Origin: an uncultured Acidobacteriota bacterium
GTDB lineage: Bacteria; Acidobacteriota; Vicinamibacteria; Marinacidobacterales; SMYC01
Direction of reading: 5' to 3'
Assembly: GCA_964553925.1 (NCBI GenBank)
Contig: CAZKNR010000182.1
Location: 18,132 to 82,131, forward strand
DNA: 64,000 nt
Part shown: piece after piece, positions 1-64,000 of the stretch
Numbering within the stretch: position 1 is the stretch's first letter
Layout of the letters: every line of letters starts with the position of its first letter
Translations under genes and position numbers: made by a program
The notes under the pieces: generated by a model
Seen by the model: the letters and a program-made list of their open reading frames with translations, nothing else
Told to the model about the DNA's origin: nothing
The model's database searches: none

Positions 1-132
1 CAGTGAGCGAATGGCATTTTGCTTTGTCGAATTTTCCGAGAGCGTTAGCACTCGCGATTGCTGGGTGCTAACAGGCGCGATATTAGTGGCTTTGTTAGCT
101 TCTGTCAAGCAAATAAATCTTAGTCTACAATG

Positions 133-1182
133 CTACGATTTTAGGAGAGTGGGAACCGCCCTTTGAATGGCGGAGATAGCGGCCTCGACCTGACCCGGGG
201 AGATGTCGCGATGGAGCACCGCGCGCACGCGGTCGGGACTCGATCCCAGCATGTGGACGCCTTCCGTGTGGCACCGCTCCACGAAATCGAACGGCGACAC
301 TGCGGTAACGCGAAACCGCACGATGTTCGTCTGGACGAGAGCGACGTCGATCTCGATTCCCGGAAGCTTCGCGAGAGCCGCGGCAAGCCTTCGGGCGTTC
401 TGGTGGTCGGCGGTCAAGTCCTTCCGATGGTTGTCGACGGCGTGGAGCGCAGCCGCCGCGAGCACCCCCGCCTGTCGAAACCCGCCGCCGAACATCTGCT
501 TGAAGCGGCGCGCCCGCTCGACGAAGCCCGCAGATCCCGCGAGCGCCGAGCCGACAGGCGCGCCGAGGCCTTTGGAGAAGCAAACGCTCACGGTGTCGAA
601 AAAGGAGGCGTACTTCGCTTCCGGGATTCCCGTCGCGGCCGAGGCGTTCCAGAGACGCGCGCCATCGAGGTGAAGAGCGAGGCCGCGGCTTCTCGCGGCC
701 CGCGCCACTTCCTCGATGCGCTCGAGGGGCCAGAGGGTCCCGCCGCCTCCGTTGTGCGTGTTCTCGACCGCCAGAAGCTTCGTGGGTGGGCCCAGGGTCT
801 TTGGGTTGAAACGGTGGGGGACTCGAACGGCGCGAAGGACGTCGTCTCCAGTGAAGATTCCGTTCACACCAGGAAGACCCCTCACCTGGATACCGGAGAG
901 CCCCGCGGGAGCGCCGCCTTCGCTGGTAAAGATGTGGGCGCCCGCGTCGGCCAGGATCTCGTCACCGGCCTCGGTATGGGCCCGGAGCCCGACCTGGTTG
1001 CTCATCGTACCGGTGGGCATGAAGACCGCCGCCTCTTTACCGAGGATCTCGGCCGTCCGCTCTTCGAGCGCCCGGACCGTCGGGTCATCCCCGTACACGT
1101 CGTCGCCGACTTCGGCGCGGGCCATGGCCGCGCGCATTTCCTCGGTGGGCTTGGTGACGGTGTCGCTTCTGAGATCGATCAT
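133..1182 (-). CDS. ltaE: Low-specificity L-threonine aldolase (PLP-dependent). The ORF track extends to 1263, but the start is trimmed to the ATG at 1182, giving MIDLRSDTVTKPT.
   Basis: The N-terminal motif DLRSDTVTKPT and a length of about 349 aa are typical of LtaE. The protein-like composition is continuous across the ORF. Confidence 0.85.
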   Translation of the reverse strand: MIDLRSDTVTKPTEEMRAAMARAEVGDDVYGDDPTVRALEERTAEILGKEAAVFMPTGTMSNQVGLRAHTEAGDEILADAGAHIFTSEGGAPAGLSGIQVRGLPGVNGIFTGDDVLRAVRVPHRFNPKTLGPPTKLLAVENTHNGGGGTLWPLERIEEVARAARSRGLALHLDGARLWNASAATGIPEAKYASFFDTVSVCFSKGLGAPVGSALAGSAGFVERARRFKQMFGGGFRQAGVLAAAALHAVDNHRKDLTADHQNARRLAAALAKLPGIEIDVALVQTNIVRFRVTAVSPFDFVERCHTEGVHMLGSSPDRVRAVLHRDISPGQVEAAISAIQRAVPTLLKS

Positions 1183-1288
1183 GGCTTCCTCGACCGACGA
1201 GTCTACCTCAGCGCCCGCGCTTGCGCTCCCCGAAGAGGGGTGGGATCCTGGATTTAAACCCACAACTCACGAATCCAAGGAGCCGACG

Positions 1289-2011
1289 ATGATCGCTCGC
1301 ATTCTCGCTCTGGCGCTTTGTCTTTCCTGGCTTCCCGCCGAGGCCTCGGCCGCGTTCCGGTTCCGGGTTCCCGAAGGTTTTCGCGACCTCTCCCCCGGAC
1401 TCCCCGACGCGAGCTTCGCCGGTCTTCCGGACGCGATCCTGGCCCTAGCGCGGAGCGGCAAGTACGTCGCCTTCGGGATGGATCTGCGTGAGGAAGACGG
1501 CTTCTACGAGAACTTCAACGCTACCGTGGAGCCGGGTGCTCTTCGGGTGAGCGAGGACTTCGCGAACGAGCACAAGGCCACGCTCCCTGCCGACTACTCG
1601 AAGCTCGTTGGAGGACCCGTCGTGATCGTCGAGCACGGCGTCGCGAGCCTCGGAGGCGTTCCCGTGGTGCGAGCGGTCTACGACGTCCAGAACGACGGTG
1701 TTCCCATGCGCCAGATGCAGTACTTGATCCCCGGCGGCAACGGCGAGTGGGCGATCTTGACTTACACGGCGACGCCTCTGACGTTCGAACGGTATCTCCC
1801 GCTCTTCGAGGCCTCAGCGGCCGCGACCGAGGGTCTGCAAGAAGCGAAGCTCGTGGACTTCGGGCGAGCTGGAAAGTGGGGCGTTTATGGGGCCGGGATC
1901 GGCCTCATCGTCGGCTTGATCGCGCACCTCGCGAAAAAGCGGGAGAAAGCGGCGAAACCCGTTCCGCGCCGGATGCCGGGCCGGCCCCCCCGGTCTATTA
2001 CCCGGCGGTAG
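1289..2011 (+). CDS. Hypothetical secreted protein with a C-terminal membrane anchor (240 aa).
   Basis: An AAGGAG Shine-Dalgarno sits 7 nt before the ATG at 1289. An N-terminal signal peptide (MIARILALALCLSWLPAEASA) and a C-terminal hydrophobic helix followed by KKREK are present. The upstream part of ORF 716..2011 overlaps ltaE out of frame and is rejected. Confidence 0.55.
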   Translation: MIARILALALCLSWLPAEASAAFRFRVPEGFRDLSPGLPDASFAGLPDAILALARSGKYVAFGMDLREEDGFYENFNATVEPGALRVSEDFANEHKATLPADYSKLVGGPVVIVEHGVASLGGVPVVRAVYDVQNDGVPMRQMQYLIPGGNGEWAILTYTATPLTFERYLPLFEASAAATEGLQEAKLVDFGRAGKWGVYGAGIGLIVGLIAHLAKKREKAAKPVPRRMPGRPPRSITRR

Positions 2012-2042
2012 TTTCTTGCCGGACTTTGTGGAAGAATTCGGC

Positions 2043-3257
2043 ATGCTGCGAGACACCCTTTTCTCAAAGAGCCGGCGTGCCTTCCTGAAATTCCTGGCGC
2101 AGAGCCCAGCGCTCGCCTTCGTGGGCCAGTCGAGCAGCAAGTTCGCGGGAAGAGGCGACGGAGCCATCACCTCTCCCGAGGAGGCGATCAACGTCTTCGA
2201 CTTCGAGGTCCGCGCCCAGAAAGAGCTCGACCCCGCCCATTGGGGTTACCTCGCGACCGGCACCGACGACGACGGGACCATCCGGGCGAACCGCGACGGC
2301 TTTTCCAGGTTCCAGCTCCGGCCGCGGCGTCTCGTCGACGTGCGCACGATCGATACGACGACCGAAGTTCTGGGAACCAAGTGGTCGACGCCGATCGTCC
2401 TCGCTCCTACCGGACGGCAGAGGGCGTTTCATCCCGATGGGGAGGTCGCCGTGGCGCGCGGGGCGCGCGCGGGAAACCACCTTCAGATTCTTTCCACGGT
2501 GACGTCGACCGGGGTCGAAGAGGTGATCGAGGCCCGGGGCGCCCCGATCTGGTATCAGCTTTATGCGGAGTACGACTGGGAGACAACGCGCGCTCTCGTG
2601 AAGCGGGCGGAAAAAGCCGGCTGCAGCGCGGTGGCTCTCACCGTGGACCTCCAGGGCGGAAGCAACCGCGAGACGGTGAAACGATTCGCGAGGCTCGACT
2701 CCCGGGATTGTTCCGCCTGCCATCCCGCGGCATTCTCCGACTACATCCGCACCAAGCCGATGTACGACGGGCTCGAGGTCGCGGGCGACACCACGTTCGA
2801 GGAAAGCCTGAACTGGGAGTTCGTACGAAAGCTCAAGGATGCGACGACGATGAAGGTGCTGATCAAAGGCATCGTCACCGCCGAAGACACTCTCCTCGCG
2901 GTCGAGAACGGCGTCGACGGGGTCATCGTTTCGAACCACGGAGGCCGCGCGGAAAACAGCACCCGCGGCACGATCGAGTGCCTCCCGGAGGTCGTCGAAG
3001 CCGCTTCCGGCCGGACCGCGGTCTTGATCGACGGCGGATTCCGGCGCGGGACCGACATCTTCAAGGCGCTCGCGCTCGGAGCGGACGCCGTCTGCGTGGG
3101 AAGGCCCTATCTATGGGGGCTGGCTTCGTTCGGGCAGCCGGGGGTCGAGACGGTTCTCGATATCCTGCGAAGAGAGCTCGTCATGGTGATGAAGCAGATG
3201 GGGACCACGACCATCGCGGACATCGGGCGCTCATCGGTGGCCGAGAGATCGGTCTAG
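2043..3257 (+). CDS. FMN-dependent alpha-hydroxy acid dehydrogenase/oxidase (LldD/glycolate oxidase family) with a twin-arginine (Tat) signal.
   Basis: The product has an FMN-dependent dehydrogenase fold along its length. The N-terminus carries SRRAFLKFLAQSPALAFVG, which matches the Tat consensus S-R-R-x-F-L-K. The ATG is at 2043. Confidence 0.8.
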   Translation: MLRDTLFSKSRRAFLKFLAQSPALAFVGQSSSKFAGRGDGAITSPEEAINVFDFEVRAQKELDPAHWGYLATGTDDDGTIRANRDGFSRFQLRPRRLVDVRTIDTTTEVLGTKWSTPIVLAPTGRQRAFHPDGEVAVARGARAGNHLQILSTVTSTGVEEVIEARGAPIWYQLYAEYDWETTRALVKRAEKAGCSAVALTVDLQGGSNRETVKRFARLDSRDCSACHPAAFSDYIRTKPMYDGLEVAGDTTFEESLNWEFVRKLKDATTMKVLIKGIVTAEDTLLAVENGVDGVIVSNHGGRAENSTRGTIECLPEVVEAASGRTAVLIDGGFRRGTDIFKALALGADAVCVGRPYLWGLASFGQPGVETVLDILRRELVMVMKQMGTTTIADIGRSSVAERSV

Positions 3258-4445
3258 AACGACTTCGCCCCCTTTCATCACCCAAACGATCTCGCGCAGA
3301 GCCGAAACGTTTCGCGTGGGGTCAGAGCGGACGGCGATGAGATCTGCGTACTTGCCGGCATCGATCGTTCCGATGTCCTTCTCGGCTCCCAAGAGACTCG
3401 CCGCTTCGACCGTCGCCGATCTCAAGGCGGCGACGGGCGTCAGCCCTGCCTCGACGTAATATTCCATCTCTCGAACCGTCGCCGTCGTGCCGTCGTTCTC
3501 CTCGAAGGGGAACTGATCGGTCCCGAGCCCGATCCGAACCCCCTCCTCGATCGCCATACGGAGCGTCTCGAAGTGGCGGGGGCCGACGGACTTCACCCGC
3601 TCGAGATACCACGGGGGCGAGCCGATTCTCTCGAAAAACGGCATGGTCGAAGGCTGGCTCACGACGATGGTGGGGACGAAGAACGTCCCGCGCTCTTTCA
3701 TTTGGCGCAGGACCTCGCGGGTGAGGAAATAGCCGTGCTCGATGCAATCGATTCCGAGACCGACCGCTGTCGCCGTCGCCTGAGGCGATCCGGAATGCGC
3801 CGTCACCTTGACCCCGAAGCGGTGTGCGGCGTCCACCACGGCCTCGATCTCATCGTCCGTCATGAGGGCTTCGGCGATGTCTCCTCGAGGGGTAGCGATG
3901 CCGCCTGAGATCGCGATCTTGATCCAGGTGGCGCCGGCGCCGATCTCGCGCCGTACCGCTTTCACGAGCTCGTAGGGTCCGTCAGATGTCTCACCGGAAG
4001 CCCCGTGGCCCGAAGTGATGTCGACCATCTCGCCGGCGCTGTGGATGCGGGGTCCTCGGACCTCATCCCTCTCGATGGCGCGTTTGAGAGCGATATCGGC
4101 GTGGCGCCCGTCGCCCGGGATGCGGATGGTGGTGACTCCGGCCTCGAGCGATTTGCGGGCGTTCGAAGCCATCCGGAGCGCGAGCGCGGCGTCGGTCTCG
4201 TCCGCGAGCTCCGCCGCCATCTTTCCGGGAAGCACGAGGCCGAGGTGGACGTGGAGGTTCACGAGACCCGGAAGGAGGAAGAGGCCGTCCGCCCTGATGA
4301 GCGCTGCGCCCGGGGGAGCCGCGCCTCCGATCGCCTGGATGCGATCTCCCTCGATGACGACGACGGCGTTCGCGAGGTGAGGGCCGCCGTCGAGGTTCAC
4401 GAGCGTGGCCCCCACGATCGCGGTCGTCGCCAGCAGGGGAATCAT
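3231..4445 (-). CDS. Amidohydrolase-family metal-dependent hydrolase (imidazolonepropionase/Xaa-Pro dipeptidase-like).
   Basis: HxH metal-ligand motifs (NLHVHLG) and the amidohydrolase TIM-barrel pattern are present. The start is trimmed to the ATG at 4445 (MIPLLATTA), which overlaps the upstream stop as ATGA. Confidence 0.8.
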   Translation of the reverse strand: MIPLLATTAIVGATLVNLDGGPHLANAVVVIEGDRIQAIGGAAPPGAALIRADGLFLLPGLVNLHVHLGLVLPGKMAAELADETDAALALRMASNARKSLEAGVTTIRIPGDGRHADIALKRAIERDEVRGPRIHSAGEMVDITSGHGASGETSDGPYELVKAVRREIGAGATWIKIAISGGIATPRGDIAEALMTDDEIEAVVDAAHRFGVKVTAHSGSPQATATAVGLGIDCIEHGYFLTREVLRQMKERGTFFVPTIVVSQPSTMPFFERIGSPPWYLERVKSVGPRHFETLRMAIEEGVRIGLGTDQFPFEENDGTTATVREMEYYVEAGLTPVAALRSATVEAASLLGAEKDIGTIDAGKYADLIAVRSDPTRNVSALREIVWVMKGGEVVLDRSLGHR

Positions 4446-5551
4446 TGGCGCATGACGTCGGACCACATGGCGATGGGGTTCCGCAGAGTACCGATGCCTT
4501 CGACCGAGCACTCCGCCACGTCTCCCGGCTTCATGAAAATCGGAGGCACCCGGGCCATCCCAACACCCGAGGGAGTCCCGGTCGCGATGACGTCGCCGGG
4601 CTGAAGAATGATGTTGTTCGACACGAAATGCAGGAGCTCGTCGATAGAGTGCTGCATCAGCGAAGTCGACGCGTCCTGCATTCTCTTGCCCGAGAGGTCG
4701 AACCAGATATGGAGCTTATGGGGGTCGGCGATGAACTCCTTGGGCACGATGAACGGGCCGAGAGGGGCGAAGGTGTCCGTGCTCTTCCACACGAGCCAAT
4801 CGGACCCGTAGCGATTGTCGCCGCGGCCTTCGCGGTCTCCCACGTCGTTCATGAGGGTGTAGCCGAATACGTGCTCGCGCGCCCGGTCGATAGGGACGTG
4901 GCTCGCGGGCTTTCCGATGACGACGGCGAACTCGCACTCCCAGTCGAGCTGCTCCCGCTTGGGCTTCATCAGGATCGGGGATTCGTGGCCGATGACGATC
5001 CGCGGCGGCTTGAAGAAGAGGTAGGGGTTCTGCCGCCGATCGCCGGGCTTGCGCTCCCAGAAGAAGTCCATGGAGACCGGAGCGTCGTCGATGGCTTTCG
5101 AGTCCGACATCTGAGCCGGGACGCCGGTCGTCATCTCCTGGGCGTGGGCCCAGTAGTTCAACGCGGCGGCGAGGATCACTCCGGGCTCGACCGGGGGAAA
5201 CACGTCGAGCTCCGCGAGGTCGTGGATATAGACGGGTCGGTCGGCGCTTTCCAGGCCGCCGACAAGTCGGTCAACGATCGCATGAATCCGCTCCTTCAGC
5301 CCGTACTCGTAGCGGCCGATTAGGTCTTTCATGTCCTCGGGCATGGGAAGCTTCACCCAGAGCGGCTCCCGTCGTTCGAGGGATGCATTCGCGCGCGCGA
5401 AGTCCACGACATAGCGGTCGCGGAGGACGATGCCGACGAGCTCTTCTCCCCGGTACTCGAAGGTGCCGAGCTTGAACGGCTCCTCCGAGGCGGCGGCGAG
5501 ACGGGTCGCGGCGAACAAGAGGGTGAGCGCAAGAACGGTCTTCGTCATCAT
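4442..5551 (-). CDS. Fumarylacetoacetate hydrolase (FAH) family protein with an N-terminal Sec signal peptide.
   Basis: The C-terminal FAH catalytic domain has an HpcE/2-keto-4-pentenoate-hydratase-like signature. The N-terminus is MMTKTVLALTLLFAATRLAAASE. The gene is translationally coupled (ATGA) to the downstream amidohydrolase. Confidence 0.8.
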   Translation of the reverse strand: MMTKTVLALTLLFAATRLAAASEEPFKLGTFEYRGEELVGIVLRDRYVVDFARANASLERREPLWVKLPMPEDMKDLIGRYEYGLKERIHAIVDRLVGGLESADRPVYIHDLAELDVFPPVEPGVILAAALNYWAHAQEMTTGVPAQMSDSKAIDDAPVSMDFFWERKPGDRRQNPYLFFKPPRIVIGHESPILMKPKREQLDWECEFAVVIGKPASHVPIDRAREHVFGYTLMNDVGDREGRGDNRYGSDWLVWKSTDTFAPLGPFIVPKEFIADPHKLHIWFDLSGKRMQDASTSLMQHSIDELLHFVSNNIILQPGDVIATGTPSGVGMARVPPIFMKPGDVAECSVEGIGTLRNPIAMWSDVMRQ

Positions 5552-5584
5552 CGCGGGAAAGCTATGCCGAAGGCGAAGCCGGCG

Positions 5585-7567
5585 TCAAGGAGGGGTCGGA
5601 GAGGCGATCTGCTGCCCGGGGAGAAAGGGCGGCATGGGGAGACCGAGCGAGTCCGCGATCGCTCGAAGCACCTCGCCCTCGGCCACGGTGATGGTGGAGT
5701 CGAAGGCGCTCGCGGCGATGAACGCCCGCATGACGTCCTTCTTGAGCTTGGGAGAAAGCTTCTCGAGCCTGGCGAGAGAGTCCCTCACGCCCACGAGCCC
5801 GGCTTGCTCCAGAGGAAGGAGCGTGAGCGAAACGCCGTTCAGCTCCTTGGCGCCCTGGGCGAACGCGCGCTTCGCGCCCTCGGGCTCCTTGTGGCCGGCG
5901 TGAGCGACTGCGGAAAGGAGCACCGCGCACTCCTTGCCGAGCGCCGGAAGCGCGTAGAACTCGACCGTCGGGGGACGGGTCCGAGTGAACGTGGGCTCGA
6001 GGTGCCGCTTCAGCACGTGGGTCAGCGTGTACTCGAAGAGATCGATCTGACTGTCGGCGCGGACGAAGCTCTCGACGTGCTTCATGAAAGCTTGATACTG
6101 CGCGGGAGAGAGCCTTCGAAGCGCGGGAAGCGCCAAGTCCAGTAGCGGAAGGCGTATCTCGCGAGGGCTCGACTCGAGAAGGGGCACGAGCTCTCGGGCC
6201 TCACGGGCCAGGGGCTCGTCCGAGTCCGAAAGATACTGGAACTGCTTGAGACGGACGTCAGGCTCTCGCGACGTCAGCAGGGTCAAGATGACACCGCGTG
6301 CCGCCGAAGGGTCGTGGACCGCGGTCAGAACGCGTTCCGGGATTCGGGAGAGGAGGCTCTTGGCGTAGTCAAGATGGACTTGATCCAGCGTCCCGATGAG
6401 AGCGGTGAGCTGGGCGGGAAGTGCTTCGAAGAGCTGCGCCGCGCGGGCGTCTCCTCGGGCGGGCCGAGCGGGCGTCGGCTCGGTGCCGGCGAAGTCGGTG
6501 GGCTCCACCTTCGGATAAGTTCCGTTCCAGCTCTTGTCGATGCGCTTGATGCGATCGCGGAGCGGCGGGTGGGTCGCGAGGAAGTCGAAATGGCTCCCGC
6601 CCGCGAGCCGCATGCGCACCTTCCCGAGCTTCCCGTCGGAGAAGAAGAAGTGACTCACCTGCTCCGCGTGCGGGCTCATGATGAGGGAGCCCGTGGCGAG
6701 GCCCCCGATCTTCTTGAGTGCCCCAGCGACGCCGTTGGCGTTCCTGGTGAACTGAACCGCCGAGGCATCGGCGAGAAACTCGCGCTGCCTCGAGACCGCG
6801 CTCTTGATGACCCGGCCGAAGAACACCCCGACGTATCCAATGGCCACGAGCGTCACGCCCAACATCGGCAGCGCGAGGAGGGCAGCGCCTCCCTTGCGGT
6901 TCGACGACGAGGCCCGCACCGTGGACCTCAAGATGAAATACCCGATGAGCGCGATGACCAGAATTCCGTGGAGAACGCCCATGAGGCGCAGGTTCAGGCT
7001 CATGTCGCCGTTGAAGATGTGGGAGAACTCGTGGGCGATGACGCCCTGAAGCTCCTCACGATTCAGGATTCCCATCGTGCCCCGGGTCACGCCCAGGACC
7101 GCGTCCTGGGGAGTGAAGCCGGCGGCGAAGGCGTTGATGCCCTCCTCTTTGTCGAGGAGATAGATCGTGGGAACGGGAAGACCGGCGGCGATGGCCATCT
7201 CCTCGACGACGTTGAGAAGACGCCGCTCCGCCGGATCGGTGGTGTTGGGATCGATCGGCCGTCCGCCGAGAAGACGCGCCACCGTATGGCCGCCGTCTTT
7301 GAGCCTCCAGGTCTTGTAGAGGCTCCCGGCGGTGATGACCAGAAGAGCTCCGCCAGCGAGGACCACGAACCGATCGAGCTGCCACCAGTCGAAGGGCTCG
7401 AGCGTGTTCGACGAGACCCACATCAGGAGGAAGCTGACCGCGAGGTGGACGCTCAGAACGATGGCGACGACCGCGAGCCCGAAGTAAAGGAGAAGGACGC
7501 GGCTCGCCTTTCGCGCCTGGTCCTGATGCTGAAAGAAGTCCAATTTTAGTGCTCGCTCGCTCTTCAA
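5585..7567 (-). CDS. M48-family zinc metallopeptidase (HtpX-like, with a large C-terminal extension). The start appears to be TTG.
   Basis: The HEFSH (HExxH) motif, N-terminal transmembrane helices and a position next to lemA are the classic LemA-M48 pair. Confidence 0.8.
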   Translation of the reverse strand: MKSERALKLDFFQHQDQARKASRVLLLYFGLAVVAIVLSVHLAVSFLLMWVSSNTLEPFDWWQLDRFVVLAGGALLVITAGSLYKTWRLKDGGHTVARLLGGRPIDPNTTDPAERRLLNVVEEMAIAAGLPVPTIYLLDKEEGINAFAAGFTPQDAVLGVTRGTMGILNREELQGVIAHEFSHIFNGDMSLNLRLMGVLHGILVIALIGYFILRSTVRASSSNRKGGAALLALPMLGVTLVAIGYVGVFFGRVIKSAVSRQREFLADASAVQFTRNANGVAGALKKIGGLATGSLIMSPHAEQVSHFFFSDGKLGKVRMRLAGGSHFDFLATHPPLRDRIKRIDKSWNGTYPKVEPTDFAGTEPTPARPARGDARAAQLFEALPAQLTALIGTLDQVHLDYAKSLLSRIPERVLTAVHDPSAARGVILTLLTSREPDVRLKQFQYLSDSDEPLAREARELVPLLESSPREIRLPLLDLALPALRRLSPAQYQAFMKHVESFVRADSQIDLFEYTLTHVLKRHLEPTFTRTRPPTVEFYALPALGKECAVLLSAVAHAGHKEPEGAKRAFAQGAKELNGVSLTLLPLEQAGLVGVRDSLARLEKLSPKLKKDVMRAFIAASAFDSTITVAEGEVLRAIADSLGLPMPPFLPGQQIASPTPP

Positions 7568-7761
7568 TCAATGCGCTGGGGCCCCACCCCCAGCGCTTCT
7601 CGCTCCGGGACTCGCTGCGCTTGCCCTGCGCTCGGGCTGCCGGCGCCGCTCGCTCCCCTCGCTCCTCGCTCGGGGAGGACAGGGCCCTTCCGCCTCCGCC
7701 CTTCGGGCTTCGGCGGACCCGCCGAAGCTTCGCGAAGGCGGGCCGGGCATGTTGCCGTGCG

Positions 7762-8349
7762 TTAGAATTTCACCTTCGGCGCCTGGCGCTCTTCCTTCGA
7801 CTCCACCTCGAAGAGCACAGCCGCGGTGAACCCCATGCTGTTCGCGATGATGACGTTCGGGAACTTCTCGCGCGCGATGTTGTACTCGGTTACGGCGTCG
7901 TTATACGCCTGGCGGGAGAAAGCTACCCGGTTCTCCGTCGATGTCAGCTCTTCCGTGAGCTGGGCCATGTTCTGGTTCGCCTTGAGGTCGGGGTACGACT
8001 CCATGAGGGCGAAAAGACGACCGACGGCGCCGGTGAGGGTCGCCTCGGCCCCCATGAGCCCCTTCATCGCGTTCGCGTCGCTGGGGTTCGCTGCCGCGCG
8101 GCCCTCCGCGGTGACCGCCTGATTGCGCGCCTGGATGACCGCCTCGAGCGTCTCCCTCTCGTGCTTCATGTAGGCCTTCGCCGTCTCGACGAGGTTCGGG
8201 ATCAAGTCGTAGCGTCTTTTGAGCTGCACGTCGATCTGGGAGAAGGCGTTCTTGAAGCGGTTCCTCAGGGTGACGAGACCGTTGTAGATGCTGACGAGGA
8301 ACAGGACGAAGACGACGATGAGTCCGAGAAAGATCAGCCCAGGGATCAC
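7762..8349 (-). CDS. lemA: LemA family protein.
   Basis: An N-terminal transmembrane helix plus a conserved LemA domain are present. The start is GTG, preceded by AAGGAG. Confidence 0.85.
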   Translation of the reverse strand: MIPGLIFLGLIVVFVLFLVSIYNGLVTLRNRFKNAFSQIDVQLKRRYDLIPNLVETAKAYMKHERETLEAVIQARNQAVTAEGRAAANPSDANAMKGLMGAEATLTGAVGRLFALMESYPDLKANQNMAQLTEELTSTENRVAFSRQAYNDAVTEYNIAREKFPNVIIANSMGFTAAVLFEVESKEERQAPKVKF

Positions 8350-8473
8350 AGAGAGCTCCTTTCAAACGAGCGCATTCGCGGACGAGCGTATCAAGACCGC
8401 GAGAAGATCGTTGATGTATGTGATTCGATTATAGGGGACGGAAATCACGCTCGCTACTGGCGCTGGTTCCGAG

Positions 8474-9388
8474 TCATTGCCGCCCAGTATCTGGATGGGT
8501 GTACTGGAACATTCCTATCGTCCCGTCCGGTTGGATGAGGTGACCGCGGCCTCCTAGGAACAGCCGCGCCTCATACTTCATTCCGCGGTCGGTGAACGAT
8601 ACGGTACACCACGAAGCGTAATGGAACTCGTGGATGATGGGATCGTCGGCCGCAATGGGCTCGGCCGTGGCCATGAGAGCACGAAACAGCGGCACATCGA
8701 GTGGCGGATCGCACCGGAAATTTCCCGGTATCAGAGGTTTTCGCGGGTCGAGACCGGGTACGAGTATTTCGCTCATCGCCTCGGACCCGGGGATTTCGGG
8801 CAGAGTCGTAAGCTCACGGTGCGGCTCCAGCTGAAGGCCCGTGAAGTAGGCGGCGAGTCGCTCGATTTGGTCTTTTGACAACGACGACGGCCAGCTCAGC
8901 TGGACCTCGAACTCGAGGCGCTCCAGATACGCGCGCTCACCTCTCCGAAGGTTCCCGAGCTCCATCGACGTCACGATCAATAGGCCCCGGCCAAACCCTG
9001 GAAGCTCTGTCGCCTGGGCCGGGGTTAGGGGGTAATCGATGGAGAGGCCGACTTCCGGCGAGAAGAGGAACTCGCGCTCCTCCTGCGGCGCGTTGACACT
9101 GCCATCGTTCGGGCCGGTGTTATCGCTGTTCCGAAAATGCCATCCCTCCAGGTAGCGAGGATTCGGAGCGAAATGGAACGGTGGGGTCAGGCGCGCGATG
9201 TTCTCCTGCGGACGATCGTCGCGAACGAGGATCTCCCACCCATACTCGCGCGGTTCCAGGAGCAGCGTGAGGCCCGGCCCGAACTGCTTCTCGAAGCGGT
9301 TACCCTTGTGAATTCGGGCCTCGAAGGACGCACACTCCCAATCCGGAGGGCAGATACCGAGCAGCCACAAGAGCGCGACCGCTATCAT
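8474..9388 (-). CDS. Hypothetical secreted protein (304 aa).
   Basis: A signal peptide begins at the ATG at 9388 (MIAVALLWLLGICPP). This start overlaps the DinB stop as ATGA. Confidence 0.5.
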   Translation of the reverse strand: MIAVALLWLLGICPPDWECASFEARIHKGNRFEKQFGPGLTLLLEPREYGWEILVRDDRPQENIARLTPPFHFAPNPRYLEGWHFRNSDNTGPNDGSVNAPQEEREFLFSPEVGLSIDYPLTPAQATELPGFGRGLLIVTSMELGNLRRGERAYLERLEFEVQLSWPSSLSKDQIERLAAYFTGLQLEPHRELTTLPEIPGSEAMSEILVPGLDPRKPLIPGNFRCDPPLDVPLFRALMATAEPIAADDPIIHEFHYASWCTVSFTDRGMKYEARLFLGGRGHLIQPDGTIGMFQYTHPDTGRQ

Positions 9389-9882
9389 CGTCCCTCGTGA
9401 GCCCCTCGTCCGAGCTCCTTGCAGAGGTAGATCATCTGTCCCGCGTGGTGATCCGCGTGGGCGGCGCAACGAAGGAAAATGCTGAGGCGGTCTCTCACGT
9501 CCTCGGCGCCAACGCCGTGATAGGGGGCGAGCCAGTCCGCTTCACCCTGCGCGGCGAGCGTCGCGAGAACCATGTCCATGGCTCCGTCGAACTCTCGTAG
9601 CACGTCGCTCTTGGGCCGGCTGGACGTGTCGCCGAACTCCCTGGGCCGGTCTCGAACGTAGCCGGAGCCCGCGATCTGCGCTCCAATGAAGTAGCTCAGG
9701 TTGCCAGTCAGGTGAAGCAGCAGATGTCCGACCGAATTGCCATAGGGGTAAGGGCGCTGCCAGAGCTGGTCCCCCGAAAGAGGTTCAACGAGCTCGTGTA
9801 CCCTGCGCCTGACCCGATCGAGGTGTGAGGACAAGCTCTGGGAGACCAGAGCCGATAGATTCTGAGTCATGCTCACTGACAT
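9385..9882 (-). CDS. DinB/YfiT-family putative metal-dependent hydrolase.
   Basis: A DinB-like four-helix pattern with conserved His residues is present. The start is chosen at the ATG at 9882, which has a GAGGT Shine-Dalgarno; the track's 9912 start overlaps the upstream gene. Confidence 0.7.
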   Translation of the reverse strand: MSVSMTQNLSALVSQSLSSHLDRVRRRVHELVEPLSGDQLWQRPYPYGNSVGHLLLHLTGNLSYFIGAQIAGSGYVRDRPREFGDTSSRPKSDVLREFDGAMDMVLATLAAQGEADWLAPYHGVGAEDVRDRLSIFLRCAAHADHHAGQMIYLCKELGRGAHEGR

Positions 9883-12008
9883 GATGGTGACCTCTTGTCG
9901 GCCTTTGGCCACTCCATCGCCAAGTTCGCCATCACGAACGCCCAGCGGTCCGCCTGCTCGTCGATCAGCATCTTCGTCGGCTTTCCCGCGCCGTGGCCGG
10001 CGTCGGTTTGGATGCGGATGAGCATCGGCTGCGGCTGGTCTCCGTGGATCTCCTGAAGGCGTGCCGCGTACTTGAACGAATGTCCCGGGACGACGCGGTC
10101 GTCGTGGTCCGCGGTCGTCACCAGGGTCGCGGGGAAGTAGGGCGCGGGCTTCAAGTTGTGGTACGGAGAGTATGCGAAGAGCGTTTCGAACTCGTCGGCT
10201 TTCTCGGAGGACCCGTAGTCGGACACCCAGGCCCAGCCGATGGTGAACTTGTGGAACCGGAGCATGTCCATGACCCCGACGGCGGGTAACGCCGCGCCGA
10301 AGAGCTCGGGTCTCTGGTTCAGGACAGCGCCCACGAGAAGGCCTCCGTTCGATCCGCCCCCAATGGCGAGCTTGTCGGGCCGGGTGTAGCCCCTCTCGAT
10401 GAGAAACTCGGCGGCGGCGATGAAATCGTCGAAGACGTTCTGCTTTTGTCCGAACGTTCCTGCACTATGCCAGGTCTCGCCGTATTCGCCTCCGCCCCTG
10501 AGGTTCGCCTGAGCGTAGACGCCCCCGAGCTCGAGCCAGACGATGTTCGCGACCGAGAACGTCGGAGTGAGGCTGATGTTGAATCCGCCGTAGGCATAGA
10601 GGTACGCCGGGTTGGTTCCGTCGAGCTTCAACCCTCTCTTGTGAGTGACGAACATCGGGACCTTGGTTTCGTCCTTCGAGCTGTAGAACATCTGCTCGGT
10701 CACGAATTCGCCGCCGTCGAACTGGATCTCGGGCGAGCGGAACACGCTGAACTCGCCCTTCTTGAAGTCATAGCGGTAAATGGTCGTCGGATAGACGAAG
10801 GACTGGAAGGCGAGGAACATCTCCTCATCCTTCCGCTCGCCGGACAGGGACGACACCGAGCCCAGGGTCGGGAGATCGATGTCGCTCAGATGGGCTCCGT
10901 CCTTCCCGAAGAGCGCCACCCGGCTGTGAGCGTCCTCGAGGTAGACGGCGACGAGCTTCTCGTTCACGAGCGAGACGTTCTCGAGAACGTCGTCCGACTG
11001 GGGAAGGATTTCCTTCCAGCTCGAGCGTGCTTCTGATGCGACGTCGATCCCGATCACGCGATAGCGAGGGGCGTCCAGGTTGGTGCGAAAATAGAAGAGC
11101 GAGCCGTCGTTTCCGAGGAACTCGTACGTCGCGTCGAAATCGTCGAGGAGCCGCACCACCTCGCTTCCGGAGGCGATGTTCTGGTAGTAGACGCGGTTCC
11201 TCTCGTCGGTGCCGTGGGTGACCTGGATAACCGCGTATGCGCCGTCGTCCGAGACCTCGGCCCCGAAGCCCCACTCCGGCTCGTCCGGCCTTTCGTACAC
11301 GAGCCGGTCATCGGACTGCGCCGTGCCCAGGCGGTGGTAGTAGACCTTTTGGTTTACGTTCACGCCTCCCTGCGCTTCGTCTCCTTCAGGCTCGGGAAAG
11401 CGGCTGTAGAAGAAGCCCCTTTCATCATGGGTCCAGGAAGCCCCGGAGAACTTGATGAACTTCAAGTGGTCGGGAAGGTCCTCGCCGCTCGCGACCTTCC
11501 GGACGCGGAACTCCTGCCAATCCGAGCCGGCAGTCGCGATTCCGTAGACGAGGTGCTCCCCGTCCTCGCTCAGAGCAAGGGTCGAGAGAGCCGCCGTCCC
11601 TTTTTCCGACAGCGTGTTGGGATCGAGCAGGACTTCGGGGGGGGCCTCGAGCGAAGCCTGCTTGTAAAGCACCGACTGGTTCTGGAGGCCGTCGTTCTTG
11701 AAGAAGAAGTAGCGGGTGCCTTTGTGGAACGGCGTCCCGTAGCGGGGATAGTTCCAGAGCTCGGTCAGGCGCGCGCGAAGCGGCTCGCGCTGGGCAAGTC
11801 CTTCGAGATACCGAAACGTAACGGCGTTCTGTGCCTTGACCCAGGCCAGCGTCTCCTCCGAGTTGTCGTCCTCGAGAGCGCGGTAGGGATCGGGGACCGA
11901 GGTCCCGTGATAGTCGTCGATCTGGTCGGCCTTCTTCACCTCTGGGTAGTCGATCTTCATTTTCTGAGCTGCGGTGAAGGTGATTGCGAGCGCGAGCAGC
12001 ACGCGCAT
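9873..12008 (-). CDS. Prolyl oligopeptidase (S9A family) with a signal peptide.
   Basis: The product has an N-terminal beta-propeller and a C-terminal alpha/beta hydrolase domain. The start is the ATG at 12008 (MRVLLALAITFTAAQ), overlapping the upstream stop as TAATG. Confidence 0.85.
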   Translation of the reverse strand: MRVLLALAITFTAAQKMKIDYPEVKKADQIDDYHGTSVPDPYRALEDDNSEETLAWVKAQNAVTFRYLEGLAQREPLRARLTELWNYPRYGTPFHKGTRYFFFKNDGLQNQSVLYKQASLEAPPEVLLDPNTLSEKGTAALSTLALSEDGEHLVYGIATAGSDWQEFRVRKVASGEDLPDHLKFIKFSGASWTHDERGFFYSRFPEPEGDEAQGGVNVNQKVYYHRLGTAQSDDRLVYERPDEPEWGFGAEVSDDGAYAVIQVTHGTDERNRVYYQNIASGSEVVRLLDDFDATYEFLGNDGSLFYFRTNLDAPRYRVIGIDVASEARSSWKEILPQSDDVLENVSLVNEKLVAVYLEDAHSRVALFGKDGAHLSDIDLPTLGSVSSLSGERKDEEMFLAFQSFVYPTTIYRYDFKKGEFSVFRSPEIQFDGGEFVTEQMFYSSKDETKVPMFVTHKRGLKLDGTNPAYLYAYGGFNISLTPTFSVANIVWLELGGVYAQANLRGGGEYGETWHSAGTFGQKQNVFDDFIAAAEFLIERGYTRPDKLAIGGGSNGGLLVGAVLNQRPELFGAALPAVGVMDMLRFHKFTIGWAWVSDYGSSEKADEFETLFAYSPYHNLKPAPYFPATLVTTADHDDRVVPGHSFKYAARLQEIHGDQPQPMLIRIQTDAGHGAGKPTKMLIDEQADRWAFVMANLAMEWPKADKRSPSCQ

Positions 12009-15000
12009 TACGGGGCACCTCCATGAGTCGTGGCGGCCGGGGTGGGGACGTCGTCCCACCAGAACTGCTTCGGGAGCGGCTTCTTCAAGGGCCAGATCTG
12101 ATCGAGCGTCGCGGCCTCGAAGATCTCACCGTTTTTCATCACGTAACGGACGGTGTTCGTGTTCTCGATCTTTTCTAATGGATTCTTATCGAGAACCAGG
12201 ATGTCCGCGAGCTTCCCGGTCTCGATCGACCCCACGTCGGCATCGAGTCCGATGGCCTCGGCGCCGTGGAGGGTCACCGCGCGCAGCGTTTGGTGCTCGG
12301 TGAGCCCGCCGGAGGCGAGCGCCCAGGTCTCCCAGTGAGCCCCGATCCCTTGGAGCTGCCCGTGGCTCCCGAGACAGACTTTTCCCCCCGCGCGCACGAT
12401 CTTCGCCGCACCGGCGGCGATGCCGGGATGGACGTACTCCTCTTTCAAGAACCACTGCCCGCGGCGCCTCGTCATGTTGTCGAGAAGCTGGTGGGGGATG
12501 AAACGCCCGAGCTTCTCGTCGGAGGCGACGTCGGTCGTCTGAAAGAAGTAGTTCTCCGTCCAGGGTCCGCCGTAGGCGACGAGGATCGTGGGAGTGTAGT
12601 AGGTCTTCGTCCTCGCGACGTACTGGGCGACGTCGTCGTAGATGGGAATGAGCGGGAGACTGTGCTCGTGCCCCGAATAGCCGTCCGCCATCTGGGTCAG
12701 ATCGAGCTTCATGTCGAGAGCCCCCTCGGTCGTGGGGCTGAGCTCGTGCTTACGAGCCGCCATCGCGACCCACTGCCGAACGATGCGGTCCCCCACGACG
12801 TACTGTTTGATGGTGCGGCTGTCGTACGCCTCGCGGTACCGCTTCAGGAGATTTGAGGCCGTCTCCTGGTCGTGGATCCCCGACGCCGCGAAGACTCCGG
12901 GGCCGGTCGCGAAGATCCGCGGTCCGAGGATCTGTCCCGCCTCGACGAGATCGGAGTAGGCGAAGACGTCGTCGGTCGAGGTCTGCGGATCCCGCGTGGT
13001 GGTGACGCCGTAGGCGAGATTCGCGAGGTATTGCCACACTTCGGTCTGATGAATCCGGCGGGGTGCCCACATATGCGAGTGCGCATCCACGAGACCCGGC
13101 ATCAGCGTTTTCCCCGATACGTCGATGACGGTTGCGCCCGGGGGAAGCTCCGCCTTGACGCCCACCGCCTGGATGCGGTTTCCCGTCACGACGACGTCGC
13201 CGCCAGGGAGCACCTCGTCTCCCTTCATAGTGATGATGCGGGCGGCGCCGCGGAGAACCACCGTGCCCGAAGGTTTCGGCCGGGGAAGTGTAACGTCGAG
13301 CTCGGCGACGTCCGGAGTTTCAACCAGCTCGGGAGCGACTTTCTGTCGGAAAAACCGGCGGCCCGACGACCAGTGCACGGTGGAGCCGTCGCGCGACCAG
13401 CCGAGGTAGTTTCCCCCCTCGGCTGAAAGAGGCTTCACGGGAAACGCGGGGTCGCCGCCCGGGGCGATCGCGATCTCCACGACCTCCTTTCCCGCTCGAG
13501 GCACCGAGACGAGATAGTGCTTGTTCTGAACGTTGACGAAGGCGCGGCGTCCATCGGGAGAGAGCGAGATCGCATCGGCTCCCGGCGGCTCCGGGGCGGC
13601 GGGACCCGAGCCCACGATCTTGAAATACGTCTTGCGGTCGAAGCCGTCGAGGCGGATCGAGGTGAGGCCGGAGGAGCTCGTCAGGTAGACGCGATCCGGG
13701 TCCGAGGCGAAGTGCGGATACCGCCCGTCGCCGGCAGAGGCGATCAGGGTCGAGGCTCCGCCCGACGATGGGATGTAGCGCAGGTCGAGCGCCCCGGTCG
13801 GAGAAACCCCGGCGATCTCACCGTCGTCATCGCGATAGACGTGGTCCTCCTGGAGGAAAGAGTACAGCTGGTCCGAAACCGACCCGGTGACGAAGACGAT
13901 CTTCGACCCGTCGAGGGAGTACACCGGGTCGGCGTAGAACGCGGGGTGGTCCGTGAGCCTCTCAGGCGCGCCGGATCCATCGGCGGCCGCTCGATAGATA
14001 TGGCCTCCCTCCGTCGTCCACGTCACGAAAGCGACCGAGCGGCCGTCGGGAGACCAGGCGGGCATGAACTCCGCGGTCTCGAGCTTCGTGAGCCTCGATG
14101 GCGATGCTCCCGCCGGGAGCGGCGAAATCCAGACGTGATTGAACGCGCTGAAAGCGAGCCGCGTTCCTTCAGGAGAGGGCGAAGGCCAGCGAATCACGCG
14201 CGCTCGCACTCGGTCCGAATCGTCGACCCGGCCGCGGAAATGGACCCGAGGGCCGATCTCGGCCGCGACCTTCGCGGTGAAGGGTACGATGCGCGACTCT
14301 CCCGTCGCGAAATCGATTCGATGGATCTTTCCTCCGACGGAGAGGACGAGCGACTTCCCGTCCGGAGTGAAAGAGTATCCGGGCATGGTGTCGCGGGTGG
14401 CACGCGACTCCTGATCGTCCCTGGTCACGGGATAGTGGAGCCAGCGCTCGGCGCCGGTCTCGAGGTGCCGCACTCTCAATCCGGTTCCCGTGCGGAAGCG
14501 GGAGGCGTAGACCATCGACTTTCCATCGGGAGACAGGTGCGGCCGTAGAGCGCTCCCCTGGGCGTTGGTGACGGTCGCGGTCTCGCTGGTCTCGCGATCG
14601 AACCTCACGATCTGCCAGATGGGGAACTGCGCGTTGTAGTTGAATGCGCCGCGCCTTTCGGCGTAGTAGAGGAAGCGGCCGTCGGGAGACGCGACCGCTC
14701 CGAGCTTGTTCGGTGGCTGACTCTGCGGCTGTCCCGGGCTCGGGGGCTCGTCTTTCGGGGGCGGCGGACCCACGCGGGCTCCAGCGCCGCCGTCTCGATG
14801 ATAGAGGAAGAGGCCGTAGGTCCTTTCCGGAGGCCGGCTCTTGGAAACGAGAAGATACTCGCCGTCCGTCGTCCAGGAGGGCGAGGCCATGAGCTGCGGC
14901 CGAGACTTCGTCTCTTTGTCTTTGGTCACCGCGCGCGGGTTCGCTCCGTCGGCGTCGACGAGCCACAGGTTCTCGACGCCGCTTCGATCGCTCAGAAGCG

Positions 15001-15283
15001 CGATCGTCCGCCCATCGGGGGAAAATCGGGGCTGGCTCTCGAAGGACATGCCGGAGGTGATCCGGGTCGCCTCGCCTCCCGCGAGAGGGAGAGTGTAGAT
15101 GTCTCCCAGGAGATCGAAGACCAGCGTCTCGCCGTCGGGCGAGACGTCGAGCGACATCCACGTGCCTTCGTCAACCTGGAACTCGAGAACCTCCGCGACT
15201 TCGAGCGGCAGGCCTTCCGGCTTCGCCGCGTCTGGCGCCTGCGGCAATCCGATCGTGACGAGCAGAGACAGGAAAAAAGACAT
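12008..15283 (-). CDS. TolB-like (PD40/WD40) beta-propeller fused to an amidohydrolase domain (1091 aa), secreted.
   Basis: The N-terminus is hydrophobic. Repeated SPDG propeller blades span residues 1-650. An amidohydrolase domain (VDAHSHM ... HG) spans residues 700-1090. Confidence 0.8.
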   Translation of the reverse strand: MSFFLSLLVTIGLPQAPDAAKPEGLPLEVAEVLEFQVDEGTWMSLDVSPDGETLVFDLLGDIYTLPLAGGEATRITSGMSFESQPRFSPDGRTIALLSDRSGVENLWLVDADGANPRAVTKDKETKSRPQLMASPSWTTDGEYLLVSKSRPPERTYGLFLYHRDGGAGARVGPPPPKDEPPSPGQPQSQPPNKLGAVASPDGRFLYYAERRGAFNYNAQFPIWQIVRFDRETSETATVTNAQGSALRPHLSPDGKSMVYASRFRTGTGLRVRHLETGAERWLHYPVTRDDQESRATRDTMPGYSFTPDGKSLVLSVGGKIHRIDFATGESRIVPFTAKVAAEIGPRVHFRGRVDDSDRVRARVIRWPSPSPEGTRLAFSAFNHVWISPLPAGASPSRLTKLETAEFMPAWSPDGRSVAFVTWTTEGGHIYRAAADGSGAPERLTDHPAFYADPVYSLDGSKIVFVTGSVSDQLYSFLQEDHVYRDDDGEIAGVSPTGALDLRYIPSSGGASTLIASAGDGRYPHFASDPDRVYLTSSSGLTSIRLDGFDRKTYFKIVGSGPAAPEPPGADAISLSPDGRRAFVNVQNKHYLVSVPRAGKEVVEIAIAPGGDPAFPVKPLSAEGGNYLGWSRDGSTVHWSSGRRFFRQKVAPELVETPDVAELDVTLPRPKPSGTVVLRGAARIITMKGDEVLPGGDVVVTGNRIQAVGVKAELPPGATVIDVSGKTLMPGLVDAHSHMWAPRRIHQTEVWQYLANLAYGVTTTRDPQTSTDDVFAYSDLVEAGQILGPRIFATGPGVFAASGIHDQETASNLLKRYREAYDSRTIKQYVVGDRIVRQWVAMAARKHELSPTTEGALDMKLDLTQMADGYSGHEHSLPLIPIYDDVAQYVARTKTYYTPTILVAYGGPWTENYFFQTTDVASDEKLGRFIPHQLLDNMTRRRGQWFLKEEYVHPGIAAGAAKIVRAGGKVCLGSHGQLQGIGAHWETWALASGGLTEHQTLRAVTLHGAEAIGLDADVGSIETGKLADILVLDKNPLEKIENTNTVRYVMKNGEIFEAATLDQIWPLKKPLPKQFWWDDVPTPAATTHGGAP

Positions 15284-15460
15284 GATTCACTCTCCCCGGT
15301 GCGATATTAGCCCAGATGGGCTCGCTGGCTCGAAGGGGAGATCGCTCATGCGGGCCGCCTCTGGCTCGACGAGGCCGACGCTCGAGAGCCCGCTTGACGC
15401 GGACAGCCCCCTGCGAGTACAAACGGTGCCGACAGCGCTCTAAGCAAGTGGAGGCACTGC

Positions 15461-15874
15461 ATGGACCAATATCTCGGTAAGTTCTCGGAATTCTTGTACG
15501 CGGCATTTCGTATCGTCTCCGGGCTGCTGTTCGCGCAACACGGCGCGCAGAAGCTCTTCGGATGGCTCGGAGGCATGGGGCAGGACGGGGGCTCGGCGCC
15601 CTTTTTGGGGTTGATGTTCTTCGCGGGTCTCGTCGAGTTCTTCGGCGGACTTCTGATTGCCGTCGGCTTCAAGGCGAGTTGGGCGGCCTTCATCGCGAGC
15701 GGCGAAATGGCCGTCGCCTATTTCATGTCCCACGCTTCACGAGGGCTCTTCCCGATTCAGAACCATGGAGAGCCCGCCGCCCTCTATTGCTTCGCGTTCC
15801 TCTATATCGCCTCGCGCGGCGCCGGAACGTTGAGCCTTGACTCCATCTTCGGGAAGCCGAAAAAGGCTGACTGA
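15461..15874 (+). CDS. DoxX family membrane protein.
   Basis: The product has four transmembrane helices and the DoxX pattern. A GGAGG Shine-Dalgarno precedes the ATG. Confidence 0.8.
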   Translation: MDQYLGKFSEFLYAAFRIVSGLLFAQHGAQKLFGWLGGMGQDGGSAPFLGLMFFAGLVEFFGGLLIAVGFKASWAAFIASGEMAVAYFMSHASRGLFPIQNHGEPAALYCFAFLYIASRGAGTLSLDSIFGKPKKAD

Positions 15875-15988
15875 GCGAAACTCGCGCCAATCCCATTCGA
15901 AGCACCGCTCGTTCTCTCGAGCCTCCGTGCGGCGTGGGCTTGTAGAGCTATGCTTTCCTGACGATTCTCCGAATGCGATAATATCCGG

Positions 15989-17164
<1,176 letters not shown>

Positions 17165-17167
17165 CTC

Positions 17168-18115
17168 TCAGCGACGCGCTATGAGGCAGGCGGTCTCGAC
17201 CACCTCCTCGCCCCACTTCTGCTTGTAGCGCACCTCGGAGCCGAGATCGTATCGGCGAACGCCGGATTCGATGAGGCGGCGGACTTCCTCGAGTTGGCAG
17301 AGGTTACCGAGGGAGAGGGACGAGAAGCGGGAGTCGAAGCTGAACTGGAGCCCGCGATAGGTGTCGCCGAAGACGGCTCCGAAGATGTAGGCAACGTCTT
17401 CCCCCTCGAGCCGCGCGAACATCAGCCGGCGCCGCCCGCGGTCGAGGAGTCTCCGGTTCATGTCCCGGTAGAACGAGCGCATCGGCTCCCGATCGATGCC
17501 GACGCCGTTTTGACCCTTCCAGCTCCGGCGTTCGACCGCGAGAATGCGCTCGAAGCTCGCTTCTGCCCGGTCTCTCACCTCGAACGTGAGACCGGAGCGT
17601 TCCCCCCGCCGGCGCGCTTTCTCCAGGCTTTTCCGGAGCCCCCCCGGTCGCCGCTCGAGAAACCCGTCGAGGCCGTCCTCGAGATGGGCGACGTAGCGGC
17701 GGGTGGTCGGCCCGCGCTCGACGCCGTATCGACGAGCGAGCGCCCGGCCGAGCTTCTTCCAGAGTGAGGACGACAGAGCGAGCCCGGTCGCGAGCGCGGC
17801 GCTCCACTCGCTTTCCCCCTCCAGGGCGCCGAGAAAAAGCTCGACCGCGGCCTCGGGATCCCGGCCCACGAGGGGACAGCAGAGACCCCAGGTCGCTTCG
17901 AGAGGGTGGAGCCACGAGGAGCTCCGCGCGAGGACCGCATAGGCGCCGTTGGCGCTCGCGATCCACGGCAATGCCTCGGGAGCCAGGTGACGGGCGGCGG
18001 GGAGAATCCAGAAGCTGCTGGAACAGAACCGATCGACGGTGAATCCGGTGGCGACGGCCTCGTCGTACTCTGTGGCGATCGCGTCGAGATCCTGGAGCGT
18101 GAGCCAATCGATCAC
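17168..18115 (-). CDS. GNAT-fold acyltransferase (FemAB/CelD/BioF2-like).
   Basis: The C-terminal acetyltransferase fold carries a VRYKQKWG motif. This gene is divergent from maeB. Confidence 0.6.
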   Translation of the reverse strand: MIDWLTLQDLDAIATEYDEAVATGFTVDRFCSSSFWILPAARHLAPEALPWIASANGAYAVLARSSSWLHPLEATWGLCCPLVGRDPEAAVELFLGALEGESEWSAALATGLALSSSLWKKLGRALARRYGVERGPTTRRYVAHLEDGLDGFLERRPGGLRKSLEKARRRGERSGLTFEVRDRAEASFERILAVERRSWKGQNGVGIDREPMRSFYRDMNRRLLDRGRRRLMFARLEGEDVAYIFGAVFGDTYRGLQFSFDSRFSSLSLGNLCQLEEVRRLIESGVRRYDLGSEVRYKQKWGEEVVETACLIARR

Positions 18116-18156
18116 CGGCGGGCGCCCCGTTTTGTTAAGATATGACGTTTGTTTCT

Positions 18157-18190
18157 CATACAGCCCATACAGCCCATACAGCCCATACAG
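18157..18190. repeat. 9-bp tandem repeat, CATACAGCC x3.8.
   Basis: The repeat is seen directly between the ATG at 18142 and the GTG at 18199 of maeB. Its last copy contributes the AGGAGG ribosome-binding site. Confidence 0.9.
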
Positions 18191-18198
18191 GAGGTTCC

Positions 18199-20442
18199 GT
18201 GATTCGCAAGCAGGACGCTCTGGACTATCACTCCCAGGGACGCCGGGGCAAGATCGAGATCCGGCCCACCAAGCCGACCGAGACGCAGCGCGATCTTTCC
18301 CTCGCCTACAGTCCGGGGGTCGCCGAGCCCTGTCTCGAGATCAAGAGAAACCCAGAAGACGTCTTCACCTACACGACGAAGGGGAATCTTGTAGCGGTGG
18401 TGTCGAACGGCACCGCCGTCCTCGGCCTCGGCAACATCGGCCCCCTCGCGGCGAAGCCGGTGATGGAAGGAAAAGGAGTCCTGTTCAAGAGGTTCGCGGA
18501 CATCGACGTGTTCGACATCGAGCTCAACGCCCCCGATCCCGACGACGTCATCCGCGTCGTCAAGGCCCTCGAGCCCACGTTCGGCGGGATCAACCTCGAG
18601 GACATCAAAGCTCCCGACTGCTTCTATATCGAGGAGACTCTGAAGCGCGAGCTCGACATTCCCGTGTTCCACGACGACCAGCATGGCACCGCCATCATCT
18701 CCGGAGCGGCGCTCCTGAGCTGGCTCGAGCTCTCCGAGAAGGACATTGCCCGCATCAAGGTGGTGGTGAACGGCGCCGGAGCCGCGGGCATCGCCTGCGC
18801 CGAGCTCATCGAGAGCCTCGGAGTCCGCCACGAGAACATCACCATGGCCGACTCCAAAGGCGTGGTCTACAAGGGCCGCACCGAGGGTATGAATCCCTAC
18901 AAGGAACGCTACGCTCTCGAGACTCGCCTCCGCACTCTCGCCGAGGCGATGGAAGGGGCCGACGTCTTCATTGGCGTTTCGGCGAAAGACGCGGTATCGA
19001 AGGCCATGGTGGCCTCGATGAACCTTAAGCCTCTGGTCATGGCGATGGCCAACCCCGACCCCGAGATCGGCTGGGACGATGCGATGTCGGTGAGGGACGA
19101 CCTGGTCATGGCGACGGGCCGATCGGACTTTCCGAACCAGGTGAACAACGTCCTCGGCTTTCCCTTCATCTTCCGGGGCGCCCTCGACGTGAGGGCGCGC
19201 GCGATCAACATGGAGATGAAGCTCGCCGCCACCCACGCCCTCGCCGATCTCACCAAAGAAGACGTTCCCGACTCCGTCATGAGGGCCTATGGAGTCGACT
19301 CCATGCGTTTCGGCCCCAACTACATCATTCCCAGTCCGTTCGATCCTCGGGTCCTCACCTGGGAGGCGCCGGCCGTGGCCAGGGCGGCGATGGAGACGGG
19401 AGTCGCCCGAATTCAGATCGACCTCGATGCCTATCGCGACCAGCTGGAAGCGCGCCTCGGCCGCGGCCGCGAGGTCATGCGCTCCGTCATCGTCCGGGCG
19501 AAGAAAGACAAGAAGCGCATCGTCTTTCCCGAAGGCGAAGAGGTCAAGATTCTTCGCGCGGCCGAGCGTCTCGTGGACGAGGAGATCGCGAAGCCCATCT
19601 TGCTCGGACGGCCCGACGTGATTCAATCGCGGATGCGGGAGCTCGGGCTCGACCTCGACGGAGTCGAGATCGTAGACCCGGAAAGCTCGGGAAAGCTCGA
19701 GGCCTACGCCAAAGAGCTCTACGGTCTCCGGAATCGCCGGGGTGTCACCCATAAAGAAGCCGGACATCTTCTCCGCAATCCGAACATGTTCGGCTCGATG
19801 ATGGTGAACCTGGGCGACGCCGACGCCATGGTCGCCGGAATTTCCCAGCACTACCCCGACACCATCCGTCCCGCCCTTCAAGTCATCCGGGTGAAGACCG
19901 GTGCCCGCGTCGCCGGGGTCTACATGATGGTGTTTCAGAACGACATCAAGTTCTTCGCCGACACTACGGTGACCATCGACCCGACACCCGAGGACCTGGC
20001 GAAGATCGCCATCGAGGCCGCCGAGGTGGCGCGCCGCTTCAACGTCGAGCCTCGGGTCGCGATGCTCTCGTTCTCGAACTTCGGAAGCACTAAGCATCCC
20101 CTCGTCGACAAGGTCCGCCGGGCGGTCGAGCTCGTTCGCGAGCAAGACCCCGGCCTCGTGGTGGACGGAGAGATGCAGGCCGATACCGCCGTGGTCCGGG
20201 AGATCCTCACCGGCGACTATCCCTTCAGCCGTCTGAAGGAAGCGGCGAACGTCCTCGTCTTCCCGAGCCTCGAAGCAGGAAACATCGCGTACAAGCTCAT
20301 CCAGAGGCTCGGCGGCGCCAAAGCGGTGGGCCCGATTCTCGTCGGTCTCAAAAAACCGGTGCACGTCCTGCAGCGCGGTGCCGAGGTGGACGAGATCGTG
20401 GACATGGCGGCGATCGCCGTCGTCGAAGCTCAGTCCGGCTGA
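18199..20442 (+). CDS. maeB: NADP-dependent malic enzyme (malic enzyme plus a phosphotransacetylase-like domain).
   Basis: The product aligns with MaeB from the N-terminus (ALDYH...[11 protein letters not shown]). The start is the GTG at 18199, 4 nt after AGGAGG. The track's ATG at 18142 would add an (HTA)3 repeat. Confidence 0.9.
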
Positions 20443-21146
20443 GGGGCGGGCTCGATGCGCCGGCCTCTCTCCGGGGCTCGCCATCGGGAATAGTGGGGTG
20501 CGAGGGTCGAAGGCGAGACGCCCGCGAAATAGAGGCCGACCATCGTCCAGTTGAGGAGCGTCGTCAGAACGACGCCCAGTGACTCCCAGTGGCGGTCACC
20601 CGTCGACACGGTGACGTCGAGAGGCACGAGGCACCCCTTCCGCCGCAGTATCCTTATTAATAGGACGTCCTCTAGGAAGGGGACGTCGGGAAATCCCCCT
20701 AGCTCCTCGAAGATCGACCTCCTGAAAAAGAGGCCCTGATCCCCGTAGGGCAAGCCTAGACCGCGCGCCCGGAGGTTGGAGCCAAGAGCGGCGAGCCTGA
20801 GCGCGGTCCTGGGGCTTCGGATGCGAAGGCGAAAAAAGCCTCCCACGACGGCGGGATCGGCGAGGGCGCTTTCGATCGCCTCGGCGGCGCCGGCTCCGAG
20901 AACGGCGTCGGCGTGAAGAAAGAGGAGTGTGTCTCCTTCTGTTTCGCGGGCGCCGCGGTTCATCTGACGCGCGCGGCCCGGCTCGCAGGCGAGGACCCGG
21001 GCACCCGAGCGCCGGGCGATCTCGACGGTTCCATCGACGCTGCCTCCGTCCACGACCACGACCTCCGCGCGCTCAGGGAGCGCTTCCAGAGTCGCCGCCA
21101 GGTTACGGGCCTCGTTCCAGGTCGGAATCACGACGGACAGCTTCAT
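20430..21146 (-). CDS. Family 2 glycosyltransferase (small, TIGR04283-like).
   Basis: The N-terminus carries a GT2 DxD-type motif ([12 protein letters not shown]). Its 3' end overlaps maeB convergently by 13 nt. Confidence 0.75.
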
Positions 21147-21173
21147 GGGTTGCGATGCTAGACTAACCTAACT

Positions 21174-22187
21174 ATGGCCCATCGCATCACGCTCATTCCC
21201 GGAGACGGGATCGGTCCGGAGATCACCGAGGCCGCCATTCGCGTACTGGAGAAAACCGGCGTCGCTTTCGAGTGGGAGCCACACGAGGCCGGGATCCGCT
21301 CCTATGAGAAAACGGGTAACCCGCTGCCGCCGGCGTTGCTCGAGTCCATCCGCAAGAACAAGGTGGCGTTCAAGGGCCCGCTCACGACACTGGTCGGAGA
21401 AGGATTCGCGAGCGCCAACGTCACCCTTCGTAAAGAGCTCGATCTCTACACCAACTTGCGGCCGGTCCGGAGCATCGAGGGCGTGAAGTCGCGTTACGAG
21501 GACATCAACCTCGTCATCGTGCGCGAGAACACCGAAGACCTGTACTCGGGAATCGAGCACATGATCATGCCCGGCGTCACCCAGGGGCTGAAGGTCATCA
21601 CCTCTTACGCCTCGATCCGCATCGCGCGGTTCGCTTTCGACTACGCCAAAAAGCGCGGCCGCAAGAAAGTCACCGCGGGCCACAAGGCGAACATCATGAA
21701 GCTCACCGACGGCCTGTTTCTCGACAGCGCCCGTCAGGTCGCGGCGGAATATCCGGATATCCAGTTCGATCACAAGATCGTCGACAACCTCGCGATGCAG
21801 CTGGTCTTGAACCCCAACCAGTTCGACGTGCTGCTGCTCTCGAACCTCTATGGGGACATCGTATCGGACCTCTGCGCCGGCCTCGTCGGCGGGCTCGGCC
21901 TCGTTCCCGCCGCCAACATCGGCGAGGAGTTCGCGGTCTTCGAGGCGGTCCACGGCTCCGCTCCCGACATCACGGGAAAGGGCATCGCCAATCCCACAGC
22001 TCTTCTGTTCTCGGGAGTCCTGATGCTGCGCCATCTGGGAGAGAACGAGGCCGCGGACCGCGTCCTGAAGGCGGTATTCGCGGTCCTGAAGAGGGGTGAA
22101 GTCCGGACCCCCGACCTCGGCGGAAAGGCGTCGACGAAGGAGTACACGGACGCCCTCGTGCGCGAGCTCGAGGCGTCAACGAGCTGA
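21174..22187 (+). CDS. Isocitrate/isopropylmalate dehydrogenase-family enzyme, likely an NAD-dependent isocitrate dehydrogenase (337 aa).
   Basis: An IDH/IMDH family signature (NLRPVR ... NLYGDI.SD) is present. The length fits NAD-IDH. Confidence 0.8.
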   Translation: MAHRITLIPGDGIGPEITEAAIRVLEKTGVAFEWEPHEAGIRSYEKTGNPLPPALLESIRKNKVAFKGPLTTLVGEGFASANVTLRKELDLYTNLRPVRSIEGVKSRYEDINLVIVRENTEDLYSGIEHMIMPGVTQGLKVITSYASIRIARFAFDYAKKRGRKKVTAGHKANIMKLTDGLFLDSARQVAAEYPDIQFDHKIVDNLAMQLVLNPNQFDVLLLSNLYGDIVSDLCAGLVGGLGLVPAANIGEEFAVFEAVHGSAPDITGKGIANPTALLFSGVLMLRHLGENEAADRVLKAVFAVLKRGEVRTPDLGGKASTKEYTDALVRELEASTS

Positions 22188-22256
22188 GTGCCACACAGGA
22201 CCCTTGCGTTTTCGGGTTTTGGGCGCGATCCTGAATGGAAACAAGGATAACCCTCG

Positions 22257-23195
22257 ATGGCCCGTACCCTTCGCTGTCCCCAGTGTGGCTTGATGCAGCT
22301 CTCTCAAGAGAGCTGCAAGAAGTGCGGCGCGGCCTTGGCCGCGCACTCGATTCCGGCCGTCTCGGCGCGCAGACCGGCGCCCGCGGCCGCTGTCGAGGAG
22401 GACTCGCCCTATCAGCCGCCGGCCACGGCACGCGCAGTCTCCCGTCGAGCGGCTCCGGTCGGATCGCAGGACTCGGTCTTCGACCGCGATCGATTCCTCA
22501 TGCGCCAGCGCGTCTTTACCATTCACGAGAAGTACGAGATCTGGGACGAGGAGGGACGTCCGATCCTCTTCGTCGAGCGGCCCGGTCACTACTTGAGGAA
22601 TCTAGCCGCTCTCTTCGGGGGACTCTTCGCCGGTGCTCTCGCAGCCGCGCCCTTCTTCTGGCTGAGCGATCGGCTGCAGACGGAAACGCCCATCGCCCTC
22701 GGTATCGTCGCCGGCCTCGTGGCGCTCGTCGTCGTCATCGGGCTCCTTTCGCAGAAAAGGCACGTCCACTTTTACCGGGACGACTCGAAACAGGAGCTTC
22801 TTCTCGAGGTGCTGCAGGACCAGAAGCTCGCTTTCCTGACTCACACGTTCACGGTGAACGACCCCGGAGGCACGACTCTCGCGCGACTTTCGAAGAACCT
22901 CCTGACCGATATCTTTCGCAAGAAGTGGAGCGTTTCGTCGCCCGACGGCCGCCCCCTGTGGGAAGCGAAGGAAGACTCGGTGCTCATGGCGCTGGTGCGG
23001 CGTTTTCTCACTAAACTCGTTCCCCTATGCTTCATCTTCTGCCTCCCCGGCGGCCAGGTCGTCGGCGAGTTCAACCGAAAGTTCACCCTCCTCGACCGCT
23101 ACGTCCTCGACCTGTCGGGGGACTCCGAGCGCGCTCTCGATAGGCGAGTGGCGCTCGCGATGGGAGTCATGCTCGACACCGGAGAGCGCCGCTAA
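22257..23195 (+). CDS. Hypothetical protein with an N-terminal zinc ribbon, one transmembrane segment, and a LURP-one-related/tubby-like C-terminal domain.
   Basis: The N-terminus carries CPQCG...CKKCG. A hydrophobic helix lies in the middle. The C-terminus is scramblase/LOR-like. Confidence 0.5.
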   Translation: MARTLRCPQCGLMQLSQESCKKCGAALAAHSIPAVSARRPAPAAAVEEDSPYQPPATARAVSRRAAPVGSQDSVFDRDRFLMRQRVFTIHEKYEIWDEEGRPILFVERPGHYLRNLAALFGGLFAGALAAAPFFWLSDRLQTETPIALGIVAGLVALVVVIGLLSQKRHVHFYRDDSKQELLLEVLQDQKLAFLTHTFTVNDPGGTTLARLSKNLLTDIFRKKWSVSSPDGRPLWEAKEDSVLMALVRRFLTKLVPLCFIFCLPGGQVVGEFNRKFTLLDRYVLDLSGDSERALDRRVALAMGVMLDTGERR

Positions 23196-23526
23196 CTTTA
23201 ACTAAGTTCGGCCGGCGAGGAGATCCGGAAGCTCGAGGAAGACTTCGAGGACCGGCTCCGCCTCTCGGTCCACTCTCGTCTCCCACCAAAGCTCGTCGTC
23301 TTTGATGAAGATCTCGAATCGAAAAAGACAGGCAGCAAGCATGCTCGCGCTCGGCGAGCGACCGGAGCTCGGTCTCGAGGCCGGGCAGAGTGCGAAAGCG
23401 AAATCGGCCCCCGCCGGGGAATCGTTCGCTCGAAAGATAGCCTCTCTCGAAAACGTCGCGGAATTCCTCGAGCCGGCGGCGGAAGTCCTCGGAGTCGAGG
23501 GTGCAGGCGATCGGCTCAGAGCTCAC
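23167..23526 (-). CDS. Questionable small ORF (119 aa, GTG start). It overlaps copy 1 of a duplicated intergenic element.
   Basis: The reading frame is open and a TATAAT-like box sits just upstream. There is no Shine-Dalgarno. The conserved part of the repeat shows mostly non-synonymous changes between copies. Confidence 0.2.
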
Positions 23527-23558
23527 CCGGTCATTATAAGCAGTATCATGCGGCTCTC

Positions 23559-23885
23559 GTGATCCTCATAAAATCCGGGGCGCTCTTCTTCGCGACGGCC
23601 CTCGCGGAGATCGTCGGCTGTTTCCTTCCGTATCTCTGGCTTCGAAAAGGGGGCTCAGCCTGGCTCCTCTTTCCGGCCGCGATCTCGCTCGCGACCTTCG
23701 CGTGGCTCTTGACGCTGCATCCGACTGCCGCCGGGCGAACTTATGCCGCTTACGGCGGAGTCTACGTCGCGACCGCCGTCTTCTGGCTCTGGCTCGTCGA
23801 AAGTCGCGTGCCGAATCGATGGGACCTGGTGGGCGCCTCCGTATGTGTCCTGGGGATGGCGATTATCGTGCTCGGCTCTCGTTGA
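23559..23885 (+). CDS. ynfA: YnfA/UPF0060 family small membrane protein (SMR-like fold).
   Basis: The product aligns with E. coli YnfA (LFFATAL.EI.GCFLP.LWL) and has four transmembrane helices. The start is GTG. Confidence 0.8.
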
Positions 23886-24048
23886 GTGTCGGGTTGATGG
23901 CTTGGGCACTCTCCCCCCGGGTGTAGTGATTCTCCTGGCTCGCGTGTAGGGAACCGCCGACGGTAGGGGTCCGTTCTCAAGTCGGCGCATAGAGTTGGCG
24001 CGAAGAGAGCCCGGCACAGGCCTTGCACTGCGATCGATTGGTTTCTCC

Positions 24049-27000
24049 ATGAGCCGATCCCGTCGCACCGCCTCAGTTCTCTTTGCCCTCACGATCTCGG
24101 CTTCCTCCGTTCGAGCCGGCTACGCGCCAGGCTGCACCGTCGCGCTCGAGATTGCCGGAGCCCACGAAGTCAACGCCGTGGCCATTCAGCCGGATGGAAA
24201 GATCGTCGTTGCGGGCTATGTGGATTTCGGCACCACCTCCGACCGGGATTTTTTTGTCGCACGCCTGCATCCGGACTTGACTCTCGACACGTCGTTCAAC
24301 GGAACGGGGTATCGCGCCAACGATCTCCAAACACGCGACGACGAGGCCTTCGCGGTAGTGGTGCAGTTCGATCAGAAGATCGTCGTGGGAGGTTACTCGC
24401 GAGATAACGGCAGCAAGATTTACTTCGCCTTCGCCCGGTACAATCGGGACGGGAGTATGGACGCGAGCTTCGGTGCCGGCGGCCTCAGGTACATCGACAT
24501 CTTCCCTTCCAATAACGACCAGCTGCGCGGCATGGCGATCCAACCCGACGGGAAGATCCTGGGCGCCGGTTTCTCGACGCCAGGAGGGACCCAACGACTC
24601 GTGGTCATGAGATTGCTGAAGAACGGGAATCTGGATAACTCGTTCGACGGCAACGGAGTGGCGCAGCCCACTATCGGCTCAAGCACCTTCTCGTTGGGTA
24701 CCGACGTCGTCGTCCAGCCGGACGGGAAGATCGTCGTCTCCGGCGAGGCGTTCTTCGGCTCGAGCGACTTCATCGCCGTACGTCTGCGTCCCGACGGAAG
24801 CCTCGACACCACGTTCAACGCCGCCGGCTGGGTCGCGACCGACATTGGTTTCAGCAACGACTCCGCTTCTTCCGTAGCGCTCCAGCCCGACGGAAAGATC
24901 GTCCTTGCGGGGACCGCGGGTATCGGGACCGCGATCGTGGACGCCGCGCTTACCCGGTACGGCCCGGGCGGAGCCATCGATGCGACGTTCGACAGCGACG
25001 GGAAGGTCGTCCATGATTTCGGAGGTTTCGTAGGTTCCGATATCGGAGACGCCCTCGTCCTCGATGCCGCCAGCAATCTCCTCGTCGCCGGATCGAGCAA
25101 TGTGGCGGGTTCGAACTTCGCCTTCGCGCGCATTCGACCGAACGGCGCGACCGACCTTACCAAAACCGACGACGTCAGCGGTATGGAGGATCGAGGCCTG
25201 GGGATCGCGGTGACGCCCGCGGGGAAGATCCTCGTCGTGGGCTCGGGTCAGGGGCCCACCAACCCGAAAACGACCCTCGCGCTCTATAACCCGGATGGCA
25301 CCCAGGATTGCGGCTCCTTCTTTCTCCATCCCACCAGCGTAGGAGCGGCGAGCTTCCTCCCCGTAGGTTGTCCTTCGAATTGGGATTGCGTGAACGATCA
25401 GACGGCAAACGCAGCGACGGGACCGCCGGCGCCATCCGACGGCTTCGCGACGTTGGTTCGCAGTGCCGCCTCTCCCGCCGAAGACCTTTACGGGCTCGCC
25501 GACGGACAGCTCCCTTCGGGGAAGGTCGTCACCGAGATCGAGGTCGTCGCCCAGCTCGCCTGGGGCAACACTGGCACGGCGCCGACGGCGGCGCTCCTTT
25601 ATCAAAGGCAGAGCTTCGATCCGGTCCCGGTAACGGGAGGCCCGCTCGCGATCTCAAATGTTGCCTTCCAGGAGGTCCGGCGGCGCTTCTCATCGCTCAA
25701 TTGGTTCGCGCCGGAGCTCGACTCTCTCGAGATCGGCCTCGGCCACGTCGGTGGAAACGAACTGCTGATGACCCAGAACTACGTCAAAGTCACCTACGGG
25801 GAGACACGGGTCCATCCCGTCGACGTCTTCACCGCGGGGTCTTCCGGTGATTCGACGAGCGGCCGGGTCATGCTCAACTGGTTGAATCCCTCCTACGGCC
25901 TCTACGATCGGACGGTGATCCGACGCGATACGACGACATGCCCCGTAACTCCGGCCGATGGCGTTCCCGCCGGGCCGCCTTTTTCCGATGGGCTCGGCAA
26001 CCCCGGAAGCTTCGTCGATACTACGGTGTCTGTTGGTTCGACGTACTTCTACACCGCGTTCGTGCTGGATTCGGCGGGCCGGGCTTCGACGGGAGTGTGC
26101 AAATCCGCCACCCCGTTCGATCGAACCACGGGCCGGGTCGAGTGGCGCTACGACACTTCGATCGCGGCGCTCACCACACCGGGTCTTCGTTTGAACGTTC
26201 CTCTCAATGAGAGCGTGGTTTACACTGTGGCCAACGACGGCCTGGTGCACGCGATCCGCGGCGGTTCTGTCGCGAGCGGCGGAGGAAGCTGGCCTCCGGG
26301 TTTTAAACCCCTTCTCATCGGAGGCCCCGCGCAAGCGCGGCCTCCCGTTATTCCTCTCCCACCTACGCCAACGCTCGCTGTGCTTCTCGGATCTCAAGAC
26401 GGCCGCGCTTACGCGGTCAACGCTCTCACCGGCGCTCTGATCTGGAAGTCGGCCATCCTGGGTACGAACGTACAGGCGGCGCCGGCGGCGGCCCTCGCGG
26501 CCTTCGGCGGCGGCGCGGACCTGGTCTTCGTGGCGACCCGCAACACCGTAGGGCCCAACCGCCTGTACGCGCTCGACCCCACGGACGGCGCCGTGGTCTG
26601 GTACTTCGACAACGGCGGCCCGGCGACGGGAATCGGAGAGATCGTCTCCGGCGCTTCCGTGGACAACGCAGGCCGGCGGGTCTTCTTCACGAGCGCTCTG
26701 GGAACGAGCTTGAAGACGACGTGGTGTCTCAACTATTTGGTGACGCCGCCCGCGATGTGCTCCGGCTGGCCTGCTTTCGGCGTGGCCCCCGGGGGAGGCG
26801 ACATCCAGGCGAGTCCGATTCTTTATCAGGGCTCGGTCTTCGTATCGGAGACCTCAGCCGGAGACCTCTACAGAGTCGACCCTGGCAGCGGTTTGGATTC
26901 GCTGGTGTTCAACCTTGCCGACGGAGGTGCGAAGGGTTTCGTGTTCCCGCAGTTCGGCACGACCAACCTCTTCGCCTCCACCTCGACCTCGACGTGGTCC

Positions 27001-27285
27001 GTGGATTACAACTTGCTCAGTTTTAACTGGAACGGCTCCTGTGTCGCGACGCCCTCCACTCCCACGGCGGTTCCCTTCACCGACTGGGTGTTCGTCGGCT
27101 CGAGCGAGGGAAAGCTCTTCCAGTTCAGCGCCAGCGGTGGAGCCGGTTGCCCAGCGCCCCCGAGTGTGTGCATCGGGAACTGCGCAACGACCATCGTCGG
27201 GGCGCCCGCGTACGACATCCTGAAGACGATGCTCTACGTGGGAACGGCTGAAGGCAAGATCTACGGCGTATGGGCGCCGTTCTAA
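24049..27285 (+). CDS. Large secreted protein with N-terminal delta-60 repeats and a C-terminal PQQ-type beta-propeller (1079 aa).
   Basis: A signal peptide (MSRSRRTASVLFALTISASSVRA) is present. QPDGKIVVAG-type repeats occur at least eight times. PQQ-like propeller blades lie in the last 450 aa. Confidence 0.75.
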   Translation: MSRSRRTASVLFALTISASSVRAGYAPGCTVALEIAGAHEVNAVAIQPDGKIVVAGYVDFGTTSDRDFFVARLHPDLTLDTSFNGTGYRANDLQTRDDEAFAVVVQFDQKIVVGGYSRDNGSKIYFAFARYNRDGSMDASFGAGGLRYIDIFPSNNDQLRGMAIQPDGKILGAGFSTPGGTQRLVVMRLLKNGNLDNSFDGNGVAQPTIGSSTFSLGTDVVVQPDGKIVVSGEAFFGSSDFIAVRLRPDGSLDTTFNAAGWVATDIGFSNDSASSVALQPDGKIVLAGTAGIGTAIVDAALTRYGPGGAIDATFDSDGKVVHDFGGFVGSDIGDALVLDAASNLLVAGSSNVAGSNFAFARIRPNGATDLTKTDDVSGMEDRGLGIAVTPAGKILVVGSGQGPTNPKTTLALYNPDGTQDCGSFFLHPTSVGAASFLPVGCPSNWDCVNDQTANAATGPPAPSDGFATLVRSAASPAEDLYGLADGQLPSGKVVTEIEVVAQLAWGNTGTAPTAALLYQRQSFDPVPVTGGPLAISNVAFQEVRRRFSSLNWFAPELDSLEIGLGHVGGNELLMTQNYVKVTYGETRVHPVDVFTAGSSGDSTSGRVMLNWLNPSYGLYDRTVIRRDTTTCPVTPADGVPAGPPFSDGLGNPGSFVDTTVSVGSTYFYTAFVLDSAGRASTGVCKSATPFDRTTGRVEWRYDTSIAALTTPGLRLNVPLNESVVYTVANDGLVHAIRGGSVASGGGSWPPGFKPLLIGGPAQARPPVIPLPPTPTLAVLLGSQDGRAYAVNALTGALIWKSAILGTNVQAAPAAALAAFGGGADLVFVATRNTVGPNRLYALDPTDGAVVWYFDNGGPATGIGEIVSGASVDNAGRRVFFTSALGTSLKTTWCLNYLVTPPAMCSGWPAFGVAPGGGDIQASPILYQGSVFVSETSAGDLYRVDPGSGLDSLVFNLADGGAKGFVFPQFGTTNLFASTSTSTWSVDYNLLSFNWNGSCVATPSTPTAVPFTDWVFVGSSEGKLFQFSASGGAGCPAPPSVCIGNCATTIVGAPAYDILKTMLYVGTAEGKIYGVWAPF

Positions 27286-27286
27286 T

Positions 27287-27766
27287 ATGAGAAACTGGCG
27301 TTGGGCTGCGATCGTTCTGGCGGTGACCGCCCTCGACGTCGCGCGCCCCGCGGAGCCGGCTCCTGCCCGCAAAAAAGCCAACCGCTGTTACGGTGTTCGC
27401 GTCGAGTCCGCGGCTTCCCCGAGCAGCGGCCGCGGTAGTGAGACGGTGTTCTCCGCGGGTGAGTCGAAAGATCTTCGTTTCGTGGTCTCGCTCCCAGAAG
27501 AGCTTGCGAGCTCGCCGGTGCACGTGAAGCTCTTCACGCCGAGGGGAAGTCTCTACCAGGTGCTCCAGGCCAAAGCCGACGCCGATTCGACGGCGAGTGC
27601 GGCGAGGAGGCGGAGCCGATTCGCTCGCTCTCTGGTTGCCGTCCTTCCGGTCGCGGGGACCCAAATCACCACCTTTGCCCTCTTCGGAGAATGGCGCGCC
27701 GAGGTCTACCTGGACGCCGCCGAGACGCTCTGCACCCGCCCGCTCGAGTTCGTGATCGAGCCCTGA
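27287..27766 (+). CDS. Hypothetical secreted protein (159 aa), probably co-transcribed with the giant repeat protein.
   Basis: Its ATG lies 1 nt after the upstream stop. A signal-peptide-like N-terminus is present. Confidence 0.5.
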   Translation: MRNWRWAAIVLAVTALDVARPAEPAPARKKANRCYGVRVESAASPSSGRGSETVFSAGESKDLRFVVSLPEELASSPVHVKLFTPRGSLYQVLQAKADADSTASAARRRSRFARSLVAVLPVAGTQITTFALFGEWRAEVYLDAAETLCTRPLEFVIEP

Positions 27767-27906
27767 CTCTCGCTACCCCGAAGCCGCTCGCAAGCGCAAA
27801 GTGAGGAGCCGGACTGCTCCCGCTCGGCGAGAGGTTGGAGCTCGGCCTCGAGGCCGGGTAGAGTGCGAAGCGAAATCGCGCCCCAGTTATCAAAAGGAGG
27901 TGGCCT

Positions 27907-28926
27907 GTGGCCGCGTTCCGATTCTATTTCACACTCTCTGTGCTCTCGATTTCCTCTCCGGCCCTCGCCCAGCCGCGGACTCATGCGCTGAAAGCGGCGC
28001 CCGACACCGTCGTCTGGGGCTACTACGACGCTTCGGTTCCACCGGTGCTCACCGTGGATTCGGGCGACATCGTCGACGTCGAGACGATGGTAACCGGCGC
28101 GCGCTTGTCTCGAGCGCTCGGAGTACCCGAGGAGTCGATACGTCCCGACATGGTCGTGATGGACGAGAAGGTGAAGCAGGAAGGACCGCACCTTCTCGTG
28201 GGGCCGATCGCGGTCCGGGGTGCCGCACCCGGCAGCGTTCTCGAGATCCGGATCCTCGAGATGGGCATCGTCGATCCGTGGGCGGTCAATCTCTTTCGGC
28301 CCGGGTCGGGAGCGCTCCCGAAGCTCTTCCCCTATCAAGGGACGAAGTTCGTGCGCCTCGATCTTGAGAGAAACGTGGCCCTGTTCGCGCCCGGAGTCGA
28401 GGTTCCTTTGCGGCCGTTCTTCGGAAGCCTCGGAGTCGCGCCGCCTCCCGTCGTTGGGAGGATCGGAAGCGGTCCGCCCGGTTACCACACGGGGAACCTC
28501 GACAACAAAGAGCTCACCGCCGGGGCCACGCTCTACGTTCCCGTGCACGTCAAGGACGCGCTTCTGTTCATCGGCGATGGACACGCCGCGCAGGGCGATG
28601 GTGAGGTCGACGGCACGGCGCTCGAAGCCTCGCTCAAGGGGAGGCTGCAGCTCGTCGTGAGGAATGACATGAAGCTCCACTGGCCTCGAGCGGAAACGGA
28701 GGAGCACTACATCACGATGGGTCTCGATCCCGATCTCGACGTGGCGGTCGAGATGGCGGTGGCGGAGATGGTGGACTACCTGGTCCGCGAGCGCGGGCTC
28801 AGCCGAGACGACGCCTATATACTCGCAAGCGCCGCCGTAGACCTGAGGGTCACGCAGGTGGTGGACGGCACCAAAGGCATCCACGCCCTTCTGCCGAAAA
28901 ACATCTTCGTGGGAGGAAATCGATGA
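27907..28926 (+). CDS. Acetamidase/formamidase family amidase (FmdA/AmdA) with a signal peptide.
   Basis: The FmdA_AmdA fold spans the protein. The start is GTG, after AAAAGGAGG. Confidence 0.8.
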   Translation: MAAFRFYFTLSVLSISSPALAQPRTHALKAAPDTVVWGYYDASVPPVLTVDSGDIVDVETMVTGARLSRALGVPEESIRPDMVVMDEKVKQEGPHLLVGPIAVRGAAPGSVLEIRILEMGIVDPWAVNLFRPGSGALPKLFPYQGTKFVRLDLERNVALFAPGVEVPLRPFFGSLGVAPPPVVGRIGSGPPGYHTGNLDNKELTAGATLYVPVHVKDALLFIGDGHAAQGDGEVDGTALEASLKGRLQLVVRNDMKLHWPRAETEEHYITMGLDPDLDVAVEMAVAEMVDYLVRERGLSRDDAYILASAAVDLRVTQVVDGTKGIHALLPKNIFVGGNR

Positions 28927-30272
28927 TCGCTCTCTGGTTGCTGCTCTCGATCGAAGTTCCCCTGGCCGAGCACGCGGAGCGCCGGGAGCGCCTGATGACC
29001 GACTTTCCCGACGGAATCGTCCTGGTCCACGCTCGATCGAGTCCCTCGTCTCTCGGTGAGCCCTCGTTCAAGCAGGACGCAAACTTTCTCTACTTCACGG
29101 GGCTTCCAAGCCAGCCGGCGGCAATCCTCGCTCTCGATGGCCCTAGAAAAGAGTCGCTCCTTTTCGTCCCTCAGGCGCCGCTCCTGTTCGGGGCCAGGGT
29201 CGAAGATGTAAGCCTCACGCCGGGCGAGGACTCAGCCCGCGCTCACGGCTTCTCCCGGGTCGAGCCCTGGGAGAGCTTCCTACCTTATATAAAGAAGCGG
29301 ATCTCCGAGGGAGTCGGGAAGCTCTATCTGGACGAGGCGAGGAGCGCGGAGTTTCCGGGCAACCCGGAGCCGATGTTGCCGGTCTCGGGCGACAAGCTCC
29401 TCTGGCGCCGGTCGGTGGAAGCGGCGTTTCCCGGGATCGAGATCGCTTCCGCGGAAGGGGAGATCCGGGCGATGCGGTGGGCGAAGTCGAAGGCGGAAGT
29501 GGAAGTTCTTCGGGAGGTGGCGAGAGCGTCGTCGTCGGCGCTCCTCGCGGGACTCCGAGCCGTGAATGTCGGCAAGAGCCAGCGGCACTCGGAGGCCGCG
29601 GTAGTAAGCGCCTGCTTCGAGGCCGGCGCCACAGCACCCTCCTTCTGGCCGTGGACGATGTCGGGCGCGAACGCGCATGCCAGACACCTCGTTCGTTCTT
29701 TCTTCGACTACGAGCATCTCAACCGCGTGATGAAGGACGGGGAGCTGGTTCGGATGGACGTGGGGTGCGCCCTCGGCTATTACGAGGGGGACGTCGGCCG
29801 CACCGTGCCCGTTTCCGGCACGTTCAACGCGGACCAGCGGGAAACGCTGGACCTCCTCGTTCGCGCCTATCGCGCAGGGCTCGGAGCCATGAAGGGGGGA
29901 GTGACGCTCGAGACCGTCATGGCGCGGGCTCGCTCCGAGGTCGAGCGCGCAGAGGGCACGCTCGTGACCGAGTACGCCCGCCGCGCGGCCGCGATCCTGG
30001 TCCGGGCGCCGCTTCGGGAAACGTGGCACATTCACGGCGTCGGGCTCGATGGAGGGGAGACGGGGACCGACACGCTGGAAGTCGGCTCGGTCGTTGCGTT
30101 CGAGCCGATGTTCGCCGTCGACGACGATGCCTACTACATGGAGGATATGATCCTCGTGACCGAGACGGGCCACGAGATCCTGACCGAGGGATTGCCCTAC
30201 AGCGCGGCGGAGATCGAATCGGTGATGAAGGGGTCCCAGCGGGTCAAGAACGGCGAGGCCGATCCAAATTGA
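28923..30272 (+). CDS. M24-family metallopeptidase (Xaa-Pro aminopeptidase-like) with a creatinase-type N-terminal domain.
   Basis: A pita-bread-fold C-terminal domain with metal ligands is present. The start overlaps the upstream stop as ATGA. Confidence 0.8.
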   Translation: MIALWLLLSIEVPLAEHAERRERLMTDFPDGIVLVHARSSPSSLGEPSFKQDANFLYFTGLPSQPAAILALDGPRKESLLFVPQAPLLFGARVEDVSLTPGEDSARAHGFSRVEPWESFLPYIKKRISEGVGKLYLDEARSAEFPGNPEPMLPVSGDKLLWRRSVEAAFPGIEIASAEGEIRAMRWAKSKAEVEVLREVARASSSALLAGLRAVNVGKSQRHSEAAVVSACFEAGATAPSFWPWTMSGANAHARHLVRSFFDYEHLNRVMKDGELVRMDVGCALGYYEGDVGRTVPVSGTFNADQRETLDLLVRAYRAGLGAMKGGVTLETVMARARSEVERAEGTLVTEYARRAAAILVRAPLRETWHIHGVGLDGGETGTDTLEVGSVVAFEPMFAVDDDAYYMEDMILVTETGHEILTEGLPYSAAEIESVMKGSQRVKNGEADPN

Positions 30273-31617
30273 GTCGTTTCAACATCGAGCGTACCGTTCC
30301 TCCCGGGTCTGAAGAACGGCCTCGCCCCACTTCTCCGAGAAGGCGCGCCGCCTTGGTGGGACTTCCTCCGGCACGGGCGAGCGCCTCTTCGAGGGCCACG
30401 CGCTCGACTTCGTCGACGAGCCTTCTCAGGTTCATGGTGCCGGCCTCGATGCGCCGAGCGATGGCGGCGCGATCGACGAGGCCGGGCTCCGCGAGCCCGG
30501 ACGACGGTTGTGACCCGAGGACGCGCTTCGGGAGATCGGAAAGAAGAAGCTCCTCGCCCGAGCGTTTGTAGACCAGAGCTTCGTAGAGAACGTTCCGGAG
30601 CTCGCGCACGTTTCCCGGCCAGGAGTACGAACCGAGCGCCTCGAGAGCGCGAGGGCTCACCCGTTGGACGCGGCCGCGCCGGGCTCCGTCGGGCTCATCG
30701 CGGTAGAACTTCGCGAGAAAGTGGGCGACGAGATCTCCGAGATCCTCGAGCCGGTCGCGCAGTCGAGGGAGCTGGATGGAAACGATGGCGAGCCTCTCGT
30801 AGAGATCGGCTCCGAAGAGGCCCGCCTCGATGAGCCGGGGGAGATCGCGGTTGGTGGCGGCGATGATGCGAAAGTCCACCTCGTGCCACACGTTTTCTCC
30901 GAGCCGGCTCACGACACGATCCTGCACCACCCGCAGGAGCTTGACCTGGAGCGAGAGCGGTGTGTCGTCGATCTCATCGAGGAAGACCGAGCCGCCCTCC
31001 GCCGCCACCAGGAGGCCTTCATAGCGCTGGCTCGCGCCCGAGAAGGCGCCGCGGGCGTATCCGAAGAGCTCTGCCTCCATGAGCTCGTTGGGAATCGCGG
31101 CGCAGTTGATGGGAATGAAGCGGTGGCCTTTGCGGTGGGACCAGTCGTGGATGAGCCGGGCGCAGACTTCTTTTCCCGTTCCCGTCTCCCCGGTCAGGAG
31201 CACCGGCATCGAGGTCTCGGCCGCGCGCGACACCTGGTCCAGGACTCTCTCCGTGGTCTTGCTCTTTCCCACGAAGAGCTCGGTTCGGGCGGGCGGACGG
31301 GGAGTCGAGAGGAGCTCTCTCAGCCGGCGCTCGATCTGGAGGGCGGCGTCTTTCGAGTCGAGGGAGAGGACGTCGTAGGCCCCTTTCTGGACCGCTTCGA
31401 TCGCCTGGTTCTGGGACACGGCTCGTTTCGAGACCCAGAACCAGGGAAGGGCGTCCCCGGGAGGACGAGGGTCGTCGTTCGCCCGCGCGGTATAAAGTAC
31501 CCGCGCCACCGCTTCCGCCTTTCCCGCAGTCAGATCGAAGCCGCGGTCGGCGAGCTTCGATACCAGCTCCGGAGGCGGGGGAGGGCCCGCCCAATCGATC
31601 GCGTAGCGCCGCGCCAT
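30244..31617 (-). CDS. Sigma-54-dependent transcriptional activator (enhancer-binding protein) with a degenerate receiver-like N-terminal domain and a C-terminal HTH.
   Basis: The AAA+ sigma-54 interaction domain carries Walker A (GETGTGKE) and a GAFSGA variant of the GAFTGA loop. A Fis-type HTH lies at the C-terminus. The ATG is at 31617. Confidence 0.85.
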   Translation of the reverse strand: MARRYAIDWAGPPPPPELVSKLADRGFDLTAGKAEAVARVLYTARANDDPRPPGDALPWFWVSKRAVSQNQAIEAVQKGAYDVLSLDSKDAALQIERRLRELLSTPRPPARTELFVGKSKTTERVLDQVSRAAETSMPVLLTGETGTGKEVCARLIHDWSHRKGHRFIPINCAAIPNELMEAELFGYARGAFSGASQRYEGLLVAAEGGSVFLDEIDDTPLSLQVKLLRVVQDRVVSRLGENVWHEVDFRIIAATNRDLPRLIEAGLFGADLYERLAIVSIQLPRLRDRLEDLGDLVAHFLAKFYRDEPDGARRGRVQRVSPRALEALGSYSWPGNVRELRNVLYEALVYKRSGEELLLSDLPKRVLGSQPSSGLAEPGLVDRAAIARRIEAGTMNLRRLVDEVERVALEEALARAGGSPTKAARLLGEVGRGRSSDPGGTVRSMLKRLNLDRPRRS

Positions 31618-31620
31618 GGT

Positions 31621-31660
31621 CGTATTAAAACACGAATTGGAACGTAATAAAATACGTACC
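31621..31660. promoter_or_regulatory. AT-rich inverted-repeat block, a candidate enhancer (UAS) or IHF site.
   Basis: The sequence CGTATT ... AATACG plus a TACGTA palindrome lies in a 42%-GC island inside a 68%-GC genome. It sits between the divergent activator and flotillin genes. Confidence 0.4.
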
Positions 31661-31706
31661 AAAACTCCAGGATGCGAGATCTTCAGGGAAAAGGGCCAAG
31701 TCCTAC

Positions 31707-31722
31707 TGGCACGTGCCGTGCA
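31707..31722 (+). promoter_or_regulatory. Sigma-54 (-24/-12) promoter, TGGCACG-tgcc-GTGCA.
   Basis: The GG-N10-GC spacing is correct. The site lies 31 nt upstream of the AAGGAGG Shine-Dalgarno of the flotillin gene. Confidence 0.55.
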
Positions 31723-31752
31723 TTTCTGGATCGGTGAAACAAGGAGGGTCGC

Positions 31753-33570
31753 ATGTTAGCAATCGGAAGTTGGCCTACCATTTTGATCTATGGCGGGCTC
31801 GCCCTGGTCGTTCTCTCGCTCTTGCTCTGGGTGAGCGCTCGCTTCATCCGCGAGGACGAGTCGGGTCTCGTCATCAAGCGGTTCGGTCCGCTTCTTCCCC
31901 CGGGCCGGATCGTCGCGATGAGCGGTGAGGCGGGCTATCAGGCGAAAATACTGAACCCCGGGATCCACTTCCCGATGTGGCGATGGCGCTACAAGATCGT
32001 GAGAGTTCCGCTGGTGGTCGTGAGTCCCGGGGAGATCGCTCTGGTGGTGGCCGCGGACGGCGCTGCCATTCCTTCGGAACGTGTGTTGGCGAAAGAGGTG
32101 CGATGCGATCAATTCCAGGATGCGGATGCCTTTCTCCGGAACGGAGGAGAGCGGGGACGCCAGCTCGCCTTCGTGACCGCCGGGAGCTACCGGATCAACC
32201 CGGCGCTGTTCGAGGTCGTGATTTCCGAGAGGGCGGGCCAATACGGTCTTTCGCGCGAGTCGCTCGACGTCTACCAGATGCCGCCGGATCGGGTTGGGAT
32301 CGTGACCGTTCTCGACGGTCGTCCCATCGTCTCCGGCGATCTCGCGGGGCCGATCGTTGCCGGACACGACAGCTTTCAACGGGGCCAGGCGTTCATCGAC
32401 TCCGGCGGATGCCGCGGGCTTCAGGAGCAGGTGCTGCTCTCCGGCGCCTGGAACCTGAATCCCTGGTTCGTGAAGGTCGAGCAGATTCCCTTGACCGAGA
32501 TTGGAATCGGCTACGTCGGAGTGGTGGTGAGCTACGTGGGAAAGGAGCACCTCGACGTCTCGGGCGATGCATTCACCCACGGCGATCTGGTCGAGCGGGG
32601 ACGAAAGGGAGTGTGGGTCGAGCCGCTCCTCCCGGGAAAGCACCCGGTCAACACCCGGGTCATGAAAGTCGAGCTGGTGCCCACGACCAACATCGTCCTC
32701 AACTGGGCTTCGCGGACGGAGGCCCATCACTATGACGAGCGACTGTCTTCGATCAACGTCCGCTCGAAGGACGGCTTCTCCTTCAGCCTCGACGTCTCCC
32801 AGATCATCCATATCGGGATGAAAAACGCCCCGAGAGTGATCTCGCGCGTCGGGTCGATGCAGAATCTCGTGGACCACGTGCTCCAGCCGACCGTCGGGAA
32901 CTACTTCCGCAACTCGGCGCAGCAGGTCACGGTCCTGGAGTTCCTGAACGCTCGGAGCGACCGTCAGCGGGAGGCCTTCGAAAGAATCCAGGAGGCGGTT
33001 TTGGCCTACGACGTGGAGTGCATCGACACTCTCATCGGCGACATCGTGCCCCCGCCCGAGCTGATGAAGACCCAGACCGATCGGAAGATCGCCGAGGAGC
33101 TCACCACGACCTACCAGGCGCAGCGCAGCGCCCAGATCGAGCGGCAGACGCTCGAGCGCGAGACCGCCATCGCCAACATGCAAGCAGATGTGGTCCGGAG
33201 CGAACAGATGGTGCAAATCTCCGAGAAGAACGCTCTCGCCCGCGCCGAGGTCGGTAAGGGCGAAGCGGCTTTCGTTCGGGCCCAGGCCGAAGCCGAAGCC
33301 GCGTCGATGCGGATGAAGGGCGAAGCGGAAGCCGTGGCAATACGCGCGACCGGCTCAGCTCAGGCCGAAGCCTATCGGCTTGGACGCGAATCGCTGGGAG
33401 AGGCGGGCTACGTCGCCACCCAGATGGCCTCGATTCTCGGCCAGAACCGGGTCAAGCTCGTGCCCGACATCGCCGTCGGAGGAGACGGCAGCACCCGCCT
33501 TGCGGACGTGCTCATCGGAAAGATGCTCGCGGGGAGTATCCCGGACGCTTCCGCGCCCACCGCGAAGTAA
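31753..33570 (+). CDS. SPFH/band-7 (flotillin-like) membrane protein (605 aa).
   Basis: The product has an N-terminal transmembrane helix, an SPFH domain, and a long C-terminal coiled coil rich in EA repeats. Confidence 0.8.
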   Translation: MLAIGSWPTILIYGGLALVVLSLLLWVSARFIREDESGLVIKRFGPLLPPGRIVAMSGEAGYQAKILNPGIHFPMWRWRYKIVRVPLVVVSPGEIALVVAADGAAIPSERVLAKEVRCDQFQDADAFLRNGGERGRQLAFVTAGSYRINPALFEVVISERAGQYGLSRESLDVYQMPPDRVGIVTVLDGRPIVSGDLAGPIVAGHDSFQRGQAFIDSGGCRGLQEQVLLSGAWNLNPWFVKVEQIPLTEIGIGYVGVVVSYVGKEHLDVSGDAFTHGDLVERGRKGVWVEPLLPGKHPVNTRVMKVELVPTTNIVLNWASRTEAHHYDERLSSINVRSKDGFSFSLDVSQIIHIGMKNAPRVISRVGSMQNLVDHVLQPTVGNYFRNSAQQVTVLEFLNARSDRQREAFERIQEAVLAYDVECIDTLIGDIVPPPELMKTQTDRKIAEELTTTYQAQRSAQIERQTLERETAIANMQADVVRSEQMVQISEKNALARAEVGKGEAAFVRAQAEAEAASMRMKGEAEAVAIRATGSAQAEAYRLGRESLGEAGYVATQMASILGQNRVKLVPDIAVGGDGSTRLADVLIGKMLAGSIPDASAPTAK

Positions 33571-33576
33571 CGGATC

Positions 33577-33609
33577 GAGGGCCGGCTTCCGGCGAGGAGG
33601 CCGGCCCTC
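33577..33609 (+). terminator. GC-rich hairpin, a candidate intrinsic terminator.
   Basis: A 10-bp perfect stem (GAGGGCCGGC/GCCGGCCCTC) lies 7 nt after the flotillin stop, but the U-tract is weak. Confidence 0.4.
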
Positions 33610-33648
33610 ACGTTTCCGGCGGGGCACGCATTCGCTACAATCTCTGGT

Positions 33649-34161
33649 GTGACCGTAGTAGAAACGGAAAGATTGACCCTTCGCCGGCTCGAGATCGGCG
33701 ACGCAGAGTTCATTCTCGGTCTCTTGAACGATCCCTCGTTTCTTCGATTCATCGGAGACAAACGGGTCAGGACCCTTGAGGGCGCCCGGGAGTACATCTT
33801 GAACGGGCCGGTCGCAAGCTACGAACGATTCGGATTCGGATTATATTTGACCGAGCGTAAGGACGACGGTGCCCCGATCGGGATCTGCGGTCTCTTGAAA
33901 CGAGAAGCCTTGAAGGACGTCGACCTCGGGTTCGCCTTTCTTCCACGATTCTGGTCGAAGGGCTATGCGTTCGAATCCGCCTCCGCGGTGATGGCCTACG
34001 GAAGAAGCGTCCTCGGGCTCACCCGCATCGTGGCGGTGACGTCGCCCGACAACGAGGCATCGATCCGATTGCTGGAGAAGCTGGGCATGAAGTTCGAATC
34101 CATGGTTCGGCTATCCGAGGATGTCCCCGAGATCCGGTTGTTCGCATCGGACGCGTCATGA
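33649..34161 (+). CDS. GNAT family N-acetyltransferase (RimJ/RimL-like).
   Basis: The GNAT fold is present. The start is GTG. Confidence 0.75.
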   Translation: MTVVETERLTLRRLEIGDAEFILGLLNDPSFLRFIGDKRVRTLEGAREYILNGPVASYERFGFGLYLTERKDDGAPIGICGLLKREALKDVDLGFAFLPRFWSKGYAFESASAVMAYGRSVLGLTRIVAVTSPDNEASIRLLEKLGMKFESMVRLSEDVPEIRLFASDAS

Positions 34162-34607
34162 GAAGAGGCTTCCGCGCCGTCCTCCAAGGCGGGCTCCTCG
34201 CCGGGGTCCTGGACATCGTGGCCGCGTTCGTCGTCTACGGTTTTCGCGGCGCGACCCCCATCCGGATACTCCAGTCCATCGCGAGCGGACTACTCGGGGC
34301 GGAGGCTTTCGAGGGCGGCCTCGCGACCGCGGCCTTCGGCGGGCTGCTGCACTTCGTCATCGCCTGCGGCTGGGCCGTCGTCTACTACGGGGCGAGTCGG
34401 CGGCTTCGGGTCCTCTCGAGTCGACCCGTCCTCTCGGGAATGGCGTACGGAGCGGCGGTGTACCTCATGATGAATCTCGTGGTCCTGCCCCTCTCCGCCT
34501 TTCCGAAACGCCCGTTCGCCTTCGACGTCGTCATCCTGATCGTCCACATGTTCTGTGTCGGGCTTCCCATCGCGCTTTCGGTGAGCCGCTCGGTGCCGAA
34601 GGTCTAG
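34158..34607 (+). CDS. Hypothetical membrane protein with four transmembrane helices.
   Basis: The start overlaps the upstream stop as ATGA. The composition is hydrophobic. Confidence 0.5.
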   Translation: MRRGFRAVLQGGLLAGVLDIVAAFVVYGFRGATPIRILQSIASGLLGAEAFEGGLATAAFGGLLHFVIACGWAVVYYGASRRLRVLSSRPVLSGMAYGAAVYLMMNLVVLPLSAFPKRPFAFDVVILIVHMFCVGLPIALSVSRSVPKV

Positions 34608-34617
34608 CCGAAATTCC

Positions 34618-35877
34618 GTGCGCCGCCTCGCGCCCGTTCTAAGGCCACGCTCCGGGAGAAAGCTTCCGCCGGATTTGCGGGCCAGGAACGTCGGGCGCCT
34701 GGCGGGGAGCTTGCCGCAGGGCGTCCGGGACCCGGCGTTCGAGCCGCTTCTCCGGCGGATCGAACAGGGGCCGGTTCACGGCGGCAACCGCGTCACCGTC
34801 GTCCACCGCGGTCAAGAGGCCTTTCAGCTCATGCGGCGCGCGATCGAGGGCGCGGTAGAAGAAATTCTCCTCGAGTCCTACATATTCAAGGACGACAAAA
34901 CCGGCTGGGAGATGCTGGAGCTCCTTGGCCACGCCTCTTCGCGCGGTGTTGCGGTTCGGGTCCTGGCGGATGCTTTCGGGTCCCTCTGGACCCGGTCAGG
35001 CTTCTGGCGGGAGATGCGCAAGCGCGGTTGCGAGGTGCGGCTGTTTCATCCCGTCTTCCCGTATTTTTGGCACCAGTTCTTTCGGGACCACAGGAAGATC
35101 CTGGTCGTCGATCGAAGCGTCGGGTTTACCGGAGGAATGAACATCGCCGAGGAGTACGGCTCGCCGCGAGCGCGCGGGCACGTCCGCGCGTGGAGGGACA
35201 CTCACGCGCAGGTCGAGGGGCCGGCGGCGTGGGAGCTCGCCCTGGTATTCTCGGAAGCCTGGCATAGGGCGGGGGGAACGCCGCTCGCGATCCCGTCTCT
35301 CGTCGTGGACGACGCCAAACCGCCTGCGGGAGCGCGCGTCCTGGTCCTGGACTCGCGGCCGCTCCGCGGGCATCAAGAGTCAGCCGCCGTGCTTTCAGCG
35401 ATCGTCGGCGCCGCGCGCCGGTCGGTTTTCATCACCAACGCCTACTTCGCGCCGAGCTCGGTGGCGATCGAGATTCTCGACGCTGCCGCCCGCCGCGGAG
35501 TCGACGTCCGCCTGCTTCTTCCCGGCGCGAGCGACGTGCCACTCATCCGCCACGCGGGGCATGGCTACTTCGACGTCTTGCTGGAGAGCGGGGTGCGGAT
35601 CTTCGAGTACGGCGCCGCCGTGCTTCACGGGAAGACCATGGTCGCGGACGGATTCGTCAGCGTCGTGGGCTCGACCAATCTAGACTTTCGCTCTTTCCGA
35701 TTCAACGCCGAGTGCAATCTCGTCGTCCTCGACGAAGAAACCGGCGCGGGCATGGTGGTGGCGTTCGAGGAGGACCTGACCCTTTCGGAGGAAATTCGGC
35801 CCGAGCCCTGGCGCCGGCGCGGACTCGGGCATCGATGGGGCGACGCCCTCGCACGGCGCCTGAGCCCACTCCTGTGA
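34618..35877 (+). CDS. cls: Phospholipase D family protein, a ClsB-type cardiolipin synthase.
   Basis: Two HKD motifs (HRKILVVD and HGKTMVADG) are present. There is no N-terminal transmembrane helix. Confidence 0.8.
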   Translation: MRRLAPVLRPRSGRKLPPDLRARNVGRLAGSLPQGVRDPAFEPLLRRIEQGPVHGGNRVTVVHRGQEAFQLMRRAIEGAVEEILLESYIFKDDKTGWEMLELLGHASSRGVAVRVLADAFGSLWTRSGFWREMRKRGCEVRLFHPVFPYFWHQFFRDHRKILVVDRSVGFTGGMNIAEEYGSPRARGHVRAWRDTHAQVEGPAAWELALVFSEAWHRAGGTPLAIPSLVVDDAKPPAGARVLVLDSRPLRGHQESAAVLSAIVGAARRSVFITNAYFAPSSVAIEILDAAARRGVDVRLLLPGASDVPLIRHAGHGYFDVLLESGVRIFEYGAAVLHGKTMVADGFVSVVGSTNLDFRSFRFNAECNLVVLDEETGAGMVVAFEEDLTLSEEIRPEPWRRRGLGHRWGDALARRLSPLL

Positions 35878-35994
35878 GCGGCCATCAGGGGATCATGACC
35901 TCTCGGCATAGTGTTGCGCCGATGAAGACCATCTTCTCGGAGAGGTCCGCATCGATCGTGTCGACGAGGTGACGGCCCGAGATCCGGGACAGGT

Positions 35995-36026
35995 GTAAAG
36001 TTCATGATATTGCACTTTACTCATGA
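35995..36026. promoter_or_regulatory. AT-rich inverted/direct repeat upstream of phoD.
   Basis: The sequence is GTAAAGT-TCATGA-tattgc-ACTTTAC-TCATGA, within a low-GC island. Confidence 0.35.
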
Positions 36027-36102
36027 GTGAAGTTGGATTCGTAGGGCGGAAACGACGTGGTACCGCCTTGACAAGCCTTTGGAAATTGATTCGGATACGC
36101 CT

Positions 36103-37422
36103 ATGAGGCGTACGAGGCTCCGTTTCGGGATCGTTCTGCTCCTCGGCATTTTCGGCGGGTCTACCTCCGTCATGGCTCGCGGTCCCGCCCACTGGGTATG
36201 GTCCGGCGCGGTGACCGAAACCACCGCCGTCGTGAAGGCGAAGGTGGATGGCAGTGGCGCCCCGCGGCTGCTCGTCGGGACGATGGAGGTGTCGCCACGA
36301 GAAATGAGCCCGAGCGGCGTCGCCACGTTTTACCTCGAGGGACTGTTGCCGGAGACCACCTATGACTACCGCGTGGCCGTTGGGAGTAGCGCCTTTCTCG
36401 GCGGCCGCTTCCGGACGTTCGCTTCCGCGCCGGCGTCGTTTCGGTTCGTCTTCGGCTCTTGCGCCAGGACCGGGTCGAACCACCGGATCTTCGAGACGAT
36501 GGAGTCCCTCGAGCCTCTGTTCACGCTCCATATGGGAGATTTCCATTACGAGAACATCACAGAGAACGACCCGGCCAAGTTTCAGCGGGCCTTCGACAAG
36601 GTGCTCGCCTCCGACCGACAGTCGTCCCTCTATCGCTCCGCACCCATCGCTTACATCTGGGACGACCACGACTATGGCCCGAACGACGCCGACCGCACGC
36701 ACGCGGGAAGGCAAGCGGCGCTCGCGACCTACGACGAGTACGTGCCTCACTACCCCCTCGAGCGCGACCACGGGCTTCCACGGGATCTGCACCAGGCGTT
36801 CACCGTCGGCCGCGTGCGATTCCTTCTCACCGACGTCCGCTCCGAACGCGTGCCCGACCAGACGCCGGAGGGTCCGGACAAGACGATGCTCGGTCTCGCT
36901 CAGAGGCAGTGGCTGCTCGGCGAGATCGAGGCCGCCCGCGATCGTTACGCCCTCGTCGTCTGGGTCAATCCCGTCCCCTGGATCACCGAAGCGGGGAGCG
37001 TTCACGGCTGGGGTCGCTACGACTGGGAACGCCGTTACATCGCCGATCGCATTCGCGATTCCGGGATGGCCGAGCGGCTGCTCATGCTGAGCGGTGACGC
37101 CCACATGGTGGCGATCGACGATGGAACGAACTCGAACTTCGCGACCGACCCCCCGGCCGGGGAGCGGGGATTCCCCGTCGCGCACGCGGCGCCTCTCGAC
37201 CGCTACCCGCGCCCGAAGGGGGGGCCCTACAGTCACGGCGAGGCGGCCCGTCGAAGCCTCTTCGGACTCATTTCGATCCAGCAGTTCGGTCTCGCCGATA
37301 TTCGGGACGACGGCGAGACGCTTCTGGTCTCCCTCTCGGGGCGAAACGATCGCGGCGAGCTTCTCCCGGGGATGAGCCTGCGGCTTTCGTGCGTCGAGCG
37401 TGGATGTCGCACCATCCCTTGA
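36103..37422 (+). CDS. phoD: PhoD-like alkaline phosphatase/phosphodiesterase.
   Basis: A PhoD N-terminal domain and a metallophosphatase domain are present. The start is the ATG at 36103. The antisense 447-aa ORF is rejected. Confidence 0.8.
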   Translation: MRRTRLRFGIVLLLGIFGGSTSVMARGPAHWVWSGAVTETTAVVKAKVDGSGAPRLLVGTMEVSPREMSPSGVATFYLEGLLPETTYDYRVAVGSSAFLGGRFRTFASAPASFRFVFGSCARTGSNHRIFETMESLEPLFTLHMGDFHYENITENDPAKFQRAFDKVLASDRQSSLYRSAPIAYIWDDHDYGPNDADRTHAGRQAALATYDEYVPHYPLERDHGLPRDLHQAFTVGRVRFLLTDVRSERVPDQTPEGPDKTMLGLAQRQWLLGEIEAARDRYALVVWVNPVPWITEAGSVHGWGRYDWERRYIADRIRDSGMAERLLMLSGDAHMVAIDDGTNSNFATDPPAGERGFPVAHAAPLDRYPRPKGGPYSHGEAARRSLFGLISIQQFGLADIRDDGETLLVSLSGRNDRGELLPGMSLRLSCVERGCRTIP

Positions 37423-37440
37423 CCGGCGTCGTCCACCGTT

Positions 37441-37677
37441 TCAGGCTCGAGGATGACGAAGGCGCGTGCGGCTTCGAAAGACGGCGAGCCCGACGGAAGT
37501 CGCTACCCCAAGAGGTGCCGCCAGAAGGAGCAGAATCGCGCGGTTGAGCTTCACCGCCATCGCTCGTCCCTCTTCCGAGCTCTCGACGGCCGCACGGCAG
37601 AGGGCGCACTGGGCGAACGCGGGCGGTGCCGCTCCGTGAAGAACCGCCGCCAGCACGAGGACACCGAGGCGCTTCAT
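37441..37677 (-). CDS. Small membrane protein (78 aa) with a signal peptide, a CALC (CxxC) motif and a C-terminal transmembrane anchor. It is the fifth gene of the cta operon.
   Basis: Its ATG at 37677 overlaps the ctaF stop as ATGA. The sequence is MKRLGVLVLAAVLHGAAPPAFAQ-CALC...ILLLLAAPLGVATSVGLAVF. Confidence 0.45.
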   Translation of the reverse strand: MKRLGVLVLAAVLHGAAPPAFAQCALCRAAVESSEEGRAMAVKLNRAILLLLAAPLGVATSVGLAVFRSRTRLRHPRA

Positions 37678-37973
37678 CGTCCGCCGTGGAGGACGGCGAA
37701 CCCGTCGGGGATGAGGAGGGCGAAGAGGATCGCCCCGAAGAACAGGATCGAGAACGCGACGGAGATTCCCACCACGAGCTTCTCGTGCTTCAGGTCCATG
37801 AACTGCGACGAGATGAAGAACGCCTTGGTGAGCATCGCCGCGATCAAGATGACGAGAAGCAGAATGCGCGGAAGGCCCACGGCGTCGACGAAGACCATGA
37901 CACAGGTAAGGACGAGGAGCAGACCCCAGGTCTTCCACAGGGTGCCGTACGGTGACGTCTCGCGATTTTCCAT
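37674..37973 (-). CDS. ctaF: Cytochrome c oxidase subunit IV (bacterial caa3/aa3 type).
   Basis: The product is about 99 aa with three transmembrane helices and follows ctaE. Confidence 0.7.
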   Translation of the reverse strand: MENRETSPYGTLWKTWGLLLVLTCVMVFVDAVGLPRILLLVILIAAMLTKAFFISSQFMDLKHEKLVVGISVAFSILFFGAILFALLIPDGFAVLHGGR

Positions 37974-37980
37974 TACTACC

Positions 37981-38589
37981 TCAGACCAGATAGAACAACG
38001 TGAAGACGAAGACCCACACCAGATCGACGAAGTGCCAGTAGAGCCCCGCGAGCTCGACTCCGGCCGCGGTCGTCTTTCCCGCGCGGGAGCGGAAGGCCAG
38101 AGTCAGGAGCACGACGGTCCCGATGAGCACGTGAGTGCCGTGAAAACCGGTGATGAGGAAGAAGTAGTTGCCGAAAGCGGGCACGTTCCAGGGGTTCGTT
38201 CCGAGGGTAACGCCATCGCGGATGAGGCCGCCCCATTCATAGGCCTGCATCGCAAGAAAGGTCGCGCCCCCGGCGAAGGTCAAAAGAACCATGTTCGCGA
38301 CCTTCTTCCAGTCGGCGAGCCTTGCGGCGGCAACGGCCGTGGCCATGGTGGCGCTCGAGGTGATCAGCACGAACGTCATCAGCGAGATGAACCACAGGTG
38401 GAACACCTCCTGTTGGTCGGGCCAGATCGCGGCCCCGGTCCGCGCGAACCCGTAGCTCGCGAGAAAGCCGGCGAACAGAAGTCCATCGGTGACGATGAAG
38501 ATCCACATCATCAACTTCTGCCAGCTCATCCCCAGGGGAGCGACTCCCCCCGACCAGTTCATGGGTGCTTCACGGGCAGTCGACACCAT
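37981..38589 (-). CDS. ctaE: Cytochrome c oxidase subunit III.
   Basis: The subunit III transmembrane pattern is present (FFLITGFHGTHV). Confidence 0.85.
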   Translation of the reverse strand: MVSTAREAPMNWSGGVAPLGMSWQKLMMWIFIVTDGLLFAGFLASYGFARTGAAIWPDQQEVFHLWFISLMTFVLITSSATMATAVAAARLADWKKVANMVLLTFAGGATFLAMQAYEWGGLIRDGVTLGTNPWNVPAFGNYFFLITGFHGTHVLIGTVVLLTLAFRSRAGKTTAAGVELAGLYWHFVDLVWVFVFTLFYLV

Positions 38590-38604
38590 GGACGCTCCTT
38601 TGGC

Positions 38605-40376
<1,772 letters not shown>

Positions 40377-40380
<4 letters not shown>

Positions 40381-41198
40381 CTCCGTCCTGCCTCTCGCTT
40401 TTCCGCGAGGTAGCGCTCGAACTCGTCGTCGGAGACGACGCGCAGGAAGCCTCGCATCTGGTAATGGCCGAAGCCGCAAAGCTCGGCGCAGGCGATCTCG
40501 AACTCCCCTTCGCGGTTCGGAACGAACCACAGCTCGATGGTCATCCCGGGAACCGCGTCCTGCTTGATGCGGTGATGGGGGAGGTAGAAGCTGTGGAGCA
40601 CGTCCTTGGACCGGAGCCGCACTTTCACCGCGCGATTCACCGGGACGTAGATGAGCGCGAGCTCGTGGATGTCGTCGGCGGCGGCGGGATCGGATTCATC
40701 CACGCCGAGCGCGTTCTCGTCGGTGATGAGCGCGGGGTCGGTCCTTCCGAGCCGGCCGTCCTCGCCGGGATAGCGCACGTTCCACGTGAACTGCTCCCCG
40801 GTCACCTCCACCATGATCGCGTCGGCGGGAGGTTCCTGGGTGTAGAGCTGACCGAACACGGGAATCCCGAGGACGAGAACACCACCCTCGGCCAACACCG
40901 TCATCAGGATCGCCGGCGCCACCGACCAGAACCTCTGCGCCGTGGCGCCGGGAAGCGTCGGGCTCACGCGGGCGACCCGGCTGAATCGAAAGACGAAGTA
41001 CCCGAGGACGAGGTGTCCGATCACGACGAGAGTACCGGTGGTGACGAGAAGGTAGAGGAGCATCACGTCGATGCCCTTTCCGTGCTCGGACGCCACCTCC
41101 GGAAGGTATCGACGCGCACCCAAGATGAAGACGCCGATGCCGAGAAACCATAACGTGAGAGCGAGCGCGATGCCCAGGGCCGGTCTTGTGTCCTTCAT
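40377..41198 (-). CDS. ctaC: Cytochrome c oxidase subunit II (CuA-containing, no fused cytochrome c domain).
   Basis: Two transmembrane helices and a CuA motif (H...CAELCGFGHYQM) are present. Confidence 0.85.
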
Positions 41199-41211
41199 CG
41201 GGGCGGCCTAT

Positions 41212-41228
41212 CGCAAACCCGATGCCAA
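41212..41228 (-). promoter_or_regulatory. Candidate sigma-54 promoter for the cta operon, TGGCATC-gggt-TTGCG.
   Basis: The GG-N10-GC spacing is correct on the minus strand. The site lies about 14 nt upstream of the ctaC ATG, which would imply a near-leaderless transcript. Confidence 0.35.
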
Positions 41229-41344
41229 TTTGAGGCCGTTGGCGGGCGGCCGGAATTACTGAGGTTTTGTGGCGGAGGCCGGACGTTCCTACTCGCCAAG
41301 CGTTCACGGCTGAGAGATTTCACCCAGTGATGCGGGAAATGTCG

Positions 41345-41755
41345 CTATCGGGGAGAAAGGCTGGCCCTTGCCGCTCCGCGCAGGAACTGGTGGCACCGGA
41401 CGCACTGGAGGGTCATGTCGACGTAGCCGAGGGCGGCGCGATCCAGGTTCTTTTCCTTCGCCGACTGCTCGATCTCGATGACCGCCCTGCGGAACGCGCT
41501 GCTTCTTTCCGCATACTCCGGGGTCACGTTCACGAACCAGCCCGCCTCCTCGCTCAACACCTTGAGGGCGCCGGCGCTGTCTTCGAGGGTCTCGAAGTCT
41601 TCGGTGATCAGCGCTTCGAGGATCGAGTGAGATTGATCGAGCTTACGCTGCATGATGAATCGGAGGTTCGGCTCCTGCTCCTCGAGGGAGAGGACGCTTC
41701 CGACCAGAACGAGGACCAGGCCGAGTCCCGCGAGGGGAAACGCCAACTTTTTCAC
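41345..41755 (-). CDS. Cytochrome c-prime-like (class II cytochrome c) protein, 136 aa.
   Basis: The start is a GTG 6 nt after AAGGAG. A signal peptide is present. The CVRCH (CxxCH) motif lies 15 residues from the C-terminus, which is the class II arrangement. The upstream part of the 282-aa ORF is not coding. Confidence 0.6.
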   Translation of the reverse strand: MKKLAFPLAGLGLVLVLVGSVLSLEEQEPNLRFIMQRKLDQSHSILEALITEDFETLEDSAGALKVLSEEAGWFVNVTPEYAERSSAFRRAVIEIEQSAKEKNLDRAALGYVDMTLQCVRCHQFLRGAARASLSPR

Positions 41756-41766
41756 ACGCAACTCCT

Positions 41767-42180
41767 TCAGCCCGCCACGACGCGCAGGAGGTCGGTTTCC
41801 GTAATCAGGCCGACGAGCTTTCCGCTCTCGACGACGGGAAGGCAGCCGATCTTGTGCTCGATCATGAGGCGAGCCGCCTCCTTGACGCCGACGCCCGGGT
41901 CGATCGTCAGCACCTCGTCGGTCATGACTTCCTTGACCACCACCGACTTCAGAAACTCCTTCTGCGCTTTCTCTCCAAAATTCATGGCGGTCGAGAGGGC
42001 CGCGTGGAACAGGTCCTTTTGGGTCAAGATGCCGACGAGACGGCCCTCCTCGACAACGGGAAGATGGCGAATCCGTTTCATCTTCATGACGTCGTCCGCA
42101 ATCGTCAGCTCGTCGTTGCGACCTACGGTCGTGACATCGGTGGTCATGAGCTCCCGAACTTTCATGGCGTATGCTGGCAT
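41767..42180 (-). CDS. CBS-domain pair protein.
   Basis: Two tandem CBS motifs are present. A GAGGA Shine-Dalgarno precedes the ATG at 42180. The stop overlaps the ribosome-binding site of the cytochrome c-prime gene. Confidence 0.75.
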   Translation of the reverse strand: MPAYAMKVRELMTTDVTTVGRNDELTIADDVMKMKRIRHLPVVEEGRLVGILTQKDLFHAALSTAMNFGEKAQKEFLKSVVVKEVMTDEVLTIDPGVGVKEAARLMIEHKIGCLPVVESGKLVGLITETDLLRVVAG

Positions 42181-42931
42181 GCGCTATCCTCATGCAAAGC
42201 CTATGCCGCGCCGAGCAAGTTTGACCGCCGCCTTACTTCGCATCGCCTGGGCGCTGGTCTCGGTATTCGTCGTCGAAAGCCTCGTCTTCGGGCTCTCCGT
42301 GCTGCCCGCGGTCCTGTTCTGGGAGTGGCACTTTCGATGGGAGCTGAACTCCGCTCCGCTTCGGGTGGTTGTACTCAGCATGGCATTCATTCCTGCCTAC
42401 CTGCTGTTCACCCTCGCGCTCATCCTGCTCTCCGGCATCGCCACGCGCATCACCGGGTGGCGGACGCCTTCGAACGCCGAACTCGACATCTCCGAATTCT
42501 CCTGGCCTCTTCTCGACTGGGTCCGCTACACGATCTCGATCCAGCTCGTTCGCATCTTCGCGGGATCGCTCTTCCGCGCGACGCCGATCTGGACCTTCTA
42601 CATGCGTCTCAACGGCGCGCGGATGGGAAGGAGGGTGTTCGTAAACAGCCTCGAGGTGACCGACCACAATCTCCTCGACTTCGGCGACGACGTGGTGGTG
42701 GGCGGCGACGCCCACCTCTCCGGACATACGGTGGAGGGCGGTGTCCTGAAAACGGCGCCCGTCCGGCTGGGTCGCGGAGTCACCGTGGGTGTCGGAAGCG
42801 TCGTCGGTATCGGAGTCGTTGCCGGGGACGGATGCCAGATCGGAGCCTTGAGCCTCGTTCCCAAGTTCGCGAATCTCGAAGAGGGCGAGGTATACGTGGG
42901 CATTCCCGTGAGGAAAATGGAGCCGCGATGA
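42179..42931 (+). CDS. Membrane-anchored hexapeptide-repeat (left-handed beta-helix) acyltransferase.
   Basis: Three N-terminal transmembrane helices are followed by a C-terminal hexapeptide-repeat beta-helix. The start is uncertain (42179 or 42203) and has no Shine-Dalgarno. Confidence 0.55.
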   Translation: MRYPHAKPMPRRASLTAALLRIAWALVSVFVVESLVFGLSVLPAVLFWEWHFRWELNSAPLRVVVLSMAFIPAYLLFTLALILLSGIATRITGWRTPSNAELDISEFSWPLLDWVRYTISIQLVRIFAGSLFRATPIWTFYMRLNGARMGRRVFVNSLEVTDHNLLDFGDDVVVGGDAHLSGHTVEGGVLKTAPVRLGRGVTVGVGSVVGIGVVAGDGCQIGALSLVPKFANLEEGEVYVGIPVRKMEPR

Positions 42932-43665
42932 ACGCGGGCGCGCTCGTCCTCGTCCCCGGCCTCGACGGCACGGCGCTTCTTTTTTACCGCCAGACGCCGA
43001 TTCTCGCCCGCCGGTTCCACGTGGTGACGTTCCCGCTTCCCGACGACGAATCGTGCACGATGGAGAGTCTGGTGGCGGAGCTGAAAGAAACCGTGGACCG
43101 TATCGCCCGCGAACGGGAAGAGGAGTGGGTCTTTCTTTGCGGCGAGTCGTTCGGAGGGGCCTTGAGCCTCAGCTTCGCTCTCCGCCATCCCGAGAGGCTC
43201 GCCGGTCTCGTCATCTTGAACTCCTTCCCGTACATAAGGCAGCGCGTCCGGATCCGGCTCGGTCCGGCGATTCTCAAGATCATGCCCTGGGGAGCGATGC
43301 CGCTCGTGCGCCGATTCACCGAATCTAGGCTCCACAGCTCCCACACGCTTCCCGAGGATATCGAGGAGTTTCACCGGCGTACCCGGGCCATCGGCCGGCG
43401 GGGCTACATCCGAAGACTCGAGTTACTTCGCGAATATGATATCCGCGACGAGCTCCACCGGATCGAAGTCCCCACGTTGTTCCTCGCCGCCGACGAAGAT
43501 CACCTGGTTCCCTCGGTCGCGGAAGCGCGTTTCATGGCGGCGCGAATGCCCAGGGCCACGGTGCGGGTCCTCAAAGGCTACGGGCACGTGTGCATGATCC
43601 ATCACGACTTCGACCTGCTCGAGCACATGGAGCCCTGGCTTGGCACGAATGGCGTGCGGCCGTAG
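42928..43665 (+). CDS. Alpha/beta hydrolase fold protein.
   Basis: A GESFGG nucleophile elbow is present. The start overlaps the upstream stop as ATGA. Confidence 0.75.
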   Translation: MNAGALVLVPGLDGTALLFYRQTPILARRFHVVTFPLPDDESCTMESLVAELKETVDRIAREREEEWVFLCGESFGGALSLSFALRHPERLAGLVILNSFPYIRQRVRIRLGPAILKIMPWGAMPLVRRFTESRLHSSHTLPEDIEEFHRRTRAIGRRGYIRRLELLREYDIRDELHRIEVPTLFLAADEDHLVPSVAEARFMAARMPRATVRVLKGYGHVCMIHHDFDLLEHMEPWLGTNGVRP

Positions 43666-43703
43666 TATAGCGATGGGGAGAATGAGTTGAAGACACAGTT
43701 CTC

Positions 43704-45662
43704 GTGGGAAACGACATGACCGAGCGCCGAGTGGCGGCGGCGCAGGCTCGCCACGAAGTCGCGGCCCGTTACGAAGCCATCCTCAAGGGGATCCCGGACA
43801 TCGTCGCCGAAGTGGACGTCGACAAGGTCTACACCTGGGTCAACCGCGCAGGCTACGAGTTCTTCGGCGAGGACGTCATCGGGAGGGAAGCGAGCTTCTT
43901 CTTCGACGAGGAGAGCAAGGATACGTACGAGAAGGTGAGTCCGCTCTTCGACGGTTCCGAGGAGACCATCGTGCTCGAGAGCTGGCAGCGCCGGCGCGAC
44001 GGCTCGAGGCGCTTGCTCGCCTGGTGGTGCCGGGGTCTCAAGGATGAGACTGGACGAGTGATCGGGGCCCTCTCGACCGCCCGCGACATCACCGATCAGA
44101 AGCTCATGGAAGCCGCGCTTCGCGAGAGCCAGCAAACGGTGCTCGCGCTCTTCGAGAACGCCGCGCAGGGAATCCTTTCGATCGATGCTGCGGGATCGAT
44201 CCTCTCGTTCAACGTGATGGCGGAGAGAATTTTCGGATATCGGCGAGAGGAGATAGTGGGGAAGAAGCTCGAAGTCCTGATGCCGGAGAAGCTTGCCGAA
44301 ACGCACGAGCAGCATCGCCGTCAGTACTTCGAGGACCCGCACAGCCGCCCAATGGGCCGGGGGATGGACCTCGTGGCGAGGAGAAAGGATGGCAGCGAGT
44401 TCCCCGTCGAGATCAGTCTCAGCCACATCGCCGCCGCGGGCGGAACCGTCGCCGTCGCCTTCGTGAACGACGTCAGCGAGCGGCGTCGCTCGGAGAACGA
44501 GAGGCAGAAGCTCGAGCGGACCCTGGAGCACGCCACCAAGATGGAGGCGGTGGGACGTCTCGCTGGCGGCATCGCGCACGACTTCAACAATCTCCTCACG
44601 GCGCTGTCCGGCTTCGCGGAGGTCGTGCTCGACGAGCTCCCGGAGGACCACCCGCTCTACCAAGGCGCCAAGGAGACGCTCAAGACCTGTCAGAGGTCGG
44701 CTTCGCTCGTTCGCCGGCTCCTCGCGGTGAGCCGCCGCCAGATGCTCCAGCCGGAGGTGATCGATCTCAACCCCAAGATCACCGAGATCGAGAAGATGCT
44801 CAGGAGCGTCCTGGGAGAGGACGTCGACCTTCTGGTGAAGCTCCAGCCGGGGCTCGGCTTCGTTCGCGCGGATCAGAGCCAGATCGAGCAGGTCATTCTC
44901 AATCTCGTGGTCAACGCGCGGGACGCCATGCCTACCGGCGGGCGCCTGGTCATCGAGACCGCTAGCGTGGACGTCGACGAGGGGTTCGGGGATCCACACC
45001 TGGGCCTGAAGCCCGGGGCCTACGTTCTCATCTCGATCTCGGACACCGGCTCGGGCATGGACCGCGAGACCCTGAAGCATATTTTCGAGCCTTTCTTTAC
45101 CACCAAGGAGAGGGGCAAGGGCACGGGGCTCGGACTCGCGACCGTCTACGGGATTGTCTCCCAGAGCGAAGGAAAGATCTGGGCCTATAGCGAGCCGGGA
45201 CAGGGAACGACCTTCCGCATCTATCTGCCGCGGATCACTCGCAGCGGGGAGCCGGAGACCACGACGGCCCCGTCAGAGTCCTCCAACCGCGGCTCGGAAA
45301 CGGTGCTCGTGGTGGAGGACGAGAACACCGTACGGTTGGTGGCGGTGGCAAGCTTGAGGAAAGCGGGCTACGACGTCCTGGAAGCGAGCGACGGGGAGGA
45401 AGCTATGAGGGTGGCCTCGGCCCACGAGGGACCAATCCACCTCGTCCTGACCGACGTCCTCATGCCCGGAATCCACGGCCCCGCCCTGGTGAAGCGTCTC
45501 GAGGAACGCCGGCCGGCGATCCGGGCGCTCTACATGTCGGGCCACGCCGACGACGCCCTCCTCCACCACGGAATCCTCGAGGGAGGGCTGTCGTTTCTCG
45601 AAAAGCCCTTCAACCGAAACGAGCTCACGAGGAAGGTGCGGGAAGTCCTCGACGGAATGTAG
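43704..45662 (+). CDS. Hybrid sensor histidine kinase (PAS-PAS-HisKA-HATPase-REC).
   Basis: An H-box (IAHDFNNLL), G-boxes and a C-terminal receiver with a conserved Asp are present. The start is GTG at 43704 or ATG at 43716. Confidence 0.85.
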   Translation: MGNDMTERRVAAAQARHEVAARYEAILKGIPDIVAEVDVDKVYTWVNRAGYEFFGEDVIGREASFFFDEESKDTYEKVSPLFDGSEETIVLESWQRRRDGSRRLLAWWCRGLKDETGRVIGALSTARDITDQKLMEAALRESQQTVLALFENAAQGILSIDAAGSILSFNVMAERIFGYRREEIVGKKLEVLMPEKLAETHEQHRRQYFEDPHSRPMGRGMDLVARRKDGSEFPVEISLSHIAAAGGTVAVAFVNDVSERRRSENERQKLERTLEHATKMEAVGRLAGGIAHDFNNLLTALSGFAEVVLDELPEDHPLYQGAKETLKTCQRSASLVRRLLAVSRRQMLQPEVIDLNPKITEIEKMLRSVLGEDVDLLVKLQPGLGFVRADQSQIEQVILNLVVNARDAMPTGGRLVIETASVDVDEGFGDPHLGLKPGAYVLISISDTGSGMDRETLKHIFEPFFTTKERGKGTGLGLATVYGIVSQSEGKIWAYSEPGQGTTFRIYLPRITRSGEPETTTAPSESSNRGSETVLVVEDENTVRLVAVASLRKAGYDVLEASDGEEAMRVASAHEGPIHLVLTDVLMPGIHGPALVKRLEERRPAIRALYMSGHADDALLHHGILEGGLSFLEKPFNRNELTRKVREVLDGM

Positions 45663-45675
45663 CAGCCCGCTACTG

Positions 45676-46137
45676 TTAGTTGCCGACCGAGCTGATCGCG
45701 CCGAGGGTCGCTCCGACCTCGGACGGATCCACGGGTTTCTTCTGAGCCCCACCGCGTTTTGGCGCCATGGACGCACGAGCCAGATCGCTCAGCGACAGGA
45801 TGCCGAGGATCTTTCCTTCGGCGTCGACGACGGGGAGCCGCCTCACCTTCCGCGCCCGCATCACCGCTTCCGCCTGGGACAGGTCGTCGCCGGGGCGGCA
45901 GGACCAGAGGTCCTTGCTCATCGCGCTCGAGACCCGTATTTCGGAGAGCGCTCTTCCCTGGGTCATGGCGGCCATGCAGAGGTCGCGATCGGTAAGCATC
46001 GCGACCACCGAGCCTTCCTGATCCAGAACGGGAACAGCGCCGCAATCCCGTTCCCACATGATTTGCGCGCCCCGATCCGCGCCGTCGAACGCGCGACAGC
46101 TGCCTACTTCCGTCGTCATCAGATCCTGGACTTTCAT
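45676..46137 (-). CDS. CBS-domain pair protein.
   Basis: Tandem CBS domains are present. The start overlaps the upstream stop as ATGA. Confidence 0.75.
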   Translation of the reverse strand: MKVQDLMTTEVGSCRAFDGADRGAQIMWERDCGAVPVLDQEGSVVAMLTDRDLCMAAMTQGRALSEIRVSSAMSKDLWSCRPGDDLSQAEAVMRARKVRRLPVVDAEGKILGILSLSDLARASMAPKRGGAQKKPVDPSEVGATLGAISSVGN

Positions 46138-46637
46138 GAGTTACGCCTCCAATGCGCGCGGGCGAAGTGCTCCTCCCGCATGAAGGAGAGCTCGAGCTCT
46201 CCGTTGTAGTCGCTCTTCAGGGCTTTCGCCATGCGCGCCACGAGGTGCTCCGACGTAGCGCGGATCTCGATTTCTTCCCCCTTGTCGATGATGGCCATGA
46301 TGCGCTGCAGCGGGTGATCCTTCTTTTCCGCCTTTTCGATGTTTCGCACCCGATTCAAGATGTCCTCCCGGTGAGCCGTCAGAAAGCTTCCCGAGAGAGT
46401 GATGACTCCGCCCGCATGATCGTCTTTGATCTGCTGGCACGCGGGGCATAGCAGCGAAGACACGTCGTCCCTGCGCAGCGGCTTGGCCCACGTCCATTTG
46501 CCCCTTAAGAAGACCGCGCCACACTCCGGACAAACCGTGTCGTCGGAGTACTTCTCCCTCTCCCGCGCTTCGTAGGGGGTCTGGAGCCTGGGCTGCGTAT
46601 CCTTGCGAAAGACCTCTCTGGCTGATTTCTCTTTCAC
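46134..46637 (-). CDS. Zinc-ribbon (CxxC...CxxC) protein of unknown function, 167 aa.
   Basis: The start is a GTG at 46637, 6 nt after AGGAGG. The motifs CPECG and CPACQ are present. The extension to 46865 in the track is rejected. Confidence 0.55.
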   Translation of the reverse strand: MKEKSAREVFRKDTQPRLQTPYEAREREKYSDDTVCPECGAVFLRGKWTWAKPLRRDDVSSLLCPACQQIKDDHAGGVITLSGSFLTAHREDILNRVRNIEKAEKKDHPLQRIMAIIDKGEEIEIRATSEHLVARMAKALKSDYNGELELSFMREEHFARAHWRRNS

Positions 46638-46662
46638 CCCTTTCCTCCTGTCGACTCGAGAG

Positions 46663-46678
46663 TGCAACCTCCGTACCA
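46663..46678 (-). promoter_or_regulatory. Sigma-54 promoter, TGGTACG-gagg-TTGCA.
   Basis: There is one mismatch to TGGCACG-N4-TTGCA. The predicted transcription start falls immediately upstream of the AGGAGG of the zinc-ribbon gene. Confidence 0.5.
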
Positions 46679-46770
46679 GACCGTGAGCGCTGGCTCTGAT
46701 TCGGAATATTCCTTGCATAGGCATCGCCGAGGAAGAACGGACGCGACAGAAATTCGAGCTCTTCGGTGCG

Positions 46771-47007
46771 ATGGGGTGCCGGAAACGAACCATGCTTGGG
46801 CAAAAAGACGCAAACGGAAGAAGGCAGCGATGCCCCGCGTGCAACGAGATCGGGCTCGTTCCCATTCTCTACGGGCCGCTCCCCGACTCGCTCACGAAGG
46901 ACCGCGCTCGGGGCGCGTTCTTCTGGGGGGGCCTCGTCATGAAACCCGACAGCCCTCGGTGGCACTGCGGCCATTGCCAGCGAAGCTTTCCGATCGACGC
47001 GGTCTAA
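46771..47007 (+). CDS. Possible small zinc-ribbon protein (78 aa, CPAC...CGHC).
   Basis: The composition is coding-like and a four-Cys zinc ribbon is present. There is no clear Shine-Dalgarno. Confidence 0.35.
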   Translation: MGCRKRTMLGQKDANGRRQRCPACNEIGLVPILYGPLPDSLTKDRARGAFFWGGLVMKPDSPRWHCGHCQRSFPIDAV

Positions 47008-47115
47008 CGCGAGTGGTTGCGCCTTTTCCCGCAGGGGTCTAGACTCCGCTGCGGCTCCTTTGGCCACTGCTCTTCATTTCGTTGAGGATGCGCGCAACGG
47101 AGAATCCGCGAAAAC

Positions 47116-47131
47116 TGGCAGCATTCGTGCT
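47116..47131 (+). promoter_or_regulatory. Weak sigma-54-like motif, TGGCAGC-attc-GTGCT.
   Basis: The GG-N10-GC spacing is correct. The site lies about 100 nt upstream of the NtrC-like gene. Confidence 0.3.
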
Positions 47132-47228
47132 TACTCCTCGAATGCAGCTGGCCAGGTGCCCCGATGTCGCCGAGATTGGGCCTCCGGAACTAGGGACGCC
47201 GGCCAGCCTGCGCTGAAACACATTCACC

Positions 47229-48614
47229 ATGGCGCTCGACCGTATTCTCGTCGTCGATGATGAAGACCTGATTCGCTGGTCTCTCCAGCAGAAGCTCTCG
47301 AGTTGGGGCTATCGACCGCTCGAAGCCCCGAACGGGGAAACCGCCATCTCGCTTGTGGAGAGGGAGAGCCCCGACCTCGTTCTCCTGGACGTTCACCTGC
47401 CGGACAAGAACGGGCTCGAGGTGTTGAAGGCGATCAAGGAATGGAACCCCCGGGCGGTGGTCATCATCATGACGGCGTACGGGGTGCTCGAGGACGCGGT
47501 AGCCGCCCTGAGACTCGGCGCCTACGATTTCGTTTCCAAGCCCCTCAACTTCGAGGAGCTCCGCGCGACGATTGCGAACGCCCTCGAGACCGTCAAGCTC
47601 CGGCAGGAGGTGCGTCATTTCCGGGACCGCGACCGCAAGCGCTTCAATTTCGAGAATCTGGTGGGCGAGTCGGAGCCGATCCGGAATGCGACCGCGCTCA
47701 TGAAGAAGGTCGCCGCGAGCCCGGCGACGACGATCCTGTTCCAGGGCGAGAGTGGAACGGGGAAGGACCTCTTCGCCAAAGCGATTCACTTCTACAGCTC
47801 TCGGGCGGACCGCCCGTTCCTCGCGGTGAATTGCGCGGCCCTCCCCGAGAACCTCGTGGAGAGCGAGCTCTTCGGTTACGAAAGAGGTGCCTTCACCGAC
47901 GCGAGGCAGCAGAAGAAGGGACTTCTCGAGCTGGCCGACGGCGGCACCCTTTTTTTGGACGAGATCGGGGAGATGCCGCTGGGCATGCAGGCAAAGCTCC
48001 TCCGGGTCCTCGAAGAACAGAGCTTCAAGCGGGTGGGAGGCGTCCAGGACGTCCGGGTCGACGTCCGCGTCATCGCGTCCTCGAACCGCGATGTGAAGAA
48101 GATGGTGGACGACGGGAAGTTCCGGCAGGATCTTTTCTACCGCCTGAACGTCATGACCCTCACCCTCCCGCCGCTCCGCGAGCGAAGCGACGACGTGAAG
48201 CTCCTATGCCGGCACTTCGTGAACGAGTACAACGCTCGCTTCGGAAAGAACATACTGGGCCTGACTCCGGAGGCGGAGCGTCTCCTCTCGCTCTACCAGT
48301 GGCCGGGAAACGTCCGCGAGCTCAAGAACCTGATCGAGCGGGCGATGATTCTCGAAGAGGGGACTCACATCGGAGCCGACGCGCTTCCTATCGACGTCGC
48401 CGAGTTCTCACCGGGCGCGAGCGACGCCGCTCTCCCCGAGATCGCGCTTCCGGAGAAGGGCACGTCCCTCGAGAAGGTCGAAGAAGAGCTCCTCCGCCAG
48501 GCCTTGTCCCGCACCCGGGGAAACCAGACGCGGGCGGCAAGGCTCTTGAACATCAGCCGAGACGCTCTCCGCTACAAAATGAAGAAGTTCAAGCTCCAGG
48601 AAGCCGGGCACTAG
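47229..48614 (+). CDS. Sigma-54-dependent response regulator (NtrC family: REC-AAA+-HTH).
   Basis: The receiver carries VVDDE...D. Walker A is GESGTGKD. A GAFTDA variant of the GAFTGA loop and a C-terminal Fis HTH are present. Confidence 0.9.
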   Translation: MALDRILVVDDEDLIRWSLQQKLSSWGYRPLEAPNGETAISLVERESPDLVLLDVHLPDKNGLEVLKAIKEWNPRAVVIIMTAYGVLEDAVAALRLGAYDFVSKPLNFEELRATIANALETVKLRQEVRHFRDRDRKRFNFENLVGESEPIRNATALMKKVAASPATTILFQGESGTGKDLFAKAIHFYSSRADRPFLAVNCAALPENLVESELFGYERGAFTDARQQKKGLLELADGGTLFLDEIGEMPLGMQAKLLRVLEEQSFKRVGGVQDVRVDVRVIASSNRDVKKMVDDGKFRQDLFYRLNVMTLTLPPLRERSDDVKLLCRHFVNEYNARFGKNILGLTPEAERLLSLYQWPGNVRELKNLIERAMILEEGTHIGADALPIDVAEFSPGASDAALPEIALPEKGTSLEKVEEELLRQALSRTRGNQTRAARLLNISRDALRYKMKKFKLQEAGH

Positions 48615-48622
48615 CTCCCTCC

Positions 48623-49633
48623 GTGCCTCGCCATTGGCCACGCGGTCTCATCGTCGGGATCTCGATGCTCGTCGGATGGACTCTCGTCGGTACCGCCGGC
48701 TTCACGACCATCGAAGGTTGGCCGGCGCTCGACTCTCTTTACATGACCATCACCACGCTCTCGACGGTCGGCTACGGGGAGATCCATCCGCTCTCGGGCG
48801 CGGGGCGGCTCTTCGCGAGCTTTCTCATCGTTGGAGGGCTTGGGACCGCGCTCTATACGCTTACCCGGCTCGGGCAAGTGGTTCTGGAGAGCGAGCTCCT
48901 GGGCGGAATCGGAAGGAGGCGGATGCGCAGTCAATTGAGGACTCTAGAGAGTCATTTCATCGTGTGCGGGTTCGGCCGGTTCGCCAAGCCGGTGACCGAA
49001 GAGCTCGCGCACAAAAATCTTCCTTTCTGCGTGATCGAGAGGAACCCGGGCGCCGAGCCTCACCTCGCCGATCTCGGGTACCTGTTTCTCATCGACGATG
49101 CCACCACCGACGAAGCGCTCCAGGCAGCGGGCATCGAGGGCGCCCAGTGCGTGCTGGCGCTGCTTCCTTCCGACGCCGATAACCTGTACGTCACCGTCGC
49201 TGCCAAAGCGCTGAACCCTCGGCTCCGGGTCATCGCGCGCGCTACCGACGAGGGCGGAGAGCGAAAGCTCCTGCGCGGGGGCGCGACCGTCGTGGTGACG
49301 CCCTACCGCCTCACCGGGCAGAGGATCCTGCAGGCGGCGACCAGTGCCACGGTGCTGGAGTTCATGGACTACGTGGCGGACCGCCACTACCTCGAAATGA
49401 ACCTGGGCGAGGCAATGGTCTCCGCCCGTTCCCCGGTGGTGGCTACCACGATTGCCGGGGCGCGGCTGCATTCCGAACACGGAGTCATCGTCGTCGCGGT
49501 GAAGCGGCAGGGGACGATGCTGTTCAACCCGCTGCCGGAGGAGGAGCTTCGAGCGGGGGATATCCTGGTGATCATGGGTCACGCGGACCAGCTGCGAAAG
49601 ACGACGCGCCTCCTTGAAGCTCAGTCCGCATGA
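48623..49633 (+). CDS. Two-transmembrane K+ channel with RCK (TrkA-N/TrkA-C) domains.
   Basis: The TVGYGE selectivity filter is present. The start is a GTG at 48623, 9 nt after the ntrC-like stop; an alternative ATG lies at 48665. Confidence 0.75.
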   Translation: MPRHWPRGLIVGISMLVGWTLVGTAGFTTIEGWPALDSLYMTITTLSTVGYGEIHPLSGAGRLFASFLIVGGLGTALYTLTRLGQVVLESELLGGIGRRRMRSQLRTLESHFIVCGFGRFAKPVTEELAHKNLPFCVIERNPGAEPHLADLGYLFLIDDATTDEALQAAGIEGAQCVLALLPSDADNLYVTVAAKALNPRLRVIARATDEGGERKLLRGGATVVVTPYRLTGQRILQAATSATVLEFMDYVADRHYLEMNLGEAMVSARSPVVATTIAGARLHSEHGVIVVAVKRQGTMLFNPLPEEELRAGDILVIMGHADQLRKTTRLLEAQSA

Positions 49634-49639
49634 GCCGGC

Positions 49640-51232
49640 TCAACGGGTGAGGCCGAGTGCGACGGGGAGCGTCTTCGCCAGGATCTCGAGATTCGCTGCG
49701 ACGGATTCACTCGTGTCGAGGACGGCGTGCTCTGACGGATCCAGCTCGTCTACGGGCTCCCAGCTCCGCAGGAAATCATCGAGGACGTTGACACGGCCGT
49801 CGCTGACCGATTTCTCTTTCTCCCGTTCGCGGAGCCTCTCCCGACAGAGCTCACCTCCCGCGCGGCATTCGACGAAGACGAACGGGATACCGTTCGCCTG
49901 CGCGAGGCGCTTCGCCTCGGCGCGGTGCGCTCGGGCTCGAAACGATGCGTCGAGGATGACGGGCCTTCCCGACGCAAGCACCGCCGACGCGCGCCGGCAG
50001 AGCTCCGAGTACACCTTTCGAGTGAACTCTGCGGAATAGAAACCCGTCCACGAGCTCTCGGGCAGCGGATCTTCGGGCGCGACACCGGCGAGCTGCTTGC
50101 GGGTCCGGTCGGCATCCACCACCGGGGCCGGCATCTCTCTTCCGAGGGCATTGGCGAGGGTGCTTTTTCCCGAGCCAATCACTCCGCCGACGGCGATGAC
50201 CCTGGCGGGCACGAGCGATTGTCGCTCGGAAGCGAGCGCCAGGAGAAAGTAGCGCCGCGCCTCGGCGGCCGCCCGCTCTCGAACCCTGAGGCTCGCGGCC
50301 ACGTCGTGGGCGGTCATCGAAGCGATCTTTCCGCGAACGAAAGCGCGGTAGCTCTGATAGAAGTCCACGAGCGGGTAGAGGTCGTAGTCGCCCGCCTCGC
50401 GCGCGTAGCGGGCAATGAAGCGCTCCGCGAGGTCGACGCGCCCGTGCCAGGCGAGATCCATCGCGAGAAAGACCACATCGGCGCATACGTCCGCGAATCG
50501 AAACCGGTCGTTGAACTCGATGCAGTCGAGAATCGTCACCTCACCAGGCTCGCCGAGGTAGACGTGCTCGAGCCGCAAGTCGCCGTGACCGTCGCGGATC
50601 CGGCCGCTCCGAAGCCGCTCTTCGAAGAGCGACCGTCGTTCCTCCAGGAAGCGCAGCTGCCAGGCCTCGAGCTCCTTCACCCGGTCCGCGCCGAGGTATT
50701 GCCCGATCGTGGACCTCGTCTGCTCGAAGTTCTCGAGAACGTTGAATCGAATCGCCTCGACCGTCCCGAACGACTCGGCGGCCGCGCTCGGACCGCATTC
50801 GTGGTGGAATCTCGCCACGCGCCCGGCGACGAGCTCAATGTCCTCGCCCGTGAGATCTCCTCGTTCGAGCCGCACGTCCGCCCGATGCGAGTCCGGAAGT
50901 CGTTTCATGTGCACCGCCCAGTCGACCGGGTTGCCGTGCGGTCCGAAGCGGTGTCGGCCGGAGGCGTCGCGGATCACCGGGACGACGCCTCGATACACAT
51001 CCGGCGCCAGGCGCCGGTTCAGCCGGACTTCCGCCTCACAGGCTTCAAGGCGCTTCTCGATCGTGCTGAAGTCGAGAAAACCGAGCGATACCGGCTTCTT
51101 TACCTTGAACGCGTCATCGCCGCCGAGAAAAACCCACGAGATGTGAGTTTCCCGGAGCTCCATGCCGGGGGGAAAAAGGTCGACCGCCTTCGTTCCCATT
51201 ACGGTGACCTCAGCATGCAAATCCGATTCCAC
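49640..51232 (-). CDS. Bifunctional aminoglycoside-phosphotransferase-like kinase with a C-terminal P-loop (AAA/zeta-toxin-like) ATPase domain.
   Basis: The N-terminal part has an APH/protein-kinase-like fold. The C-terminal part carries a GVIGSGKSTLA P-loop. The start is GTG at 51232 or ATG at 51199. Confidence 0.7.
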   Translation of the reverse strand: MESDLHAEVTVMGTKAVDLFPPGMELRETHISWVFLGGDDAFKVKKPVSLGFLDFSTIEKRLEACEAEVRLNRRLAPDVYRGVVPVIRDASGRHRFGPHGNPVDWAVHMKRLPDSHRADVRLERGDLTGEDIELVAGRVARFHHECGPSAAAESFGTVEAIRFNVLENFEQTRSTIGQYLGADRVKELEAWQLRFLEERRSLFEERLRSGRIRDGHGDLRLEHVYLGEPGEVTILDCIEFNDRFRFADVCADVVFLAMDLAWHGRVDLAERFIARYAREAGDYDLYPLVDFYQSYRAFVRGKIASMTAHDVAASLRVRERAAAEARRYFLLALASERQSLVPARVIAVGGVIGSGKSTLANALGREMPAPVVDADRTRKQLAGVAPEDPLPESSWTGFYSAEFTRKVYSELCRRASAVLASGRPVILDASFRARAHRAEAKRLAQANGIPFVFVECRAGGELCRERLREREKEKSVSDGRVNVLDDFLRSWEPVDELDPSEHAVLDTSESVAANLEILAKTLPVALGLTR

Positions 51233-51260
51233 GCGCTTCGATGTCCCCCGGCAGTATGCG

Positions 51261-51277
51261 GAATTCTGCTAGAATTC
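51261..51277. promoter_or_regulatory. GAATTC-N5-GAATTC box overlapping a TAGAAT -10-like hexamer.
   Basis: Two AT-rich palindromic hexamers lie 11 bp centre-to-centre, 23 nt upstream of the first USP gene. Confidence 0.4.
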
Positions 51278-51299
51278 GGCCCACAAAGCGGGACTGCGA

Positions 51300-52169
51300 A
51301 TGAAAATCCGGCGAATCCTGATACCTACAGACCTGTCGGAGGCGGCCGATCGCGCGCTGAAGCAGGCGGTTGCGCTCGCGATCCAGCATCGAGCCAAGAT
51401 CGACATCCTCCACGTTGTCACGCTTCAGAACCTGGATCCGACGAACGTCCAGCAGGCCCTGGACGCCTATATGAAGAAAGTCGAGGACGAAGTCTTCGGC
51501 GATCTCGCGACCCGGAGCGACGCAATCAAGACCCGCGGGCTTGCCGTAGAGACCGTGGTCGTGCGACGCCCGTATCCGGTGGACGCGATTCTGGAACGGA
51601 TAAGGGAGACGGAGCCCGACGTGGTCGTCATGGGGACCCACGGTCGGTCCGGGCTCCGGAAGCTTCTGCTGGGAAGTGTCGCCGCGCGCATCGTCCTCGA
51701 GGCACGCTGTCCGGTGATGACCGTCGCGATGGACGCCGAAGTCGCCGAGGGTGAAAAAGGTTTCGATCCGATCCTCGTGCCCGTCGACTTCAGCGAATAC
51801 TCGGAGAGGGCAGTCGAAACGGCGCGGGCGCTCCGGGCGCCTTCGGGTCGGTTGATTCTGGAGCACGTGGTATCGAGCCCAGTGCACCCTTCGCTCTACG
51901 CCGGCGGGGTCGCGAAACTGTTCCAGCTCCATCCGGAGCTTCCTGGCCTCATCGGGAAGAAGCTCTCCGAGCTCGATCGAGGTCCGGGTGAGAGCGTCGT
52001 GACCGAAGGAAGCATCGTCGAAGAAATTCTCGAGACCGCGAGGTGCGTGAAGGCCCAGCTGATCGTAATGGGGACGCGGGGCCTGAGTCGGCCGGACTAT
52101 CTTCTTCTCGGGAGCGTCACCGAGAGAGTGATCGGACGCGCGAAGGTCCCGGTGTTCGCGATCAAGTAG
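51300..52169 (+). CDS. Universal stress protein, tandem UspA domains.
   Basis: Two Usp domains are present, each ending in a G..G....G..S ATP-binding motif. Confidence 0.85.
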   Translation: MKIRRILIPTDLSEAADRALKQAVALAIQHRAKIDILHVVTLQNLDPTNVQQALDAYMKKVEDEVFGDLATRSDAIKTRGLAVETVVVRRPYPVDAILERIRETEPDVVVMGTHGRSGLRKLLLGSVAARIVLEARCPVMTVAMDAEVAEGEKGFDPILVPVDFSEYSERAVETARALRAPSGRLILEHVVSSPVHPSLYAGGVAKLFQLHPELPGLIGKKLSELDRGPGESVVTEGSIVEEILETARCVKAQLIVMGTRGLSRPDYLLLGSVTERVIGRAKVPVFAIK

Positions 52170-52210
52170 TCGGCGGGGAGATGCCCGGGGTTCTCACGCG
52201 TCGAGTTTTG

Positions 52211-52226
52211 CGGCACGCCCCTTGCA
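52211..52226 (+). promoter_or_regulatory. Sigma-54 promoter, CGGCACG-cccc-TTGCA.
   Basis: The site matches TGGCACG-N4-TTGCA with one mismatch. It lies about 110 nt upstream of the second USP gene. Confidence 0.5.
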
Positions 52227-52336
52227 GGTATTGTGTGCTCGGGGCTGGGTACCCACAATCCGGGGCTCTCTCGCGACGATGGATGTCGGAGACAGGGGAG
52301 CCCGGAGCGGGTATGACATAGCCAAGTGAGGTCTCT

Positions 52337-53242
52337 ATGATCCGATTGGAACGCATCCTTTGTCCGACGGATTTCTCGAAGTTCGCGTTCCGCGCCGCGG
52401 ATTACGCCGTTGCCCTTGGCCGGCGTTACGACGCCGAGGTCCATTTCCTTCACGTCATCCCTTCGGCCCTGATTCATCCGGAGCAGTATCCCTATGTCGC
52501 GGAGGCGGTCCCGCTCGCGCCCGAGTTCCGAAAGCGCGCTCTCGAGCGCCTCGATGCCTTCGTCGCTCTTTCCAAGGCCGAGGGCGTGCGCACCCGGTTC
52601 AGCGTCGCCGAGGGCGCTCCGGTCAACGCGATCCTGGAGGCCGCTGAGGCCGATGAGGCGAGTCTTCTTTGTCTCGGGACTCACGGCCGGGAAGGTGTGG
52701 AACGGCTCGTTCTGGGCTCCGTCGCGGAGAAGGTTCTCCGCAAGGCCCGGTGCCCGGTGCTGACGGTCTCGGAGGCGGGGGACGAGCGCGCGCCGAAGGA
52801 GGCCGTCTTCAAGAACATCCTCTGCGCGGTCGATTTCGCTACGCTTTCTCTCAAAGCTGTTGAGTACTGCCTTTCCCTCGCCCAGGAGTCGGGCGGGCGG
52901 TTGACGCTCCTAAACACGGTGGAGTGGTTCCCCGACGAGCCGACCTGGATTGGAAGTCCGAACGTTTCCGACTACAAGTCGCAGATGGAAGAGCAGGTGA
53001 GAACCCGCCTCGAGGAGATCGTGCCCGAAGAGGCCGGGGAGTGGTGCGACGTCGAGGTCGTGGTCCGTTCGGGGAAGGCTTATCGGGAGATTCTCACCGT
53101 GGCCCGCGAACGGAGAGTCGACCTCATCGCTCTGGGCGTGCGCGGGCGAAATCCGCTGGACATCATGCTGTTCGGCTCGACGACCCAGCACGTCGTGCGC
53201 CATGCGGAATGCCCGGTGCTCACGATTTCGGAAGGAAACTAA
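52337..53242 (+). CDS. Universal stress protein, tandem UspA domains.
   Basis: Two Usp domains are present. Confidence 0.85.
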   Translation: MIRLERILCPTDFSKFAFRAADYAVALGRRYDAEVHFLHVIPSALIHPEQYPYVAEAVPLAPEFRKRALERLDAFVALSKAEGVRTRFSVAEGAPVNAILEAAEADEASLLCLGTHGREGVERLVLGSVAEKVLRKARCPVLTVSEAGDERAPKEAVFKNILCAVDFATLSLKAVEYCLSLAQESGGRLTLLNTVEWFPDEPTWIGSPNVSDYKSQMEEQVRTRLEEIVPEEAGEWCDVEVVVRSGKAYREILTVARERRVDLIALGVRGRNPLDIMLFGSTTQHVVRHAECPVLTISEGN

Positions 53243-54157
53243 GTGTTCAAAAAGATCCTTTGCCCCGTCGATTTCTCCGAGAGCTCGGATCGGGCTCTCG
53301 ACTACGCTCTCGCCATGGCAAAACGCCACGGAGGCCAGGTCACGGTGATGCACGTGCTTCCGACGGTCCTCGGCGATCCTGAGCTTTATCCGTACCTGAC
53401 CGAGCCGGTCCTGGCGAGCGGTGAAGCGCGGGATCGGGCTCATCGTCAGCTCGGAGATTTCGTGCATCGCGCGCTCGCGGACGGCATCGGCGCCGAGGTG
53501 ATCCTCGAGGACGGTGACGTGGTCGAGGAGGTGTTGAAGAAAGCGAAGACGCTCGAGGCGGATCTCGTCGTCATGGGAACCCACGGCCGCCGCGGTTTTC
53601 GGCGCCTTCTTCTCGGCTCCGTAACCGAGCGGGTCCTCAGGCAGTCGGAAGCACCGGTGCTCTCGATCTCGCCCTCGGCGCCGAAGATCGGAACGGACCG
53701 GGGTCCGTTCCAGAAGATCCTCTGTGCGGTGGACTTCTCTCCTGCCTCGCTCGCCGGGCTTTCAGTCGGCCTGGACCTCCGCGAGGGGAACGCGGAGCTC
53801 CTCGTTGTCCATGTCGTGGAGTTCTACCTCCCTCCCGCTCTCGGCGAAGCGGTCGCCTTCAATGTCACCGAGCTTCGAGGGCGCCACCGGTTGGAGGGAC
53901 AGGCGAAGCTGGAAAAGCTGGTGCCCGAGGACGCTCGAGCGCGCATCCGGCTCGAGACCGTGGTGCTGGAATCGGGGTCTCCCTACCAGGAGATTCTGAA
54001 GACGGCGGAGCGAGAAGAGTGCGAACTCATCGTGATGGGCGTCGCCGGCCGGAGTTCGGCGGATTTGGTGTTTTTCGGCTCGACTGCCAACCACGTGGTC
54101 CGCTCCGCCGCCTGTCCGGTTCTGACGGTTCGTTCTCCGGGCTCGAACCGAGGGTGA
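53243..54157 (+). CDS. Universal stress protein, tandem UspA domains.
   Basis: The GTG start lies immediately after the upstream TAA. Two Usp domains are present. Confidence 0.85.
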   Translation: MFKKILCPVDFSESSDRALDYALAMAKRHGGQVTVMHVLPTVLGDPELYPYLTEPVLASGEARDRAHRQLGDFVHRALADGIGAEVILEDGDVVEEVLKKAKTLEADLVVMGTHGRRGFRRLLLGSVTERVLRQSEAPVLSISPSAPKIGTDRGPFQKILCAVDFSPASLAGLSVGLDLREGNAELLVVHVVEFYLPPALGEAVAFNVTELRGRHRLEGQAKLEKLVPEDARARIRLETVVLESGSPYQEILKTAEREECELIVMGVAGRSSADLVFFGSTANHVVRSAACPVLTVRSPGSNRG

Positions 54158-54161
54158 AGAC

Positions 54162-54581
54162 GTGTTTCGAACCATCGTAGTTCCCGTGGACCTGACGGAT
54201 CGAAACCAGCCCGCGGTCGAGATGGCGGCAAAGCTTTCGACCCAATCCCAGGGGACGATTCATCTCCTCCACGTCATCGAGACGATTTCCGGTTTCTCGG
54301 TAGAGGAGGAGCCGGAATTCTACGGACGGCTGGAGAAGCGAGCGGCAAAGCACCTGGAAGCGCTTTCGGCGCCATTACGCGAGAGCGGAATCCGGGTCGA
54401 GTCCGAGGTGATTTACGGGCGGCGCGCGAAGACCATACTCGAGGAGGCGGGGAAGATTGGCGCGGACCTTCTCGTGATCCAATCTCATCGCATCGATGGG
54501 GAGCGGCGGGGGGAGGGGCTCGCGACCTTGAGTCATCAGGTTGGACTCTTTGCGCTTTGCCCGGTGCTCCTCGTCAGATAG
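54162..54581 (+). CDS. Universal stress protein, single domain.
   Basis: The GTG start lies 4 nt after the upstream stop. One Usp domain is present. Confidence 0.8.
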   Translation: MFRTIVVPVDLTDRNQPAVEMAAKLSTQSQGTIHLLHVIETISGFSVEEEPEFYGRLEKRAAKHLEALSAPLRESGIRVESEVIYGRRAKTILEEAGKIGADLLVIQSHRIDGERRGEGLATLSHQVGLFALCPVLLVR

Positions 54582-54596
54582 CGAAGGAGGAAAGCC

Positions 54597-54719
54597 ATGA
54601 CAGAGCTGAGCCAGTTCCTTCTGCACAGCACGAAGGGAAAGATTCTTCTCGTCGGATTGTTCCTGGTACTCTCTTTGCTCTTCGCCTCGGCCGCGGGATG
54701 GCTGCCGGCGGTTTACTGA
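54597..54719 (+). CDS. 40-aa hydrophobic single-transmembrane peptide (MTELSQFLLHSTKGKILLVGLFLVLSLLFASAAGWLPAVY).
   Basis: AAGGAGG lies 7 nt upstream of the ATG. The ORF is open. It falls below the length cut-off of the ORF track. Confidence 0.4.
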   Translation: MTELSQFLLHSTKGKILLVGLFLVLSLLFASAAGWLPAVY

Positions 54720-54734
54720 CTCGGAGGAATTTGA

Positions 54735-55054
54735 GTGCGCTTTTGCCTTTGGCTTCTACTTGTGGCTTACGCTGTCGCTCGGCCAGGCTGGGCTCAGGAG
54801 AACCGCTGCGCCGACTGCCACATCGCCAACCCGCAAGCCGACCCCGTCCCGGGGCACACGTAGGACTGGGAAACGTCGGCTCATGGGCGCAACGTCGTCG
54901 GATGCGAGAATTGCCACGACATGAGCAGGCCCAGATCCCGCTCCGCGAAGCCGTCCACTCCGCCCACGCGTTCGTGTTCGACCAGATGAGGGAGCGTTTG
55001 AAGGCGGCGAAGGAGAGAAGTGAGGCGCTTCTCACCGAGCTCGCGAACCCGTAG
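54735..55054 (+). pseudogene. Disrupted dihaem cytochrome c gene.
   Basis: A signal peptide (VRFCLWLLLVAYAVARPGWAQ) is followed by CADCH. An in-frame TAG lies at 54861. A second motif, W..SAH....CENCH, follows in the same frame. A frameshift near 54920 leads into a protein-like C-terminus (HEQAQIPLREAVHSAHAFVFDQMRERLKAAKERSEALLTELANP). Confidence 0.4.
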
Positions 55055-55150
55055 CCGCAGGCGGTATGCCGACCGGGTGCTATGGCGCGCGGTCTCGTGA
55101 AATGCCCCACTGGAGTATGGGTAAGCGCGGTTCGACCCATCAGTGGGTCA

Positions 55151-55166
55151 TGGCACCCACCGTGCA
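55151..55166 (+). promoter_or_regulatory. Sigma-54 promoter, TGGCACC-cacc-GTGCA.
   Basis: The -24/-12 arrangement is almost identical to the flotillin promoter. It lies just upstream of the AAGGAGG and ATG of the CBS gene. Confidence 0.45.
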
Positions 55167-55185
55167 CGAGAGCAAGGAGGCAGCG

Positions 55186-55629
55186 ATGGGACTCAAAGGA
55201 CTGATGAAGACTCAGCCTGCGACGCTCTCGCCCGGCGCGAGCGTACTCGAAGCCTGCCGGATCATGAGCGAGCGGAAGCTCAGCGCCGTTGCGGTGGTGG
55301 AGGAGGGGAAGCTGCGGGGCATCCTGACACAGGGCGACGTCCTCGCGCGGGTGGTGCTTTCCAAGCGGGACCCGGAGAAGGTCATGATCTCCGAGGTGAT
55401 GACCCAAGACGTCGTCACCATCACCGCGGAGCGTTCCTGCGGGGATGCGCTGCGTTTGATGGTGGAGCGCGGGCACAACGTTCTCCCGGTGATCGAGAAG
55501 GGTGGAGAAGAGGAGCTCGCGGGAATAATCACCCTCCCCGAGCTGCTGAAGAACGAGATCGATCACTTGGCGAACGAGCTCGACGCGGTGACGAGCTACT
55601 TCACCTCCGATGGCGCCGGCGGCGACTGA
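55186..55629 (+). CDS. CBS-domain pair protein (147 aa).
   Basis: The start is the ATG at 55186, after AAGGAGG. Tandem CBS domains are present. The upstream extension in the track is rejected. Confidence 0.8.
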   Translation: MGLKGLMKTQPATLSPGASVLEACRIMSERKLSAVAVVEEGKLRGILTQGDVLARVVLSKRDPEKVMISEVMTQDVVTITAERSCGDALRLMVERGHNVLPVIEKGGEEELAGIITLPELLKNEIDHLANELDAVTSYFTSDGAGGD

Positions 55630-55818
55630 TGACCGACGCGGCCGCAGGAAGGTTTACTCAGATATCTCCCGCACGGCCCTCGAGTGTTTTCCCTCAGCGC
55701 TGGGGCAGAAGCCGCATTGAGGCGAGGCATGCCTTCCGTCATATCCGTGCGCCTCCAGGGACACGCTGGTTTCCGCTTCGACGCGGCTTGGCATAGTCCG
55801 TGAAGTACCGAACCGGCG

Positions 55819-56583
55819 ATGGCTAGAGCTCGGCTTCTCCGTGCCGTGGCGCTCAGCGCATTGATGTCCCTTTTCTCCGGGACGGTCGAGTCGTTCCAGA
55901 AGCCGCCCGACGTCGAAGCCGTCCTCGCCCATCTCGATGATCTTTACCGCTCGAAGAGCAGCGTGTCCCGGATGGAGATCCGGGTGGAAAGTCGCCGCAC
56001 TACTCGAACCCTTCGGCTCAAGGCATGGAGCCGTGGCGAGGAAGAGGTACTGGTAGTCATCGAAGAGCCCGCGCGTGAGGCGGGGACGGCCACCCTTCGG
56101 GTGGGCGACAATCTCTGGAACTACCTTCCGCGCATCGCGCGCACCATCCGGGTTCCCCCGGCGATGATGCTGGGCTCGTGGATGGGAACCGACTTCACCA
56201 ACGACGACTTGGTGAAAGAATCGTCGCTCCACAAGGATTTCGTCTCGCGGGTGCAGCGCCGTTCCGAGGACCCGAAAGGCTGGTGGCTCACGCTCGACGT
56301 CAAGCCGGAAGTCGTGGGCCGCTGGGCCAAAATCGAGTTTCTGGTCTCCGACGATTGGCTTCCGATCGAAGAGCGGCACTTCGACCGAAAAGGGCGGCTC
56401 GCGCGAACCATGCGCTTCGACGAGGTGAAGACACTCGGCGGGCGCCGCCTTCCCGCGCGCCTGGTCCTCACCCCGACCGACGCCGAAGGCCAGAGCACCG
56501 AGCTTCGCTATCTCGAGATCGACTTCGACGTCCCGATTGCCGACGACACTTTCAGCCTCTCCCGGCTGGAGCGAACCCGCTAA
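55819..56583 (+). CDS. Outer-membrane lipoprotein-sorting (LolA-like) protein.
   Basis: A signal peptide is present. The unclosed-barrel LolA-like family is typically encoded next to FtsX-type permeases. Confidence 0.7.
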   Translation: MARARLLRAVALSALMSLFSGTVESFQKPPDVEAVLAHLDDLYRSKSSVSRMEIRVESRRTTRTLRLKAWSRGEEEVLVVIEEPAREAGTATLRVGDNLWNYLPRIARTIRVPPAMMLGSWMGTDFTNDDLVKESSLHKDFVSRVQRRSEDPKGWWLTLDVKPEVVGRWAKIEFLVSDDWLPIEERHFDRKGRLARTMRFDEVKTLGGRRLPARLVLTPTDAEGQSTELRYLEIDFDVPIADDTFSLSRLERTR

Positions 56584-56595
56584 CGAGGGAAACTC

Positions 56596-57828
56596 ATGGT
56601 CGCCGGAAGCACGCTTCGAATCGCCTGGCGAAACCTTTGGCGCAACCGCCGCCGCACCACCCTCGCTGTTTCCGCCATCGGCCTCTCGGTCGCTCTCGTC
56701 CTCGCGTATTACTCGCTCCTCCGGGCCTATGCCGACTGGATCCTGGAGACGCTGACCGGCCCCATGATCGGCCACGTCCAGATCCACGCGCCCGAGTGGC
56801 GAAAGGACCGCGCGATGGATCGCACGATCCGAGACGTCTCTTCGATTCTCGATGCGTTGCGACGCGATCCCGAGGTGGCGAGCGCGACCGTCCGCGTCTA
56901 CGCCCCCGCTCTCGCCGCCCTTGCAGAGGAAGGCTTCGCGGTGGTCGTCCTCGGCGTCGACTGGGAGGCCGAGTCTCGCCCGAGCCGTCTTCTCGCGGGT
57001 GCTTCGACGCCCGGGAGCCGCGGCCGCGTGCTCATGGGGAGGACGCTCGCCGAGATGATGGGCGTTCGCGAAGGCGACGAGATCGCGCTCGTCGGTCAGG
57101 GAGCCGACGGCTCGCTCGCCAACGACCTGGTCCAGGTCCAGGGCCTGATTCAAACCCCGGTGGACTTCGTGAACCGACAGGGCATCCTTCTCGAGATCGG
57201 CGAGGCCCAGACGCTCTTCGCGATGCGCGATGAGGCCCACGAGGTGGTGGTGCACGCCCGCGATCCCGAAGGGGTGAAGCTCCTGGCTTCACGGCTCGCC
57301 TCACTTCCGAATCTGGCCGACGCCGAAGTCCTCGACTGGCAGACGCTCGCGCCCGAGATGGTCAGTCTCATCGAGATCATCGAGGTCGCGGGGGTATTTG
57401 CGCTCGTCTTGATCTTCGTCGCGGCGGCGGCCGGTGTCGCGAATACGATGCTCATGGCGACCTTCGAGCGCACGCACGAGATCGGAATGCTCCTCGCTCT
57501 CGGGGCCGCGCCCGGTCGCATCGTTCGTATGATCCTCGCCGAGTCCATCGCCCTGGGCCTTACGGGCGCCGCGCTCGGCGGCACCCTGGGCATACTCTTC
57601 GTGGCGGTGACTCACGAGACCGGCCTCGACTTCGCCGCTCTCACGGGAGGAGGGCCGACAGAGATTTCCTTCGCCGGCCTCTCGTGGTCGATGCGGTTCT
57701 ATCCGAGCCTCGCGCCCTCGGATGTGGGGCGCACGATCCTGGCCGTGCTCGTGACCTCGCTCATCGCTTCCGTCTGGCCCGCGCTGCGAGCGGCCCGTCT
57801 CGAGCCGGCTCGGGCGCTAAAGGATTGA
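56596..57828 (+). CDS. ABC transporter permease (FtsX/MacB/LolC-like).
   Basis: Four transmembrane helices and a large periplasmic loop are present. The FtsX C-terminal domain is present. Confidence 0.85.
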   Translation: MVAGSTLRIAWRNLWRNRRRTTLAVSAIGLSVALVLAYYSLLRAYADWILETLTGPMIGHVQIHAPEWRKDRAMDRTIRDVSSILDALRRDPEVASATVRVYAPALAALAEEGFAVVVLGVDWEAESRPSRLLAGASTPGSRGRVLMGRTLAEMMGVREGDEIALVGQGADGSLANDLVQVQGLIQTPVDFVNRQGILLEIGEAQTLFAMRDEAHEVVVHARDPEGVKLLASRLASLPNLADAEVLDWQTLAPEMVSLIEIIEVAGVFALVLIFVAAAAGVANTMLMATFERTHEIGMLLALGAAPGRIVRMILAESIALGLTGAALGGTLGILFVAVTHETGLDFAALTGGGPTEISFAGLSWSMRFYPSLAPSDVGRTILAVLVTSLIASVWPALRAARLEPARALKD

Positions 57829-57829
57829 C

Positions 57830-59065
57830 ATGGCCTGGGTCTCATCGAAGTACGCGTTCCGGAGCGTCGGGCGAAATCTCCGTCGCACCGCCCTCTCCGT
57901 CCTCGGCATCGGCATCGGCTGCACGCTCGCGCTCGTTACCGAGAGCATCAACCGCGGGCGCGACGAGCTCTTCGCCCGAATGGGGGCTTATAGCGGCGCC
58001 GGCCACTTGCGCGTGGTGCCGGAAGGCTGGCGCCTCAGGCGCGATCCCCGACTGAGGCTCGTCGACGGACAACAGGACCTCGAGGCGGCGCGAAGTCTTC
58101 CCGGAGTCGCCGCCGTGACCGTGCGGGCGAGAGCCCAGGTCCTGCTCGCCATGGGAACCCATGTCGTACCGCTGGAGATGGTGGGGGTCGATCCCGAAAA
58201 CGAGCCTCGGACCTACCGCTTCGTCCAAAACCTCGACGAAGGACGATACCTCGGGCCCGGCGAGCGCGGAGCCGCGGTGGTCGGGCGCGCGGTGGCCGAG
58301 CGGCTTCGCGCGGACCTGGACGACGATATTCTCGCGACCGCGGTCGGGAAGGACGGCGACATCGAGGCGGCGCTCTTCCGCATCGTCGGCATCGTCGCGA
58401 CCGGGAGCGAGGATCTCGACGCGAGCATCTGCCAGGTCACGGTCGAGGACCTGGAAGCGCTCACCGGCCTTCCGAGCGTCGCCGAGGTGGCTGTCATTCT
58501 CGAGGACTGGCGCGAGAGCGAATCTATCCGCGCTCTCCTCGCTCCGCGAATCGCGCCGGGAGACGAGGTCCTCACCTGGGGGGAGATCGCTCCCGAGTTC
58601 CAGGGCCACATGGAGCAGGACAAGGCGGCATCCCGCTTCCTCGGCTTTCTCATAATCGTAATCGTGATTCTGGGGGTCGCGAGCGCCCAGCTCGCGGCCG
58701 TCCTCGAGCGGCGCCGCGAATTCGCCGTCCTTTCCGCCCTCGGAATGCAAGCGGGACACATGGTGCGCCTGGTCCTCCAGGAAGGCCTCACCCTCGGCTT
58801 TTTCGGAGGCGCCCTCGGCTTTGCCCTCGGCGCACCTCTGGTCTGGCATCTGGCGAGCGCGGGTCTGGACTTCCGCGAGTACATGGGATCGAGCTACTCC
58901 TTCCAGGGCGTCGTTCTCGAGCCCATCCTCTACGGCGACTTCGGGGCCTGGATGATCCCCTACGTTCTTCTCATCGCCGTCGGAACCACCCTGGCCGCGA
59001 GCCTGTATCCGGCCTGGTTCGCGGCGCGAACCGATCCCGCCGTCGCTCTGAGGGTCGCCCAATGA
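57830..59065 (+). CDS. ABC transporter permease (FtsX/MacB/LolE-like), a paralogue of the upstream gene.
   Basis: The architecture matches the upstream permease. The ATG lies 2 nt after the upstream stop. Confidence 0.85.
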   Translation: MAWVSSKYAFRSVGRNLRRTALSVLGIGIGCTLALVTESINRGRDELFARMGAYSGAGHLRVVPEGWRLRRDPRLRLVDGQQDLEAARSLPGVAAVTVRARAQVLLAMGTHVVPLEMVGVDPENEPRTYRFVQNLDEGRYLGPGERGAAVVGRAVAERLRADLDDDILATAVGKDGDIEAALFRIVGIVATGSEDLDASICQVTVEDLEALTGLPSVAEVAVILEDWRESESIRALLAPRIAPGDEVLTWGEIAPEFQGHMEQDKAASRFLGFLIIVIVILGVASAQLAAVLERRREFAVLSALGMQAGHMVRLVLQEGLTLGFFGGALGFALGAPLVWHLASAGLDFREYMGSSYSFQGVVLEPILYGDFGAWMIPYVLLIAVGTTLAASLYPAWFAARTDPAVALRVAQ

Positions 59066-59820
59066 ACGAGAACGCCGAGAAAATCGTGGTCGCGAGAGAA
59101 CTCACCAAGATCTTCCGGATCGGAAAGCTCGACGTGCCGGCCCTCCGGGGCGTGGATCTCGTCATCCACCAGGGCGAGTTCCTCGCGCTCGTGGGACCTT
59201 CGGGGAGCGGCAAGACGACGTTCCTCAACCTGGTGGGCGCTCTCGACCGGCCGACCGAGGGCGAGCTGACGGTGCTCGGTCGGCGGGTGGCCGAGCTTTC
59301 GAAGCGGGAGCGCGCCGAGCTCCGGCTTCGCTCGCTCGGGTTCGTGTTCCAGGCCTATAACCTCGTGCCGGTTCTCACCGCGCTCGAGAACGTGGAGTTC
59401 GTGCTCGAGCTCCGCGGTATGGGATCGGAGCGCCGCTCGCACGCCCTCGACGTGCTCGACGAGCTCGGCCTCGCCGAGCTCGCCCACCGGAGACCCGCGG
59501 AGCTCTCGGGAGGTCAGCAGCAGCGAGTCGCCGTGGCCCGCGCGGTGGCGGCGAGGCCGAGGCTGGTTCTCGCCGACGAACCCACGGCGAACCTGGACGG
59601 CGAGAACGCGGAGATCCTCATGCACCTGATGAGGGATCTCGGGGAGCAGCACGACATGACGTTCGTGTTCTCGACCCACGATCCCCGTGTGGTGGCACAT
59701 GCCGCGCGGGTGGTGACGCTCGTCGACGGCCGCGTGGCGCGAGATGAGGAGAAGAGGGGCGAGGCGCCCCACGAGATCCTCCCGGGGATCGGGAAAGCGC
59801 CCCAGACTCCGGAGCGCTGA
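59062..59820 (+). CDS. ABC transporter ATP-binding protein (LolD/MacB-type).
   Basis: Walker A is GPSGSGKTT. The signature LSGGQQQRV and Walker B LADEPT are present. The start overlaps the upstream stop as ATGA. Confidence 0.9.
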   Translation: MNENAEKIVVARELTKIFRIGKLDVPALRGVDLVIHQGEFLALVGPSGSGKTTFLNLVGALDRPTEGELTVLGRRVAELSKRERAELRLRSLGFVFQAYNLVPVLTALENVEFVLELRGMGSERRSHALDVLDELGLAELAHRRPAELSGGQQQRVAVARAVAARPRLVLADEPTANLDGENAEILMHLMRDLGEQHDMTFVFSTHDPRVVAHAARVVTLVDGRVARDEEKRGEAPHEILPGIGKAPQTPER

Positions 59821-59821
59821 A

Positions 59822-61081
59822 ATGCGGCGACGAGCGATTCCGATGGCGCTCTTCGCCTGCGCGCTCTTCGCGGTCGACGCCGACGTTCTCGTGGCGCAAG
59901 ACCATTGGTTCCGCCTTCGAACCTCGTTCAAAGGAACCCTCCTCCTCTCTCACTCACCGGAGGCTCCGCTTCTCTTCCCCGATTGGCCCGAGCGCGACAC
60001 CGCGACGTCGTTCTGGCGGGTTCGCTTCGAGCCCGAGGCTCGCCTGGGAACGCGGTTCACCCTCGGGGCCGCATACGAGCAGCGCATTCGCGTTTTCTCC
60101 GCCGCATCGGGCGCGGCCGGACTGGGCCTCCTGCCTCCCGACACTCCCGCCCCCTATCGAATCAGTCAACTCGACTGGAATATCTCGAGCTCCTCCGGCT
60201 CGTCCTGGCGTCACGAGATCGATCGCGCCTATCTCGCGGTGCATCTGGAGAGCGTGGAGCTCACTCTGGGCCGTCAAGCCGTGGGCTGGGGCCGGGGCGT
60301 TCTCTTCGGCGCCGTGGATCTGTTCTCGCCCTTCACTCCGCTCGAGGCCGATCGCGAGTGGAGAAGGGGTGTCGATGCGATTCGGGCAGACTTCAAGCTC
60401 ACGACCCGCTCCTCTCTCGACGTCGTGGGAGCGTTCGGCGAGAGCCTGGACGAGTCGGCCTTCGCGGCGCGCTTCCGAGGATACCGGGGCGAGGCGGATC
60501 TCGAGCTCGTCGGCGGATACCGAGCTCGCGACGTTTTCATCGGGATCACGAGCTCCGCCGCCGTCTCTGGGGCGGAGATCCACGGCGAGCTCGCTCTGTT
60601 CCGCGCTCCCGAGGCCCTGCCCGCGGGCGGGCTCGGGAGCGATGATCGCGTGGCGCTCAAAGCTGTTCTAGGGGGCTCGTATCGAATCCCGTTGGCGAAC
60701 GGCATCCTGCTGTTCGTCGAGTATCACTACTCGGGATTCGGTGCCCCGAGTGCGGAGGAGATCCTTCCACTTCTTTCCGATCCTGCTTTTCGGAAGCGGT
60801 ACATTCGGGGGGACACCCAGATCCTGGAGCGCCAGGCGCTCGCAGCGCTCGCTACCTATGAATTCTCTCCGGAGCTCGCTCTGAGCGGTCAGTGGATCCA
60901 GAGCCCGATCGACGGCTCGGGAGTCGTCGCGCCCTCGGCCACCTGGACGCTTTCCGATCGGCTTTCGCTTCTCGGAAGCGTCTACCTTCCTTACGGCGCC
61001 GCGCCCGAGGGGCTCACCCTGAAGAGCACCTACGGCGCCGCGGCGATGTCCGGCTTGCTTCAGATCCGGATCTACATCTGA
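59822..61081 (+). CDS. Hypothetical outer-membrane (probable beta-barrel) protein.
   Basis: A signal peptide (MRRRAIPMALFACALFAVDADVLVAQ) is present. Alternating amphipathic strands end in a C-terminal ...RIYI. The ATG lies 1 nt after the ABC ATPase stop. Confidence 0.5.
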   Translation: MRRRAIPMALFACALFAVDADVLVAQDHWFRLRTSFKGTLLLSHSPEAPLLFPDWPERDTATSFWRVRFEPEARLGTRFTLGAAYEQRIRVFSAASGAAGLGLLPPDTPAPYRISQLDWNISSSSGSSWRHEIDRAYLAVHLESVELTLGRQAVGWGRGVLFGAVDLFSPFTPLEADREWRRGVDAIRADFKLTTRSSLDVVGAFGESLDESAFAARFRGYRGEADLELVGGYRARDVFIGITSSAAVSGAEIHGELALFRAPEALPAGGLGSDDRVALKAVLGGSYRIPLANGILLFVEYHYSGFGAPSAEEILPLLSDPAFRKRYIRGDTQILERQALAALATYEFSPELALSGQWIQSPIDGSGVVAPSATWTLSDRLSLLGSVYLPYGAAPEGLTLKSTYGAAAMSGLLQIRIYI

Positions 61082-61094
61082 ATCGACGACCGTC

Positions 61095-63611
61095 ATGCGC
61101 CAGAAGCTAGCGATCGAGCGGGTAGCGGGGCTTCTCGACGGCGAGCGGGGCCTGAGCTCGGTTGAAGTGGAAGCAAGGCGCCAGAAGTACGGGACCAACG
61201 ACATCGTGGAGGTCCCCGGGAATCCCTGGCGCGAGCTCGCGCGGGAGACGGCGCGCGACCCGATGATCTGGTTTCTCGTGGGGACGGCCGTCCTCTATCT
61301 CGCTCTCGGGAGTCCGGTGGAAGCGCTCACGCTCCTCGCCGCCATCCTGCCGCTCGTCGGAATGGACGCTTACCTGCACCGGCGGACCCAGGCTTCGACC
61401 GCGGGCCTCCTTCAGAAGCTTGCTTCTCGCGCGAGCGTCCTGCGCGAGGGGACCTGGAGCGAGATCCCGGCAATCGATCTCGTGCCCGGCGATCTCGCGA
61501 GAGTCGGAAGCGGTCAGGCGTTCCCAGCCGACGGGCTCATCGCATTCGCGGAAGAAGCCCAGGCCGATGAGTCCTCGGTCACGGGAGAGGCTTACCCGGT
61601 CCGCAAGCGCTCGTTGCCACGTCTTCCGCCCGCGGCGAAGGAACCGCCGCCTCTGCCGCCTGCGGCAGAGGATCCAATCGTCGACGGAATCCACTGGGGG
61701 TTCGCCGGCACTCGCCTGCTCACGGGTACGGCGCTCCTCCGGGTGGTCGCCACCGGGCCGGAGACGATCTATGGCGCCATCGTTCGCTCGGCGACTCAGG
61801 GGGCGAGAGCCCCGACGCCTCTCCAGGAAGCGGTCGCGGATCTGGTTCGAGGTCTGCTCGTCGTGGCCGCGGCGCTCTGCGTGGTTCTGGCCGCGGTGCG
61901 CGTTCGTCAAGGTCATGGTTGGGTCGACGCGCTCATCAGCGCCGCTACTCTCGGGGTCGCTGCCCTTCCCGAGGAGTTCCCCGTGGCGTTCACGGTTTTC
62001 CTCGGAGTGGGCGTCTACCGGCTGGCCGGCCGGAAGGCGCTCGTTCGACGCGCGGTTTCGGTCGAGAACATCGGCCGCGCGACGTGCATCTGCACCGACA
62101 AGACCGGCACCATCACCGAAGGACGACTTCGCCTCGAACGCATAGTTCCCGCGGGGCTCATGTCGACGGAGCACCTTCTCCGTCTCGGAGCCCTCGCCTC
62201 CCGCGAGGAGAGCGCCGATCCTCTGGATGCCGCTATCTTGAATCGCGTCGCCGAGGAGAAGCTCGAGCGTCCGATCGTCAAGCTCGTCGCCACCTTTCCG
62301 TTCACCGAGAACCGGCGCCGGGAGACCGCGGTCGTCGAGATCGAGGGAGACCTCCTCGCGGTCACAAAAGGCTCGCCGGAAGTGATCCTGGGGATGTCGG
62401 CGCTCAAGGACGAGGAGCGGAAGCTCTGGACTCGCCGGATCGAGGAGCTCGCTTCGGGAGGGCGACGAGTCATCGCATGCGCCTCAAGGTCGCTGCCATC
62501 GGGATTCTCGGAGGGTGAGCCCGATCGCGGCTACCAGTTCGCGGGTGCGCTTCTGTTCGAAGATCCTCTGCGAGAGGGGGCGCGCGAGGCGGTCGAGACC
62601 TGCCGGGAATCGGGAATCCGGGTCATGATGATTACCGGGGATCATCCCGAGACCGCGCGATCGGTCGCGACCTCGGTCGGGCTCGGGGGAGGCTCCCCCA
62701 AAGTTCTGTCGGGAGAGGAGCTCGAAGGGTTCACGGGAATGCCCCTCGCTCGGCTACTCGAAGGCGTCGACGTCATCGCCCGGGCCATGCCGCTCCACAA
62801 GCTCGCCCTGGTGCGCGCGCTCCAGGCGGCGGGGGAAGTCGTGGTGGTCACCGGGGACGGAGTCAACGATGTTCCCGCTCTCCAGGCTGCCGACGTCGGG
62901 GTGGCGATGGGCGAGCGGGGAACGAGGAGCGCCCGGGAAGTGGCCTCGATCGTTCTCCTCGACGACAATTTCAGCAGCATCGTCGGCGCGATCTCGGAAG
63001 GGCGCCAGCTCTTCCGCAACCTGCAGCTCAGCTTCCAGTACCTGCTGACGTTCCACATACCCCTGGTGCTCACCGCCACGTTCATTCCGCTCGCGGGCTA
63101 TCCCCTGTTGTATCTTCCAATTCATATAGTCTGGCTCGAAGCGATGATCCACCCGACCGCGCTTCTGGTGTTCCAGGAGATCCCCCAAACCAGACGGCTC
63201 GAGCCCGTCCGCCGCACACGAAAAGCCCGCTTCTTCAGCAGGCTCGACTGGATTTCGATCGCGCTCGTCGGCGCCCTGGGCACGCTCCTCGTTTCCCTGA
63301 GCTTCGATCGGAGCCTCGGCGTCCCAATCGACGTCGAGCATGCCCGGGCCATGGCACTCGTCTCGCTCGTCGGCTTCGGTGTCGCGCTCACTGCGTCGTT
63401 GAGCGGGTTGCGCACTCGGACCGCTCTCGTGGTCACGACGGCTTCGCTCGCGCTCGCCGTGCTGCTGGTATCGACGCCCCGCCTGTCCGAGCTCGTTCAT
63501 CTGAGCCCGCTTCACATCGACGACTGGTTCATTGGAATCGCGGGAGGCTTCCTCGCGGTTTTCGTCCCGAGGGCTCTCTTGAGAATCCTCCCTGCCCCGC
63601 GGCATGCTTGA
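61095..63611 (+). CDS. Cation-transporting P-type ATPase (P2-type, Ca2+/Mg2+-like).
   Basis: DKTGTIT phosphorylation, TGES-like and GDGVND motifs are present. The product has about 10 transmembrane helices. Confidence 0.85.
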   Translation: MRQKLAIERVAGLLDGERGLSSVEVEARRQKYGTNDIVEVPGNPWRELARETARDPMIWFLVGTAVLYLALGSPVEALTLLAAILPLVGMDAYLHRRTQASTAGLLQKLASRASVLREGTWSEIPAIDLVPGDLARVGSGQAFPADGLIAFAEEAQADESSVTGEAYPVRKRSLPRLPPAAKEPPPLPPAAEDPIVDGIHWGFAGTRLLTGTALLRVVATGPETIYGAIVRSATQGARAPTPLQEAVADLVRGLLVVAAALCVVLAAVRVRQGHGWVDALISAATLGVAALPEEFPVAFTVFLGVGVYRLAGRKALVRRAVSVENIGRATCICTDKTGTITEGRLRLERIVPAGLMSTEHLLRLGALASREESADPLDAAILNRVAEEKLERPIVKLVATFPFTENRRRETAVVEIEGDLLAVTKGSPEVILGMSALKDEERKLWTRRIEELASGGRRVIACASRSLPSGFSEGEPDRGYQFAGALLFEDPLREGAREAVETCRESGIRVMMITGDHPETARSVATSVGLGGGSPKVLSGEELEGFTGMPLARLLEGVDVIARAMPLHKLALVRALQAAGEVVVVTGDGVNDVPALQAADVGVAMGERGTRSAREVASIVLLDDNFSSIVGAISEGRQLFRNLQLSFQYLLTFHIPLVLTATFIPLAGYPLLYLPIHIVWLEAMIHPTALLVFQEIPQTRRLEPVRRTRKARFFSRLDWISIALVGALGTLLVSLSFDRSLGVPIDVEHARAMALVSLVGFGVALTASLSGLRTRTALVVTTASLALAVLLVSTPRLSELVHLSPLHIDDWFIGIAGGFLAVFVPRALLRILPAPRHA

Positions 63612-64000
63612 GTGACATGATGCATGAACGGAAACGTTCGTCGGCGGAAGGCACGCGGATGACGAAGCTCGTTCCCACGCTGCGCGTGATTGCGAGCGGC
63701 GGCAAGACCGTGCATCAGATCCGGTCGAGCTTCCCTGTTTCGGGGGTGGGGCCCGGTAGCCTTCGGTTCGCCTCGGAGTCGCGGGCCTTCGTTTCGTCCG
63801 ACGGGGGTCGGACGGGCTTTTCGAAAACCTCGGGAAGGGCCGTCGGAAGGAAGAGGAGCCTCCCTCTTTGAATGGACACGACCGCTCCGGTCCGCTTCTT
63901 TCGTTTCGTTCTCGAAGTTGGCTCGGAGCTTACAGCTTCGCCTTCAGCGTGCCCTTTCTTCGATTCCCGCGCAGCTACCATTGGAGCACCCCCTCTCCGG

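Follow-up and report, generated by a model that had tools for sequence, protein, structure and literature searches.

Layout of the locus and survey of the boxes

The window, the whole stretch of 64,000 nucleotides that was analysed, holds between 24 and 55 kb genes for a terminal oxidase, a cytochrome c'-like protein, universal stress proteins (USPs), CBS proteins, a K+ channel and a flotillin, together with two sigma-54 activators. A sequence-only reading of this DNA had listed six sites resembling sigma-54 (-24/-12) promoters, each directly upstream of a gene start. All six are present with GG-N10-GC spacing, and each faces its downstream gene in fixed orientation. The unusual GTGCA form of the -12 element, said to be shared by several boxes, recurs as GTGCA/GTGCT in three of the six. 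The two activators, EBP1 (30244-31617, minus strand) and EBP2 (47229-48614, plus strand), are likewise real by their Pfam domains. Four boxes were absent from the earlier list, at 42193, 46702, 51216, and 24012. The distance from box to start codon is 13-110 nt for the six listed sites and 13-120 nt for all boxes.

Boxes with at most two mismatches number 13 in the whole window, versus 6.15 expected. Non-coding DNA (5,669 nt intergenic) has eight versus 0.75 expected, and eight was reached in none of 2,000 Markov simulations (Poisson p ~1e-6). The coding DNA of the window shows no excess. Boxes with at most one mismatch, six of which lie in the 24-55.3 kb part of the window, occur at 0.014/kb in 495 kb of related control DNA and at 0.14/kb around EBP2 orthologues, a 10-fold difference in density.

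In the related genomes and loci compared (labelled L001-L006 and L119), spacers and flanks drift, and the boxes persist at orthologous non-coding positions. Conservation at orthologous loci holds for the flotillin, ctaC, Zn-ribbon/CBS, ntrC-like and CBS sites, all five in non-coding DNA of related Vicinamibacteria genomes, and fails for the USP site at 52211. Conservation, orientation, start-codon distance and upstream enhancer motifs support the view that the boxes behave as sigma-54 promoters. We infer the use of sigma-54 itself. No rpoN was found within the 64-kb window; the gene is present in all three Acidobacteria genomes surveyed in PMC3372290.

EBP1 and the flotillin gene

EBP1 starts at an ATG at 31617 and consists of an N-terminal domain of about 115 aa, which has no relative among PDB sequences, an AAA+ domain with a GAFSGA loop (Pfam Sigma54_activat, 2.4e-61) and a Fis-type HTH (HTH_8). 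Wherever a locus holds enough DNA, the EBP1 orthologue and a flotillin gene are divergently oriented. In the window the flotillin gene (31753-33570, plus strand) encodes a 605-aa flotillin/SPFH protein (Pfam Band_7, 1.6e-23). Its predicted promoter, site A (31707-31722, plus strand; TGGCACGTGCCGTGCA), lies 30 nt before the ATG, and an AAGGAGG Shine-Dalgarno sequence is present. At the equivalent position a YGGC-N7-[AGC]TGCAC box is found in 61 of 61 loci (56 unique). At 52-85 nt upstream of the -24 box there is an AT-rich inverted repeat (31622-31655; GTATTAAAACACG-N8-CGTAATAAAATAC), a candidate EBP1 enhancer (UAS). An equivalent repeat occupies the same place in metagenomic orthologous loci, and the region is at least 50% A+T in 53 of 56 unique contexts, the genome being 62-64% G+C. 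EBP1, the flotillin promoter and the repeat occur together in all 61 metagenomic loci. Flotillin is 71-80% identical in loci where EBP1 identity is only 54-62%. By this layout, which is similar to that of pspF-pspA, EBP1 would bind the repeat and activate the flotillin gene only, and the circuit may be an envelope or membrane module.

EBP2, a candidate partner kinase and the K+ channel

EBP2 is an NtrC-type response regulator with a REC domain (DD, D54, SKP), an AAA+ domain with a GAFTDA loop, and HTH_8 (Pfam and sequence). The GAFTDA loop is found in 120 of 120 EBP2 homologues and is listed among the functional variants of the loop (PMC4641369). The sigma-54 AAA+ domains of EBP1 and EBP2 are both intact, the GAFSGA loop of EBP1 also being a reported functional variant. 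Site D (47116-47131, plus strand; TGGCAGCATTCGTGCT), the box for EBP2 and the K+ channel, is conserved in L001, L003, L004, L005, L006, and L119, among orthologues with as little as 77% protein identity; the L003 box is 14 nt from the ATG. The K+ channel gene (48623-49633, plus strand; Ion_trans_2, TrkA_N and TrkA_C by Pfam) starts 9 nt after the EBP2 stop codon and is probably co-transcribed. The two genes are separated in L005 by a USP gene that has a box to itself.

A hybrid histidine kinase gene (43704-45662, plus strand; PAS, haem-type PAS, HisKA, HATPase and REC by Pfam) encodes a candidate O2 sensor feeding EBP2. For residues 127-276, 14 of 15 PDB matches are FixL/DosP haem-PAS structures (E 2.5e-18 to 1.5e-14). 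The proximal His of these proteins aligns (LMPEKLAETH versus LMPEPDRSRH), as does ARRKDG with GKRRDG. A hybrid kinase adjoins the EBP2 orthologues in L002, L005, L006, and two JGI contigs, and the genes around an EBP2 orthologue always form a cluster of USP, CBS, cytochrome and oxidase genes. The kinase, being a hybrid, has a receiver domain of its own, and no Hpt protein was seen, which makes the route to EBP2 less certain. The FixL-like kinase would phosphorylate the neighbouring EBP2 either directly or through a relay.

A 16-bp enhancer motif at EBP2-associated promoters

The motif TGCGYG-WTTT-SMCSCA, an imperfect palindrome often present in two copies 20-21 nt apart, marks EBP2-associated promoters only. 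In the window it precedes the promoters of EBP2, ctaC, Zn-ribbon/CBS and CBS by 57-134 nt, and the overall range is 57-160 nt upstream. Its Gibbs information content is 10.5 bits versus 6.2-7.2 for shuffled sequences. A PWM scan gave three matches of at least 16 bits in the window, which precede boxes B, C, and D by 98-134 nt, and none in the 495 kb of control DNA. A PWM trained on the EBP2 autoregulatory (site D) sites only recovers the other promoter types. No motif was found by the window scan for sites X, C', G, H, and E.

At site D, the motif (47018-47033, plus strand; TGCGCCTTTTCCCGCA, 19.6 bits) lies 98 nt upstream and is a candidate EBP2 autoregulatory site. It is present upstream of every EBP2 orthologue over the same range of identity and in the same six genomes as the box. 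In L003 and L004 a second copy lies 20 nt away.

Site B (41212-41227, minus strand; TGGCATCGGGTTTGCG) lies 13 nt before the ctaC ATG (41198) and would drive ctaCDEF (37674-41198), whose products are COX2, COX1, COX3 and COX4_pro (Pfam), with a near-leaderless mRNA. L005 and L006 have the identical 16-mer despite diverged flanks; the L002 counterpart, CGGCATCGCATTTGCC, is 13 nt before the GTG of COX2. The motif pair upstream (41311-41346) consists of a plus-strand copy at 41311-41326 (16.2 bits) and a minus-strand copy at 41331-41346 (12.3 bits), a 20-nt offset. The pair was outside the PWM training set, the site-D-only PWM recovers the motif at 16.3 bits, and the pair is conserved in L005, L006, and L002.

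Site C (46663-46678, minus strand; TGGTACGGAGGTTGCA) precedes an operon of a Zn-ribbon gene of the BCAM0308 family (46134-46637; NCBIfam NF040826, 165.7 bits versus a cutoff of 100) and a CBS gene (45676-46137). It is 25 nt before a GTG, with an AGGAGG Shine-Dalgarno sequence; the counterpart in L005 and L006 is TGGTATGGACGTTGCA. The motif (46797-46812, minus strand; TGCGTCTTTTTGCCCA, 18.0 bits, or 16.2 bits with the PWM from D sites only) is 134 nt upstream, inside the 5' end of a small ORF. Back-to-back with C is site C' (46702-46717, plus strand; CGGAATATTCCTTGCA), for a small Zn-ribbon protein (46771-47007, 78 aa) that is 68% identical to its L003 homologue and present in L002. In L001, L003, L004, L005, and L006, equivalent GGAAC..TCCTTGCA boxes have a minus-strand partner across a gap of 37-76 nt; in L002 the plus-strand box is present and no paired minus-strand box was found. 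Sites C and C' are conserved in 5-6 genomes, and the divergent small Zn-ribbon gene is probably among the EBP2 targets.

Site F (55151-55166, plus strand; TGGCACCCACCGTGCA), is the box for a CBS gene (55186-55629) whose ATG follows after 19 nt; the Shine-Dalgarno sequence is AAGGAGG. The site is conserved in seven genomes: upstream of a CBS or USP gene, the non-coding DNA of L001-L004, L006, and L119 has TGGCAC-N5-GTGCA, the spacer of which varies, and L005 has ATGCA. The motif copy in the window is weak (55094-55109, minus strand; TGGGGCATTTCACGAG, 12.2 bits, 57 nt upstream), a score that only 0.2% of control windows reach. The copies at orthologous F-type promoters score higher (L001, 19.9; L003, 16.7; L005, 17.9; L119, 18.5 bits).

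From these positions, EBP2 would bind the motif 57-160 nt upstream of the -24 boxes and activate its own gene with the K+ channel, ctaCDEF, the Zn-ribbon/CBS operon and a CBS gene. In relatives the circuit would also activate many USP and cytochrome c' genes. We infer EBP2 as the binder; the motif could instead belong to a second REC-type activator or another factor, since in relatives such an activator and its kinase flank USP clusters.

Other boxes and the USP genes

Site X (42193-42208, minus strand; CGGCATAGGCTTTGCA) is upstream of a CBS gene (41767-42165; CBS match 4.4e-33) and a cytochrome c'-like gene (41345-41758) with a C-terminal CVRCH haem motif. Its 16-mer is identical in L005 and L006, a conservation partly confounded because the site overlaps the ATG (42203) of a divergent 242-aa gene. 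Homologues of the cytochrome c' gene carry a box in different genomic contexts. Site G (51216-51231, minus strand; TGGAATCGGATTTGCA) faces the gene of an AAA_33 kinase-like protein (49640-51199), whose ATG (51199) is 16 nt away. Its homologue in L005 (16917, minus strand; CGGCATCGGGTTTGCA) precedes a 599-aa gene, then the AAA_33 gene. Site H (24012-24027, plus strand; CGGCACAGGCCTTGCA), outside the region of the earlier reading, is followed after 21 nt by the ATG (24049) of the gene for a secreted DUF5122 beta-propeller protein.

Four USP genes (51300-52169, 52337-53242, 53243-54157, and 54162-54581, plus strand; Pfam Usp, 1e-21 to 1e-65) lie in the window. Site E (52211-52226, plus strand; CGGCACGCCCCTTGCA), which had been read as the promoter of a USP operon, was rejected as such. 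It lies in the relic of a deleted USP gene, the last 44 codons or so (52190-52321, plus strand; VLTRRVLRHAPCRYCVLG...GMT*). In frame, the relic matches the C-terminal end of the USPs of L001, L003, and L004 (307-315 aa), and in these three the same 16-mer is internal to the USP gene. The box is a coding relic of an RHAPC motif (..VLRHAPC.. = CTG CGG CAC GCT CCT TGC in L001, L003, and L004), and so is not independent evidence. USP genes of relatives do carry a box and enhancer, for example in L119 (box at 17676, motif at 17743, both minus strand, 22.5 bits).

Two proposed circuits and the alternatives

The best explanation of these data is that the 24-55 kb region of this Vicinamibacteria (Acidobacteriota) genome holds about nine genuine sigma-54 promoters and two separate activator circuits, EBP1 with flotillin, and EBP2 with the haem-PAS kinase, the 16-bp motif and an oxygen or respiratory signal. 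We regard this explanation as probable. The stress/respiration regulon of the sequence-only reading stands as to its promoter boxes, and not as to its unity. That all promoters and both activators form one co-regulated set is improbable: the elements do lie within 31 kb, and SPFH genes adjoin the EBP2 orthologue in L119, so that flotillin-type proteins can share its neighbourhood, but the EBP1-flotillin pair is self-contained in 61 of 61 loci, without USP, CBS or cta genes, and the flotillin enhancer is the AT-rich repeat, the 16-bp motif being absent upstream of site A (8.3 bits, reached by 6% of control windows). Slightly more doubtful still is that the boxes are sites of a dimeric transcription factor, or RNA or translation elements. 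TGGCAC-N5-GTGCA has GCAC/GTGC symmetry (GCAC-N7-GTGC is partly palindromic), site D is conserved including its spacer, and site B and the ctaC start codon can base-pair in a hairpin that could cover the latter (arms CATCGGG/CCCGATG in the window and CATCGC/GCGGTG in L002, with one compensatory change). However, asymmetric parts are conserved (the 5' TGG, and A or T after GC), every box faces its gene, the positions that never vary are precisely the GG and GC with their 10-nt separation, and the non-palindromic sites B and C fit the pattern too. The region also has two sigma-54 activators, and enhancer motifs lie upstream as elements distinct from the boxes. Chance, base composition or coding sequence could be invoked because one of the six original sites (52211) derives from a USP coding motif and the whole-window count is only about 2-fold above shuffled sequence; the roughly 10-fold intergenic excess and the boxes kept among diverged flanks already contradict this explanation, which is very unlikely to be right.

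The alternative that concerns the signal keeps the sigma-54 regulon and replaces oxygen by energy or nutrient starvation, NO/redox, or K+/osmotic stress. It is possible, though we consider it unlikely. USP and CBS proteins bind nucleotides and serve as stress proteins of a generic kind, the K+ channel is predicted to be co-transcribed with EBP2, the oxidase is not of the high-affinity type, and FixL-like PAS domains can also bind NO/CO or be haem-free. Against it, every one of the best structural relatives of the kinase PAS is a haem O2 sensor, the proximal His aligns, a BCAM0308/lxa-family member is among the predicted targets, and the same gene classes are hypoxia-responsive in Myxococcus, Burkholderia, and Mycobacterium.

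Oxygen and known systems

The gene content matches that of low-oxygen loci: USPs, CBS proteins, cytochrome c', an oxidase and a protein of the BCAM0308 family, which belongs to the low-oxygen lxa locus of Burkholderia. Together with the FixL/DosP-type kinase, the Zn-ribbon protein lends further support to the earlier suggestion of a hypoxia or energy-stress module. The oxidase is an A-type ctaCDEF enzyme (COX1 with COX3 and COX4). A-type oxidases are usually high-oxygen enzymes, and the response to oxygen could therefore run in either direction.

Sigma-54 control of such a set had been proposed as a distinct regulatory solution. It is not unprecedented. In hypoxic Myxococcus xanthus, NmpR, an NtrC-like activator with a haem sensor kinase, switches on the sigma-54 promoters of genes for a CBS protein, a USP, an oxidase and a hemerythrin (PMC11841059). 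NmpR provides an experimental precedent for NtrC-type control of such a set. Oxygen or respiratory status is the most likely signal of the EBP2 circuit. Most likely, this conserved cluster of sigma-54 promoters and its two activators would serve a soil acidobacterium to switch respiration and stress genes with oxygen.

Genes and sigma-54 boxes

The region had been read from its sequence as a single sigma-54 stress/respiration regulon. This reading was right in kind, but it merged two circuits, included one false site (box E) and overstated the novelty of the arrangement. The underlying observation is confirmed and extended here, and what it describes is a computationally well-defined variation on a known regulatory design. 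One circuit consists of the sigma-54 activator EBP1 and a flotillin gene, the other of an NtrC-type activator, EBP2, and the promoters associated with it.

The window has a G+C content of 62-68%, and its genes were called by third-position G+C bias and then checked against Pfam. EBP1 (30244-31617, minus strand) and the flotillin/SPFH gene (31753-33570, plus) are followed by genes for a GNAT protein, a membrane protein, a PLD-type enzyme and PhoD (33649-37422). Next come, on the minus strand, ctaCDEF (37674-41198) and genes for a cytochrome c'-like protein with a C-terminal CVRCH (41345-41758) and a CBS protein (41767-42165). On the plus strand are a 242-aa protein with a hydrolase (42203-43665) and a hybrid kinase with the domain order PAS-PAS-HisKA-HATPase-REC (43704-45662). 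A CBS and zinc-ribbon operon (45676-46637, minus) precedes the genes for a 78-aa zinc-ribbon protein (46771-47007), EBP2 (47229-48614) and a K+ channel (48623-49633), all plus. An AAA_33 kinase-like protein (49640-51199, minus), four USP genes (51300-54581, plus) and a CBS protein (55186-55629, plus) complete the set. The closest homologues of EBP2 are labelled Acidobacteriota or Vicinamibacteria, with identities graded from 95% to about 56%. Rfam and tRNA scans of the window gave no match, and a stretch of about 1 kb (8350-9384) contains no ORF that passes the codon-bias filter. The AAA_33 protein, which also has a weak APH match, is divergent from a tandem-domain USP (49640-52169), an arrangement that looks like that of the Rv2004c-Rv2005c pair in the DosR regulon of M. 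tuberculosis.

All six boxes originally proposed were found in place, with the GG-N10-GC arrangement and 1-3 mismatches to TGGCAC-N5-TTGCW: A (31707, plus) at flotillin, B (41212, minus) at ctaC, C (46663, minus) at the zinc-ribbon/CBS operon, D (47116, plus) at EBP2, E (52211, plus) at the USP genes and F (55151, plus) at the CBS gene. Four more were added. X (42193, minus) precedes the CBS and cytochrome c' genes, C' (46702, plus) lies back-to-back with C and precedes the small zinc-ribbon gene, G (51216, minus) precedes the AAA_33 gene, and H (24012-24027, plus) lies outside the range of the original proposal. The same limits, 1-3 mismatches with GG and GC exactly 10 nt apart, hold for all ten; the boxes are oriented toward the gene, 13-120 nt from its start codon. 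Box H (CGGCACAGGCCTTGCA, 1 mismatch) is a strong match; the gene it precedes, with its ATG 21 nt away, encodes a secreted DUF5122 beta-propeller protein of 1,078 aa. Neither of the enhancer motifs described below was found upstream of box H.

Over the whole window the excess of box matches is modest (13 vs 6.15 expected). The expectation of fewer than one intergenic site by chance was borne out, and the excess proved to be wholly non-coding: 8 intergenic boxes with at most two mismatches occur in 5,669 nt vs 0.75 expected under a first-order Markov model, a number that none of the 2,000 simulations reached (Poisson p about 1e-6). An empirical control, 495 kb of related acidobacterial metagenomic DNA, has 0.014 boxes with at most one mismatch per kb, compared with 0.14 per kb around EBP2 orthologues; six such boxes lie in the window between 24 and 55.3 kb. 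There is no rpoN among the ORFs of the 64-kb window. Its presence in this genome is supported indirectly by the intact sigma-54 interaction domains of the two activators and by a survey of three Acidobacteria genomes, each of which has RpoN (PMC3372290).

The proposed EBP1-flotillin circuit

EBP1 has the features of an enhancer-binding protein: a Sigma54_activat domain (2.4e-61), a GAFSGA loop and a C-terminal HTH. EBP2 likewise has a Sigma54_activat domain (1.7e-69) and a C-terminal HTH, and its GAFTDA loop is unchanged across 120 homologues. Both loops are among the variants that keep activity in Desulfovibrio activators (PMC4641369), and the sigma-54 interaction domains of both proteins are intact.

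With EBP1 as query, 80 loci were retrieved from metagenomes; two of them share 92-96% identity with it and the others 53-66%. Wherever upstream DNA suffices, a flotillin gene (64-96% identical, mostly 71-81%) is divergent from EBP1. The genes 3' of flotillin vary, which limits the module to EBP1 and flotillin alone. In 61 of 61 EBP1-flotillin intergenic regions (56 unique), a YGGC-N7-[A/G/C]TGCAC box occupies the equivalent position, 3' of an AT-rich inverted repeat; the window copy of the repeat, GTATTAAAACACG-N8-CGTAATAAAATAC (31622-31655), is the candidate enhancer of site A. The flotillin boxes are conserved beyond the obligatory GG and TGC as well: 42 of 53 have C at +3, and in 47 of 53 the GC is followed by A and C. 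The GTGCA variant of the -12 element, which the sequence-only reading had remarked in several boxes, can be generalized, as the first base of TTGCA is never T in the 53 flotillin-box sequences.

Two further elements were seen in the more distant flotillin loci, L041-L118. Many of their leaders (e.g., L048, L056, L066) have a conserved hairpin, GGCGGAC-gcaagcgt-GTCCGCC, just 5' of the Shine-Dalgarno sequence; the window has no such hairpin, nor do L039 and L040, the two loci most closely related to it. These loci also have a conserved 'gaaaaCAGGCCtgaat' box between the enhancer and the -24 element.

The N-terminal ~115 aa of EBP1 are conserved across more than 50 orthologues (W9, G11, W59, W61 and G79-A80-Y81, all but W9 called invariant). 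The domain has no Pfam match and no sequence relative in the PDB, searched either with the single sequence or with a 21-sequence profile. NCBIfam models of receiver-containing activators align to EBP1 only from residue ~68, a hint of a degenerate receiver; the domain may be such a receiver without the acidic pocket.

In its layout the circuit resembles PspF-pspA, with a divergent sigma-54 activator, a single sigma-54 promoter, a membrane-associated scaffold protein as target and an enhancer within a short intergenic region. However, the target there is PspA and here a Band_7/SPFH flotillin, and PspF, which is without a regulatory domain, has no counterpart of the conserved ~115-aa N-terminal domain of EBP1. 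No psp genes are present. The literature searched contained no paper on a bacterial flotillin with sigma-54.

EBP2 and its candidate enhancer

The receiver of EBP2 (Response_reg 7.8e-29; VVDDED, LLDVHLPD, IIMTAY, FVSKP) makes it an NtrC-type response regulator, and its NCBIfam matches are all generic, of NtrC/AtoC type and under the cutoffs. A palindrome-constrained Gibbs sampler was applied to 23 promoters of six genomes (positions -30 to -190) and returned the motif TGCGYG-WTTT-SMCSCA with an information content of 10.5 bits vs 6.2-7.2 in shuffled sets. A PWM built from 13 instances has no match of at least 16 bits on either strand of the 495 kb control and three of at least 14 bits. In the window it has three matches of at least 16 bits, 99, 134, and 98 nt 5' of boxes B, C and D, respectively. 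The copy at site F is weak (12.2 bits), whereas those at F orthologues are strong (16.7-19.9 bits). The copies are often paired with a 20-21-nt offset, which places them on the same helix face. The motif was not found 5' of A, X, C', G, E or H. Candidate upstream enhancers are therefore present at A in the form of the AT-rich inverted repeat, and at B, C, D and, weakly, F in the form of the 16-bp motif.

The motif was assigned to EBP2 on the ground that, in every genome, the promoter of EBP2 itself carries it. When a second PWM was trained solely on the EBP2 autoregulatory sites (seven genomes), it recovered not only B and C in the window but also promoters of the F, USP and COX2 types elsewhere; the control gave four matches of at least 14 bits. 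Another candidate for binding the motif exists in the relatives, where a second receiver-type sigma-54 activator, with a histidine kinase alongside, flanks USP clusters (L003, 13093-15824; L004, 18802-21386; L119, 18649-21377). The pair has no counterpart within the window. TGCGYG-WTTT-SMCSCA is therefore only inferred, from its place at the EBP2 promoters, to be the EBP2 binding motif. The conserved block 5' of site D was also considered as a sigma-70 promoter, TTGCGC-N17/18-TAGACT. This was rejected as the main reading, as a consensus scan gave 0 promoter-like sites and the same 16-mer recurs 5' of other boxes without a -10-like element.

Other dyads were tried. No exact palindromic k-mer dyads common to the upstream regions were found. 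A hand-built TTTSMCSC-N4-8-GSGKSAAA was not enriched (45 matches vs 39 in shuffled sequence), and CACGC-N5-7-GCGTG was not general and proved to be two adjoining copies of the real motif.

Beyond the CBS gene of site F, a pair of enhancer motifs (55681 on the plus strand, 12.0 bits; 55701 on the minus strand, 14.1 bits; 20-nt offset) is followed, within 55681-55804, by TGGCATAGTCCGTGAA. This is a sigma-54-like box with GA replacing GC at -12, 14 nt before the ATG (55819) of a LolA-like/FtsX ABC operon. The site could belong to the EBP2 set in a degenerate or atypical form.

Conservation of the boxes

The surroundings of EBP2 orthologues were compared in L001-L004 (80-83% identity), L005 and L006 (92%) and L119 (77%). 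L005 and L006 have about 85% nucleotide identity and are syntenic with the window from 37.5 to 51.2 kb. The conservation expected of true promoters at orthologous loci was found for A, B, C, C', D, F, and G, with E excepted as a coding relic. Site D precedes every EBP2 orthologue in this comparison, with the pattern TGGCA[GA]C[AG][TA]TC[CG]TGCT. The F-type box, TGGCAC-N5-GTGCA, recurs in the non-coding DNA of the relatives 5' of CBS or USP genes, with varied spacers (CCACC, GCTCC, GGGCC, GGGGC, GAGGC, GGAGC, CGGCG). Boxes B and X are unchanged in L005 and L006 despite diverged flanks, and in L002 the COX2 start is preceded, at 13 nt, by a B-type box. Five relatives (L001, L003-L006) have C and C' as a divergent pair; the two boxes are 37 to 76 nt apart, depending on the genome, which indicates two elements rather than one. 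The homologue of site G in L005 precedes a 599-aa gene and then the AAA_33 gene. Homologues of the same families, namely the secreted cytochrome c'-like protein (40-79% identity) and the small zinc-ribbon protein, bear boxes in different contexts. Boxes that recur with the same protein families across contexts give the picture of what would be a conserved regulon. The more remote homologues L120 (72% EBP2 identity) and L121 (57%) are without site D and without the gene cluster, which sets the limit of the orthologue group at roughly 75% identity. In L001 (13821-14040), the CBS gene 3' of an F-type box looks frameshifted (ATG GAG TCA AAG GAC TGA), either as a pseudogene or by an assembly error.

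Site E and possible erosion of the locus

Site E had been counted as a sigma-54 promoter of the USP operon, and this assignment has to be withdrawn. In L001, L003, and L004, its 16-mer, CGGCACGCTCCTTGCA, falls within a 307-315-aa USP gene, where it encodes the conserved C-terminal ..VLRHAPC.. (CTG CGG CAC GCT CCT TGC). What looks like conservation of the box is therefore conservation of a coding sequence. The window retains, at 52190-52321, an in-frame vestige of the final ~44 codons of that gene (VLTRRVLRHAPCRYCVLG...GMT*); the other part of the gene is, by this comparison, deleted. With no enhancer motif upstream, box E reads as a coding relic; it may still fire, but it does not count as evidence.

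Other parts of the locus are decayed or missing as well. The stretch 54736-55053 (318 nt) is a decayed multihaem cytochrome c gene, with a signal peptide and CADCH, an in-frame TAG, CENCH and a frameshift that enters the conserved C-terminus (..AHAFVFDQMRERL..LANP*); intact orthologues of about 250 aa are present in L001, L003, L004 and L119. In L005, a USP gene with its own sigma-54 box lies between EBP2 and the K+ channel (11385-12418), and the 599-aa gene lies ahead of the AAA_33 gene (15122-16921); they are missing at 48612-48623 and 51199-51300 of the window, respectively. Together with the USP relic, these features suggest that the locus in this genome is undergoing erosion or reshuffling.

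Signal input

Within residues 127-276 of the hybrid kinase, 14 of 15 PDB matches are haem-PAS oxygen sensors (FixL, DosP/EcDOS; E 2.5e-18 to 1.5e-14). The proximal His aligns with the haem-PAS structures, as does the GKRRDG-type Arg. The NCBIfam FixL model matches at 1e-52, but the 179 bits are far under the 850-bit equivalog cutoff, and the kinase is therefore FixL-like and not FixL. The zinc-ribbon protein of site C passes the NCBIfam equivalog cutoff of the BCAM0308 family, which is named for a gene of the low-oxygen-activated lxa locus of Burkholderia cenocepacia, a USP-rich locus under an Anr/FNR-type motif (PMC3721108). EBP2 orthologues regularly lie amid genes for USPs (in runs of up to ten), for CBS proteins and multihaem cytochromes, and for oxidases, Hsp20 and a hemerythrin. 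The haem-PAS matches, the BCAM0308 member and these neighbourhoods make oxygen or respiratory status the most likely input of the EBP2 circuit. The oxidase is the A-type ctaCDEF, and the oxygen response might therefore run in either direction.

Box spacing and possible leaderless mRNAs

At several promoters, the 16-mer box ends 13-14 nt before a start codon without a Shine-Dalgarno sequence. These are ctaC in the window, L005, L006 and L002; the genes for secreted cytochrome c' in L001, L003, and L004; and EBP2 in L003. At the AAA_33 gene, as at the CBS genes of L005 and L006, the distance is 16 nt, while other box-bearing neighbours have 19-35-nt leaders with AGGAGG. Sigma-54 transcription starts about 11 nt past the box, so that a spacing of 13-16 nt predicts a 5' UTR of 0-5 nt. 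It is conceivable, if rather doubtful, that several of these promoters are placed to give leaderless or near-leaderless mRNAs. If true, there would be sigma-54-driven leaderless translation, possibly a separate translational regime for respiratory genes under stress. No paper tying sigma-54 promoters to leaderless mRNAs was found in the literature searched.

The -24 half of the ctaC box can also pair with the ctaC start codon (41198-41227), as CATCGGG...CCCGATG in the window, L005 and L006, and as CATCGC...GCGGTG, with one compensatory change, in L002 (about 7080-7110). Such a hairpin could hide the start codon on read-through transcripts from the upstream CBS/cytochrome c' genes.

Comparison with known systems

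Control of such a gene set by sigma-54 had been put forward as a distinct regulatory solution. NmpR of Myxococcus xanthus is a precedent (PMC11841059). The NmpRSTU system has an NtrC-like activator, a haem-dependent kinase relay and paired dyads to which the activator binds, and under hypoxia NmpR switches on, from sigma-54 promoters, the CBS gene of its own operon and genes for a USP, a cbb3 oxidase and hemN-hemerythrin (PMC11841059). NmpRSTU is the closest precedent, alike in logic. As in the EBP2 circuit, the activator is NtrC-like, the relay includes a hybrid kinase, a CBS-domain gene, a USP and a haem-copper oxidase belong to the gene set, and paired dyad enhancer sites lie 5' of the promoters. 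NmpR autoregulates its own operon, and the EBP2 promoter likewise bears a candidate enhancer; hemerythrin is an NmpR target and adjoins the EBP2 orthologue in L001. The parts differ. The NmpR sensor is the protoglobin kinase NmpU, in contrast to the FixL-type haem-PAS kinase here, the enhancer is GCGCA-N5-TGCGC rather than TGCGYG-WTTT-SMCSCA, the oxidase is cbb3 rather than A-type ctaCDEF, the host is of another phylum, and USP genes are far more numerous here. Tried as an enhancer in our sequences, GCGCA-N5-TGCGC gave matches (at most two mismatches) scattered in coding DNA and unlinked to boxes.

Other systems share fewer features. FixL-FixJ of rhizobia also has a haem-PAS kinase and respiratory oxidase genes among its outputs. 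However, FixJ is of LuxR/NarL type and works with sigma-70, whereas the nearby regulator here is an NtrC-type sigma-54 activator, and the kinase here is a hybrid with a C-terminal receiver domain. The DosR/DevR regulon of Mycobacterium tuberculosis and the lxa locus share clustered multiple USPs, CBS-domain proteins and a BCAM0308-family protein with the window, and the likeness extends to Hsp20 in L004 and L119. But DosR is NarL-type, with a 20-bp palindromic box, and lxa has an Anr/FNR-type TGA-N6-TCA motif (PMC3721108), both without sigma-54. As there is no NarL/LuxR-type DosR regulator among the window ORFs, the likeness to the DosR regulon is one of gene content alone. NtrC at glnAp2 shares with EBP2 the REC, AAA+ and Fis-type HTH domains, autoregulation of the activator, and dyad enhancers about 100 nt 5' of a GG-N10-GC promoter. 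Its half-sites, TGCACC-N5-GGTGCA, differ from TGCGTG-N4-CACGCA here, the targets here are not nitrogen-assimilation genes, and several promoters here are only 13-16 nt from the start codon. The literature searched contained no paper joining Acidobacteria, sigma-54 and USPs.

Implications

Acidobacteria, Vicinamibacteria included, belong to the most abundant bacteria in soil, yet to our knowledge almost nothing is known of their gene regulation. The locus provides a concrete, testable regulatory model for them, in which a 16-bp enhancer, an NtrC-type activator and a FixL-like haem kinase govern about eight sigma-54 promoters, with an oxidase, a cytochrome c', a K+ channel and proteins of the CBS and USP families as the outputs. 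It would wire a 'dormancy/low-oxygen' gene set to a third kind of regulator, the others being DosR in Actinobacteria and FNR/Anr in Proteobacteria, and would make this the second phylum, after Myxococcota, in which sigma-54 and an enhancer-binding protein serve such a set. Whether sigma-54 can drive leaderless mRNAs is a question that follows from the 13-nt spacing. The EBP1-flotillin pair would be a widespread, undescribed sigma-54 membrane module, and any Vicinamibacteria genome can now be searched for members of the regulon with the two PWMs, that of the enhancer and that of the box.

Follow-up and report, generated by a model that had tools for sequence, protein, structure and literature searches.

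A conserved divergent gene pair of a sigma-54 activator and an SPFH/flotillin-like protein with a predicted tandem-palindrome enhancer

The roles of bacterial flotillin/SPFH proteins and the conditions that induce them are still largely open in the field, and mutants in E. coli yqiK and B. subtilis floT show few phenotypes (PMC2636767). A stretch of 64,000 nucleotides from an uncultured Acidobacteriota bacterium, here called the window, raises this question in a regulatory form: a gene for a sigma-54 activator lies there back to back with a flotillin-like gene. Do the two belong together, and if so, how would one control the other and in response to what? The comparisons described below make it probable that they form a self-contained two-gene module, with the sigma-54 activator having one dedicated linked target, the divergent SPFH gene.

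The SPFH gene (31753..33570, plus strand) encodes a flotillin-like membrane protein of 605 aa and is divergent from the activator gene, as the first-pass annotation had described. It is preceded by a ribosome-binding site, AAGGAGGG (31741..31748, plus strand), whose GGAGG is kept in relatives. Band_7 (PF01145, E 1.6e-23; residues 253-460, 32509-33132, plus strand) was the sole Pfam match, which bears out the proposal that the effector is an SPFH protein instead of PspA. The protein has the SPFH/Band_7 domain of flotillin-type proteins (FloT/YqiK, COG2268); YqiK/COG2268 is also its label in one annotation source, and among PDB sequences human flotillin-1 and flotillin-2 match its C-terminal region weakly (E 0.0009-0.004). 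Its layout comprises an N-terminal transmembrane helix, an extension of ~220 aa with internal repeats (E 0.003), Band_7 and a C-terminal Ala/Glu-rich helix. The membrane anchor appears as a hydrophobic stretch at residues 5-28, with a helix predicted at 2-28 (pLDDT 68-85), and the long Ala/Glu-rich helix is modelled at ~441-548 (pLDDT ~70-76) inside an otherwise poor, low-confidence AF2 model of the full-length protein (pLDDT 47). The family is large and >70% identical across phyla. In Bacillus subtilis, the flotillin-type gene of yuaF-floT(yuaG)-yuaI is under the envelope-stress sigma factor SigW, tied to envelope, osmotic or alkaline stress (PMC2636767). The window locus resembles this operon in that a flotillin-type SPFH gene would be under an alternative sigma factor. 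The Bacillus operon, however, uses an ECF sigma factor without an enhancer-binding protein and includes the NfeD partner gene yuaF, whereas no NfeD partner gene is adjacent to the window SPFH gene, whose neighbours encode an M24 peptidase and a GNAT acetyltransferase; the N-terminal extension is likewise an addition relative to Bacillus FloT.

The activator ORF is listed at 30244..31662 on the minus strand. Orthologue N-termini align at the ATG at 31617, which is likely the true start and would give a sigma-54 enhancer-binding protein of 457 aa (30244..31617, stop codon counted). Full-length orthologues are 51-60% identical, N-terminal domain included. The claim of an intact AAA+ domain with a GAFSGA loop and an HTH was confirmed: the sigma-54 interaction domain (Sigma54_activat, PF00158; residues 116-282, 30772..31272, minus strand) was matched with E 2.2e-61 over 167/168 profile positions, Pfam also recognized AAA_lid_14, and the GAFTGA-type sigma-54 contact loop occupies residues 190-195 (31033-31050, minus strand). 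The Thr-to-Ser variant GAFSGA is nearly invariant across 33 orthologues in the family alignment; in PspF mutagenesis, the same change reportedly keeps function. At the C-terminus lies a Fis-type HTH (residues 402-449, 30271..30414, minus strand), with an HTH_8 match at residues 402-428 (26.2 bits, cut-off 22). A family-specific insertion in this HTH, LLGEVGRGxxxDPGGTVR, is nearly invariant in the alignment, and the start of helix 2, GGSP or GGNA, changes together with the DNA site type, shared ancestry being uncorrected in this comparison. Together with a -24/-12 target promoter, PF00158, the GAFTGA-type loop and the Fis-type HTH place the protein among the NtrC-family enhancer-binding proteins.

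Residues 1 to ~105 of the activator (31303..31617, minus strand) form a pseudo-receiver, that is a CheY-like alpha/beta fold without alpha2 and alpha3. Its invariant residues are W9, G11, W59, W61, A75, G79, A80 and R98. With the pocket positions placed by secondary-structure order rather than by residue-level superposition, the phospho-acceptor pocket is absent: beta3 of the consensus ends in T or A with no Asp, beta1 is followed by WxGxxPP instead of the acidic pair, and beta5, GAYDVxSL, has no Lys after it. Among 46 orthologues the domain contains no invariant Asp, Thr or Lys. The description of a degenerate receiver-like domain thus stood, as a receiver fold without phospho-acceptor residues. 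A Pfam search of residues 1-115 matched nothing even at E <= 10, PF00072 included, and hhalign against the NtrC receiver gave a probability of 0.2%. We considered whether the activator might nevertheless work as a normal two-component response regulator that receives its phosphate from a histidine kinase encoded elsewhere in the genome. The receiver fold and the name in source annotations, 'NtrC family response regulator', would agree with this, and Myxococcota often have orphan response regulators. Against it stand the missing beta3 Asp, acidic pair, beta5 Lys and helices alpha2 and alpha3, as well as PF00072, which had no match at E <= 10 in the window protein and is recorded for none of the 120 homologues listed. 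Furthermore, phmmer with the N-terminal domain against 1.84 billion representatives returned just 62 matches, mostly short, approximately domain-length, unannotated proteins, and no kinase gene is conserved nearby. Phosphorylation by a distant kinase is therefore very improbable.

Degenerate receivers are known from other sigma-54 activators. FlbD of Caulobacter and FleQ of Pseudomonas are NtrC-type proteins with a receiver-like domain that lacks a working phospho-acceptor; they are controlled by a partner or ligand, and their targets are flagellar or biofilm regulons. The window activator shares the degenerate receiver without phospho-acceptor; in contrast to FlbD and FleQ, its target is a single SPFH gene, and its N-terminal domain also lacks alpha2 and alpha3. 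The FlbD model scored 232 bits against the activator, far below the cut-off of 750.

Whether the two genes are kept together was addressed by gene neighbourhoods. In the SPFH clade of >=65% identity, 51/59 loci have a full-length activator orthologue within 6 kb, and in 47 of those 51 the genes are divergent with <=740 nt between their starts. These 51 loci belong to Vicinamibacterales, Myxococcota and Rokubacteria. Reverse look-ups from activator homologues revealed a divergent, adjacent SPFH gene in 4/4 cases, one of them a Gemmatimonadales contig. Hence, the synteny on which the first-pass annotation had staked its proposal was found in both search directions, and the divergent activator-SPFH pair is conserved across four phyla. 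Other than the pair, no neighbouring gene is conserved across loci, kinase genes included; in several Myxococcota genomes the activator and SPFH genes are unlinked. The pairing had been put forward as undescribed, and the literature searched holds no paper linking SPFH/flotillin with sigma-54.

The region upstream of the SPFH gene contains a sigma-54 promoter, TGGCACGTGCCGTGCA (31707..31722, plus strand), an exact pattern match with GG at 31708-09 and GC at 31720-21. It ends 30 nt before the SPFH ATG, with a predicted start site near 31733. The pattern TGGCAC-N6-TGCW has only two exact matches in the 64 kb, the SPFH promoter being one of them, and 9 matches against 2.9 expected when one mismatch is allowed. 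The -12 region is GTGCA or ATGCA, compared with the consensus TTGCA. In 50/57 loci of the >=65% identity clade, a GG-N10-GC element is present 20-60 nt ahead of the SPFH start, while the remaining 7 have no recognisable -24/-12 element within 160 nt; in a sister clade under riboswitch control (see below) it reaches the threshold in 3/21 loci only, at scattered positions. The promoter had been called sigma-54 type on its first reading, and across the clade it is conserved at a fixed position. A scan for sigma-70 promoters yielded a single weak match (9/12 positions) on the SPFH strand, built from the AT-rich cores of the two upstream sites described below. This match would be the promoter if the adjacency were incidental and the SPFH gene were constitutively expressed by sigma-70 polymerase, and E. 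coli yqiK is not stress-induced according to unpublished observations cited in PMC2636767. Nevertheless, with the -24/-12 element conserved, no other neighbour conserved and the synteny maintained across four phyla in both search directions, incidental adjacency is extremely improbable, the synteny having brought it close to refutation.

Between the two genes the GC content dips to 0.40 around 31610-31669, compared with ~0.65 elsewhere. The first-pass annotation had interpreted this AT-rich block as one inverted repeat, CGTATT-N24-AATACG, with a TACGTA core. The letters are there (CGTATT at 31621-26, AATACG at 31651-56, TACGTA at 31653-58), but the block in fact consists of a tandem pair of 16-bp palindromes, 22 bp apart, with the family consensus CnnnATTnnAATnnnG. 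As a single inverted repeat the block was rejected, because 6-bp repeats occur at chance level (20 pairs in 300 nt), and the TACGTA core is not conserved, being TACGTC in close relatives. Site 1 of the upstream activating sequence (UAS), tCGTATTAAAACACGa (31620..31635), is centred at ~-105 from the predicted start site and was recognized by its spacing and its conservation in close relatives; site 2, aCGTAATAAAATACGt (31642..31657), is centred at ~-83 and was recognized by motif, phasing and relatives, being conserved in loci L081 and L082. The palindromic cores, CGTATTAAAACACG (31621-34) and CGTAATAAAATACG (31643-56), are unique in the window, with 0.4 expected by chance. In footprinting by comparison of close relatives, exactly these elements are kept. 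An A-tract/GGCC element, GGGAAAAGGGCC (31686..31697), lies between the UAS and the promoter; its GAAAA..GG is kept in close relatives, and it may be a bend or a site for an architectural protein. Palindromes like it, of the form GAAAnCAGGCCTGnTTTC, occur in other Vicinamibacterales loci.

The family palindrome, derived by Gibbs sampling, has ~14 bits of information and occurs in two copies 21-23 bp apart. Against the family matrix the window sites score poorly (site 2 7.5 bits, site 1 <6 bits); they are of a CGTAnT subtype, so their match to the family rests mainly on close relatives and spacing. Sites of >=12 bits number 76 in ~12 kb of promoter and start regions and 6 in 638 kb elsewhere, the promoter regions counted as enriched having also served to train the matrix, so that only the copies at separated activator starts are independent of the training set; the riboswitch clade has none. 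Such copies were observed at activator starts in four loci where the genes lie apart (L012, L015, L024, L048), and the palindrome abuts the activator start codon in nearly all loci, those with separated genes included. Conversely, the palindromes stay at the SPFH promoter in eight loci without an adjacent activator (L008, L015, L024, L027, L028, L032, L048, L058). Measured to the -24 element, the distances of the proximal site cluster at ~50, 60, 71 and 82 bp with none between, which gives classes ~10.5 bp apart in a count uncorrected for shared ancestry, and the window site 2, whose centre is 58.5 bp from the -24 GG, is within one of these helical phasing classes. The HTH of the activator would thus have cognate upstream sites, as expected of an enhancer-binding protein, in the form of conserved tandem palindromes at ~-83 and ~-105 to which its binding is predicted.

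An AT-rich block that abuts the activator ATG could equally be read as the activator's own sigma-70 promoter or leader, with the SPFH gene activated from elsewhere or by other means. The AT-rich hexamers, 22 bp apart, look like -35 and -10 elements, and the sigma-70-like match falls inside the block, though on the opposite strand. However, in six of the eight loci named above (all but L028 and L048) the palindromes lie upstream of an SPFH gene that has no activator within 6 kb or has it 2-4 kb away or downstream. In addition, their distance to the -24 element varies in steps of a helical turn, and palindromic symmetry is typical of dimer sites, not of promoters. This makes a plain activator promoter a highly improbable account of the block. 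Motif conservation, phasing and persistence at the SPFH promoter rather support its behaviour as an enhancer, and of the two functions first suggested for its position, UAS or IHF site, the former was retained. The IHF site was rejected. The locus shows no IHF consensus, even though only 50-60 bp separate the enhancer from the -24 element.

We therefore return to the two-gene module, whose mechanism may be pictured as follows. HTH dimers of the activator would bind the two 16-bp palindromes, 22 bp apart and centred at ~-83 and ~-105, and the AAA+ ring would touch the closed sigma-54 holoenzyme at TGGCAC-N5-GTGCA (31707-31722) and open the promoter, so that the SPFH mRNA would start near 31733. 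Site 1 begins 2 nt from the activator ATG. A site copy abutting the activator start codon suggests autoregulation, and site 1 is a probable operator for it: at this distance the bound activator would probably repress its own sigma-70 transcript, likely a leaderless one, in the manner of PspF. Since invariant Trp and Gly replace the acidic pocket, the input would be other than phosphorylation, and a partner protein or a ligand would have to control the N-terminal domain and through it the activator.

The architecture had been compared with PspF/pspA of E. coli, and the analogy holds in part. In both, a sigma-54 activator is divergent from a single membrane-associated effector operon, tandem UAS in the shared intergenic region overlap the activator start, and activation would not be controlled by phosphorylation. 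The pspA gene has two UAS, and by binding at the pspA enhancer PspF represses transcription from its own sigma-70 promoter (PMC3709507). On the other hand, PspF is without an N-terminal regulatory domain, whereas the window activator has a 105-residue pseudo-receiver, and the Psp effector is PspA, of the IM30/ESCRT-III family, as against a Band_7-only SPFH protein here. NCBIfam PspF models scored far below their cut-offs against the activator (240 vs 444 and 207 vs 529 bits). Negative feedback by the effector, which is central to how Psp works, and IHF dependence are features of Psp, and the window locus is likened to it by architecture alone.

Could the loop be closed as in Psp? The SPFH protein, through its cytoplasmic part or its assembly state, might bind the pseudo-receiver and hold the activator inactive until, under membrane or turgor stress, the SPFH protein is recruited and the activator set free, which would extend the two-gene module and not contradict it. 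Among degenerate-receiver activators, FlbD is controlled by the partner protein FliX and FleQ by FleN. As the SPFH gene is the sole gene conserved with the activator, any dedicated partner would most likely be the SPFH protein. Arg residues follow its single N-terminal transmembrane helix, from which, by the positive-inside rule, we infer that the bulk of the protein is cytoplasmic. Furthermore, the invariant W9, W59 and W61 replace the receiver pocket, and PspA contacts PspF through W56 (PMC3709507). Nevertheless, the lack of an N-terminal domain in PspF makes the analogy loose, and the genes are unlinked in several Myxococcota genomes, an arrangement that would be unfavourable for partners in tight stoichiometry. 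We regard this putative loop as rather unlikely.

The nature of the signal is suggested indirectly, from outside the clade. A sister clade of SPFH genes, ~60% identical over the full length, has no activator, and 19/21 of its loci instead carry the c-di-AMP (ydaO/yuaA) riboswitch RF00379 ahead of the orthologous SPFH gene. These loci belong to Verrucomicrobiota, Binatia, some Acidobacteriota and Limnocylindria. In the whole window no Rfam family reaches its gathering score, RF00379 included, and the predicted control differs from that of the riboswitch regulon in being transcriptional, through sigma-54 and a protein activator. Thus in both clades the same effector appears to have its own stress-type regulation. 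The c-di-AMP riboswitch on orthologous SPFH genes of other phyla makes homeostasis of the membrane, osmotic balance or envelope the most likely physiological theme. Taken together, predicted sigma-54 control occurs in Acidobacteriota, Myxococcota, Rokubacteria and Gemmatimonadota, and riboswitch control in Verrucomicrobiota, Binatia, Chloroflexota and others. A wider reading, which we offer tentatively as a possibility more doubtful than likely, is that the activator and the SPFH protein amount to a second response to membrane or turgor stress, independent of PspA and with feedback from effector to activator, in which sigma-54 and the riboswitch are interchangeable inputs.

For the SPFH family, the pair means that there is now a dedicated regulator, a defined promoter and predicted operator sites, and in sister lineages a riboswitch of known ligand. 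Among the sigma-54 activators with degenerate receivers it is a further, clean case with a single target, and its enhancer phasing is directly visible in comparative data. The activator-SPFH pair offers a way to learn what bacterial flotillins respond to, and the question of their function becomes an experimental one, namely which input activates the pseudo-receiver and whether stresses linked to c-di-AMP (osmolarity, potassium, cell-wall damage) induce the gene. If the reading of interchangeable inputs is true, it would assign this family of flotillins to osmotic and envelope homeostasis.

The locus lies in DNA of about 65% GC and consists of two divergent genes separated by an intergenic spacer of 135 nt. 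The activator, on the minus strand, was called as an ORF at 30244..31662; alignment with orthologue N-termini places its start at the ATG at 31617, giving a protein of 457 aa. Pfam profiles identified a Sigma54_activat domain (residues 116-282, E 2e-61), an AAA_lid_14 domain and an HTH_8 domain (residues 402-428), and the sigma-54 contact loop reads GAFSGA, so that the AAA+ domain, loop and HTH reported in the first-pass annotation are all present. Residues 1-115 gave no Pfam match with E values up to 10 allowed (query 1-117), and the protein scored well under the cut-off of every NCBIfam equivalog, including PspF, NtrC and FlbD. Within the NtrC family the activator is a genuine enhancer-binding protein, and it belongs to the degenerate-receiver kind exemplified by FlbD and FleQ. 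The partner gene (31753-33570, +) encodes 605 aa with an N-terminal hydrophobic helix and a Pfam Band_7/SPFH domain (residues 253-460, E 1.6e-23), which bears out the earlier description of a divergent flotillin-like gene. No link to anti-phage defence emerged from PADLOC, since the SPFH protein matched no model and RtcR/PspF-like models matched only the AAA+/HTH part of the activator. At its 3' end the activator gene overlaps that of a convergent M24 aminopeptidase-P-like gene (28923-30272, +) by 29 nt (30244-30272), leaving no space for a terminator between them.

The SPFH family is large and strongly conserved, with thousands of homologues; the best 120 are 71-100% identical, come mostly from Vicinamibacterales and are annotated as "YqiK" (COG2268) or "SPFH domain-containing protein". 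Taking one genome per species, we obtained a synteny sample of 80 loci (designated below by numbers with the prefix L) that form two groups, a close clade of 59 loci with SPFH proteins at least 65% identical and a sister clade of 21 loci at about 60%. A full-length activator orthologue was found within the 6-kb flanks of 51 of the 59 close-clade loci (SPFH about 65-78% identical), which belong to Vicinamibacterales, many Myxococcota and Rokubacteria; some of the eight loci lacking it have little or no upstream sequence. These orthologues are 51-60% identical, the N-terminal domain included, and the genes are divergent with start codons at most about 740 nt apart in 47 loci and at most 221 nt apart in 39. 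Cultivable carriers include Corallococcus carmarthensis and C. llansteffanensis (L051, L053), Hyalangium versicolor (L022) and Vitiosangium (L011). None of the FmdA, M24, GNAT, DUF1440-like and PLD genes of the window was conserved across the 80 loci; the conserved unit is thus exactly the activator/SPFH pair. In the reverse direction, each of four activator homologues looked up, one on a Gemmatimonadales-labelled contig and one on a long-read contig with a frameshifted SPFH gene among them, had a divergent, adjacent SPFH gene. Conserved synteny, proposed in the first-pass annotation as a check on the pairing, is therefore strong both ways. Two record titles disagree with their content: L002, titled "uncultured Bifidobacterium sp.", holds a Vicinamibacterales-type activator/SPFH locus, and L071, titled "Chitinophaga pinensis", holds a sister-clade locus of the riboswitch type described below, otherwise found mainly in Verrucomicrobiota records, so mislabelling or contamination is likely.

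The spacer contains a predicted sigma-54 promoter, TGGCACGTGCCGTGCA (31707-31722, +); the 64 kb contain just one other exact match to TGGCAC-N6-TGCW. It also contains a ribosome-binding site, read from the sequence as AAGGAGGG. With the best GG-N10-GC element of each upstream region as the alignment anchor, a sigma-54-type promoter stood 20-60 nt before the SPFH start in 50 of 57 close-clade loci, for example TGGCAGGGCGGATGCA in many Myxococcota and TGGCCCAGCCGATGCA in Vicinamibacterales; in the remaining seven no recognisable promoter was found in the 160 nt examined. The sister clade served as a natural control, in which only 3 of 21 loci reached the threshold, at scattered positions. The sequence TGGCACG-GCC-TGCA is exact in two close relatives (SPFH 87% and 92% identical) while the flanking spacer drifts. 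The sole sigma-70-like match in the region agrees at 9 of 12 positions and consists of the AT-rich cores within the enhancer sites described below. The comparison supports the sigma-54 assignment made for this gene at first reading. The second exact element in the window, TGGCACCCACCGTGCA (55151-55166, +), lies 19 nt before the ribosome-binding site and ATG of a gene (55186-55629, +) whose 147-aa product has CBS domains in tandem (Pfam CBS, E 7e-28) and which is probably also sigma-54-dependent.

Upstream of the promoter, GC falls to 0.40 in an AT-rich block of the spacer, and alignment of upstream regions revealed an AT-rich pattern conserved beside the start codon of the activator. A palindrome-constrained Gibbs sampler applied to 47 upstream regions returned a 16-bp motif, CnnnATTnnAATnnnG, of about 14 bits, usually present in two copies 21-23 bp, or two helical turns, apart. 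In the window these are site 1, tCGTATTAAAACACGa (31620-35), and site 2, aCGTAATAAAATACGt (31642-57), spaced by 22 bp. Both belong to a CGTAnT subtype common to Kofleriaceae-type loci and have modest scores on the family matrix; they are exactly kept in close relatives and unique in the window. The block had earlier been read as an inverted repeat, CGTATT-N24-AATACG, with a TACGTA core, in the position of a UAS or IHF site. It is indeed conserved and would act as an enhancer, but the N24 repeat merely joins the outer halves of sites 1 and 2, such 6-bp inverted repeats occur at chance level (20 pairs in 300 nt), and the TACGTA core is not conserved in relatives; by eye, no convincing match to the IHF consensus WATCAANNNNTTR was found between UAS and promoter in the aligned upstream regions and close relatives. 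Between the -24 box and the enhancer there is a third conserved element (31686-31697), in which GGCC follows an A-tract. It recurs in loci L002, L003, L004 and L006; in several Vicinamibacterales it is palindromic, of the form GAAAnCAGGCCTGnTTTC, and it misfits the IHF consensus. It may bend the DNA intrinsically or be bound by an architectural or second regulatory protein.

The prediction that the activator binds these two palindromes to act on the SPFH promoter is supported by four independent observations. Sites of at least 12 bits number 76 in about 12 kb of promoter/start regions versus 6 in 638 kb of flanking DNA, an enrichment that is partly circular because part of the promoter/start set had served to train the matrix; none occurs upstream of SPFH in the sister clade. 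The palindromes persist at the SPFH promoter where the activator lies 2-4 kb away (L015, L023, L024) or downstream (L058), and they stand upstream of the sigma-54 promoter in four Myxococcota loci with no activator in the flanks (L008, L027, L028, L032); in all these Myxococcota loci taken together the persisting sites are mostly a tandem pair. Where the two genes are separated, an extra copy is found at the activator start in L012, L015, L024 and L048, and also in L039, L049, L038 and L017, these copies being outside the training set of the matrix. With kinship ignored, the spacing between the -24 GG and the middle of the proximal site falls, with one outlier, into classes of 48.5-51.5, 57.5-62.5, 70.5-71.5 or 80.5-82.5 bp, which indicates quantisation by helical turn, as expected of an activator facing the polymerase. 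In the window this spacing, measured from site 2, is 58.5 bp, which places the sites at about -83 and -105 relative to the predicted transcription start. Furthermore, helix 2 of the HTH starts with GGSP in proteins associated with CGTAnT-type sites, including that of the window, and with GGNA in those associated with CnnGATT-type sites, a co-variation that, uncorrected for shared ancestry, would fit direct readout. Between its helix 2 and recognition helix, the HTH also has an insertion, LLGEVGRGxxxDPGGTVR, that is nearly invariant (residues 425-449; 30271-30345, -); the AT-hook-like GRG core of this insertion might read the AT-rich centre of the palindromes.

The position of site 1 also bears on expression of the activator itself. 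In nearly all loci it starts 1-3 nt from the activator's start codon, leaving no room for a Shine-Dalgarno sequence. On the activator strand its AAT half ends 6-7 nt before the A of the ATG, which would be the geometry of a -10 element of a leaderless transcript, and the two AT-rich cores, 22 bp apart, are spaced nearly as -35 and -10 elements are. From this geometry, the bound activator would occlude its own promoter. PspF bound at the pspA enhancer occludes its own promoter (PMC3709507).

The N-terminal domain of the activator had been called receiver-like but degenerate, correctly so. Its element order is that of a receiver (beta1-alpha1-beta2-beta3-beta4-alpha4-beta5-alpha5) with alpha2 and alpha3 absent. 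Assigned by position, WxGxxPP follows beta1 where receivers have the acidic pair, T or A occupies the end of beta3 where the phospho-acceptor Asp would stand, and beta5 reads GAYDVxSL and lacks the conserved Lys; the absence of all three features rules out canonical phosphorylation. The sole invariant residues are W9, G11, W59, W61, A75, G79, A80 and R98, and hhalign detected no meaningful similarity between the activator alignment and the NtrC receiver. Among 1.84 billion representatives the domain had only 62 matches, mostly short proteins close to it in length. A Pro-rich flexible linker (residues 104-118) connects it to the AAA+ domain. As an obvious guess, its input would be a ligand or partner protein bound where Trp residues now line the former pocket.

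Beyond Band_7, matches of the SPFH protein are weak or absent: a profile of its family gave weak hits to the coiled-coil region of human flotillin-1 and flotillin-2 (E 0.0009-0.004) and to QmcA (E 0.11), residues 1-266 have no Pfam match at E up to 10, and no NCBIfam model matched. An extension of 220 residues after the TM helix (30-252; 31840-32508, +) matches no family; within it, the first beta-module of the SPFH domain is repeated (BLASTP E 0.003). Arg residues following the TM helix would place the bulk of the protein in the cytoplasm by the positive-inside rule. An AF2 model of the full-length protein from 34 sequences was unusable (mean pLDDT 47, pTM 0.27), as all rows of the alignment were more than 70% identical and it thus lacked diversity. 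No gene for an NfeD partner, typical of FloT/YqiK operons (PMC2636767), adjoins the SPFH gene.

The analogy with PspF/pspA drawn in the first-pass annotation applies to the architecture: as in the Psp module, the genes are divergent, two UAS overlap the activator start and control does not depend on phosphorylation. It does not extend to membership, as there is no PspA here and the activator is not of the PspF type. In the literature searched, which included a paper on SPFH evolution and the coverage of which was incomplete, we came across no account of an SPFH/flotillin gene controlled by sigma-54 or by an enhancer-binding protein, in agreement with the earlier view that the pairing is not a described system; a sigma-54 comparative study (PMC3162934) mentions neither band 7 nor SPFH, stomatin or flotillin. 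The type of circuit is ordinary. What the comparison of sequences points to is a regulator-effector pairing that is widely conserved and previously unreported, with clearly defined cis-elements.

The sister clade has a different solution. Its 21 loci, from Verrucomicrobiota, Binatia, Acidoferrum, Pyrinomonadaceae, Limnocylindria, a Haliangiales MAG, a cyanobacterium and a Chloroflexia MAG, contain neither the activator nor the palindromes, and no sigma-54 promoter at a consistent position. Their upstream regions have in common a highly conserved noncoding block, identified as the c-di-AMP riboswitch (ydaO/yuaA leader, RF00379; Rfam 50-65 bits versus a gathering score of 38). By nhmmer profile, 19 of the 21 loci have it upstream of SPFH (L057, L059-L072, L075, L076, L079 and L080; for example L060:5708-5872, L065:5719-5887 and L068:2923-3091), and the window has no Rfam match anywhere. 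Control of SPFH in this clade may be translational, given that a CTCC-containing segment 3' of the aptamer has the potential to pair with the GGAG ribosome-binding site. An unrelated SAM-I riboswitch (RF00162, 78 bits) lies 3' of the SPFH gene on a Pyrinomonadaceae contig (L075:5166-5289). No link between a c-di-AMP riboswitch and an SPFH/flotillin gene was found in the same, incompletely covered literature. Riboswitches of this class are described as controlling potassium/osmolyte transport and cell-wall genes. With a riboswitch in one clade and an activator in the other, the same effector is under dedicated control in both, and its input in the sister clade is a second messenger of osmotic and envelope homeostasis. 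Control of B. subtilis floT by the envelope-stress factor SigW (PMC2636767) is a further parallel to stress-linked SPFH control, and the sister-clade riboswitch lends indirect but independent support to a membrane-stress-type effector.
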